The notes under the pieces are model-generated. The model saw only the letters and a list, made by a program, of their open reading frames with translations. It was not told where the DNA came from and did not search any database. Positions 1 through 57,590 of a stretch of DNA of 57,590 bases are shown here, in pieces. Numbering within the stretch: position 1 is the first letter of the stretch; each line of letters begins with the position of its first letter. The translations under genes and the position numbers were made by a program. The DNA comes from Sphacelaria rigidula (Eukaryota), in the NCBI GenBank assembly GCA_964200075.2, contig CAXNAA020000003.1:1-57590 (forward strand), in the 5' to 3' direction.

Positions 1-541
1 CAAGAAGGAGAAAGAAGTTGATCGTTGGTCCAAGGGGTATCCACGCAACTTTTGCGTCATTCCAAGTGTCTGGGCTGCGTGTACCTGGGTTGCAACGGTG
101 AAATAAAGCCTACGAATTGATTCGTCACGAGTCGACTCATCATTCTAAAACCAAGTAATTTTCAGACGAATCATTATTTGTCCGACCCTTGCAACATTTT
201 CATCATCACTGCGCACAACATTTCCGGGGGTGCATCCGCATTTCTTTCTTTTTTTCACGGAGTCAAAGCATTTTTCTAGTTTTTGCAGAAACTTCATATC
301 ACTCTAACTTCCTGTTTTTTGTTTTTTACATTGCACCTCGAGAAATGTTGTGCGTAGTGATGATGAAAATGTTGTGTCAAAATTTCAGTGCCCAACCCTT
401 CGGATTACCCGCTGCATCGCCAACATACATTCAAAAATCATAGTCGGCTGGCCCAGCCTGTCGCTCGTAAGAACCCATTCCCACAGTCCTTGTGAATATC
501 TCAGAGCACCCGAACGCAAAACTTTAAACCTTCAGTTTTTA

Positions 542-719
542 AGGCCAACTCTTATGGGAGCGTGTGTAATCATATTCTGCAACAATTTCAGAGGAGTTTT
601 TTTTCTTTGTCATCATGGTGAACAGGCACAAAATACACAACCACGGCAAAGAAGAGAAAGAAAAGTCGTTGATAATTATTGCAAAATAAAATTCTAATCG
701 CTCCCATAAGAGTTGGCCT
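542..719. mobile_element. Short MITE
   Basis: Perfect 21-bp TIR AGGCCAACTCTTATGGGAGCG / CGCTCCCATAAGAGTTGGCCT. Confidence 0.75.
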
Positions 720-720
720 A

Positions 721-1191
721 CGACCGACTCTACTGGGAGCCGTTCAAAATTCCAGTTGAAAACTGCCTTTTTGGCCCTTCTCCGTTTTACACCTGAAAAG
801 AGGGCTAGGCGGCTGTTGACGCCTTGGAATGACTTGCTTTACTCATTGAGGCCGTTCCAGGGCAACTTTGCATTCCCCGCTGGTTGCACTTTCATTTTTG
901 GCCGAACACGAATTTTCAACAAAAAACGGCCAAGCGATAAAAAACAGGGGGGAATTTTGATCACCTGACCATTTTTTACTGAAAATTCGTGTTTGGCCTG
1001 ACTTGGTCAAAAACGCAAGTGCGGCCAGCGAGAAATGCAGAGTTGCCCTAGAACGGTCTCAACGAGTAGAGCAAGTCACTCCAAGGCGTCAACATCCACC
1101 TAGCCCTCTTTTCGAGCGTAAATCGACGGAAAACGGCCCAAAAGCCAGTTTTCGACTGGAATGTTGAACGGCTCCCATTAGAGTGGGCCTA
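721..1191. mobile_element. Foldback (palindromic) MITE
   Basis: Arms of ~210 bp are imperfect reverse complements (gggagccgttcaaaattccag...ctggaatgttgaacggctccc); related to 56955-57420. Confidence 0.8.
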
Positions 1192-2462
1192 ACTCCAAAG
1201 AGCGGCGCGAGCAATCGCTGGGGAGAAAATTTCCGCTGTTCACCCTGAACGAGCCTGTACCACAACACACACCAGTCAAGACACACAAAAAAATCTGGAA
1301 TAACACCAGGTATACAATTACTCTACTCGCCATTTTGTTTCCCGTATCGAAACCAAAACCAGATTCGGACATGAAAATAATTCAACTCTACGATATTTTT
1401 TTCAATGACCAGAACATAGACCGGAATAGTCATGAAATGACGAAGCTGGTACTTCTCTGACTCCACACTAAAACCAAAAGCAGCCATGAGTATAGATCTC
1501 AAATAACACTAAACATGACATGGATCAATCAACCTATTTTTCTTCCCATCAAAATGCAAACCAAATGCGGACATGAGATGACTCACCACACAAATGATTT
1601 TGTTGTTTGATTAAACAGAACACAGACCAATGACGACACGGAATAACGAAGCTGACTATTTCCTCCTCCCCAACATGAAAAAAAAAACAGTCAAGATATG
1701 AATCTCAAGTAATACGAGCGAGAATAACTACCTAGAGCTGTAATTATTTACTTTATTTCGCTGCATCACAACACAACCCAGATTCAGGCTTGAAATATAT
1801 AACTTGGGAGAATTTCCTCTCAAACCATCACACAAATATCGAACATTGACATGAAATATGCAACCTAACACTCCCCATTTGCGCCCGCACCAGAAGACAA
1901 ACCACAGACATGAGACGTGTTCGTCACATCTACATTATACACCGACCTGCAGTATGTATTTGTGGACAAAGTGATTCGGAAGGCATACGAGCTCAGGGTA
2001 CATGATGACACGCCCTCCGCAAAACATGCCCACAACAAAGGCCCTCTGTTCGATGCCGTTCTGTCCAACGATGTCCTGACCTCATCGCCCGCCTTTCGAT
2101 ACTCAGGCTTCTCGGCTTCCAAGTCGCTGCACGACATTCGTCGCCCTTCAAAGGCGAGCAAGACATTCGCGACTTTTGCTGGTGTACACGCCCGTGTTTG
2201 CCGCGCCCGTCTGAATCCTCCCTCAAACTATCACGCATTCGATGGCACCTGCAAAGAGGAGCGCTAACTTCATTTCACTCTGGCTTCGGAGCCACGGCAT
2301 CGTTCGGTTGAAAACACGTACACCGCTTACCCATCGTCGAGAGTGATTAGAATGGAAAGGGTAAGCAGTGCACAGCATATGCCCGTACCAAAGACGATGG
2401 TGGCTTTGATCGAAGGTAGATACTGAACCACAACTTACGGAGCTCCCCACCGCTGGCTTGCC

Positions 2463-2600
2463 TCAACAACCCATCTGCGCTCTTCTTGTGTCATCCAGGA
2501 GACGCTTCGTGCCGACGGTGTCTTCGTGATCCTCCCCAAGCGCTCTTCTGCGAATTGCCAAGGCTGTCTCACAGAGCGCTGCGCTCTCCTTGTACTTTCC
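2463..2600 (-). CDS. Divergent terminal (capping) TPR exon GKYKESAALCETALAIRRRALGEDHEDTVGTKRLLDDTRRAQMGC*
   Basis: gtgcag|GGA AAG TAC acceptor in phase 0, the same 42-aa register as the array, then TGA. Not reported in this frame by the ORF track. Confidence 0.82.
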   Translation of the reverse strand, partial: GKYKESAALCETALAIRRRALGEDHEDTVGTKRLLDDTRRAQMGC

Positions 2601-5600
2601 CTGCACGCGTTCGGGGGGCACGCCAGTTTACACAACAGGCAAGCAGTAGACATGCACAGAAGTAGGTCAATACTCTGCCAGCTCTCCCCCATCGTATATA
2701 AACCCTGCAATATTCGTTGCGCCTAAAACAAGACGTGAAGGACCGGAGGATAGCGGGATGTTCGATTTGCGGAGAGGGACAGAACGTCATCTTTACCCTA
2801 CGTCAAGTGGAAAGGCAACGAAGGGTGTAAGGGATTGGTAGTCACGGCCGAATACTCGAGTACAAACCGGAGTAGGGTACGGTCAGAGTAGCGTAGCAAG
2901 GTGGGGGAAGATATAGTGGAGTGCAAACCGTACTATTGGTGCGAGGAGTCGGCCAGAGCTCAGTCGGGCAGAGGAGGCGATCAATACTCGGACCTCTGCC
3001 CACAACTCAACACATCGGCGAAGAATGAGGTCAGCGGCTAGCTGTAATAGTGGGACAGGGGTCGACATTATGACAAGCATGGGTGGCATCGTTGGGGGCT
3101 GAGGGTGTGCCCCGCGCGCAAGGAGAGCCTGAAGCGGTCGCCAATGTATAAAGCTCAGATGCCACTTCGATTGCATGTATCCGCGTGCCGCAATGGTGCA
3201 GGCAAGGGGCTGCCTGTATTTGGCACGATCAAGTTACTCCCCGCCAACCCAGGGGCAGGCAGCGTAGGGAGAAAGAGGGCCGTAGTCTGCCTCCAAGCTT
3301 CCGCCTGGTGCTCGTGTATCGCCGTGTGAGAGGGAGACACCGGCATCGAACAACAGCAGCGGAGTCGCAGGGGCGCTTTTGGCACGTTTGGCAGCTTCGC
3401 CAGGGCTACGACGGGGCGGGGAGCTACATGACGAGACGGGCTCCGCGATGCCAGGCTAGGGACTTCGTCAAACGGGCAGCCGACTTTCGGCGGGAGGGGG
3501 GCGAGCCATGGAGCACCGACGAGCGCGATAGAGCTCGGTCGGTGAATACACCGGTATCTCGGCAGCAAGATCAATGCCGTACACAGCGCACTACTGGGGA
3601 GTGTACACTCTTTGCGGGGTGAACGAAAACGACACTTTGTGAACCACGAACGCGCAAAATCGCCACACATTCATGACAGCCCCACTGATGATGTAGCGGG
3701 GAAGATGTTGCGATGGCAATGAGCACATGTACATGGACCAATCTAAGCATGCGCAACCTAACGAAGCAAACAATATACCGAGAGAGCTGGCTATGCAACG
3801 TCACACTGAGTTCAAAAATATTCCACTTGTATAGAAGGCATGAACACCGACAGGAACAAATCGCACCATGGGATCGATCCAAGTGATTCTACGAGCAGAC
3901 GCCACAACGAGTACAACGCCTGTCGACGAGTTCCCTGGGAGAAGCGGATTTTATACACGTATACTTGGTATCTGATACCCGAGCCACGAATCGGCCTAAC
4001 GAAAAGTACGAACAATGCCGTATGACAATGAACTTGGTCTGTAGGCAAAAACTAATGATCCTGACGCATCTGACATACTAACCCACTTGCGGTTTGGTTG
4101 GGGGTCCTTCGGCACGAATAATAAATGGACGTAAGTCTAGAAGAGGTGTACCTGCGTGTTTCGCTAAAACAAATCTTGTGGTTTTGGATCAACATGAAAT
4201 TGGAGTACACACACCACTAACAAGCCAGTCGGCCCGGTGGCTCAGTTGGTAACCTCGAAAACCTTTGACGGTTGGGTCGTGGGTTCAAATCTCGGAGCGA
4301 TCTGGGACTTTTTTCACACCGTGCCCAAGAGTGAAGAGCGACTATGTCGTGGGTACACAAAGGCGACGTAAGGGCCGACGAGGGAAAGGGACTGCTGAAC
4401 GCCTCTCGCGATGAAACAAAAAAGGCAAAAACCGCAGAAGAAAGGTCGAGGACTAAGAAAGAACAAGAAGGGGGGAACTCCTGTGTTGGCCTTTTTCCTG
4501 TGTGACCCCGGCTGGTACGCCCAAATCTACCGCAAGATGTAGAACGGTGTCCAGAACAGATGGGGCAACACACATACACAAACGCTGTTCTCTCTTGGGG
4601 TTTTCGAAGCACAGCAATCGGAATTATGTGCTGCATCTGTGCCTCAGAAAAGAGCGGAAAAAATACGCATTTTGGCGTCATATAACGCAATGCGAAAAAG
4701 AAGCGCTCGTCGATCAAACCCACCTTACCCTTGTTAGGTTCGATTACAACAAGATCTATATTACGTAGCCACTCTTTCCCCGAGACTGCTGCCGAGATAG
4801 CCTCCCCCAAAACCGGCCAAAAACGCGCACGGAGGCGATGATCATAACTGTCGTTGAAGCTGGTTTCGTGCCGCACGACGCGACTGATTTGGNNNNNNNN
4901 NNGTTATAGCTGATTTCGGACTGCTACACGCCTCTCATGTGGGCGGAATAGCTGCAAACGAGCCCAATAGTGGGATCGCAGCCGGTTCGTTGGATGGTGC
5001 CGGTGCACTTTTTGTGGGGGGTTATCTCGGCATTAGTCCCGAGTACTTTTTCCGGACTCCCCTGCCCATCGCTTCTAGGTGTGGACGCGGACTGCCTACA
5101 GCATATTACGTAGTCGGTGCGTGCGTTACCGGAACCTTCACCCACAGAACCATGACACCCACGGAATCGGGTCTTAACCGACTTATTCGCCGTTCACCAA
5201 ACGCAACGACGCTCCAAAAATATATACTTGAGAAATGGGGTGACAGGGCTCGAATATCCGGATGGATTGGAACGCCAGGCGACGCCTAGCTCAAGGTTTC
5301 ACTGGGGAAGGGGGGGAATCCTGCCCAACAGAATAATGCGCGCACGTGTATTTCACCAAGTTCGGCGGGTCCATGTCCGGCATGGCTGCCGAGGTATATG
5401 GTGAAGCGGAATATGGACAGGATATTTTCGACATACATGAGCAAAAACTTCCTCTGTCCTATAGGTCTGCCTAGGTATGAGAGTTTGGTTGTTTGGGCGT
5501 GATGGTTTCAGTGATAATGCTATAATCGGGTATATTAGAAAGATAAAACGAAGACGATGCTACTGCAAAAAAATGTTTCCGGGGCATATTTTCGTATACA

Positions 5601-8600
5601 TGAAATGAGTCAAAATATAGCCCATCGTGGCCATTTCGAATTTGTCCTGAGAATGGTATTTCCCCGAGACGTTTTATGACGTTCTACAATCGAGTTTCAG
5701 TGATGGCGAGGACGACGACTATTCGTTTTCTTATTTTTTCTGCTGGAACTTGGGTCGAAATACGGCCATTTCCGGGCGGGCTGACTTCTTGCGGTCGTTC
5801 GGCCGTATCGAGACAAGCCGCAATTGCCAAAAGAAAACGGACTTGACTGGAAGTTAGCTAGACGATGCAACAAAAAAACATGAAAACCGGACACCCTTAA
5901 GTAGCCGTACAAACACAACAAAGCAGACTTATGGGACGGAGAAACTATATATAAATAAACATGTAGACGATGCCCTCGGGTTGGAGATATCCGTCCGACT
6001 GTGGAGTATTCCGGGTTCAGCCGCCGCCTTTTCACGTACCTACTGTGCTCCAGAGACGGCAAAAGTTGCACCTGATGCGGGGGACACACCGGCTTGAGCC
6101 ACGATCGAAGGGCCGACGTCGAAAGATATGATCGTTTCCGTTTCAGATCATACGAACGCGACGACGGTATGTTGGAGAGCAAGCTCTGATCCGACATTAC
6201 ATGAGACATGGCTAGGCGGTACAATCTCATTCGAGGCTCCCAGTTGACAGACGCTTCTCGACCGCTGTTGGCAACACAGGCTTGACTACTATTTGCAACA
6301 CAGTCGGAAGTGTTCGGCCATCAGCGTATGCTTCGGATTCGATCCTTGGATTCGATCGGAGTTTGGATTCACTGGTACCGACCGCCAGTGAACTAGCGAA
6401 CGGGGCGACGCCGTAGGTGATGTTAGGATTCACGATTGACACTCAGCGGTTGGACATAAAATTCTGAACGTCAAGCTTACGAGAGCAACCGCATATTACA
6501 CGCGTGGCCCACAACGGGCGTGAGCACAACGGCGCGAAAGGTGTGAAGCTTGCAACAAAAATCAATATTTTTCAGAGCAGAAGTGCGCGCTGAGAACTTT
6601 CTTGTGTGGGGTTTGTGGTACAGCTACGTCACATGGCAACTTTAGCACGACCAGGACAATGTTTCAGTAGTAGGACTTTGACGATGACATACTCGTCACA
6701 TGGGAACGACCATGGAGAACTCCCACAATGGTACCCGGCAATGGTGACGGAGAAGTAACATAACGAGATGAATTTCATGCGATTTAGCATCGTGGATGTG
6801 GCCATTGAGAGAACGATTGCTGCAACACAGTAGAGGGCTCAGATGTTTGTACCCTCTTTTTGCACACGTTCAACGACCGCCAAGGACGGCATGTATATCG
6901 TATGGAATGACACATTCGATGGCAGGATACTGACAAGGGTTGGGCATGCGGTGGGGGCATGACTTGACAGAGAACGAGAAATCGAGGGCGTACAAAACTT
7001 AAAAGGACCCACGACATAACAAGGTATACATCCATTCATGATATGACAACCACCACATACATCACACGGACATTACCACAAGGAAGGGACACTTGCCACA
7101 AGCGCCCGCTGGGGACGATCATTTCTTCACATTGGCGACTTGATTGGATACTTCTGTATGCTCGGTGATCAAAATATTTCGAATTTCAATGCCGGCCTCC
7201 ATCAACGTCACGAAAGAGACAGATCCCCAAAGTTAGGCGGGCAACAAAGTGTTGTAAAATTGGTGGGAAGCGAGAACCCTGGTGAGTAGAGCTCCGAAAT
7301 GGTACCAGTTATAACTGGCCATCATCATTATAATGGTAATAATAGTAATGGAAAAATGAAAATTGTGAATAATGGTTTCAAACCATTATTCACCGTCACC
7401 GGCTTTATGAGCCGTTACCGGCTACGTTTGCTACATACAGCCCTTGGAAATTGGCCCTAAGTTTTCTTATTTTTGAGCTCTCGTGAAACCAAATCGTGTA
7501 CAAACGGGCTCCCGGCACGCCGCCTCCAGCGGGGCCCTCCGAGGCGCCTCCGGCGGAGCCCCCTCTGCCGGGGGGGGGAGACTTTTGGCTCGCGGCTGCG
7601 CCGCTCGATGACCAAACCAGTATGTGCCATTTGACTGGTTTATGAGTGCGCTACGCGCAACCATTCAATTGCTTAATGGTTAGACAAACCATTTCCGAGC
7701 TCTACTAGTGAGTGACTAGCTAAAAGAGCGCTAATAAACTCGGGAACGTCTTCTGCGGAGGTTGTTACCTTGGCAAGCCAATACACGCACAGATATGTGA
7801 CGAAAGTTGCACGCCGGGTTTTCGCCGGACCAGACTCACAATCACCAAGCGTCAAGCACCGTGATGAGTTGTTCGGCGAGTGGCATGAAGGGTGAGCTGC
7901 ATACTAACAAGATTGTTCGGCCGGAACCATGCGTCTTGAAAATAGAATACGGCCTTGACGGGGGCGGGGGGTGACATGGACACCACCAGGAAGGAGGAAA
8001 AAATCCCACAAGTGTCCGCCGAGGAAATCACTTTTTCATAGCAGATCTGATGGCTTTGAAGATGACAGCGTGGATTAAGGCAATGGTTGTCAGGGACATA
8101 TCGAGGTTGGAGGGTGACCCAGCACAAGTGAGAGGAGACATTTCATCCGTAGTAACCTGCGGTGAATAGATGTGGAGGAGCGAAATATCCAAGTGCAGCA
8201 GCATGCGTTCGTATGGGAGGTTGGAACTACCCATGGGATTGTGCCACGAAGCAACACATGGGACGGAAACGGAGAATAGCACAGTAGATGGGATTTCTCC
8301 AAAGCAATGAAAACTGATTCACCACAGAAAACACAATGCGGTGTGGTTCATGAAATTGCACAGAGCGATATTGGTAAAGAAGAATGCGACAATTTGTCCG
8401 GAGATGTCGCGGACATGCTGCCACTAGTCGGAACTGCGCTATCGACTTCAGCCAGCTTTATGCGGTACTGACGAGTTTTGGGCGAGTGAGAAGTGGAAGG
8501 CAGTACGGACAGGCGTGGTACAAAAACCCCAGGACGAATACGGTGCAAACGATTCCCGAGAGGAGATAAGGCAAGCACGGCCACGGCCAATCTGACAGCA

Positions 8601-11600
8601 GTTTATTGAATCGATGGGAGAGTGAAGACGGAAGTGCCGCTACTAGACCCATTCTAGATGGCAGCAAGGGCGGGTAGGACTCGGGAAGAAGCGGCATCGT
8701 TGGAGGAGAAACGTCCGGAAATCGCTTTCATAGGATATGCTGAAACAAGGAAAGTGCGCGGGCTTCCTTGACCTGGGGGCCGGCAGTGAGGTATTGTGGA
8801 TGACTTTGCGTGGGACATGGTTCTACTTACAGTAGGTTTAAGCTAAAATAGGGGATGTTTGTGATTTCTCCGTCGTCAGCGATTTTCAATAGTCTTTTCT
8901 CGTGCCATCGCTCATCCCAGTGAACGTTTGATATCAAAGTTTAGATATCGGGAGATACTAAGTATCCGCTCCACATTCCCAAAACAAAATCATATCTGCA
9001 CTCAACATTCAACGACTTCCGGGCTGACCGTTTTTCAAGGTCCTGCAGCTGACCCAGCCTCAGCTTCTGACCCTTGAATGGGTTTTTTGCTCGATTGAAG
9101 CAATCCCGACCGTTCTCGTGAACAAATGAAAAATGATTATTTTTCATTCCTACCTATTCGTTTTGCTAGAGCGGAAAAGTGTGTTTTTTTGGACCAGTGA
9201 CGGTCGATAACACCCCCTGATAAACGAGGAACTTGCTCCGTATCACCCCGACAAAACCAATTGAAGAGTGTGTCCCGAGCATGATCTACGTCCCTCCCCC
9301 CCCCCAATATTTGTCGACGCTAGGGCTTTGGAGTGCTAAGGGAGAAATGGCACAAGAAAATTCAGAAAAGCACCCAAATACAAAAATTGCCCAACCGAGC
9401 TCTGCAAAATACAGGGGGGGGGGGGGAACCACTTTCGATCGCCATCATATATAGTTCTTCAGACTCATATTTTTCACTTCACCTCTTCATTGCGCTAGAG
9501 CCAAAACGAAATGTGCTTTGGACCAAAAACATTCAGTAACACATCTGTCAATTCAGCCCGTAAGTCGTTCAATATTGAGCGGAGATACGGTTTTTGTTAC
9601 GGAATGTGGAGCCGATGCTCAGTGTCTCCCGAACCCCAAACTTCGGGATCAAGTGCAGACTCGGATGAGCGGTGGCACGCGAAAACACTTCTGAAAATCG
9701 CTGACTATAGAATCAATTTTATGTCGAGCAACAGAACTGTTCTCATCAACAATGAAAAGTACATCGTACATTGTGTGATGCGGGGACAGATGGAAGCTGT
9801 TCGTGGGCGACTCACGATTACACACACACGCCAGAACACAACGGGATTTCGCAAAGATGGACGCTTGCTTTAACGTCTCGAACGGAGGCCGAGAACGCTT
9901 GGGAGTAGTAGTGACACGAACAGAACCAGCTAATGATGGTGGAAAACCACGGCGACAGCAACACGATGCAGAGCCATACTGGGAGGACGGCCAGGGGTTT
10001 TTGTGCTCGTGCAAAGGTTTATGTTTATGCATACAGAGCGAGGACCCGTTAGCGCTACTATTATACTGACACACGCCGAGGAAAAACAATTGAGAGTTAT
10101 TAATACCCGAAGAAGGGAACACGGCATACGATGATCGCGACACAAGTTTGCACGACTCAAAAGTGCTTCATGCCCGTAGCTACTGTATCAAGAAAACGCG
10201 AACGAGGTATCGGCGGCGTTAGCCACGGATACAGAAGCAAGGGGCAACCATCACAATACTTGGGGGGAAAAGGTGGGGGCGAGTTAGAGAGAGAGAGAGA
10301 GAGAAAGAGAGAGCGAGCGAGCGAGAGAGAAGAGGCATCCGATGCGACAAATAGCTTTGGAGGCGGGAAATACATGGAACGGAGATCGGCGAAATATGTG
10401 AAAATACGACAGTGGCATACCGGGGGGCACGAGTTTGTGGTATATGAACTATAGGACGAAAACACGCGGGGTGCGCGAGAAGATCAATACCCGATTCATG
10501 CACGAAGACGAACATCATAGAAACGTGGTGGATCTGGGTTTGCAGAGTGGCTGTCGCAAAGGGATGTGACTCTGTTTTCGTGAGATTGAGAGTAGAGCGT
10601 TGACTACGAGCGGATTTTATCATTCGCTTCAACTTGACCAATGTTTCGTCCTCTGTGTGTGTTTTTATTTGCCTTTAACGCTGGCGCGTGCTTGCAGCTA
10701 CGCGTCGATATCCTAGTCAGGGATATCAAGGGCTTTGGTGGCAAGCGATTACAGAAAGTGTATCAGGCCTCGTGGAGGGGCATTTCGGAACTGAAACTAT
10801 CCACTCATCAATTGAGCGCTTCTCACTCTCAATCGTATCCTCTACTCTTGGTCTTACGAAAACATTGCTATGTGCGGGTATGAGAGAGGCGTTGGGACAA
10901 ATGGGAGACGGAGCGTAACGACGTACAAGATAGGGGTCTAGGGACAGATGCGGCGCACAACACAACACTCTTCCACCCGTGTTGTCGTCGTTTTACAATG
11001 GGGACAGAAGTACCAGAGGACGGTGGTACGACTGGGGGGAAGGGTGTGTGGCATGCACGGGATGCTATACGAGGGATTGCGAAGATTTTGACCTCTTTGG
11101 ACTAACTTCATGAAACTTCGGGCCGATGTAACTAGGCAGTGTGGAACAACCTGCTCCACGTTGTTTCTTTCCATTCCCCCTTTCATGTGACTCGCCGAAG
11201 ACATCACGGCGCTTCGCGCTTGTGATTGCGAGTCTGGTCCGGCGAAAAGCACTCAGTCCCAGCTTTGTAGAGATGCGAGGTCAATGGTCTCATGACTACG
11301 GCATGCAAGATCATGAGTAAATCCTCCTTCTCGACCATATCACGACCCTGCAGTACAGTAATGCATTTCAGGTGCAACGCTGGACGCATGTGCAGGCCAC
11401 TGCCCCTACTTGAACATGTGGTGGAGATACGCTTTGTCCGACCAGGGACGAGGTCCCACAACGGGATCATGATGGCTTGACCCACACCCCGTCATCAGTA
11501 CCAACATATCCGAACTTGTCGAAATAGCTACAATGGCGTGGACGGCAATTAGAAATATTCAGAACAGCCCCACACGTGTGCCAAAGGCGATGCATTGTAT

Positions 11601-14600
11601 TTTTCGGGGGACAACACAAAAGGACGTTTCATGGAACAATCGTTGCGACGGTACGACTGATGCCAGGATGGTGGACTCAATGTGCCTTCTTAGCGTACCG
11701 GAATGGACGTAGGGTTGGGACCTCGGAGCATCGCACATTATCCCCTTACGGGACTTATTTTTGCGGGTATGAGAGATGACTATGGTACGGTGTTCCGTCC
11801 AAACTACGTGCAGCCTCTGTGATTAATCTCTCAATGCATTCACAAGAGGGGAGTTTGGACCAGCGAGGGGTGAATATTTGTTTGGAAACCTTGCAAAAGC
11901 CCTCTCACGCGTCTGAAATGCACCGTCGTCTGTGGTCAATCATGCAGGTTCTTATCCGCTGGGACAACACAGCCAAGGCATAGGAAAGGAGTTTGCATTA
12001 GCCCAACGGATGGCCCAAAAGCGGTGGCGCTATAGTAGAGGGAACAGGTTGCCTCTTACAAGAAGTACAAGGGATACAACACCTGCCGTTGACAGCAGAT
12101 TGTCTCGCCCTTGTAGTCGAGATTGATTTTTCCGCCCACTCACCATTTCCTCAAGGCGATGAATGCTGGGGTAAGCAGAGAGACGGTTCTTAGCCCTTTT
12201 GGAAATCGCCAAAAACAGTACAAACTTCTATATGCCAGCTTTCGTTGCCGGGAAAACATCACTTCGAGTTCGGTGCACGAATCTGTCACATTATTATACT
12301 TGAACTGAGAGTGGTGCACCGTTTTGGTGGGCTGTATCATCAACACTTGCAGAAAAAAAACATATCTTGCCCAAGAAAACGTCAATTGTACATCGCCACT
12401 TCTCCATCAACGGTTCCAAAAGGTTTAATGGGACAGGGGGCGTGTTCGAACACCACTGACTCGGGTCATATTGCGGTAAGGGCAACATTTGGCCGACACA
12501 TCGGGAATCGGAGGATACGCGCTACGGCTATGCCTCTGTGCATCGTACTTGACACTGTGCCGAGCGCCCGATTATTATTTGCATACGGTAACGATGAACC
12601 CACAGAATTTCGTTTGACTAGAACGATGCGACATTTTCTAGCGAGGGGGGCATTCAGTGGTAGAGCCCCGATGATTGGCGAGTTGTGGAGACCGTCAAGG
12701 TTCGACTTAAAGCGCACAAGGAGGGTCGATAGCAGTTGGGGATGGTTTTGGAACAGGGGGGCGTTTGTTGCATGTTCGCGGTGCGTTACCTCCCGACGCT
12801 CGTGTTTTGTTAAGGCATACAAGCAGCGGTTTGCTCGAGGCACTAATAGTCCCAGAGTCTCCAGCGGGAGCTGAAGGAGGGAGCGCCGTTAGCTTGATAC
12901 GCGTTGGGTTCAAGGTCAGATGCTCAACCTGGTAAACAAGCTACATCGGCGATGACGTCGATTGTGAGGCAGCAGGGACTTCATACCGCACGAGTATGAG
13001 CTTCGATCTCGGGTGGTACAGGAGGGGCGACGAGGTCGGCAGCAGTCGGCATTCATCTACTATGGATGTATTTCAACGAGAACATTGACGCAGTGGCGCA
13101 CTGATGGCATATATGCTTGCCAAGTTGAGACATTGGAGAAATTTTCAAAAACGTCGTCAGTGCGTGTGGTAGTCAGAATGCTCCAGCGCGATCAAGGGAC
13201 TCAACGGGTAGACTCAGCTCTTTCTGCAGTCTTTGCCACCGACCCAACCCCTCCTGTGCTGCAAAGAGCTGCGCACTGTTGTCTGGTACTGAGCAGATAT
13301 GAACCACTATGTGCTATGCACTGTGTGCCGTGGAAGGCGAGGGCACTGTACTTTAATATTGCTTGTAGTATTTAGCTGATAAGACGAGGTTTTACAAATT
13401 GAGGATGGAATTGTTTTTGGGACGAACCTTGGGAACCTTTATATGCATAAAAAATGTTCCGGCAAAGAACAAAATGCAAATGCACTATCCGGCCGTGACG
13501 TGTGGTCTCGCTCATCCCCGAAACCGAACCACCAGCACATTTCAAAACTCGCGCTGAAGCAGGATTATGACAGATGTGAATAGTTTCTTGTAAGGCAATG
13601 AACCGATGTCGGAATTGCCCGGTAAGAGCACGGAGTTTTATATATTGCGGGTGAGTTATTTTGAGGTTGAGCAAGGTTACACATCATCGCCGGAGAGTGC
13701 ATTTGCGCTTTTATTTCGAACACATTTTGATGCTCATGAAGGTTCCCAAGGTCCATCCTCGACACAAATCCATACTCGATCTTGAAAATTCTGTGCCTAC
13801 TGACGAACCAACGCCATCTCTACAACATCACGGCAGCAGGTACTACAGAGTATGGGTGAAATGATGTGACATGCAATGTGATACCGAAACATGCCGGAAG
13901 TGCGCCACCAACGCCTCGAAAGTACCAATACTGCGAAAGCAAGGCGGGATCTCACAGCAGTAGTGGTAGCCAGCGTGTACCACGTACTTGTCCGTGAGAG
14001 CTTGTACAGTCAACTTAACACATGGAAAATCCACACTCACGTGGCCTGTCAAAATATGCGGTCTGGGGTTCTCAGGCACTCATTTCCATACAACCTCTCA
14101 GCATATACTTCTTCAGACAAAGATAAATGTGCTGTGCAACTTGAAAGACAACACATCCGAAGCCGAACTGAACCGTGAGCGATATTGGGCGATCTGAAAG
14201 GGACTGGATGCCAGAGGGTCTGGAGACAGACGAGGCAGTAGAAGAGATACAGGAGGGCAGGGAAGAGGCAGTGGGCTGGCAGCTGGGCACCTGCGTTTGG
14301 ACGCCCTCGTACTATCTGCTCGCGGGTCTTCACCCTCGTTCCCACCAACTTGTCTCTTGGTGATGGGTGCTTCTGAACTGCTGGCTCTCCCACGGGCAGT
14401 ATATGGGTATTGAGTGGAAGCGGTACTGATATAAAATACAGCGTGTCAGTTTTAAGCCGGGGCTGAGCCTCACAAACCCTTCAAGGACAACCCCTTAGAC
14501 TAATGCTTCACAAACACACAACGACCATGAGAAGAAACTTGAATCGCGTTGTGCCATATTGACTTGATTGGGTAATTGATTGTTGTATATTAGCTGATCC

Positions 14601-17600
14601 CCGAGGGGCCTAGCTGTGGTCTCAATATAAATGTACCCAAGGTGAACGAAACAGAGCGCTCACTGAAGAACAAAAAGTGGAAAAACCAAAACTAAAGGTA
14701 AACGGAGTGGAATCTAGAAAACTAACCAAGCACGAACAAAATAGGAAGAGGAAAAACATGAAACAGTGCCGATGGAACATATACATGTATGTATCATGGG
14801 AAAGGACTAAAGGCCGAGGAAGATTGTGAGCAGAATCGTAGGTTCGCCACAAACTCCTGTCGAAGCCACCAACCCCTGCCGGAAGATTCAAACTAGTTGG
14901 CGTTTGTGCTGCTAAAAAGTACGCCCAGTAGGGACACGTTTTGGCCCAACGTGAGCGGCCGCTGGGATGTGGTTGACAACGCCGTAGCACCGAATCTCAG
15001 TCAGGGGTTCCGTACCGCAGCGGGGAGCTATCGCTACCGCCTCACCCAGATGTATAGCCGATGAGCAATGTATGGCCGCGGCCAAGGGTACTGTGACCAA
15101 TATCGACTGCTCGGGGGTAGAACGGTTCGACTTCGCCGCGTTCACCCCGTAAGTCGAAGTTGGCCCAAAAAAACAGCGAACATCGACACTATACACTGTC
15201 ATTTACACGTCGACCCACGACTACAACGAAGTTCCATCGGCTCTCACCCGAGCTTCCAACAACCCCGCAAGGTTGTGGAGCGTGGCGGCCAAGTTTGGGT
15301 GCTCCGGGCCGAGAAGCTTCTCCTGCATCGCCTGACACTGCTCGTAGAGTGCCTCGGCCTCGGTGGGTTTGCCCTGCAATGTAATACACGACGCAGAAGC
15401 ACCCTATAACGATCAACGCAAGAACTGCAAGGGTGTCGAGGCCATCCCGCCACCGCCCTGCTGAGGTGTGCAGCGGGAGACCGATGTGTGTACAGGGCCA
15501 GGGATACTGTGCCCGACCTCGACCGCTCAGAGGTACGGCGGGTTGTCATTGCAGTGTTCACCATCTCAGTGAACACTGGCTCACATGACCGGCGGACAAC
15601 ACCAACACCACATAATGTCGTTCACACGTCGACATACGACTACGACAAAGTTCCACCTGCTCTCACCTGAGCTTGCAACAGCTCCGCACGGTAATGGAGC
15701 GTCTTGGCTAAGTTCGGGTGCTCCGGGCCGAGAGCCTTCTCCTGCATCGCCTGGCACCGCTCGAAGAGTGCCTCGGCCTCGGCGTACTTGCCCTGCAATG
15801 CAGTACACGACGCAGAAGCATCCTGCCAAGGTCAACGTCGGACCCACAACGGCGGACAGAAGTTCGCGCCACCGCCCCACCCAGGTGTGCAGCCGGCGAG
15901 TGATATGTGTACAGGGCCAAGGGTATTATGTATGCCCAATCTCGGCGGCTCAGAGGAGCAACCGGTTGGCATTCCCGCCTTCGCACTGTCAGTCAACGTT
16001 GGCCCCACAGGACCAGCGAACGTTGACACCGAAATATCGTTCGCACGTCGATACACGAATAAGACAAGAGTTGCAACGGCTCTCACCTGAGCTTGAAACA
16101 AGCGCGCACGGCTACCCAGCGTTGCAGCCAAGTCAGGATGCCCCGGGACAAGAACTGTCTCCAGAATCGCCTGACACCGCTCGTAAAGTGGCTGAGCCTC
16201 GGCATACTTGCCCTGTAATATAGTTCACGACGCGGAAACAGCTTAGAACGGTCAACGTCAGACGTTTGTGTAACGTCGGCCAGACGGTCGCGTCACCGCC
16301 CCCCCAGGTGTGCAGCCGGCGAGAGCCATGTGTACAGGGCCGAGGAAACTATGCCCGATATAACGGGTTGGCTTCTCCGCACTCACCCTCTCAGGAAACG
16401 TTGTCCCACAGGACTATCCAGGAGCATCAACACCACACGATGTCGTTCACACGTCGACACAAGAGCACGATAAAGGTACAACTCCTCTCACCCGAGCTTG
16501 CAACAACCTCGCACGGTTGTGGAGCGTGACGGCCAAATCACGGTTCACCGGGCCGAGAACCTTCTCCTGCATCGCCTGGCACCGCTCGAAAAGTGGCTCA
16601 GCCTCGGCGTACTTGCCCTGCAATGCAGTACACAACGCAGGGGTAGCCTGTAGCAGTCAACGTCGGATCTACAACGGCGGAGAGATGCCCGGGTTACCCC
16701 CTCGCCTTGGTGTGCAGCCGGCCTCCGATGCGTGCGAAGGCAAAGGGTGCTATGCCCGATCTCGACGGCTAAGGGGTACGAAGGGATGGCTTTCTCTAGG
16801 GTCGACGCTCCTAAGAGTGCGGCGGCGGGTGCGAGTGGGAGCATCCCCCACATTGCCTTCAGCAAAGCTTGCGAACGCTCGGGGCGCCTTCCCCATACGA
16901 CTGCCGCGAGGCAGTCTAGCCGAGCCTTCGGGTACTCGGGACACGAACTCGCTTGCGAGGTACGTGTTGGGTTGGGATTCCTCTATCCGTCAAGGAAAAA
17001 CAAAAGGGTTGACTTCCACGCTTCCACCCTCTCAGTCAACACCACCAGCAAACATCAACACCACAATGTCGTTCACACCAACACACAACAACGACGAAGT
17101 TCCATCAGCTCTCACCTGAGCTTGAAACAACCCTGCACGGTTGCGAAGCGTTATGGCCAAGCTCGGGTGCTCTGGGCCGAGAGCCTTCTCCAGTATCGCT
17201 TGGCACCGCTCGTAAAGTGGCTCAGCCTCAGCATACTTGCCCTGCAATGTAGTGTACAACGTCCAAGAAACCTACAACAGTAAACACTGGACACAACAGC
17301 GACGAGGCGCTCCCGCCACCACCCTGCCCTGGTGCGTAGCCGGCGAGCGATGTGTATACAGCGCCAAGGGTACTCTTCCCAATCTCGACCGCTCAGAGGC
17401 ACAGCGGGTTGATCTCGGGGTAATCACCTTCTCAGTCAACACGTCGACACACGACAACGAGAAAGGTACATCGGCTCTCACCTGAGCTTGCAACAACCAC
17501 GCACGGTTCTGAAGCGTTCTGGCCAAGTTCGGGTGCTCTGGGCCGAGAGCCTTCTCCAGTATCGCTTGGCACCGCTTGTAGAGTGGCTCAGCCTGGATGT

Positions 17601-20600
17601 ACTTGCCCTGCAATGTAGAAACGACGCAGAAGCATCCCGTGACAGTCAACGTCGGACCTATGACGGCGGCGAGACGTTTGCGCCATCGCTCTGTTCAGGT
17701 GTGCAGCCGGTGAGCGATTGGTGTACAGGACCACGGATACTATACCCAATCTCGACTGCAAAGGAGTACAACGGATCCGTCTCGCAGTACATGCCCTCTC
17801 AGCCAATGCTGGCCCACAGGATCAGCAAACATCAACACCACACAATGCCGTTCACACGAACACGAGAACTTTTTACCGACTCTCGCCTGAGCTTCCAGTA
17901 ATCCCGCACGGTTGTTGATCGTGACGGCCAACTCAGAATGGTCGGGGCCAAGCAGTTTCTCCTCAATCGCCTGGCCCCGCTCATATAGCGGCTCAGCCTC
18001 GGCGTATTTGCCCTGAAATGCAGTACACGGTTCAGCAGCAGCCTGTAACAGTCAACATCGGACCCACATCGGGGGCCAGAAGCTCCCACCACTGCTTCGT
18101 CAATGCGTGCAGACGGTGAGCAATATGCCGACAGGGCCGAGGATACTATGCCTGATCTCGACGGCTCAGATGTACAACAGGTTGGCTTCACCGCACTTAT
18201 TCCCGAGTCACCGTTGGCTTACAACACCAAATGACATCATCGGCATCACAAAATGTCGTGTACAAGTCGACAGACGACTACGACAAAGTTCCGTTCGCTT
18301 TCACCTGAGCTTGCAACAATCTCGCACGGCTGTGAAGCGTTGCGGCTAAACTAGGGTTCATCGGGCCGAGAACCCTCTCCTGCATCGCCTGGCACCGCTC
18401 GAAAAGTGGCTCAGCCTCGTTGTACTTGCCCTGCAATGCAGTGCACGACGCAGGAGCATCCAGTAACCATCAATGCCGGACCTGCAACGGCGGAGAGATG
18501 CTCGCGCCACCATGCCGATCAGGTGTGCAGCAGTTATGTACAGGGCCAAGAGTAAAATGCCTGATCTCTACGACCCACACGTACAACGGCATGGCCTAGC
18601 CGAGACCGCCCTCCCAGTCATCGTTGACCCACAGCACCAGCGAACAACATCGAAGACACACAATGTTCCCCACACGGACACCCAACGACGAATAAGTTTC
18701 ATCGGCTCGCACCTGAGCTAGCAACAAACCCGCACGGTTGTGAATCGTTATAGCCAGGCTAGGGTGCTCCGGGCCGAGGACCTTCTCCTGAATCGCCTGG
18801 CACCACTCGTAGAGTCGCTCAGCGTCGGTATACTTGCCCTGCACCGTAGCACGAAACAGAAACAAGCGATAACAGTCTACCTCGGACCCGTAACGGCGGC
18901 GAGACGCTCGTGTCACCGCCCAGCCCAGGTGCGCAGCAGGAGAGGCCAACGTGCACAGGGTCAAGGGCAATATGCCAGATCTCGTCCGCTTAGAGGTACC
19001 TCTATTTGGCCTAGTCGCACTCACCTTGTCAGTCAACGTTGGCCCACAGCACCAACGAACCACACCAATACTACACAATGTCGTTTGCATGTCGACACAC
19101 GACGACGACAAGTTCCAACGGCTCTCACCTGAGCTTCCAACAACCCTGCCCGACTACACAGGGTTGCAGCCAAGTCAGGATGCTCGGGGCCGAGAATCTT
19201 CTGCTGGATCGCCTGGCTTTGTTTGTAGAGTGGCTCCGCTTCGGCGTACTTGCCCTGCAATGTCGTTGAGGGCGCAGACGTAGCGTGAAATAGTCAACGT
19301 CGGATCTAGCACGGCGGCGAGGCGCACGGGTAGTACCCCGACCTGGTGTGCAACCAGCAAGCGATGTGTACAGGAAGGGCCATTCGTGCGATCTCCATTA
19401 TCGACGGCTCATAGATGCACTAGGTAGACCTCGCCGCACTCACTTCCTCAGCCGACGTTGACCAAACCTGACCAGCGAAGAACGTCAACACCACACGAAG
19501 TCATTTATATGTCGACACACGACACGGAAAAATTTCCATCGGCTTTTACCTGAGCTTGCAACAACGCCGCACGGTTGCAGAGTGTGGCGGCCAAGCTTGG
19601 GTGCTCCATGCCAAGAATCTTCTCCTTCATCTCATGGCACTGCTCGTAAAGTGGCTCGGCTTCGGCGTACTTGCCCTGTAATGTAGGACACGACGCAGAT
19701 CCAGCCCATAGCAGTCAACGTCGGACCAACAACGGCACCGAGACGTTCGCGCCACTGCGCCCCCCAGATGTGCAGCCGATGAGCGCTAGGTGTACAGGGC
19801 CAAGGCTACTATGGCGCATCACGTCGGCTCAGGGCTGCAACGAGTTGGCTTCGCCCCACTCACTCTCAGTCAAGGTTAGCACACAGGATCAGCGGAGATC
19901 CCAACACGACACAAAAATGTTTACACATCGACATACAACTAGCAGGAAGTTCCGTTAGCCTTTACCTGATACTTCAACAAACTCGCACGGTTGCCAAGCG
20001 TTGTGGCCAGACCTGGGTGCTCCTGGCCGAGAACCTTCTGCTGGATCGCCTGGCACCGCTGGTAGAGTAGCCCCGCCTCTGTGTACTTGCCCTGCAATGT
20101 AGACGCGACGCCGATTGCCTCGTCTTTACGGCTCAGGGGTACAATAGATTTGGCTCGCCGCACTCGCATTCTCCGTCAAGGTTGACTCACAGTACCAGCA
20201 AACAACTTCGACACCACATGTTGTCGCTCACACGTCGACACACGACTAGGGAGTTCCATCGGTTCATACCTGAGCTTGCAACAGCCCCGCACGGTTGTTA
20301 AGCGTTATGGCCAAGCTTGGGTGCTCCAGACCAAGAATCTCCTCCAGCATCGCCTGGCACCGCTCGTAGATTTCCTCCGCCGCCGAAAACTCGCCCTGCA
20401 ATGCAGCACAAAACGCAGAAGCAGCCTGAAATGTTCAACGGCGAATCTACAACGGTAGCGCGACGCCCGGGCCACCGCCCTGCCCTGGTATGCAGCCGAC
20501 GAACACTGTATATACAGGGTCGAAGGTACTGTGCACGACCCCAATGGCTCAGAATTACAATACGTTAGCTTTCCCGCACCCTCTTAGTCAACGTTGTCCC

Positions 20601-23600
20601 ACAGGACCAAATGACATCATCGGCATCACAAAATGTCGTGTACAAGTCGACAGACGACTACGACAAAGTTCCGTTCGCTTTCACCTGAGCTTGCAACAGT
20701 CCCGCACGGCTGTGAAGCGTTGCGGCTAAACTAGGGTTCATCGGGCCGAGAACCCTCTCCTGCATCGCCTGGCACCGCTCGAAAAGTGGCTCAGCCTCGT
20801 TGTACTTGCCCTGCAATGCAGTGCACGACGCAGGAGCATCCAGTAACCATCAATGCCGGACCTGCAACGGCGGAGAGATGCTCGCGCCACCATGCCGATC
20901 AGGTGTGCAGCAGTTATGTACAGGGCCAAGAGTAAAATGCCTGATCTCGACGACCCACAGGTACAACGGAATGGTCGTTGACCCACAGCACCAGCTAACA
21001 ACATCGAAGACACACAATGTTCCCCACACGGACACCCAACGACGAATAAGTTTCATCGGCTCGCACCTGAGCTAGCAACAAACCCGCACGGGTGTGAATC
21101 GTTATAGCCAGGCTAGGGTGCTCCGGGCCGAGGACCTTCTCCTGAATCGCCTGGCACCACTCGTAGAGTGGCTCAGCGTCGGTATACTTGCCCTGCACCG
21201 TAGCACGAAACAGAAACAAGCGATAACAGTCTACCTCGGACCCGTAACGGCGGCGAGACGCTCGTGTCACCGCCCAGCCCAGGTGCGCAGCAGGAGAGGC
21301 CAACGTGCACAGGGTCAAGGGCAATATGCCAGATCTCGTCCGCTTAGAGGTACCTCTATTTGGCCTAGTCGCACTCACCTTGTCAGTCAACGTTGGCCCA
21401 CAGCACCAGCGAACCACACCAATACTACACAATGTCGTTTGCATGTCGACACACGACGACGACAAGTTCCAACGGCTCTCACCTGAGCTTCCAACAACCC
21501 TGCCCGACTACACAGGGTTGCAGCCAAGTCAGGATGCTCGGGGCCGAGAATCTTCTGCTGGATCGCCTGGCTTTGTTTGTAGAGTGGCTCCGCTTCGGCG
21601 TACTTGCCCTGCAATGTCGTTGAGAGCGCAGACGTAGCGTGAAATAGTCAACGTCGGATCTAGCACGGCGGCGAGGCGCTCGCGCCATCACCCCGCCCAC
21701 GTATGCAGGTGTGCAGACGGCGAGCGATGTGTGTACAGGGCCAGGAGTACCGTGTCCGATTTCGACGACTTAGAGATACAGGTCGGACTCGCCGCACTCA
21801 CTTCCTCAGTCAGCGTTGACCACACCTGACCAGCGAAGAACGTCAACACCACGCAAGACCGTTCACACGTCGACACAAGACTACCGTAAAGACACATCGG
21901 TTCGTACCTGAGCTTGCAAGAATCTCGCACGGCTGCGTAGCGTTGTGGCCAGCTTTGGGTGCTCCGGGCCGAGAACCTCCTCCTCGATCACCTGGCACCG
22001 TTCGTAAAGTGACTCAGCCTCAGCGTACATTCCCTGCAATGTGGTACACGATGTGGAAGTAGTCTGTAACGGCCCAAGTCGAATACATAATGGCGGCGAG
22101 GTGCTCTCGCAACTACCCTGCTCTGCTGGGAAGCCCGCGAGCGATATGTGTACAAACCCAAGGACACGGTGCCCAGTCTCGATGGCACAGTGGTACAACG
22201 GGTTCGCCTCACCTCACTCGCACCCTCAGTCAACGTTGGCCAAAAGCACTAGTGAACACCATCTACACTACACAAAGTCGCTCACACGCCGACATTTGAC
22301 CATCGGAAAGGTACATCGGCTTCAACCTGAGCTTGCAATAACTCCGCACGGTTGTGAAGAGTTGTGGCCAGGGTTGGGTGCTCCGGCCCGAGAACCTTCT
22401 CCAGCATCGCCTGGCACCGCTCGTAGAGCGCCTTTGCCTCCGTATACTTTCCCTGCAATGTAGAAACGCAGAAGCAGCCTACGACAGTCGACGTCAGACC
22501 TAAAGCGCCGGCGAGACGTTCGCGCCACCGCCTTGCCCAGGTATGCAGCCAACGAGCGATGTGTGTACGGGGCCAAGAGTACTTACCATGTTCGATCTCC
22601 TCGGCTCAGAGATATGAGGGGTTGGCATTGCCACACACGCCCCCTACGTTGACGTTGACCCGCAGGACCAGAAAACAATATCGAAACCACAAAATATCAT
22701 TCCCATGCCAAATAATCCGACAACGAGGAAGTCTCATGGGCTATCACCTGAGCTTGCAACAACCCCGCACGGCTGTTAAGTATTGTGGCCAAGGTCGGGT
22801 GCCCCTGACCCAGCACTTTCTCATCGATCGCCTGGCACCGCTCGTAGAGGGGATCAGCCTCGGTGTACTTGCCCTGCAATGTGCAGGAGGTAGGAGCAAT
22901 CAGCAACAGTCTAATTCGGACTCGCCACGGCGACGAGATGCTCCCGCTACTGCCCAGCCCTGCTGCGCAGCCGGCGAGCGATGTGTGAACAGGGTCAAGG
23001 ATACTCCATCCACTCAGTTTCGACTGCTCGCAACGTATGAGGGGTTGGCCTCGCCACATTCGCCCTCTGAGTCAACGTAAGTCAACAGGATCAGCCAACA
23101 GGATCGGCACCACACAATGCCTTTCATACATGGACACACAACTGAAAAATATTTCCATTGGCCCTCACCCGATCTTGCAACAACCCCGCACGGTTGTGGA
23201 GCGTGGCGGCCACACTCGGGTGCTCCGGACCGAGAGCCTTCTCCTTCATCGCCTGGCACAGCTCGTAGAGTGACTCGGCCTCGGCATACTTGCCCTGCAA
23301 TGTATTACATGACACGGGAGCAGCCTAAAATAGTTAACAGTGTACCTAGAAAGGTGGTGAGACGTTCGGGCCACCGCCCCGCCTAGATGTGCAGCAGGTG
23401 AGCGCTGCGTGTACAGGGCCAAGGGTACCATGTCGGGTCTCGACGGCTCAGAGGTACGGCAGGTTGGCATTGTCGCACTCACCCTCTCAGTCAACGTTGG
23501 CCCACAGGGCCAGCGAGCAACATCTACACCACACAACGTCGTGCACACGTCGACACACGACTAGGAGAAAATTCCGTCGGTTTATACCTGAACATGCAAC

Positions 23601-26600
23601 AAACCCACACGCTGTGGCCCCACAGCGGCAGCGAGACCCGTGCGCTGTCGCCCCGTCGACCGCTATGAGTATGTGTACCGGGTCGAGGACACTGTGCCCG
23701 ATCTCGACGGCTCGGCAATACAACAGGTTGGCTCCATGGCACTCACCCTCTCAGTCAACGATGGCCCACAAGACTATGAACAGCGCACAACATCAACACC
23801 ACACGATGTCGTTCAAATGTTGACACAAGTCTACGAGAGAGTGCAAATGGCTATCGCCTAAGCGTTCAACAGCCCCGCACCGTGATGAAGCGTTTTGGTC
23901 GAGTCAGAATTCGTCGGGTCGCGACCCTGTCCCTCACCCTAACCTTAAGCCCAACCCATCCTAGCCGTGACCCTAACCCTAAATCCTGCATCGCCTGGCA
24001 CCTGAGCTTGCAACAACCCCGCACGGCTTCCCAGCGTTGCCGCCAATGCTGGGTGCTCCGTACCGAGAAGCTTCTCCTGTATCGCCTGGCACCGCTCGTA
24101 GAGTAGCTTAGCCTCGGCGTACTTGCCCTGACATGGAGGACGTGAAGCAGTCTGTAATTGTCAACGTCGGACCAACAACGGCCGCGAGACGCTCGCTTCA
24201 CCGCCTCGCCTAACTTTGCAGCCGGCGAGCGATGTCTGTAAAGGCTCAACGGTACTATGTCCGACCTCGACGGCTCAAAGGTACAACGGGGTGGTCTCGT
24301 TGCATTCATCCTGTCAAAGTTGGCCCACAGGACCAGCGCATGGTCTACACAGCGCAATGTTGTTCACGCGTCACCAAACAACTACGACGATGTTATATCG
24401 GCTCTCACCCGGGCTTGCAACAACTTCGCACGGCTGTGAAGCGTGGCGGCGAAGACTGGGTGCTCCGGGCCGAGAACCTTCTCCCTGATCCCTTGGCACC
24501 GCTCGTAGAGTATCTCAGCCTCGTCGTACTTGCCCTGCATGTAGCACAGCGCGTCACGTGTCAACAATGAAGATGCAGTTCACGACGCGCAAACAGCCAA
24601 GAAGAGACAACGTCGGATCTACAACGGCGAGGAGATGCTTGCGCAACCCCCCCGCCCTGAGGTGCTGACAATGAGCGCTGTGCTTACAGGGCCAAGGGTA
24701 CAATGCCCGATACCGATGGCGAAGAGGTACGACGGGCGGGCAATGCCGATGCTCTCAGTCACCGTTGGCCCAGAGGACTAGCGACCAACATCAGCACTAC
24801 ACACGGTCGCTCACACGTCTAGATACTACTCCAATACGATGAAGATCCATCGGTTCCCACCTGAGCTTGAAACAACCCCGCACGGTTGTCAAGCGTTGCG
24901 GAGAAATTCACGTGCTCCGGGCCAAGAAACTTCTCCTCAATTGCATGGCACCGCTCGTACAGTGGCTCCGCTTCGGTGTACTTGCCCTGCAATGTAGTTA
25001 AGGACACAAAAGCGCATATAGGAGTTATTGTCGCACCTACAACGGCGGCGAGGCGCTCGCGCCATCACCCCGTTCACGTGTGCAGTTATGCAGCGGGCGA
25101 GCGATATTTGTGTACAGGGCCAAGAGTACTGTGTCCAATGTCGACAGCTCAGAGGTATACCGGGTGGACCTAGCCGCACTCACCCTCTCAGTCAGCCTTG
25201 GCACGCAGGGCCAGCGAGAAACACCAACACCATACGATGCCGTTCACACGTCGACACGCGACTGCGAGGAAGCCACACCGGCTCTCACCTGAGCTTGCAA
25301 CAAATGCGCACGGCTTCTCATCGTTGCGGCTAAATCAGGATGATTCAGGTCCAGGACTTTCTCCTGTATCGCCTGGCACCGCTCGTAAAGTAGCTCAGCC
25401 TCGGTGTACTTGCCCTGCAATGTATTACACGGCGCAGAAGCAGCGTATAACAGTTACCGTCGGACACACAACAGCGGCGAGCTGCTCGCACCACGGCCCC
25501 GCCTAGGTGTACAGCCGGCAAGCGCTATATGTACAGGGTCGAGAGTACAATACCCAATCTCGACCGCTCAGAGGTACAACGACCTGGCTCCGCCGCACTC
25601 ACCCTCTCAGCTAACGTTGGCCCACAGGGCCAAGCGCAATAAAAACCAAAGTATCGTCAACACGAGCACCCGACAACGGTAATGTTCCATCTGCTTTCAC
25701 CTGAGTTGTCAACAACCCCGCGCGGTTGCAGACCGTGGTGGCCAGGCTTGGGTGCTCCGGGCCGAAGACATTCTCTTTTATAATTTGGCATCGCTTGTAG
25801 AGAGGCTCAGCCTCGGCGTACTTGCCCTGGAATAGAAACGACAGCAACAGACGAATCTCAGTCCGACCAAGATTTGGGTTGGGTTATGGCGAAAGTACGT
25901 TTGAGATAACCCCACCATTTCGTCAAATCATACGGCTAAACGGGGATGCTTCGGGCCAAGGGATCCCTCTGTAATGCTATATCGCTTTGGCACGCACTTG
26001 AGCTGCCTGCTAGTAACTCTCGTGAATACCTTTTGGTAGAGGCGTGACTAAGTGTTTTCTCCGTCACACTTTCGACCCCTCCCCTTCCTGGGAATAAATC
26101 ATTGGTATCAAAGGATGAACCCACCCATCTCTCCCCTGGTACACGGCTTGCACTTTGGCCTCGCGGATTGGATCAGCTCCTCCCCACTGCGTCGATTCAC
26201 GTCAAACAATTCAGTCAACTCTTTCCGTTACTCACGTACTCACGCTTCTAAAGACGGAAATCAGAGTGAAGATTTAACCCAAACACATCACGTTTTTACG
26301 CGATTTAGCTCACTAGAGCATTGGGCCAACTCCCAAGGGCAAAGCCGTATCGTACTTGGCTCGGAATTTTATTTTCCAAAAGTAGCCCATTTGATTTTTG
26401 ATCGAGAAAATAGAACCGCCTTTCCCGGTCTTTTTAATTTTTGATCGAGAAAAGTAAAACTGATGTACGAGCCCAGGACTGCTGCTGCATGTTGTTCACT
26501 GTCTGTTGTAGATGTGTGCTGTATGTAACATACGTAGCCGGTAACGGTAAAAAATGGTTTAAAATCATTATGCAATTTTTTCACATAACCATAACCATTG

Positions 26601-29600
26601 TTACCATTATAATTATAGTAGCCAGTTAGAACTGGCACCATTTCCGAGCTCTGATAATGCGAGCTTCTACGAGTCAAGGACACTGTAGTTTTACAGGCTT
26701 TTGTGCAGGTGACGTGCGTCACTGACGGTACTCCACAGGCATCGTAGGTAAGGTAGGTATCCGGTACCAGTACTTGGGACATCTCATACCCTACCGATAC
26801 CCGTCCAATCGTGGATTTTAAAGGTTATACCTACGATACCCACGATTCCACGGTATTCCGATATTTCCATATCTACCGTACCCGCTCGATCGGGTACTTT
26901 CAAAACTCATACCTACGATACCCACGATACCGCGGTATTTCGAGGTTTCAATACCTACCGTACCCGCCCAATCGGGTATTTTTGAATGTCGTACCTACGA
27001 TACCTACGATACCTACGATACCACGGTATTTCGAGATTTCAATACCTACCGTACCCGCTCAATCGGGTATTTTTCAAAACTCATACCTACGATACCTACG
27101 ATACCTACGATACCTACGATACCATGGTATTTCGAGAATTCAATAACTATCGTACCCGCTCACTCGGGTAATTTCAAAACTCATACCTAAGATACCTACG
27201 CATACCACGGTATGGGATACCCCGGTAAATACCGGGAGTATACCCGGGGATACCGGACGCGATGTACTCCCCACGGTGCAGCAGCTGGTCCCAACTTTTA
27301 TGCAAAGGCCAGAAGTTGTCGCACTAGGTACGTCTTGTTTTCACAAGTAATATATACCCAGATTCCCCCTGATTGACGTGTTTGGGTCAATTTGAATGAC
27401 TTCATTATTATGTAGTCTGACGTGCGGTTGATTTTTTCTCTCGATCTGATGAGTCCACCGCATTTCTGTTCTTAGAACGCTTTATCTTTAATATGTAATT
27501 AGTGGCGCGCGGAGAGAAACTGCAAAACAAAGTAGGTGAGCAGCTTCGATCGAAAACATACGGTCGAAACGCACGAAAAGGCACTTGACTAATATGTTAC
27601 GGACCACCACGTCAGATAACACCCGTTCACAGAACCATGCAAACTCCACCCAACTCATTCTCAACTACCATCCCAACCCTGCAGCATGGAGTACGAGTTG
27701 AGCACATAGAGATGGATACCCTGCAGTTGGGTATGCTTTGTGTATTTTTTGTTGGCAACAACTTGCGCATCTTCTTCCATGGTAAGATCAGCGACGGAAC
27801 TGCGTGGTACGGTGGGCAACCGAGTTGCGTACACGCTCATGAACAGTGCAGGCAGTACAAAGCTGCACGTTGTTGAAGTCCTTTTCACGTCTAGTTGCAA
27901 GCAGAGATAACTGATCGTCCTGGGTTGTCTGCACTGCACGTTGTCCGCTTCTCTTGAAAATCTTACTGCACGGAACACGCATACACGCACTCGAGACACA
28001 CTGCTTGAAAGCAGTGCAGACAGTACAGAATGTCTGTACTGTACACAAGTGACCATGTACCGTTTCACGAATTCCACCGTCTTTTTTCGGTCGAAAGCTT
28101 GAAAAATCGATTAGGCCCAACTCGACAAAAATGTGCAATTTTCGTTCAGCCAATTCCACCGCCATATTTTTTAGATTATATTTTTCGCAAAGACACGCCC
28201 TGAAACGCTTCTCCGCACTGCCGGATAACAGTTTTGTATTTGGTATGGAGGGTAAAGCAGGTACCCGGTACCGGTATTTGGGACATCTCATACTCTACCG
28301 ATACCGACTCAATCGGGTATATTCAAAACTCACACCTACGATGCCCACGATACCACGGTATTTCGAGATACCAGTACCTACCGTACCTGCCCAATCGGGT
28401 ATTTTCAACACTCATACCTACGATACCTATGATACCACGGTAATCCGAGCAACCAATACCTACCATACTCGCTCAATCGGGTATTTTCAAATCTCATGCC
28501 AACGACACCTACGATACCACGGTATCTCGAGATTTCAATACCTACCGTACCTGCTCAATCAGGTATTTTCAAAACTCATACCTACGATACCTACGCATAC
28601 CACGGTATGGGATACCCCGGTAAACACCAGGGGTACGGTCGGTACGGTACCTTACCTACGGTTTCTGTGCGGTACTCTAGGATGTGCTATCTCTCAAGTA
28701 TCTAGCTGTTAAGCATTGCTCGAGAGCGTGGATAGGGCTCACACTTTCGAACAGATGCAATTATTAAACCATCCACAACAAATTTCACAAAATTATCGAT
28801 CGACTCACGATTGAGCCTGCAACACCGCCCAGTTTATGTTCCGTCTTGAGCGGCTCTCATGTGAGCCGTCCCGACGAATATTATTTCTCCTATATCTGAT
28901 ATCGGGTGCTTCGAAGATCCGAACGGGCGGCGCAGGAAGACATCTTGGTTGATTTTGTATCAAATGCACACTCTGGACAATATGTGAGAAAGGCATATCG
29001 CTCGAGTGGTCAGAGACCTACGGGGGAGACTGCCGTCCTGATGCCGAAGGAACTCCGAGGCTGGCCACGATTTCCTCTTCTACATGTAGGCAAGAAGTAG
29101 GGTCAGACTAGGAGTGGTCGTCAGGGGTGACAAGGACCTTGGGGGATGTTGGACCGTCCTATATTAGGCTCTTTCTGGCATCACCCCGAGTTGTCTAGTA
29201 ACGTTGGCATTACAGGGTTCTCGGTAGTTTGGTTCTTCCGGACCGTTCCCACCTTGTCCCCGCTTGCGCTGGGTCTGCATACATGTGTGGAATCAGTCTC
29301 TGATATGTCATTGCAAAGAGGCATCCTCCACATTTCCCCCCCTTTATGCGCCTCAAGCCCATCGAGGCTATGGCTGGTGGGACGAGGCGATCATCAGCTT
29401 CGCTGATGATATAGTCATGGAGGTTCCTTTGAGTGACAATCATTGATGGAGTCACGCCACCACTTATCACAAACGTAACCCTTCTCTATACTGCGGTATT
29501 GAATAAACACCCCCAGAAATATTCACCTATATTTGGTCAGTAACAGTGCATGTATTCCAAACCCTCTAATTTGGATTTTTCTGCCATGTAGCTGTCATAT

Positions 29601-32600
29601 GTGACATATTTTCATTAGATGTATTTGCACTTGGGTGCTGGTTGCATCTGCTGGCATGCATGACTGGGCACTGGGACACTGATCGGTCCACGGGCGCCTG
29701 GGTTATTCCTGTCCGTGTTCTGAAAATCCTTTGGTTCCGCGGACACCGGAGTAGGGCTGAGTTCTCGGGTTAGTAACAATGCGGTGTAGAAGACATATTC
29801 ATGTACAAGACCCCCCTACGGGAGGTTGGTACGGGCCTCCCGGGGGTGACGCGAGTCGAAAATATATGGTTAAGATAGGTTGTTGTATCTCCATGTACAG
29901 TAGTGATCGTGGCTGTACAAAACATCGGATGATGGCTCCGGATAAGGTTGACCAACTTGAGTAACACGAATGGAAGATCGTACAATTGTTGGGCGGCAAT
30001 AATTTCGATATGTGTGGCATATGCGTAGCTGCTCATCAGCTGTGCACGTTGTGCATGACCTTGTCAAATCTGTTCAGAACCTATATTGAGAAATTATGAT
30101 TTTTGTGAGGCCGCTTCTCACAGACTGACAAAAGCCTCTGAGAGAAGTCATTCCGGACTACTTTTCTCAGAGACATTCAGTGAAATCAGTTTTCAAAACC
30201 CCACACTTCAGTTTGTAGAAAATCCTGGGGATTTGTACACCCGAGGCCATCATCAAGCCCGCGTGAAGACGGTGGTATATTATCGTGGTCATAATTTGCA
30301 TGTTGTGCTCGTCCCAACTGCGGTGAACTAATACGTAAATAATCCCGTCGAGGTACAGGATAGATGGGATGATAACACACACACACACACACACGCAGGC
30401 ACACGCACAGTAGCTGAAGGTATTAAAATAATCGAAATGACAGGCGTATCAACACTTGTTTCAGCCGACCGCCGCTTGGTATGGTTGTAGTGTCGCAAGC
30501 GGTGTAGTGTGTGCAGCATACGGTTTGTGCCATAACGCACACAACATACTCACTTGACAGTCAGTAGTGCGGTAGCAACCGTCTCAGTACACAGAATACT
30601 ACAGAGTTCGAAATCGGTGGCGGGCACGACGAGTATGACACGATGCGAGCAGTCAACACAGCCAGCATGAGCGTCATCGTGCTATTTTAGGGTGCGAAAG
30701 CTGTCGACGAAAAAGGCACTGTACTGTAATGTCTGTCCCCACGGTACTGTACATACAACATGCACGACTACTTTTGGACTGGCTGTACTACACTTGTAGG
30801 CGAGGAGTGTGTGATGGAACGTCAATTCCCAGACAGAAAAACGTCTCTGGGAATCGATGGCTTTTGCCAGAGAGATTCGGAAAAATCTCGTTGTCTGGGC
30901 ATTTATAAGTTTCCAGAGATTCGCTCCTCTCATCATGACATGGATGTGGAATATTTGTTATCAGAGGTGTCTCAAACTCGGCTCCCGGCATCCTGGTTTG
31001 TCGTGTCCTATTTTTTCAAGTGAAAGTGATGTTGATTCATCAGAAAATGAGACCCTTTGACCGCCAGGTCAGGTCCTCCCATGAATCGCGATCACTTTCA
31101 CTTGAAAAAATAGGACACCACTCAGAGTCAGCGAATAAACCAGTATTCCGGGAGCCGAGTTTGAGATACGTGAATATCAGATGTGACGCAATGCAAATCC
31201 AAGCCAGACCGTAACATGCAAATTTGTGTATGTGTTCATCTCTGCTATCGCATTCCCTATTACACGCCTCTCCTGATTTCCTCTGAAACCGTGCCATACG
31301 CAATGCCCGGAGCCTGTCCCTCTCGGTCCGACTCCGGAATTAGTGTAATATTTACCCCGATCGTGAATACACGATGTGATCCAAACAATCTCAATCTCCG
31401 AGACTGACCTATTTGTTTGCATCGACTGTTCCACAATTAATTGCCCTCACATTAGCCTAGATTGTTTACTTTCGTACCCGTTCCACAAGCCTCAGATCCC
31501 GCTACGCTCCCATCTGTGGGGTGAAGCAAAGGGTGTAAAACAATCGTTTTCGATCGAAAACATGCGGTCGAAAGGCACGAAGCGGCGCTTCACTCCTATC
31601 TTATAGATTACCACGCAAGATGACACCTGTTCACAGGACCATGCAACCTCCATCCAACTCATTCTCAGCTACTTAGCCATAACTTCCGCTCGGGTGCGTT
31701 AGTCGTCAGTGCACGTGCATGTAATTACTCTTGTGTTCCGGGAGAAACACCTGAGCTCTCCGAACCCATTGTTACGGATTTACTGTGCTGCACTATCTTG
31801 TTTCGAAAATGAATATTATAGAGTAGAAACCCCCGAGCCGTCCAACCCCATGGTTACGAACTTAATAAACTGTACGGTCTTGTTTCGAAAACAAATAGTA
31901 CAGTCTGTGGTGTTGCCAGATGATATCGCCTAGCTACCTACCTACCTACCTAGCCATATATCCAGCAGACGGTCCACGAGGGAAAGGCAGTGCTGTTCAT
32001 CAGTCAGGCCGCTTCTTATAGACTGAAAAACAGTCTGTCTGAAAACTGCCCTTTTGAACCTTTCATCACGGATTATTGGCGGAGTACGGGCCTTGGCGGA
32101 TTTGGCCTCCTCGGAAAGATTTGCTCGATTTTTCACGAGGATTCCAGCCCGCTTGTCCGATATTTCGTACTCCCAGTTTTCCTCTTGGCCAGATTCTGGA
32201 TTTTTTCAGTTAGTTTGAAGTATTTGACCACGACAGCCGGTCACCTGCTGACGAGGCATGGATATCTACTATTTTCATCTTATCATCAACAGAGGTATAT
32301 CCAACTTTGCTCTCGGTTTCTTGGTTTATTCGCTGGCTCTTTGTTTAATTTTTTTCAGTCCGAGTTTGAGATACAACTATTAATAATTTAAACATGCTTT
32401 CGTGGAGTGTTTAATAGATATGGCGGTGGTAAATGTTTCTTCCCCAACTATTGTGATGCGTTGAACACCAGGTCAACACCCGAATAAACGTCTCTTGAAA
32501 ATGGTCAGTTGGACTGTATAATAATATCACGGTAGGTGCAGCCTTGTATACAGGACTATTTCTACCTCACCTGTTAATAGTATGTCCATATTACAGGAGA

Positions 32601-35600
32601 GTGCATTCGTACTACAGATTCATGTTCAAAAGGTGTAGCTCTGCATGCAGGGCTTTTATAAACTGTTGCTACCAAGGTAAACTGACAGTTCAACAAATAG
32701 CTCTGCATTCAGGATGAACAGTGTTGTAGTGAGCTTGAGAGTAGATACTATACAGTGAAAACGTAAAGCGGTCAATCAATGAATGACTTATTTCAAATCC
32801 TAAATGCACTTCCACCACGCACTGCATGCTATCTGTGGTAGCTTGTCACCGATGCCCTTCATATCCCTCAGTATGATGTCGACGTGTCGCTGAATGCAAA
32901 CGCCGGTGATAGGAGCAAAAAAGAGAACATACGGAATGAATGTTTGCCCAAGTGGAAGCGAACGATCGAAGGTACTTTTAATTGGCGCCCTACTCTCGAC
33001 TCATAGCACTCATGCCGACAACCGATGAACAATATCGATAATCACACTGTGAAGAAATACCCCGCCATGAACACGCTTTTGTGGTTCTAGTTCATGTTTT
33101 GAGTTTTGCTCGATCTTGAGGAGGCTTTTGTGGTTCGGGATCGGGACCCCGGGAAATAGAGCTAGTGTGGACAACTTTCGATGCCCAGAACACGCGCCAC
33201 CGGTATCACATGACATCTAAACCTCACAGGTGATGTACCGCTGCACCTTCTTTGTGCACTGCAAAAAAAAGCGCGGTATAAGATGCTTTGCCGCCGGAGA
33301 AAACTCGGCAAAAGTGGCAAAAAACGCGAAATGATACATGTACATATATATATATATATACAAGGTTCCCCTTCGGGAGTTTGACACGGGCCTCTCGGGG
33401 GTGACGCAAGTCGATAATATCAAATATACTTCGTATGCCTTCTCAGTGCGCTGCAAAAGAAAGCGTGGGAAAAAATGCCTTGCTGGCAGAGAAAACTCGG
33501 CAAAAGCGGTGAAAATATGGAATGATACATGTACATTATACACTTGGGTTGAATGAAGGGAGAAAAAGCGCGCGAGTCATCGCTTTGTCCCCTTCGATCG
33601 AGCAGGTATATATTACCCTCCGCGAAAATAAATAGACGCGGACAAACAAACACAACTAATGAGGGAGCCTCCAATTACAGAACGATGTTTTTGTGAGATT
33701 GAGAGTAGAGGATACGATTGAGAAGGAAAAGCGATCAATTAGTGATTTAATCGTTTTAGTTCCGAAATATCCCTCCGCGAGGCCCTTACCGAAGAAGCGG
33801 GCTAACTCACAGTTATTAACCTGTGAAGTACAAGCGCAGATATGTCCCTGTGAAGTCAGTGTTGCGCCGAAAGGCAAAAAAATCGGAACAAAATCTCACC
33901 GTTTCGCCCTCTAGTGCGCACTGCTGCAGCGCACAGCAGCAGATATAGCGACTTGGAACTGTTGGCTGTGGTTTGCACAGCCTATGAGCGATGTTTAAGC
34001 GCCTCGCAGCGGCTGCAGCGCGCTGAGGGCCGTGCGCCATGAAGTGCGCAGCTCTACAGACTGTATGCCGATCGGTGCACTACATATGGTCATGATGCAG
34101 AAAGGGCCGCAGTACAGACCGGTGCCAGTTTGCCACCACATCGGCCGTCCAGCCGCTCAACATGTCTAAGTTCATGTATCTGCGCATGTATATATGCATT
34201 CGCCTGTAGTGCGACACTGGTAGACCTAAAGAAATGTACATGAACAACGATTGGTACTCGATTTGACTTGGTTTCAGACTGAAGAAAGTTATGAGAAAAG
34301 TCATGATCTGAAGCAGGTGAGCAGTGGTGAGCAGTAGAACCAGGTCGTCCAGAACGTGTTTCGGTTCAAAATCGACTCAAAGGCGTTGATTTGAGCTCTG
34401 GAAAGGCGTCGATTTGAGTTCTCGCAACGCACGCTGTAGCTAAGAAAGTGCACCCCCCTTGCCCGAGAGTTCTCGGTATGCCTTGATCTATGTTAGTGCT
34501 AGGGTTAGGGTTGGAGTTGGTAGCATCGACATTGTACCAACCATTGTTTACGTATTTTCTTTAGGTCCCCTCTGTGAAGTTTTTGTGCCGGTATGAATCC
34601 TTGTCACAAGGACATTCCTGAGCCGGTACTTTACACAGGTGCATCCTTTGAGGGAACTCTCTGTTACGGGTTGCATGACCACAGGGATTTTGTCACCCCC
34701 CTGCGCTTGTCGAGCACAGCTGACCCACAGTGAGGAGGTATGCCCACGTGTGTGCCTTGTTCAACTCGCCAACGGCTCATTGCACGGTCTTGTTTTTGCT
34801 GCTGACTAAGGCGAAGGCAATGTTCAATTGTCTTCAACTGCTTTGCTTCCATGTTCTCCTGACATTTGCTGCATAACCACTGTCTTCGTGCTCCTGAATC
34901 AACAAGAACGCAAAGAGGCTTTTGTCGTTTAGATTCCTCTTTGAAGATTTCCATCATCTTGAAGAGGCCTTTGTGGTTCGCGATCGACACCCCGCGAAAA
35001 GGAGCCAGTGTGGGCGACTTTCGATGGCCAGAACACGCGTCACAGGTACCAGATGACACCCAAACCTGGAAGGTAATGTACCGCTGCACCTTTTTCGCGC
35101 ACTGCAATATAAAGCCCGTGATAAGATGCCTTGCCGCCTGAGGAAACTCGGCAAAAGTGGTGGAAAAAGTGAAATGATACATGTACATATATCTTTTACT
35201 TGTGAGCGTTGTGTTTTTTTGGCTAAACACCGTCAAAATGCTTCTTGTATTGTGTAAAAAAAAACTGCATGTGTGACACATTTTTTATGGGATGCGTTTG
35301 AACTTTGGTGCAGGTTGCATCAGTTAGGTATGCCTGACTAGGCACTGGGACACCGACTGGTCTACGGGCCCTTGCGGTATTCCTGCCCGGGTTCTGGGAT
35401 GTTTTCGGTTCCACTGACACCGGAGTATAGAACAAAGTCCTCTCGTTAGTACCAAAGGGGTGGGTCTGATGTTGATCTTGCGAGCCTTGTGCTCTTTGGT
35501 AAAACATCGACATGTTCTTTGCTTCGTATCATTTTGTGGCATATAAGTGTGTCCCATGTGATCTATTTCCGCCTGATGCGTTGCACTTTAGTGCTGGATG

Positions 35601-38600
35601 CATCTGCTGTCTCTACATGCCTGGGCACTGGGATCCTCATCGGTCCACGGGCGCCTGGGTTTTTCATGTCCGGGTTCTGGGATACCTTCGGTTCCGCTGA
35701 CACCGAAATATGACAACGTCCTCGTCTTCGTAACAAAGCGGTGGGTATGATGTTTATCATGCGAGCCTTGTGCTCTTTGGTGAAACATCATCGAAACGAC
35801 TTTTGCCTCTTGTCAGCACTACCCCGATTGCTGAGAGGTTATCTTCTTTGGGAAGTTACACTTCAGTCACCGTTGACATGACAGATATTTTCCCGTTCAT
35901 GTCTGTATGTTCTAACGCCGTTTTTGTTTTGTTTTCTTCTCTTGTGACTCTCCTTGATCTCCGAATCGTGACCCCGGGCTACTGCTCAACCCTTGAGCGT
36001 TTTGCTAGGACGCTCGAACAGTATGTTGCACAGTCACATCCGTTTCCCTTACCTGATATTTTCGGATTTTGACTCCGGATGTGAGCGCTTTGCTAACCCG
36101 TTGTCATGACGGTATATATCGAGGAGGCGTCTACCTTGTGGTGTTTCGTCAACCTCGATAGGTCAGGTCAGCTGCTGGGCTTTAGCTTTTGAGTCTCATT
36201 TATCTCCGAATTTTGACCTCAGGTTACTGCTCAACCCTTGAGCGTTTTGCGAGGACCCTCGAACAGTCTGTTGAACAGTCAGATCCGTTTCCGTTTCCCT
36301 GTAGTTTTGGATTCCGAGTCCGGATGTGAGCATTCAGCCAACCCCTTGTCAAATTCCGGTGCTGGCGTTGTTTCTCGCGGGTGATAATTCTTCAAATGAG
36401 CGAGATGTACTGACGTTTTTCTAGAGTCGTCGCCTATTTCGAGTATGTACACAAGCGGCGATCGTCTCTCGGTCATCATGAAAGATCCTCTCCATGGTGA
36501 TTGGAGTCCTGGTATGGTGGGTACAAAAGTACCTTTTGACCGGGTGTGAACACTGGGGAAAATTGGAATCTGGTCTTGTTTTCTTGCTCGTTCGCTCTTT
36601 CTCGTAGGACTTGTCTCGCAATTTCAAATCCAAACCGTAGGTTTTCCCGTGTTTCTTTGGAAACTTCTTCGGGTGTTGCTGCTTGGCTCTCTTCAGGTAT
36701 GCCGAGTATAATGTCAATCGGTAATCTGGGCTGTCTTCCGAACAACAAAAAATATGGTCTCTTGTACTGTATTGTGAAATGAAGTGTTGTACGCCATTTG
36801 GACGAATGGAAGCACGGATACCCAGTTTTTATTCCCGATTGACACATGCATAGCTAACATCGCGTGCATAGTGGAGTGGATTCTTTCCGACACTGAATTA
36901 TCTTGCGGGCGTAGCGGTGTCGTGCGAGTTTGATTGAAACCTAACTCCTGTTGCAGTGCGTGTTTTAGATCGCTCTCAAATTCCGCTCTTTAATTCGAAC
37001 GCAGCTTTCCCGGGATGCCAAATGTAGTCAAGACTCTGTCAAAAAGGGTTTTGGCTATATTGATGTGGTCTGTTTTTCCGGCACCGCAATGAGCAAAGCA
37101 TACCTTGTGAGGTGGTCCAATACGAACAGTACCTATTTACCTAGTACTCCAGCGTTTGACATGGAAGTTGTTTTGCATTTGACTAGGTTTACCGACACTC
37201 TCTCGTATGGCCGTGCTACCGGAACGTGTCCCATCGGCACATTCTGGCCCGTTGACTGACAGCTCTCGGTCACTTTGCACTGGCTTCAAACGGTGAAGCT
37301 TATCAGCTGATATTTGGCGGTAATGTGTGGTGCAGCCATTTGCAGCGCATGGTTTTTTGGCACGTTACCACATATTTGGGTAAGCGGCGGTTTGATTTCA
37401 GCTTTTCGTCGCTTTGGAGTAGCGCAAACCGCCGTGAGAGAATGTCCGCCATATCATTTTAACTAGTTCTGCCATTTCACTTTTGTGGTGGCATACTGCA
37501 TTTTTTGTGAGAGACTGGAGCAGGTTTAGAACATTTCACCGCGACTTTATAACAGTATGTTATTTCAGTGTGTTGTATTTTGTGACCCTTGTTGTTTTTG
37601 ATGCAAAGCTTCGATCTTTATTCTGGAACCAAGATGTTCGTTCTCCCGTCTGCCAGTTGAGTACAGAGTATGACTTTGAAGGCACTCATAATGGAGTTGT
37701 CTAGTAGTAGACAATCCGGCCCCAGATTAGGTAATACAAACGATTCTGCTGGTCGGGTTTTTATCCCCAACGTAACCTCGAAATGAATAAACCCTAGGAC
37801 TTTTTATGGGGGAACCGTCCGCGCTTCTGAGATCGATGGCCTGGTGTTCATCTATGAACTTTTGCTGATACACGGTACATCTGCTGCGGAGTCGATTGTG
37901 ATTTTTTGCAGCGAGGGTACCGTTTACTCTGGCTGCGACTCTAACGCGGGCTGATGCACAGGATAGCGCTAGGGCGCATCTGTATACCTGGCGGGTGATG
38001 GTGCGTTGTATGAGTCATAACAGTGATCGTCCAAAATCGGGTTGCAAACGGGAGACTGGTGTTTCGATTTGGAATCAACAGCCCCTGCTTATAACATTGC
38101 TGTTTTTCTGGCTGCCAGTTGAACATGTGTCAGCGCGGAATGTAACGTTACCGATTCATTGGGGTACGGCGGAGAATGTAGCATGATGAGAGCCTCAACA
38201 AGCGGAGCTTCAATTCCGACGACAATGGCTCTTTGTGTGGTGTATTGCTTTTTCCACGGCTGCTCTGATGGCTGCTTAGGAACCAACTCTCACCGTGCTC
38301 TCTTCAGCTTCTGCTGCTGGTATGTACTTTCACACCACAACTGACGGCTGTTTTGGTGCCCCTCTGGAGGAGTGAGATACTGTACTGACCAAGAAACCCG
38401 CATTCCTCCGATATGCTTTCTTCACCAGACGGTTGACACTTTTCTCCCTTTCATGCGTGATGAGGTGTGGGATCTTGAATTGTCTGTACTTTTCAACTTT
38501 TTTCAGCTTGTGCGCTGGGATTCGGACCATCCGATACACCTCCTTCTTTCGCTCGCTACATGGTAGGGAATGACAAGGTCGTGCATTCGCAGGTTGGGTA

Positions 38601-41600
38601 AATTTGTTTGTTAGTGCTATTTCGAGTCATTGCGTTTCCAGAGGTCGGCTTGCTTGATTAATTTGCCTTACCTTTCGCGCGATGATGGTGAAAGGTCGGT
38701 AAATAAGTATGGACTCGCTGTTTAATCAGCCATTCTGATGACATGTAATGTACACTGACGAGACTAATTTCGCGTTTTCGCTGTTTGACTAGCCATACAG
38801 GTGACATATACTGCACCCTGAGGCGTCTAACTTCGCGTCCCGCTCTTTAATTAGTCATGCGGGTGACGTGTAAATGCACATTGAGGGAGCTAATTTCGCG
38901 CTGACCCAACATATGGCTCCAATAACCTCCCACCTCGAATATTTATGCATCTGACCCATATGTTTCACCTGGAGTAGCGTTCCTTAGGGTACCCCAGTGT
39001 TTCCGATGTAGGGGAGCAGTCGGTTCTCGTCCCAATTCTTCACTTCGAAGGCCTGTCTTGCTTGAGTTCTGTTCTGGTGTCGCCAGAGTGAGGAAGGCGT
39101 ATCGCTCGAGTGGTCAGAGACCTACGGGGGAGACTGCCGTCCTGATGCCGAAGGAACACCGATGCTGGCCACGATTTCCTCTTCTATATGTAGGCAAGAA
39201 GTAGGGTCAGACTAGGAGTGGTCGCTAGGGGTGACAAGGACCTTGGGGGATGTTGGACCGTCCTATATTAGGCTCTTTCTGGCATCACCCCGAGTTGTCT
39301 AGTAACGTCGGCATTACAGGGTTCTCGGTAGTTTGGTTTTTCCGGACCGTTCCCACCTTGTCCCCGCTTGCGCTGGGTCTGCATACATGTGTGGCATCAG
39401 TCTCTGATATGTCACTGCAAAGAGGTATCCTCCACAAATGGACACAATAGTAGTCCATCGCTTCAGCAATAGATACGGGAAAAAACCTATCGGTATATAT
39501 AATCGAAAACGGTAGATGGTGAAACACATCTATTGATATTTAAAGCAAAGGACAATTGATGTTGCAACAATAATTTCATGATTGAACGCGCAGTCACAGG
39601 CGAGAAATCCACAACCCAAGTTGCACCGAAAAATGATGGTTGACCGTAGGAAAGTACTCAAATATACATGAGATGCGGTTACGCCTTGATTACGCCGCAT
39701 ATCAAATGCGATTACGTAGTATTGCGGTACGAGTACTGTCTGTAGACCGTACATTGCATCAGCGTGTCATATTGCACTTCATGTAGTGGTCATGACGGAG
39801 TTTTCAATTTTTAAACCCATCAGCTGCGCCGCCAGACATGGATGCAAACAATCGTGCCGTTCTCCCTTGCTTCGGAAGCGATTGAGATTATTCTTTTTCA
39901 GGCAGATTGCACCCTTCATATACTACGCCCTAGTCGTGGTGATGCGCTGAAACGCGAAGCGTGGTCGCTACCTATCGTCGTACAATGGGGGCCGCAAGGC
40001 ACTCCTACCGAGAAACACCATGCACACCACAGAACGCGGGATATTATCACGCTCTCAGCCTGCAACTTGTACCGACGATCCAGCCTTGAACATAGCTTTT
40101 CAGATATTATGCCGTGTGTTGGGCCGTAGGTTGTCCCTCTGGGGCACCTCGCTCGTGTGAACCACACCTACGTTGCGGATGATCCTAGTTGATGATTTAC
40201 ATAATGATTCTTGTATGCGAAAATCGGTACACATTCGACTTTCTTTTTCTTTTGGCACAGCATTGTGCCATTATTAATAGATTTGGTGAGCCGTCGAACG
40301 ATAGTCATTGCCTACATCAATAGATTAGGTGAGCCGCCTATCAATACCGATTACCGTCATCAAAAGATTTGGTGAGCCGTCTACCGGTAGTCTCTGCCGC
40401 AAACGAAGCATTTTTGGGTATCGATCAATATGGTCATTGCCGTCCACAATCGAGTGTCTCGGGAGCACCTATCGATAGCCAGAGATGCAAACGATAGGTT
40501 TTGGCCAATATATTGCTCACTGCAGTGGTCTTATAATATCAACGGCAATACCCCTCACACATGAACACGCAACTACCTGAAGCGATAGCTGGTCATAGCT
40601 TCTGTGGAATGAGGTGGAAACATCCACCGAAACATGTGCATGCATCGCTAGTGACCGACGCCATTCAGCTACTTTTGTGGTCAGCAATAGATATTGGTGG
40701 CCGTGATTCAGATTGCACTGTGACCAGCGATATACATTGGTGGCCGCCACTCAGATGATATTGTGACTCTCGATAGACATTGGTGGGCACAATTAATCCT
40801 ATTGTGGCCAACAATATGTATTGGTGGCCGCGTGGCAGATCCTATTGTGATTAGCAATAGACATCGGTGACCATAATCCAGAGCCGATTGAAACAAATAA
40901 AATGCATCGAGAGACAACGTGGCCCCTCCATTGTCACGGCAATGATACATTCTATCCCTTGTCCCGAATCTATTGTAGCCTACAAAAGCTATCGATAGAC
41001 TTCAATGCCTCTCGATTATGACTGACGATGAACATTGACAGTCAAACTTTCGGAGCCATTACAGCGGCAATGTTCTAATACATAGTCTAATGTCAAGAGT
41101 ATTAGCACATCTCACCCACACACAAAGCACTGTAAGCGCTCATGTCCAGAGGGTCAACCATAAGTACCAACACTACACCAACAACAAAACTTGTAAAATT
41201 TTGTCCACACATGATTCAGATTCCTCCAAAACACAAGCGTTTCAAAATTGTAGAAAGGTAACATCATATATTCACAAGTAGTAGCATCACACACCCACTG
41301 CATGTCAATCTGCGACTTCTCTACCGTACCTTAACGGAGTGTAATATGCTCTAGACGTGGTATGTTGCGATGCAGGTGTGGTAATAGACGACAGATAATA
41401 TATCGGTAGGCATTGTATACCACAATAGATTCTGGTATGTATCTATCGATATTCATTGCCGCCATGCATATATTTTTGTACAGAATCTATCAATAGCGAT
41501 TGCCGCCATCACTAGATTTGGTATACGGTACAATCTTTCGATAACCATCGTCGTCATCAAAAGATTTGACACGCGGTCTATAAATAGATATTGCCGTCAT

Positions 41601-53600: not shown

Positions 53601-53768
53601 TGTGCGGTCTACTACGGTAGTAATATCCGTGTGCTCAACTGTCTCTGTCGCTCTCGCCCGTACCGCTCACCAGAACGCTTCCACGTCACGTATATGAACT
53701 CTTTCTGAACACATCAGATTGTCGGTTCTCACCTGGACCCGAGTGCCCACGACGGCCGGGGAAGCCAT
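2463..53768 (-). CDS. Multi-exon NB-ARC-TPR (NLR-like STAND) receptor gene. Coding exons 53768-53733, 53312-52158, 51868-51554, 50876-50499, 25 TPR exons between 25826 and 15248, terminal exon 2600-2463; about 1720 aa if all exons are included
   Basis: All junctions are phase 0 with AG acceptors and GT (one GC) donors. NB-ARC motifs occur in the expected order, and the last NB-ARC exon (...ADVAEVYALIGALFRLQ) continues naturally into GKYAEAEPLY... Linkage across the 24.7 kb and 12.6 kb introns is inferred; the latter contains an N gap. Confidence 0.8.
4231..4314 (+). mobile_element. tRNA-derived SINE-like head (Pol III A and B boxes)
   Basis: TGGCTCAGTTGG at 4238, GGTTCAAATCT at 4282, then a T6 run; no convincing cloverleaf. 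Confidence 0.6.
4893..4902. other. Assembly gap
   Basis: Run of 10 N. Confidence 1.
7287..7704. mobile_element. hAT-like MITE
   Basis: TIRs TAGAGCTCCGAAATGGT and ACCATTTCCGAGCTCTA, 8-bp TSD CTGGTGAG/CTAGTGAG. Confidence 0.8.
8875..9704. mobile_element. Foldback/TIR element with ~155-bp inverted arms
   Basis: gtcagcgattttca...acgacttccgggctga versus tcagcccgtaagtcgt...tgaaaatcgctgac. Confidence 0.7.
10286..10331. repeat. (GA)n microsatellite
   Basis: Direct inspection. Confidence 0.9.
10573..10864. mobile_element. MITE; a related arm lies at ~33685-33790
   Basis: tgttttcgtgagattgagagtagag / ctctactcttggtcttacgaaaaca inverted ends. Confidence 0.6.
15248..15373 (-). CDS. TPR exon 25, last of array (GKPTEAEALYEQCQAMQEKLLGPEHPNLAATLHNLAGLLEAR)
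   Basis: 126 nt, open, CAG acceptor, GTGAGA donor. Confidence 0.83.
15667..15792 (-). CDS. TPR exon 24 (GKYAEAEALFERCQAMQEKALGPEHPNLAKTLHYRAELLQAQ)
   Basis: 126 nt, open, CAG acceptor, GTGAGA donor. Confidence 0.85.
16087..16212 (-). CDS. TPR exon 23 (GKYAEAQPLYERCQAILETVLVPGHPDLAATLGSRARLFQAQ)
   Basis: 126 nt, open, CAG acceptor, GTGAGA donor. Confidence 0.83.
16492..16617 (-). CDS. TPR exon 22 (GKYAEAEPLFERCQAMQEKVLGPVNRDLAVTLHNRARLLQAR)
   Basis: 126 nt, open, CAG acceptor, GTGAGA donor. Confidence 0.85.
17116..17241 (-). CDS. TPR exon 21 (GKYAEAEPLYERCQAILEKALGPEHPSLAITLRNRAGLFQAQ)
   Basis: 126 nt, open, CAG acceptor, GTGAGA donor. Confidence 0.85.
17482..17607 (-). CDS. TPR exon 20 (GKYIQAEPLYKRCQAILEKALGPEHPNLARTLQNRAWLLQAQ)
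   Basis: 126 nt, open, CAG acceptor, GTGAGA donor. Confidence 0.85.
17887..18012 (-). CDS. TPR exon 19 with GC donor (GKYAEAEPLYERGQAIEEKLLGPDHSELAVTINNRAGLLEAQ)
   Basis: 126 nt, open, CAG acceptor, non-canonical GCGAGA donor. Confidence 0.7.
18305..18430 (-). CDS. TPR exon 18 (GKYNEAEPLFERCQAMQERVLGPMNPSLAATLHSRARLLQAQ)
   Basis: 126 nt, open, CAG acceptor, GTGAAA donor. Confidence 0.85.
18713..18838 (-). CDS. TPR exon 17 (GKYTDAERLYEWCQAIQEKVLGPEHPSLAITIHNRAGLLLAQ)
   Basis: 126 nt, open, CAG acceptor, GTGCGA donor. Confidence 0.85.
19129..19254 (-). CDS. TPR exon 16 (GKYAEAEPLYKQSQAIQQKILGPEHPDLAATLCSRAGLLEAQ)
   Basis: 126 nt, open, CAG acceptor, GTGAGA donor. Confidence 0.85.
19550..19675 (-). 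CDS. TPR exon 15 (GKYAEAEPLYEQCHEMKEKILGMEHPSLAATLCNRAALLQAQ)
   Basis: 126 nt, open, CAG acceptor, GTAAAA donor. Confidence 0.85.
19966..20091 (-). CDS. TPR exon 14 (GKYTEAGLLYQRCQAIQQKVLGQEHPGLATTLGNRASLLKYQ)
   Basis: 126 nt, open, CAG acceptor, GTAAAG donor. Confidence 0.85.
20270..20395 (-). CDS. TPR exon 13 (GEFSAAEEIYERCQAMLEEILGLEHPSLAITLNNRAGLLQAQ)
   Basis: 126 nt, open, CAG acceptor, GTATGA donor. Confidence 0.83.
20685..20810 (-). CDS. TPR exon 12 (GKYNEAEPLFERCQAMQERVLGPMNPSLAATLHSRAGLLQAQ)
   Basis: 126 nt, open, CAG acceptor, GTGAAA donor. Confidence 0.85.
21067..21192 (-). CDS. TPR exon 11 (GKYTDAEPLYEWCQAIQEKVLGPEHPSLAITIHTRAGLLLAQ)
   Basis: 126 nt, open, CAG acceptor, GTGCGA donor. 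Confidence 0.85.
21483..21608 (-). CDS. TPR exon 10 (GKYAEAEPLYKQSQAIQQKILGPEHPDLAATLCSRAGLLEAQ)
   Basis: 126 nt, open; identical by eye to the exon at 19129-19254. Confidence 0.85.
21908..22033 (-). CDS. TPR exon 9 (GMYAEAESLYERCQVIEEEVLGPEHPKLATTLRSRARFLQAQ)
   Basis: 126 nt, open, CAG acceptor, GTACGA donor. Confidence 0.85.
22327..22452 (-). CDS. TPR exon 8 (GKYTEAKALYERCQAMLEKVLGPEHPTLATTLHNRAELLQAQ)
   Basis: 126 nt, open, CAG acceptor, weak GTTGAA donor. Confidence 0.8.
22748..22873 (-). CDS. TPR exon 7 (GKYTEADPLYERCQAIDEKVLGQGHPTLATILNSRAGLLQAQ)
   Basis: 126 nt, open, CAG acceptor, GTGATA donor. Confidence 0.85.
23169..23294 (-). CDS. TPR exon 6 (GKYAEAESLYELCQAMKEKALGPEHPSVAATLHNRAGLLQDR)
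   Basis: 126 nt, open, CAG acceptor, GTGAGG donor. Confidence 0.85.
23588..23620 (-). pseudogene. Truncated TPR exon (only the 3' end and donor remain)
   Basis: tatac|ctgaacatgcaacaaacccacac matches an exon 3' end, then runs directly into intron-unit sequence with no acceptor or GKY codons. Confidence 0.7.
23858..24001 (-). pseudogene. Broken TPR exon: 5' part deleted, telomere-like insertion, last codon TAG, GC donor
   Basis: Exon remnants tcctgcatcgcctggca and ctaagcgttcaacagccccgcac flank a tract of CCCTAA-like hexamers. Confidence 0.75.
24002..24127 (-). CDS. TPR exon 5 (GKYAEAKLLYERCQAIQEKLLGTEHPALAATLGSRAGLLQAQ)
   Basis: 126 nt, open. The donor GTGCCA appears to have been created by a deletion that fuses it to the next broken unit. 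Confidence 0.7.
24409..24534 (-). CDS. TPR exon 4 (GKYDEAEILYERCQGIREKVLGPEHPVFAATLHSRAKLLQAR)
   Basis: 126 nt, open, CAG acceptor, GTGAGA donor. Confidence 0.85.
24861..24986 (-). CDS. TPR exon 3 (GKYTEAEPLYERCHAIEEKFLGPEHVNFSATLDNRAGLFQAQ)
   Basis: 126 nt, open, CAG acceptor, GTGGGA donor. Confidence 0.85.
25289..25414 (-). CDS. TPR exon 2 (GKYTEAELLYERCQAIQEKVLDLNHPDLAATMRSRAHLLQAQ)
   Basis: 126 nt, open, CAG acceptor, GTGAGA donor. Confidence 0.85.
25701..25826 (-). CDS. TPR exon 1 of array (GKYAEAEPLYKRCQIIKENVFGPEHPSLATTVCNRAGLLTTQ)
   Basis: 126 nt, open, CAG acceptor with a unique pyrimidine tract (gtttctattccag), GTGAAA donor. Confidence 0.88.
26515..26651 (-). repeat. Inverted partial copy of the 7287 MITE left arm
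   Basis: Reverse-complement match to ~7289-7440, ending in accatttccgagctct. Confidence 0.7.
26734..28669. mobile_element. hAT-like non-autonomous composite element: two GATACCTAC-repeat modules around ~1 kb of cargo
   Basis: Left TIR CACAGGCATCGTAGGTAAGGTA, right end TACCTTACCTACGGTTTCTGTG, perfect 8-bp TSD CGGTACTC (26726-26733 and 28670-28677). Confidence 0.8.
30969..31170. repeat. Inverted repeat, core of a probable MITE nested in the Gypsy element
   Basis: gtctcaaactcggctcccgg...gtgtcctattttttcaagtgaaagtgat versus atcactttcacttgaaaaaataggacac...ccgggagccgagtttgagatac. Confidence 0.75.
35285..35800. repeat. Two tandem ~285-bp diverged units; a third copy at ~29620-29780
   Basis: Shared ttgcatc...gggcactggga...ggtccacgggcgcctggg...ggttccgc/actgacaccg core. 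Confidence 0.65.
36380..37240 (-). pseudogene. Gypsy integrase remnant
   Basis: VPVARPYERVSV, VLDHLTRYALLIAVP, PYFLLFGRQPRLPIDI, FTPGQKVLLY and VHLAHLKNY across shifted frames. Confidence 0.8.
40265..41664. repeat. Degenerate ~40-bp unit repeats in both orientations, interrupted by the Copia insertion (resumes ~47915-48060)
   Basis: Recurrent atcaatagatttgg...ctatcgata...attgccg motif on both sides of the GGGGC TSD. Confidence 0.6.
41665..47909 (+). mobile_element. Ty1/Copia LTR retrotransposon, full length but decayed
   Basis: 5' LTR 41665-42245 and 3' LTR 47542-47909 (TG...CA), perfect 5-bp TSD GGGGC on both sides, PBS-like GGCTATGAGCCT at 42246, G-run PPT before 47542. Domain order is gag-PR-INT-RT-RH. 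Confidence 0.95.
42479..46790 (+). pseudogene. Copia gag-pol with frameshifts and stops
   Basis: gag (AWDGL..K), protease VVDSGASNHF, WHKILGHPS...CVTC, integrase RIRTDRGGEY and PYTPQQNGMSER, RT WVYKLK..KARLVVQG, LDVQTAFLNG, LYGLRQSP, FVDD, RNase H GYCDSS, STTEAE, NQLADILTK. Split over about nine ORFs. Confidence 0.93.
48495..49867. mobile_element. Large foldback element with tRNA-like heads in both arms
   Basis: 48720-49000 is the reverse complement of ~49100-49400. tRNA-like A/B-box segments lie at 48495-48580 (+) and 49793-49867 (-). Confidence 0.7.
50499..50876 (-). CDS. Exon: NB-ARC winged-helix region (VHD = MHD motif) and linker into TPRs
   Basis: acag|GAT ... CAG|gtgggt, 378 nt. Encodes DEEGAKQEAEFLARSALL...FYVHDLLLDF...LIGALFRLQ. 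Confidence 0.9.
51554..51868 (-). CDS. Exon: NB-ARC helical region (GLPL-like motif)
   Basis: cgtag|GTT ... AAG|gtgcgg, 315 nt. Encodes VAEECGRLALALAIAG...VLSVSLEELGREEQDMFLSLVVL...LAALWEK. Confidence 0.92.
52158..53312 (-). CDS. Exon: N-terminal helical domain plus NB-ARC core
   Basis: 1155 nt open frame from ttag|GCG (ALERTQEAIEE...) to AAG|gtacaag. Contains YVER, P-loop GMGGAGKTTLA, IFWLTVG, Walker B LVVVDDVW and LLVTTR. Confidence 0.93.
53733..53768 (-). CDS. Probable first coding exon (MASPAVVGTRVQ) of the NB-ARC-TPR gene
   Basis: ATG at 53768 and CAG|GTGAGA donor, in phase 0 with the next exon. A pyrimidine-rich acceptor at 53811 (ttttttgccag) means the exon may begin at 53810, with a further upstream UTR or coding exon. 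Confidence 0.6.
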
Positions 53769-54704
53769 TGCAGCGCCTTGGAAAACCCTGACCAAGTGAT
53801 GGAGTTTTGGCTGGCAAAAAACACAGGAAAAGGTAGCGTAAGCCGGCGGTTGGTCGGTGTGACAACAGTGTAATGCTGCCGACTCATCATTTATATCTGG
53901 TTGTCCAACCTTCGTTGTCCGCATGCGTAGGCTGGAAGTTGCAGAAAAGCCGACAGGCTGCAAGAGCGCTGAGCCAACGTTCCATGATATGAAGAGCAAG
54001 CCGTGTGTATACCCGGGGAGACATGTATTGATCCCTCGAAGGTACAGGTTTGTACAGAGTAAGGGCAACGGACGAAAGTATGACTGTATCAATAAAAATA
54101 CGATCACAGCATGGTGGCGACTTGTCCCGTCTAACCTTAAGCAATGCTATTTCTTCGGAGGGGTAAAACTGCGTCTGCGTTGGGTTCTTGTTTTCGGAGG
54201 GCAGCGGGGGATTGTTTTGCACAAACATGGCCTACTCGTTCGAAGCCACTTCCTGATGTGCTCGTGGCGACAAAATATCAATGCTCTGATCGGCGTGTTT
54301 GCCGCGGGGAGCAGGGGGTGTGGGAGCGACAGGGGCGGCGGCAGAAATAGGGTTGGATCCATTGTACGACTATGTTGCGCACGTGCCGCCCGTGCTCTTT
54401 GCAGTACATACGTACTCTCGGTGGTGAAGGCCTCTTCGATGGCCCATGCTGAGATATTCACTACTTCTCTATGTTGAGACCAAGGGGAATGGGTGACGAC
54501 GACGGACCACATTCGAAACACTGTACAATTGTGTAATGCACGTATCGTCCGCACTATGTCACAATTATTTCGACGGGTACTCAAGCATTTTTCACCCACT
54601 CTTTCGCCTGAACGTACGTGCTCTTGCCGAACCCGTGGATGGATTCGAAGCATTCGGATATAAGTCGCGAGTATAAGTTGAATCATACTAACGACAACAG
54701 AATG

Positions 54705-55618
54705 CAGGGCTGCACGCGGGACTTCGGGACGGGACCTTTTTCATCTCACCAAAAAAAGCGGGACTGAACGGGAACGGATTCTCACCGCCAAATAATGACG
54801 GGACTGGAGGACAACTTCGAGGAACGGACTGGACGGGACATGAATTCCCGTCCAGTCTCATTCTCGCAGGAACGTTCCCGTTGCGCTTTTTTGTCCCGTC
54901 CCATTCTGTCCGTGTGGAAATGTACGCAACCCTCCTGGATAAGAACGGCGAGACCATACTTTTGTGCAGCGACACTCGGACACGCATACGAAGAAAACTA
55001 CCACCGGTGCTGCAGGCACAACATCCGACAACGGCAGTGCAATCGGCGCAAAATTTCGACGGGAAAGCTGTCCGGTGCCGAAATCCCGTTACAAGCTCTC
55101 GGTTCCATAGTTTGTAACCGTTCATCCTTTCATGTGAAGTTTATTTTCAGAGTGGGCTGTGGAAGGGACCACAGTATGGAAAAAAAAACATTCTCACATT
55201 CCACATATTGTAACGATACTCTCAAGTTTTTGCTCGATGGGACGGCAAGTCTCCCGTGAAATATATCGGAGATTCTCCCGAGGGGACGGGACGGCGCGGC
55301 ACGGTAAAATGTTCTCGTCAGGACGGAACGGTAACGTTTTCCGGTCAAAACAAAAAAACGGCACGGGACGGGATAGTTTTTCGGCCGTCAAAAATACGAC
55401 GAAACGGGGATTCCCTCCCTGTTTCGTCACGTGACATTCCCCGTGAGCTCTTTTTCCCTTGACACGTTCTGGCAGTATGCACTCAACGTTTTCCCTGTTT
55501 TCTGGAAGTTGCGAAAAAATGTTGGCGGATTGGCGCACGAAAGCATGCACAGCGATGCCCGAGATTTGTCCAAGCAACATGCTTTTGTTCTCGGTCTCAC
55601 GAAGCACCCACAGCCCCG
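54705..55618. mobile_element. Probable non-autonomous DNA transposon with GGGACGG subterminal motifs
   Basis: Starts CAGGGCTG, ends CAGCCCCG, many gggacgg/ccgtccc motifs; no clear TSD. Confidence 0.45.
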
Positions 55619-56039
55619 AGAAAATCCACATTTCGATTTTGGAAGTAAGACATAATCGCGTCCATGAAGTTGTTTCGAAATGAATGATGACATTTTTCCT
55701 GTTTCCGCCCTGGCCTGCCTTCCATTTATTGCCTGCAATTCAAACGCGTTCTCGGAAGACTACTACCGAGGCCGCGACGTGAACATCTCGGTGATCGGAG
55801 TTGTCCATCAAAATCTATTCTACATTTGCCCCCATTACCTCCAGCAACCCCCAGATCACCCGTGGTCAAATTCGGCTTCGGGTCAATTTGTCAATGGCAA
55901 CACGCCTCTTTATCAAAGCAGGCGGACGTTGAGTGCTTGCCTAGAAACCAGTGAATAAGAAACCCAGACCGCTTCGTTTGGCCAAGTCACGTGGATGTAC
56001 GTTATAGTATACTGGAGAGGCGTTGATGTACATGCCGTC

Positions 56040-56471
56040 CACAGGAACCGTAGGTATGGTAGGTACCCGGTACCGGTATTTGGGACATCTCATACCCTAC
56101 CGATACCGATCCAATCGGGTATTTTCAAATGTCATACCTACGATACCTGCGATACCAGGGTATTTCGAGATTTCAATACCTACCGTACCCGCCCAATCCG
56201 GTATTTTCGAAACTCGCACCTACGATACCTACGGAACCAGGGTATTTCGATATTCCGATATCTACCGTACCCGCCCGATCCGGTATTTTCAAAACTCGTA
56301 CCTACGATATCTACGATACCAGGGTATTTCAAGGTTTCAAGACCTACCGTACCCGCTCAATCCGGTACTTTGAAATGTCATACCTACGATACCAACGCAT
56401 ACCACGGTATGGGATACCCCTGTAAATACCGGGGGTACGCTCGGTACGGTACCTTACCTACGGTGCCTGTG
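56040..56471. mobile_element. hAT-like MITE, single-module member of the same family
   Basis: TIRs CACAGGAACCGTAGGTATGGTA and TACCTTACCTACGGTGCCTGTG, 8-bp TSD ATGCCGTC/ATGCCATC, internal ~65-bp tandem units. Confidence 0.85.
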
Positions 56472-56954
56472 ATGCCATCATATACCAGTAAGCGGGCTAA
56501 CACTACCACTGTGATGTATGCAAACGACATACCCGCCGCCTTGCTCCAGAGGCCATGTCATTTCAAGGCGTTGCTAGCGTATCTCCTGAATGTTTGGATG
56601 CCATACTGCATGTCTCGTATCATCTCAACAGTAGTCGTATGGTACCGCGCTGCTGCTATACCGTACGGACCGGACTTGGTTCATCAGCCACTCAATACAA
56701 CAGGCCACAGTAGTACTGTGCCCTGGCTTTCCACTGCAGACAGTACAGCACGCTGAGCAGTGATGAAGACTAGTCCCACCACTTGAGACAAAAAAAAGTG
56801 CCACCGGCGATTTGTTCCTCAAGGTTCGAGAGTCAATACCTGAAATTTGAAGAGAGGTGTGAATCGATCATTTCAAGCCATTTCTGGAAGCTTGCTCACG
56901 CTTATCAACACAAACCCATGTATTTGCAAAACTTCAAGCCGTTTCTTGGACTCA

Positions 56955-57420
56955 GGCTACTTGTCTATCGAAAAATACATTTTGTTGAGTGCATTTTTGA
57001 CCCTTCTTCATCGTTTATCGCCCGAAAAGAGGGCCAGGGGGAAGTTGACACCTTGGAATGACTTGCTGTGCTCGTTGAGACCGTTCCAGAGCGCCCTTGC
57101 GTTTTCCGTAGGTCGCGATTTCGCTTTTGGCCACACTCGCATTTTCAATAACAGACGGGCAAGTTATCAGAAAACAGTGGGAAAACTTCCATTTTTTTTA
57201 TAATTTGACCGTTTGTTGTTGAAAATGCAAGTTTGGTCAAAAACAAAACCGTGACTTGCAGGAAACGCAAAGGTGCTCTGGAATGGTCTCGACGAGCACA
57301 GCGTCGTCATTCCAAGGTGTCAACATCCCCCTGGCCTTCTTTTCGGGCGAAAAACGATGAAGAAGGGTCATAAGTGCACTTTTCATCAAGTTTCATCTTT
57401 CGATACATAAGAAGTAGCCT
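56955..57420. mobile_element. Foldback MITE related to 721-1191
   Basis: Long imperfect palindrome; shares ttgacaccttggaatgacttgct...gttccag with the 721 element. Confidence 0.8.
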
Positions 57421-57590
57421 CACGCACTGAAAATTGGAAACAGATGCTGCTGGTCATTACGGAACTTGCGATGGGTTTTCTCTTCCAATCGTTACGGGCG
57501 GGGGGGGGGGGGGGGGGGGGAAAAACACCAGAAAAAAAAAGGAGGACGGCAGCACACGAAAGAAAAGAAAAAAAAAAAAAAAGAAAAAAA

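Follow-up and report, generated by a model that had tools for sequence, protein, structure and literature searches.

A candidate NLR-like NB-ARC-TPR gene with an array of 25 one-repeat exons in Sphacelaria rigidula

Does a row of 25 in-frame TPR exons in Sphacelaria rigidula belong to a single receptor gene, and does it act as a combinatorial library of receptors? A sequence-only reading of the locus had proposed both. The window analyzed here is a whole contig of 57,590 nt. The predicted gene runs along its minus strand from four constant exons with an NB-ARC domain (53768-50499) through the TPR array (25826-15248) to a cap exon (2600-2463). As read from the splice sites, the 30 joined exons form one continuous frame of 5,172 nt and 1,723 codons that is closed by its only stop; the length of every exon is divisible by three, and all introns are in phase 0. 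We consider it probable that a single NLR-like gene, germline-encoded and of the brown-algal NB-ARC-TPR family, accounts for the locus; its 30 exons, all in phase 0, would encode 1,723 residues, and the join of exon 4 to the first array exon (E1) is itself predicted. The assignment to this known family was upheld, as was a layout in which constant parts flank phase-0 exons of one 42-residue unit each, but the combinatorial-library reading of the array is not supported.

The constant exons, like all exons described below, lie on the minus strand. Exon 1 (53733-53768) has 36 nt, an ATG at 53768 plus 11 codons, and ends in the donor CAG/GTGAGA; the N-termini of the paralogues P0007 and P0008 match it. 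Exon 2 (52158-53312, 1155 nt) encodes a helical bundle at the N-terminus followed by the part of NB-ARC with the P-loop; Pfam found NB-ARC at 52146-53312(-) with an E-value of 1.4e-16. This exon is 81% identical to paralogue P0001, and its donor is that used in the deposited partial model P0015. Its profile matched Apaf-1 (E 3.3e-17) as well as NRC4, CED-4 and ZAR1-type chains. The second part of the NB-ARC module is encoded by exon 3 (51554-51868, 315 nt), which is 88.6% identical to P0001 over 105 residues (tblastn) and is an exact part of P0015. Exon 4 (50499-50876, 378 nt; donor CAG/GTGGGT) is the last constant exon, and its 3' end is similar to the last third of an array exon. The start codon at 53768, the end of exon 4 (50876-50499) at CAG/GT, and a cap at 2600-2463 that follows CAG and ends in TGA had all been placed exactly by the sequence-only reading.

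The same reading had described an NB-ARC module, 25 open phase-0 exons of 126 nt and a unique cap, and on this tblastn, the exon profile, the exon boundaries and Pfam all agreed. With one unit as query, tblastn gave 25 strong minus-strand matches from 15248 to 25826, plus the cap at 2600-2508. In gene order, the exons are E1 (25701-25826), E2 (25289-25414), E3 (24861-24986), E4 (24409-24534), E5 (24002-24127), E6 (23169-23294), E7 (22748-22873), E8 (22327-22452), E9 (21908-22033), E10 (21483-21608), E11 (21067-21192), E12 (20685-20810), E13 (20270-20395), E14 (19966-20091), E15 (19550-19675), E16 (19129-19254), E17 (18713-18838), E18 (18305-18430), E19 (17887-18012), E20 (17482-17607), E21 (17116-17241), E22 (16492-16617), E23 (16087-16212), E24 (15667-15792) and E25 (15248-15373). 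All 25 have 126 nt, are open in frame and follow an AG acceptor; the donor is GT in 24 and GC in one, E19. TPR_10 and TPR_12 were found by Pfam in all three single array exons tested (E1, E6 and E25, with TPR_12 at E 5.6e-10 in E25) and in the cap open reading frame, as had been expected. The array exons are under coding constraint: mean pN was 0.18 against a mean pS of 0.41, median dN/dS was 0.37, and dN/dS exceeded 1 in one of 296 usable exon pairs, a comparison between paralogous exons that has no bearing on the time since the transposon insertions described below.

A nucleotide exon profile matched all 25 exons at full length on the minus strand, with E-values of 2.5e-31 to 4.2e-38, and gave 14 further weak partial rows. 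One of these, at chance level (E 4.5), was on the plus strand; every other copy and relic was on the coding strand. The introns are about as alike (~74%) as the exons (76.8%), which points to duplication unit by unit. In the consensus built from 21 of the 24 array introns, a dead TPR occupies a constant position and matches the exon profile at E 1.4e-5. Intron 5 (23295-24001, 707 nt) holds a dead unit, made up of an exon 3' remnant at 23859-23927 (exon profile E 1.4e-6) and an extra intron copy at 23619-23855 (intron profile E 3.6e-41). In intron 21 (16618-17115, 498 nt), an insertion of ~210 nt of a high-copy repeat (16795-17004) breaks the intron profile into 1-128 and 116-293, and the DNA-run depth there was 1602-4281 compared to ~80-150 in most other bins. 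Beyond E25, a full array intron (14962-15247; intron profile E 6e-51) has no usable exon after it, the sole exon match there being a faint one at 14906-14950 (E 6.8); judged by these matches, it is a decayed 26th unit. A recent event pairs E16-E18 and their introns (18221-19326) with E10-E12 (20601-21680). E10 and E16 are identical, and E11 and E12 each differ from E17 and E18, respectively, at two positions. Across this 1.1-kb conversion or duplication tract, identity was 97-100% in 60-column windows and fell to 73-77% just outside both borders, which are sharp and lie within introns.

The array is transcribed and is precisely spliced in order at 13 of its 24 internal introns. RNA-like contigs from runs X1, X2 and X8 (the last of which looks like the same data as X1) confirmed these introns exactly, with spliced-out lengths equal to the predicted ones, at E6-E7, E7-E8, E8-E9, E10-E11, E12-E13, E13-E14, E14-E15, E17-E18, E19-E20, E20-E21, E22-E23, E23-E24 and E24-E25. 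The DNA run X5 gave no contigs for any of the 13. The E19-E20 joint shows that the GC-AG intron is in use, and one 296-nt RNA-like contig retained the intron between E20 and E21. Other loose RNA ends fit the adjacent exon at E3-E4 (at 24537), E9-E10, E15-E16, E18-E19 and E21-E22. For E2, E4 and E5, boundaries and splice sites were read from the sequence. Some RNA contigs carry exons absent from the window, suggesting that paralogue transcripts are mixed in.

The cap exon (2463-2600) has 138 nt, 45 codons plus TGA, behind a CAG acceptor (Pfam TPR_10, E 4.3e-8). It encodes a diverged TPR unit, of the type found at the C-terminus in the family and present once in the window, and its motif forms the C-terminal end in 14 of the 22 brown-algal relatives examined. 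By this motif, the cap is a conserved end of the brown-algal NB-ARC-TPR family. A 28-letter loose RNA end after E25 matches the start of the cap at 26 letters and differs at two. DNA depth over E24-E25 was 2-5 times that of most other bins, which points to near-identical paralogue copies, and because of this depth and the two mismatches the contig beyond E25 may come from a paralogue. A stretch of 10 N (4893-4902) lies between array and cap and counts against a single gene. The earlier reading had mentioned neither these N nor the distances on either side of the array, 12.6 kb to the cap and 24.7 kb to the NB-ARC exons.

The longer distance is the predicted intron 4 (25827-50498, 24,672 nt), of which 16.7 kb consists of two LTR retrotransposons on the plus strand (28984-39436 and 41660-47911; copia gag, rve and RVT_2 by Pfam), with LTR pairs 96.6% and 96-98% identical. 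It also holds a satellite with an 82-101-nt repeat (26790-28608; TRF) and two TPR exon relics found with the exon profile (50048-50139 and 25931-25992). The LTR insertions may be a recent disruption of the gene. They could have uncoupled the NB-ARC module from the array, which would then be transcribed from another start in intron 4 or be a non-functional remnant, while the NB-ARC exons would give a truncated product or none. The intron profile found no array-type intron sequence just upstream of E1, the deposited model P0015, an exact substring of the 30-exon model, stops precisely at the end of exon 4, and none of the 120 best TPR proteins of 674-2146 residues came from this contig, all of which counts against a single gene. 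Among the joints listed in the RNA-like runs none involved E1 or E2, and contig depth over E1 was near 1, but contig depth is unfit to rank expression. We nevertheless regard a split or disabled gene as unlikely. All 30 exons are still open with intact splice sites, the array is spliced as described above, and the half repeat at the end of exon 4 needs an array exon for completion, as in P0001 (1,226 residues, 81% identical), where the equivalent of exon 4 is joined directly to TPR exons.

If the NB-ARC exons and the array do form one gene, the array might still yield many receptors. Both forms of this repertoire idea, like the gene type, are already in print: alternative splicing of NB-ARC-TPR exons is reportedly the subject of Teng et al. 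2023, going by its title. Somatic recombination was proposed for these genes in parts of Zambounis et al. 2012 (PMC3341825). Regulated splicing of 25 symmetric exons into many isoforms is attractive since any subset of phase-0 exons of 126 nt keeps the frame, as had been claimed, and alternatively spliced repeat exons are reported in brown-algal ROCO genes in parts of PMC11378527. Among the 15 joints listed here, however, there was no such variant: 13 were neighbor-to-neighbor, the remaining two can be put down to identical duplicates of exons, and exon skips were absent, in contigs that lose rare variants; four more joints lie beyond the listing. E7-E8-E9 also stood together, with no differences, on contigs of 396 nt (X1) and 430 nt (X2), and donors and acceptors are uniformly strong and alike, as expected of constitutive exons. 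We therefore consider such splicing improbable. A VLR- or V(D)J-like reshuffling of the exons from cell to cell by somatic recombination appears very improbable. The conversion tract would suit it, as would the dead units as potential donors, but the assembly carries the tract as a fixed feature and the DNA run also covers it, in line with a germline event. According to parts of PMC11378527, neither somatically recombined loci nor recombinases to match have been reported in brown algae. The germline gene is complete and open, unlike an incomplete receptor gene awaiting assembly. X5 DNA contigs link distant units at three places, but these joins lie within the repeat, where assembly graphs mis-join and paralogues map, and are thus no evidence for recombination.

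Like Dscam exon clusters and the lamprey VLR, two analogies drawn in the sequence-only reading and systems also mentioned in PMC11378527 and PMC3341825, the locus has tandem in-frame cassettes between constant parts. In Dscam one exon is chosen per cluster, whereas adjacent exons follow one another in S. rigidula RNA. The VLR gene starts out incomplete in the germ line and receives its missing part from flanking cassettes, whereas the S. rigidula germline gene is complete. In fungal NLRs with highly similar internal repeats, the units generally share a single exon and differ far less from one another, while each repeat here is its own exon and most are only ~77% identical. Shared with Podospora NLRs, in the parts of PMC13449251 used here, are a STAND NTPase joined to an array of repeats (TPR, ANK or WD) in which unequal recombination and conversion between repeats bring about change, and variable sites on the binding face, which is predicted in S. 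rigidula. Brown-algal ROCO genes resemble the locus in that short symmetric exons, each with a single repeat, stand in tandem arrays, and in that they have been proposed to serve as variable immune receptors. Their LRR exons, however, measure 72 nt and are in phase 2, a ROC-COR GTPase takes the place of NB-ARC, and copies of exons occur on the non-coding strand (PMC11378527, in part). The closest parallels are with the Ectocarpus NB-ARC-TPR family, as far as described in parts of PMC3341825: NB-ARC precedes TPR exons of 126 nt (42 residues), dead copies of which occur in the introns, always on the coding strand; the exons show traces of duplication and conversion; an otherwise conserved scaffold contains variable sites; and there are near-identical paralogues. 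S. rigidula belongs to another order, Sphacelariales, and has 25 exons at one locus, compared to 124 in 13 Ectocarpus loci, about 9.5 per locus (PMC3341825, in part). It also differs in the 24.7-kb transposon-filled intron between the NB-ARC exons and the array, and in the regular dead exon in almost every array intron, which suggests that the dead exon was inherited with the repeat unit and did not arise locus by locus.

In the single-gene reading that we prefer, the predicted product begins with a helical bundle, continues with an NB-ARC (STAND) NTPase module and ends in a long TPR solenoid, to which the 25 exons contribute one unit each and the conserved cap repeat the closing one. Each exon would encode the second helix of one TPR, a linker and the first helix of the next, and the variable residues 30, 33, 34 and 37, columns picked after inspecting the data, would fall on one face of that first helix, the likely ligand-binding face. 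By analogy to STAND and NLR families, the solenoid would sense a ligand and keep the NB-ARC module off; binding would lead to nucleotide exchange and oligomerization, and the N-terminal bundle would signal. The array probably expanded through germline tandem duplication and gene conversion, in units of ~419 nt that each comprised a live exon and an intron in which a dead TPR exon would already have been present. Since all the array exons are 126 nt and phase 0, their gain, loss and conversion keep the frame, so the repeat number and the surface residues of the receptor may change over evolutionary time.

When a single TPR unit was used as a tblastn query, 25 strong matches were returned within 15248-25826, every one of them on the minus strand, along with one weaker match at 2600-2508 in the region of the terminal TPR exon, or cap. 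The sequence-only reading had described 25 open exons of exactly 126 nt, and direct reading of the boundaries confirmed that all 25 (E1 to E25 in gene order) have this length and are open in frame. Each is preceded by AG; GT follows 24 of them and GC follows the other (E19, 17887-18012). A nucleotide profile of the exon matched 25 copies over their full length (E 2.5e-31 to 4.2e-38) and a further 14 weakly and in part, and its only plus-strand match was at chance level (E 4.5). The constant exons, also on the minus strand, were found exactly where they had been placed: exon 1 (53768-53733), which begins with ATG; exon 2 (53312-52158), which bears the NB-ARC module; exon 3 (51868-51554), a further piece of the constant part; exon 4 (50876-50499), which ends in CAG followed by GT; and the cap (2600-2463), which has a CAG acceptor in front and TGA at its end.

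Joining these 30 exons by script gave 5,172 nt and 1,723 codons, with the only stop at the end. Since the length of every exon is divisible by three, all introns are in phase 0. The NB-ARC and TPR parts lie on the same strand in compatible phases and form a joint open frame once the exons are joined. A single product carrying both parts may be encoded, as in a paralogue, P0001, described below. The 57,590 bases of the window include a single run of 10 Ns, marking an assembly gap, at 4893-4902. As it falls between array and cap, the distance between the two and their adjacency depend on the scaffold join. The 12.6 kb from E25 to the cap held no recognisable gene. No Pfam family was assigned to nine ORFs of 135-265 residues, of which seven lie between array and cap and two upstream of the gene, or to six further ORFs from intron 4 and the array-to-cap region.

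The domain assignments were supported by Pfam. NB-ARC (PF00931) was found above the cut-off (E 1.4e-16) in a 388-residue frame at 52146-53312 (-). All three array exons that were tested singly, and likewise the cap frame, contained TPR_10 and TPR_12. A profile built from exon 2 and its relatives matched Apaf-1 (E 3.3e-17) as well as NRC4, CED-4 and ZAR1-type chains, in each case via the NB-ARC part. As motifs of the NB-ARC NTPase, exon 2 contains a P-loop of the GxxxxGKT type and a Walker B motif (hhhhDD), both near-invariant in alignment A1. In STAND/NLR-type switches such as Apaf-1, CED-4 and the plant CNLs, nucleotide exchange and oligomerisation of this module are triggered by ligand.

Among long relatives of exon 2, the best was P0001, a partial protein of 1,226 residues from Sphacelaria rigidula itself (81% identity; 79-81% across the S. 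rigidula paralogues). In its gene model, the equivalent of exon 4 is joined directly to TPR exons, so that both NB-ARC and TPR are present. The deposited model of the present locus, P0015, is a 405-residue partial S. rigidula protein and an exact substring of our joined-exon model. It begins within exon 2, stops precisely at the exon 4 donor and has no TPR part. This extent leaves the NB-ARC part and the array unjoined in the deposited annotation. None of the best 120 matches to the TPR part of the paralogue came from the present contig, which is weak evidence in either direction. Those best matches include Ectocarpus siliculosus proteins named "NB-ARC and TPR repeat-containing". The cap had been called unique, and it is indeed present as a single copy within the window. 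It is not an oddity, being a family-type C-terminal end as judged by sequence: the same cap-type motif was found within the last 90 residues of 14 of the 22 brown-algal relatives examined, including Ectocarpus proteins whose name is "NB-ARC and TPR repeat-containing". Together, these results support the identity of the gene as a brown-algal NB-ARC-TPR gene. With the exception of a joint transcript of the two halves, which is a prediction, the defining features of the family were found at the locus. What stands out within the family is how long the array is, the dead exon that recurs regularly as part of the repeat unit and the filling of an intron with transposons.

The N-terminal domain was examined separately. 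Pfam assigned no family to the first 200 residues of the exon 2 frame (52713-53312 (-)), and 36 relatives of this segment were found among 1.84 billion representatives. In an alignment of these relatives and closer paralogues (A2, 44 members), NB-ARC was present in 29 of the 44. The structure predicted with A2 for residues 1-200 was a helical bundle (pLDDT 81.8). Its best natural matches included the N-terminal bundle of MLKL (Z 10.2, 98 aligned residues, rmsd 2.2), AtMLKL3 (Z 9.2), the MLA13 CC (Z 8.4) and the NRG1.1 CC-R (Z 7.9), values that designed and unrelated helical bundles equal. For bundles, a Z below about 13 is common. Foldseek with the residues 1-200 model returned nothing at E <= 0.001. 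The possible likeness of this predicted domain to MLKL/CC-type four-helix bundles is, in our view, a lead only. The fold of the entire exon 2 was poor (pLDDT 54.3) and its Foldseek matches to plant resistosomes stem from the NB-ARC part; these matches were left out of the argument on the N-terminal domain.

Going by its title, work by Teng et al. from 2023 (Plant J 114:246) is said to link exon shuffling with alternative splicing in the NB-ARC-TPR family. For Ectocarpus, the portions of Zambounis et al. 2012 (PMC3341825) drawn on here describe 24 NB-ARC-TPR genes, 13 of which have a TPR domain made of 42-residue exons, and 124 exons of 126 nt taken from those 13 loci. The same portions describe inactivated TPR exons in the introns, on the coding strand, and propose somatic recombination for these genes (PMC3341825). 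Splice variants have been reported for ROCO genes in the sections used of a further paper, which state that somatic recombinant loci are unreported (PMC11378527). NB-ARC-TPR also appears among the expanded families in the relevant section of a brown-algal genome survey (bioRxiv 10.1101/2024.02.19.579948).

Evidence on splicing came from four coded sequencing runs (X1, X2, X5 and X8) aligned to 14000-26500. No run among those listed is on record as RNA, and X1-X4 had only been guessed to be "RNA?". X1, X2 and X8 were treated as RNA-like because they contain exact splice joints that are absent from X5, a DNA run with even coverage across the introns. X8 and X1 gave equal figures and are probably the same data. 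Of the 15 joints listed (four more were not displayed), 13 connect neighbouring exons: E6-7, E7-8, E8-9, E10-11, E12-13, E13-14, E14-15, E17-18, E19-20, E20-21, E22-23, E23-24 and E24-25. From E24-25 back to E6-7, the skipped lengths are 293, 294, 279, 240, 279, 282, 290, 178, 289, 290, 293, 295 and 295 nt, and all 13 equal the predicted introns, including the GC-AG intron. Contigs 396 and 430 nt long, which do not differ from the window, carry E7, E8 and E9 in series. At five more junctions, loose ends agree with the neighbouring exon. E1-E2, E2-E3, E4-E5 and E5-E6 had no listed joint and are, hence, uninformative.

The other two listed joints appeared to go back within the array. Back-splicing or rearrangement was rejected as their explanation, since the exon copies concerned match exactly or almost exactly: E10 and E16 have the same sequence, and E12 does not differ from E18 in the first 108 nt. 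We read both as ordinary neighbour joints mapped to the other copy. A 296-nt contig from the RNA-like runs (17215-17510) was also observed to span the entire 240-nt intron between E20 and E21; it represents either intron retention or an unspliced precursor, and the retained frame meets a stop ahead of E21.

At the end of the array, a loose end of 28 letters after E25 in X2 matched the beginning of the cap exon in 26 of these letters, and no better site for it was found within the window. This loose end may derive from the transcript of a paralogue. DNA depth over E24-E25 (15251-16084) was 2-5 times as high as in most other bins. In addition, some RNA contigs, including one with a loose end at 23180, join near-copies of E11, E8 (middle part) and E24 to stretches absent from the window. 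The raised depth and the exons absent from the window indicate that near-identical paralogues with mosaic exons are expressed.

The introns of the array proved to be informative about its origin. Mean identity was 76.8% among the exons and about 74% among the introns over aligned columns; since the introns are about as alike as the exons, copying involved entire units and not just the exons. A consensus built from 21 of the 24 introns (those of 240-330 nt) contains a decayed TPR unit with stops at a fixed place, which scored E 1.4e-5 against the protein profile of the exon, and many single introns showed weak matches at the same place. This fixed relic indicates a repeat unit of about 419 nt, made of a live exon and an intron that already held a dead one, and TRF gave a period of 419. 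A full intron copy was found with the intron profile at 15247-14962, after E25, with no usable exon behind it, and both profiles placed a dead unit within the 707-nt intron 5. Inactivated TPR exons in the introns occur on the coding strand only; no inverted relic was found in them, and the exon profile gave no credible plus-strand copy. Intron 21 carries an insertion of about 210 nt (16795-17004) with an X5 depth of 1602-4281 compared to about 80-150 in most bins, and this is a high-copy short genomic repeat. A 1.1-kb tract covering E16-18 (18221-19326) is 97-100% identical to 20601-21680 (E10-12), with sharp borders within introns, and is the product of recent conversion or duplication. The history of the array is consistent with unequal recombination and conversion of an ordinary kind, acting in the germ line between tandem units. 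The copying of the dead exon together with the live one argues for plain tandem duplication over a special shuffling machine.

Intron 4, between exon 4 and E1, is 24,672 nt long. Two LTR retrotransposons lie inside it. One, at 41660-47911 (+), is of copia type; its LTRs are 96-98% identical, and Pfam detected gag, integrase and RVT_2 domains. The other, at 28984-39436, has LTRs that are 96.6% identical. TRF found a satellite repeating every 82-101 nt at 26790-27206 and 28290-28608 in this intron and at 56096-56410 upstream of the gene. Relics of TPR exons were detected in intron 4 with the exon profile at 50048-50139 and 25931-25992. No array-type intron halves, the trace expected of an old short intron split by insertions, were found flanking it. 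Related repeats were also observed near both contig ends (757-1126 and 56988-57385), the right one being a palindrome of about 390 nt that is 83% self-complementary.

Comparison of the exons with one another gave a mean pN of 0.18, a mean pS of 0.41 and a median dN/dS of 0.37, and dN/dS exceeded 1 in only one of 296 usable pairs. At the ten most variable columns (4, 8, 17, 20, 27, 30, 33, 34, 37 and 40), pN was 0.40 and pS 0.44, compared to 0.11 and 0.40 at the remaining 32 columns, a contrast that describes a pattern and is no test because the columns were picked after viewing the data. In Pfam coordinates, each array exon begins at profile position 16-17 of both TPR_10 and TPR_12. From this register, we infer that one exon would encode the second helix of a given repeat, then the linker and then the first helix of the repeat after it. 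Columns 30, 33, 34 and 37 would then lie on a single face of that first helix. Exon 4 is predicted to end in a first helix of this kind, and the closing helices would come from the cap. This gives a structural ground for expecting that exon 4, the array and the cap belong together.

The sequence-only reading had gone further and proposed that the locus is a combinatorial library, which makes many ligand-binding surfaces from one gene by exon splicing, DNA rearrangement or both. This inference has already been published as a hypothesis. The observation behind it was confirmed. The RNA-like contigs did not support the inference: beside the 13 neighbour joints, no exon skip was found among the 15 listed (with four not displayed and contigs dropping rare variants). 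As rare variants are dropped, these contigs show the main form and do not thereby make other forms absent. In a Dscam-like system, one exon per cluster is chosen in a mutually exclusive manner, whereas here three consecutive exons occur on one contig and 13 joints connect neighbours. In VLR and V(D)J systems, the germline gene is incomplete and is completed from flanking cassettes, whereas the germline locus described here is a complete frame of 1,723 codons. We consider it very improbable that the symmetric exons and the dead exons in the introns form a working repertoire generator, either through regulated exon choice or through somatic conversion from relics or paralogues. If such a generator did operate, TPR surfaces would differ among cells or after infection, and a brown alga would possess an adaptive-like receptor system.

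The locus is a clean and unusually long case of the one-repeat-per-exon architecture, which is thought to allow quick change in the candidate immune receptors that brown algae carry. To this our analysis adds that the array gives rise to RNA whose exons are joined in order, that conversion has occurred recently inside it and that a dead exon is part of the repeat unit, duplicated with the live exon. The exact predicted junctions are now defined (50499 to 25826, 15248 to 2600 and 24 internal ones), and the requirements on the published idea of adaptive immunity in these algae are narrowed.

Follow-up and report, generated by a model that had tools for sequence, protein, structure and literature searches.

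The window, the whole analysed stretch of 57,590 nucleotides from Sphacelaria rigidula (contig CAXNAA020000003.1), holds a complete NB-ARC-TPR gene of about 1,723 amino acids, which runs from 53768 to 2463 on the minus strand and appears, by sequence, to resemble an immune receptor. Its exons and the associated repeat features are as follows.

53733..53768, minus strand: exon 1, beginning with ATG, 12 aa, matched by eye to the N-terminus of P0001, with a GT donor
52158..53312, minus strand: exon 2, 385 aa, helical N-terminal domain and NB-ARC, 81% to P0001
51554..51868, minus strand: exon 3, 105 aa, remainder of the NB-ARC region, 88.6% to P0001 residues 400-504 by tblastn, bounded by AG/GT
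50499..50876, minus strand: exon 4, 126 aa, VHD motif and lead-in helix
25908-25986, coding (minus) strand: exon remnant
15248..25826, minus strand: TPR array, 25 exons of 126 nt in phase 0, from the sequence, with junctions in probable RNA contigs
Low ends of the first 13 TPR exons: 25701, 25289, 24861, 24409, 24002, 23169, 22748, 22327, 21908, 21483, 21067, 20685, 20270
Low ends of the last 12 TPR exons: 19966, 19550, 19129, 18713, 18305, 17887, 17482, 17116, 16492, 16087, 15667, 15248
23859..23928, minus strand: degenerate exon remnant (nhmmer E=1.9e-6), adjoining a telomere-like (TTAGGG-type) stretch
20514..21679: three-exon duplicate, a recent copy of 18131-19325, exons identical at 124-126 of 126 positions
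2463..2600, minus strand: terminal exon, 45 aa followed by TGA, comprising a divergent half repeat and a capping helix

Exon 2 contains the motifs GMGGAGKT and VVVDDVW, which we take to be the P-loop and Walker B, respectively. The NB-ARC in this exon matches Pfam PF00931 (E=1.4e-16). The predicted fold of the N-terminal 192 residues has a pLDDT of 45.7, and the ESM Atlas gave MLKL_N for the N-terminal domain only as a lead (score 0.92, 36% of one cluster), the top matches being without a family. The exons upstream of the array are in frame, and P0001 unites the same parts, NB-ARC and TPR, in one gene, where the counterpart of exon 4 is spliced straight onto the first TPR exon. Exon 4 is presumably joined in the same way to the exon ending at 25826, over an intron of 24.7 kb.

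Within the array, AG precedes all 25 exons, while GT follows 24 of them and GC the remaining one (17887). Codon 33 of each TPR exon lies at its low end +27..29 and codon 34 at +24..26. Splicing occurs as predicted at 13 of the 24 adjacent-exon junctions, among the 15 joints listed of 19 in contigs from three runs of one study (X1-X3), whose RNA origin is presumed. The forward joints listed all link adjacent exons with no skipping among them, in contigs whose assembly loses rare splice forms. The overhang of RNA-type contigs past the exon at 15248 led to the terminal exon (2 mismatches over 24 nt, with 0 such matches expected by chance). A search of positions 14000-27000 against Rfam gave 0 matches at E up to 0.1. 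The three exons duplicated at 20514..21679 are present as a single copy in the collinear paralogue L004, and no inactivated exon remnants were found on the plus strand of the window. Both inactivated coding-strand exons and locally duplicated exons, as described for the brown-algal family, are present here.

Fold and variable positions of the repeat

Every array exon straddles two TPRs: its residues 2-20 form helix B of the first and, after a loop, its residues 26-41 form helix A of the second. The TPR_10 profile scores above its cut-off and the best PDB matches are KLC1/2; a modelled stretch, consisting of a paralogue's repeats rather than those of the window, superposes closely on KLC1 5OJ8 (pLDDT 89, TM 0.93, rmsd 1.0 Å). 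Position 1 of the Pfam TPR_1 profile corresponds to exon position 29, so that exon positions 30, 33, 34, 37, 40 and 41 are TPR positions 2, 5, 6, 9, 12 and 13. These are the positions at which HOP contacts its ligands, position 6 being often Asn and binding the peptide backbone. The 15 KLC1 contact residues considered, which derive from several repeats, fall on exon positions 3, 17, 30, 33 (three residues), 34 (three), 37 (two), 38, 40 and 41 (two), and the specificity switch between KLC1 N343 and KLC2 S328 is position 33. By homology to the solved KLC1-peptide complexes, the exposed, groove-facing sites 17, 30, 33, 34, 37, 40 and 41 correspond to the usual TPR ligand contacts. As the exon boundary lies within the A-to-B turn, each exon would form a self-contained groove strip, with 17 on helix B and the other six sites on the next helix A.

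The preliminary description of the array had reported a conserved scaffold, residue lists at positions 27, 30, 33, 34, 37 and 40 and 14 kinds of residue pair at 33-34, all of which are exact in the 25 exons of 126 nt. Its placement of these six sites in a concave groove agrees with the Pfam register, the TPR groove positions and the KLC1 contacts for 30, 33, 34, 37 and 40. Position 27 is at the start of helix A and is absent from the KLC1 contacts considered. The six sites had also been described as highly variable. Entropy in the window, calculated over 22 non-redundant exons with three recent duplicates excluded, is highest at 27 (2.75 bits), 33 (2.50), 37 (2.28), 8 (2.21), 17 (2.20), 30 (2.11), 20 (1.93) and 4 (1.84), followed by 24, 23, 40 (1.33, rank 11), 19, 7 and 34 (1.18, rank 14 of 42). 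Hence 27, 33, 37 and 30 are in the top eight, but 40 and 34 are not, and the other four of the eight (4, 8, 17 and 20), which had been omitted, sit on helix B, the other helix. The variation is spread over at least 10 positions on both helices. At position 34 the codons AAC and AGC, which differ by one base, form a dimorphism (N 13, S 8, Y 1; n=22), and the lone T there stems from a recent duplicate.

Comparison with paralogous loci, as suggested earlier, gave the same entropy profile in 168 paralogous exons (Spearman 0.87), and the profile is therefore not due to chance. The spacing previously ascribed to one helix face appears as a 100-degree periodicity of entropy along helix A. By permutation it is of borderline significance for the window (p=0.068), and the 121 family exons give a significant value (p=0.023). 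Groove sites exceed convex sites in variability, with 2.12 against 1.35 bits (p=0.02) in the paralogous set of 168 exons and with p=0.052 in the window, the convex and core labels being taken from general TPR geometry instead of calculated accessibility. Convex sites 4 and 8 match the groove sites in variability.

Selection and drift at the variable sites

The proposal of diversifying selection at the six sites mostly fails to hold. In the window, dN/dS exceeds 1 at site 33 only (2.0-2.7), which becomes borderline after simulation; it is below 1 at site 40 in the window and at site 34 in all tree analyses. At most groove sites it is near 1, so that drift alone suffices. The variable sites might be exposed scaffold positions that drift neutrally under relaxed constraint with no role in specificity, in which case the array could work as a spacer, as an autoinhibitory clamp or as a binder of low specificity. 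This explanation is rather unlikely. It agrees with the 192 exons of the Sphacelaria rigidula genome, in which family-wide positive selection was not found, M8 (lnL -9381.6) being no better than M8a (-9380.5). The ten most variable sites in that set have omega 0.88-1.4, site 8 is the only one with an interval excluding 1, and site 34 is under purifying selection (omega 0.51, p=1e-6). Null simulations with omega capped at 1 matched the top site of the real data in 15, 25 and 23 of 200 cases (0, 12 and 24 conversion events, respectively) and, in further runs, reached it in 5/45 and 15/45; nucleotide rates at the variable codons are mostly within the intron range.

On the other hand, M8 is preferred to M8a in the window in all five tree/frequency settings (p=0.002-0.036), and on an intron tree of 101 related exons site 33 reaches omega 1.54 (p=0.008). 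Site 27 reaches a pN/pS of 1.97 in close pairs, and the six sites together 1.25 in 35 close pairs; pN/pS was relied on because comparison of pN with intron divergence is biased upward when pairs are picked on intron similarity. The greater variability of groove than of convex sites also argues against drift alone, as does the positive selection published for Ectocarpus TPR exons (M8: 4% of sites, omega 2.8, site 31 in that study's own numbering; PMC3341825). Within-exon recombination, assessed as incompatibility against distance, was flat at 0.60-0.65, an uninformative measure. The selection signal is weak and method-dependent, and fragile when the M8a neutral alternative and gene conversion are taken into account.

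Proposed groove specificity and the possible recognition code

The reading that we favour, with moderate confidence in it as a whole, is that the 25 repeated exons are the putative sensor domain of an NLR-like NB-ARC-TPR protein, and that specificity is spread over groove patches spanning neighbouring repeats, generated by exon duplication and relaxed or weakly positive selection. As the sequence and the model of the paralogue show, every exon contributes a KLC-type helix pair of 42 residues to a superhelix in which buried positions stay fixed and exposed positions vary. Asn34 most likely grips the main chain of a peptide bound in extended form, in keeping with the purifying selection at this site, and the side chains at 33, 37, 30, 40 and 17 may form pockets common to two or three adjacent repeats. 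New surfaces would come about when whole exon-plus-intron units are duplicated, lost or reshuffled, of which duplication is observed, and perhaps also through point change under relaxed to weakly positive selection. By analogy with other NLRs, ligand binding might free the NB-ARC for oligomerisation and signalling via the N-terminal helical domain.

It is improbable that the array is a natural programmable peptide reader, in which an Asn/Ser ladder at 34 sets the register, 33, 37 and 30 read side chains, and exon order, through duplication and splicing, programs specificity. Also very unlikely, in our judgement, is a TALE- or PPR-like code of the kind raised in the preliminary description. On this reading, a single exon would recognise one element of a linear ligand via 33-34, or via 34 with 27, and exon order would spell the target. 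TALE and PPR proteins are likewise long tandem arrays of similar helical modules with few variable residues. In the TALE repeat-variable di-residue, variation centres on two neighbouring residues in the interhelical loop, whereas in the PPR code paired N/S/T and D/N/S positions jointly set the letter and a basic groove accommodates RNA. Here the variable positions number at least ten, and the 33-34 pair is in the middle of helix 26-41. A code would suit the near-identical modules, site 33 as the strongest candidate in the window for positive selection, the N/S at 34 and S/D/N at 27, which look like PPR code letters, and the presence in each exon of 17 and 30, which share one pocket in KLC1. 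KLC1 pockets, however, extend across several repeats. In the 121 family exons, 33 and 34 covary weakly (z=2.5, p=0.013, rank 13 of 120), but HN dominates (39/121) over a long tail, with 33 pair types overall. RVD-like pairing was rejected because 33 and 34 vary independently in the window, where their mutual information (rank 117 of 120) lies under the mean of the shuffled data, the two positions carry 9% of total entropy, 34 is under purifying selection and the pair is mid-helix. PPR-like pairing of 34 with 27 of the next exon was also rejected, since 151 adjacent pairs show no association (MI 0.266, null 0.267, p=0.49) and the groove sites are mostly non-basic (K/R at most 29%), in a protein that is an NLR-like ATPase.

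Relation to known TPR proteins

Brown-algal NB-ARC-TPR genes of the repetitive-exon type were reportedly treated by Teng et al. in Plant J in 2023. The family with repetitive 126-nt exons was described in 2012 (Zambounis et al., PMC3341825), and the present gene shares with it the NB-ARC with C-terminal TPRs, one 42-aa exon per repeat, the common motif GKYxEAEPLY...H...A..L.N.A.LL..Q, inactivated coding-strand exons, local duplications and a small class of possibly selected sites. It differs in that a single gene carries 25 intact exons, where Ectocarpus has 124 distributed over 13 loci (PMC3341825), and in that the introns are still clearly homologous. In the highly conserved TPR repeats of fungal NLRs (Podospora Pa_2_10340), variable and positively selected sites likewise lie on the concave face, modelled on a KLC2 template, repeat number changes, and the repeats have 42 residues (TM 0.85; structures 4Y6W and 4Y6C; PMC4986451). 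Three sites passed selection tests there, whereas the signal here is borderline, and here every repeat is a separate exon. The KLC TPR domain (42PR family) agrees in repeat length, register, fold (TM up to 0.93) and Asn at 34, as well as in the groove contacts at 17, 30, 33, 34, 37, 40 and 41; KLC has six repeats and no NB-ARC, and the compared KLC1 repeats have Leu where position 35 is Arg (21/22; 153/168) and position 14 Gln here. A variable groove has been published for TPRs in general (PMC1261162), and variation at ordinary TPR groove positions is a pattern already described.

A modular code, if true, would offer a programmable peptide-binding scaffold, although the sequence tests argue against it. 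The variable sites, unmodelled and left undetermined in the 2012 paper (PMC3341825), are now placed on solved TPR-peptide contacts, and an intact, spliced member with 25 repeats is added to a family proposed to act as pathogen receptors of brown algae.

Gene structure and splicing

The 126-nt exon is found in 25 copies on the minus strand, from 15248 to 25826, by a scan of both strands. Acceptors are AG in 25/25 exons and donors are GT in 24 and GC in one. This GC donor (17885-17886) is spliced in contigs from three runs, probably RNA, of a single study, and it is also present in the counterpart exon of a paralogous locus, L004. The following exons complete the model, giving a gene of 30 exons and 1,723 aa in total.

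53768-53733, 53312-52158, 51868-51554 and 50876-50499, minus strand: upstream exons, encoding a helical N-terminal region and NB-ARC
2600-2463, minus strand: last exon, traced from a loose contig end

The NB-ARC domain of the upstream exons is recognized by Pfam (E=1.4e-16). We infer the junction over the 24.7-kb intron between the NB-ARC exons and the array; in the protein P0001, the single long homologue among 8,000 scored candidates (81%; source label Sphacelaria rigidula), the counterpart N-terminal and NB-ARC parts are joined straight to TPR exons. Within the array, introns are skipped exactly in the contigs of the three probable RNA runs, where at least 13 of the 24 adjacent-exon junctions are supported among the 15 joints listed out of 19, the two remaining listed ones lying inside a duplicated block. 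None of the exon joints looked for in another sequencing run, X6, was seen.

Several other features accompany the gene. The N-terminal domain (52737-53312) is all-helical; its model is of low confidence, and it has a weak ESM Atlas lead to MLKL_N-like proteins. At 23859-24001, the donor of exon 24002 sits within the remains of another exon; next come a telomere-like TTAGGG-type stretch and the 3' remnant of that other exon, an arrangement that looks like a healed break. An intron insertion of about 240 bp (16781-17020) is common to the paralogous locus L005 (81%), is missing from the other loci fetched and has no Rfam match. Inside the 24.7-kb intron, direct repeats (42018-42247 and 47682-47911, 97.8%) flank broken ORFs in 41660-47911, which by their motifs resemble a copia-type retrotransposon. 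A second direct repeat of 349 bp lies at 28984-29332 and 39088-39436. Three arrays (26790-27206, 28290-28608 and 56096-56410) are made of mutually related 82-91-bp tandem repeats.

Variable residues and the TPR groove

The conserved scaffold, the residue lists at exon positions 27, 30, 33, 34, 37 and 40 and the 14 residue pairs at 33-34 in the preliminary description were all reproduced exactly. Among 22 window exons, three recent duplicates being excluded, entropy is highest at positions 27, 33, 37, 8, 17, 30, 20 and 4, in this order (2.75-1.84 bits), with position 40 ranked 11th and position 34 14th. At position 34 the codon is in essence either AAC or AGC (N 13, S 8, Y 1). Of the total entropy, 30% falls on the six sites and 20% on sites 4, 8, 17 and 20.

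The repeat is a KLC (kinesin light chain)-type 42-residue TPR. Four consecutive exons of P0001, modelled from the single sequence (pLDDT 89), form helices over exon residues 2-20 and 26-41, and the model superposes on KLC1 with a TM of 0.93. TPR_1 position 1 corresponds to exon position 29, so that exon positions 30, 33, 34, 37, 40 and 41 are TPR positions 2, 5, 6, 9, 12 and 13, which are precisely the set described as concave-face ligand contacts, position 6 being often a backbone-binding Asn, in the excerpted text of Magliery and Regan (PMC1261162). The groove is lined by helices A, according to an excerpt of PMC5642895. In the excerpted part of PMC6214655, 15 contact residues of KLC1 are named; with numbering anchored on the KLC1 repeats and PMC5642895, they fall on exon positions 3, 17, 30, 33, 34, 37, 38, 40 and 41, position 27 being absent from them. 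The N343/S328 specificity switch is exon position 33. The residues and their placement in the groove are real, as expected of a TPR. With convex sites labelled on exon positions by what we take to be the general TPR geometry, entropy is 1.77 bits in the groove vs 1.18 bits on the convex face in the window (p=0.052), and 2.12 vs 1.35 bits in the paralogues (p=0.02).

Arg35 (TPR position 7) is near-invariant (21/22 window exons and 153/168 paralogous exons), and Gln is conserved at codon 14. The KLC1 repeats examined, in contrast, have Leu at both positions, and Gln14/Arg35 is possibly a polar pair in place of a hydrophobic contact.

A per-repeat recognition code had also been proposed, with 33-34 likened to the repeat-variable di-residue (RVD) of TALE. 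Measured against the features of TALE and PPR codes, an RVD-like code is unlikely: positions 33 and 34 carry 9% of the entropy, and their mutual information ranks 117th of 120 pairs in the window. In 121 family exons the pair ranks 13th of 120 (p=0.013, uncorrected for shared descent); of the 33 pair types there, HN accounts for 39 of the 121. PPR-like pairing of position 34 with position 27 of the next exon was rejected, no association between the two being seen. The groove positions are mostly non-basic. No recognition-code proposal for the brown-algal NB-ARC-TPR family was found in the literature searched, which takes in few subscription journals.

Selection, paralogous loci and the known family

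At least 150 matches to one exon as query exist in the genome. Twenty stretches, from most but not all of the contigs listed with matches, contain 175 exon hits, of which six were removed (four for stop codons and two for being out of register); after two identical sequences were collapsed, the final set comprises 168 paralogous and 24 window exons. The entropy profile of the paralogous exons follows that of the window (Spearman 0.87). L009 and L004/L005 hold counterparts of window exons in the same order, L004 without the window's three-exon duplication. Loci L003, L007, L010, L014 and L017 each carry homogenised signatures of their own, such as SLYD and HG (L003), PY (L007) and GRY and LY (L010), which points to within-locus concerted evolution.

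Support for the suggested diversifying selection is weak and depends on the method. Under our own MG94-type codon model, in which the synonymous rate is single and trees are fixed, M8 fits the 24 window exons better than its neutral alternative M8a in five settings (p=0.002-0.036), with a top omega (dN/dS) class of 1.4-1.5. Only site 33 has p<0.02 in all five settings (omega 2.0-2.7, unadjusted p 0.001-0.019); omega is below 1 at sites 34 (0.58-0.72) and 40 (0.69-0.86). With all 192 exons M8 is no better than M8a. In the latter set omega is 0.96 at site 33 and 0.51 at site 34 (p=1e-6 below 1), and the interval excludes 1 at site 8 only. For 101 related exons, omega at site 33 is 1.54 (p=0.008) when the tree comes from introns, against 1.25 (p=0.15) with a combined tree. 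In null simulations with omega <=1 at all sites, the best observed site was matched in 15, 25 and 23 of 200 runs, and in further capped-omega simulations in 5 and 15 of 45, on trees for which the signal observed was weaker (LR 5.5-6) than on other trees used for the window (about 9-11). Among 35 close pairs picked from 1,389 candidates, pN/pS is 1.97 at site 27, 1.72 at 17, 1.58 at 40, 1.48 at 37, 0.97 at 34 and 0.90 at 33; pooling the six sites gives 1.25 (p about 0.04, error in pS being ignored). The leading site differs from method to method. Diversifying selection in this gene is unproven, and a fair reading of selection at the array is relaxed to weakly positive.

In Ectocarpus, 13 NB-ARC loci with 42-aa TPR exons, exon shuffling and positive selection are described in the excerpted text of Zambounis et al. 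(PMC3341825), where the site selected under M8 is 31 in the authors' own numbering, a register not aligned to the exon positions used here, and mapping of TPR ligand specificity is marked as not determined. In fungal NLRs, the TPR sites that vary or are under selection are mapped to the concave face, with KLC2 as the template, in an excerpt of Dyrka et al. (PMC4986451). Alternative splicing of NB-ARC-TPR genes in brown algae is attributed to Teng et al. (2023) in excerpts of PMC11378527 and PMC13449251. The window gene is a new member of this known brown-algal NB-ARC-TPR family.
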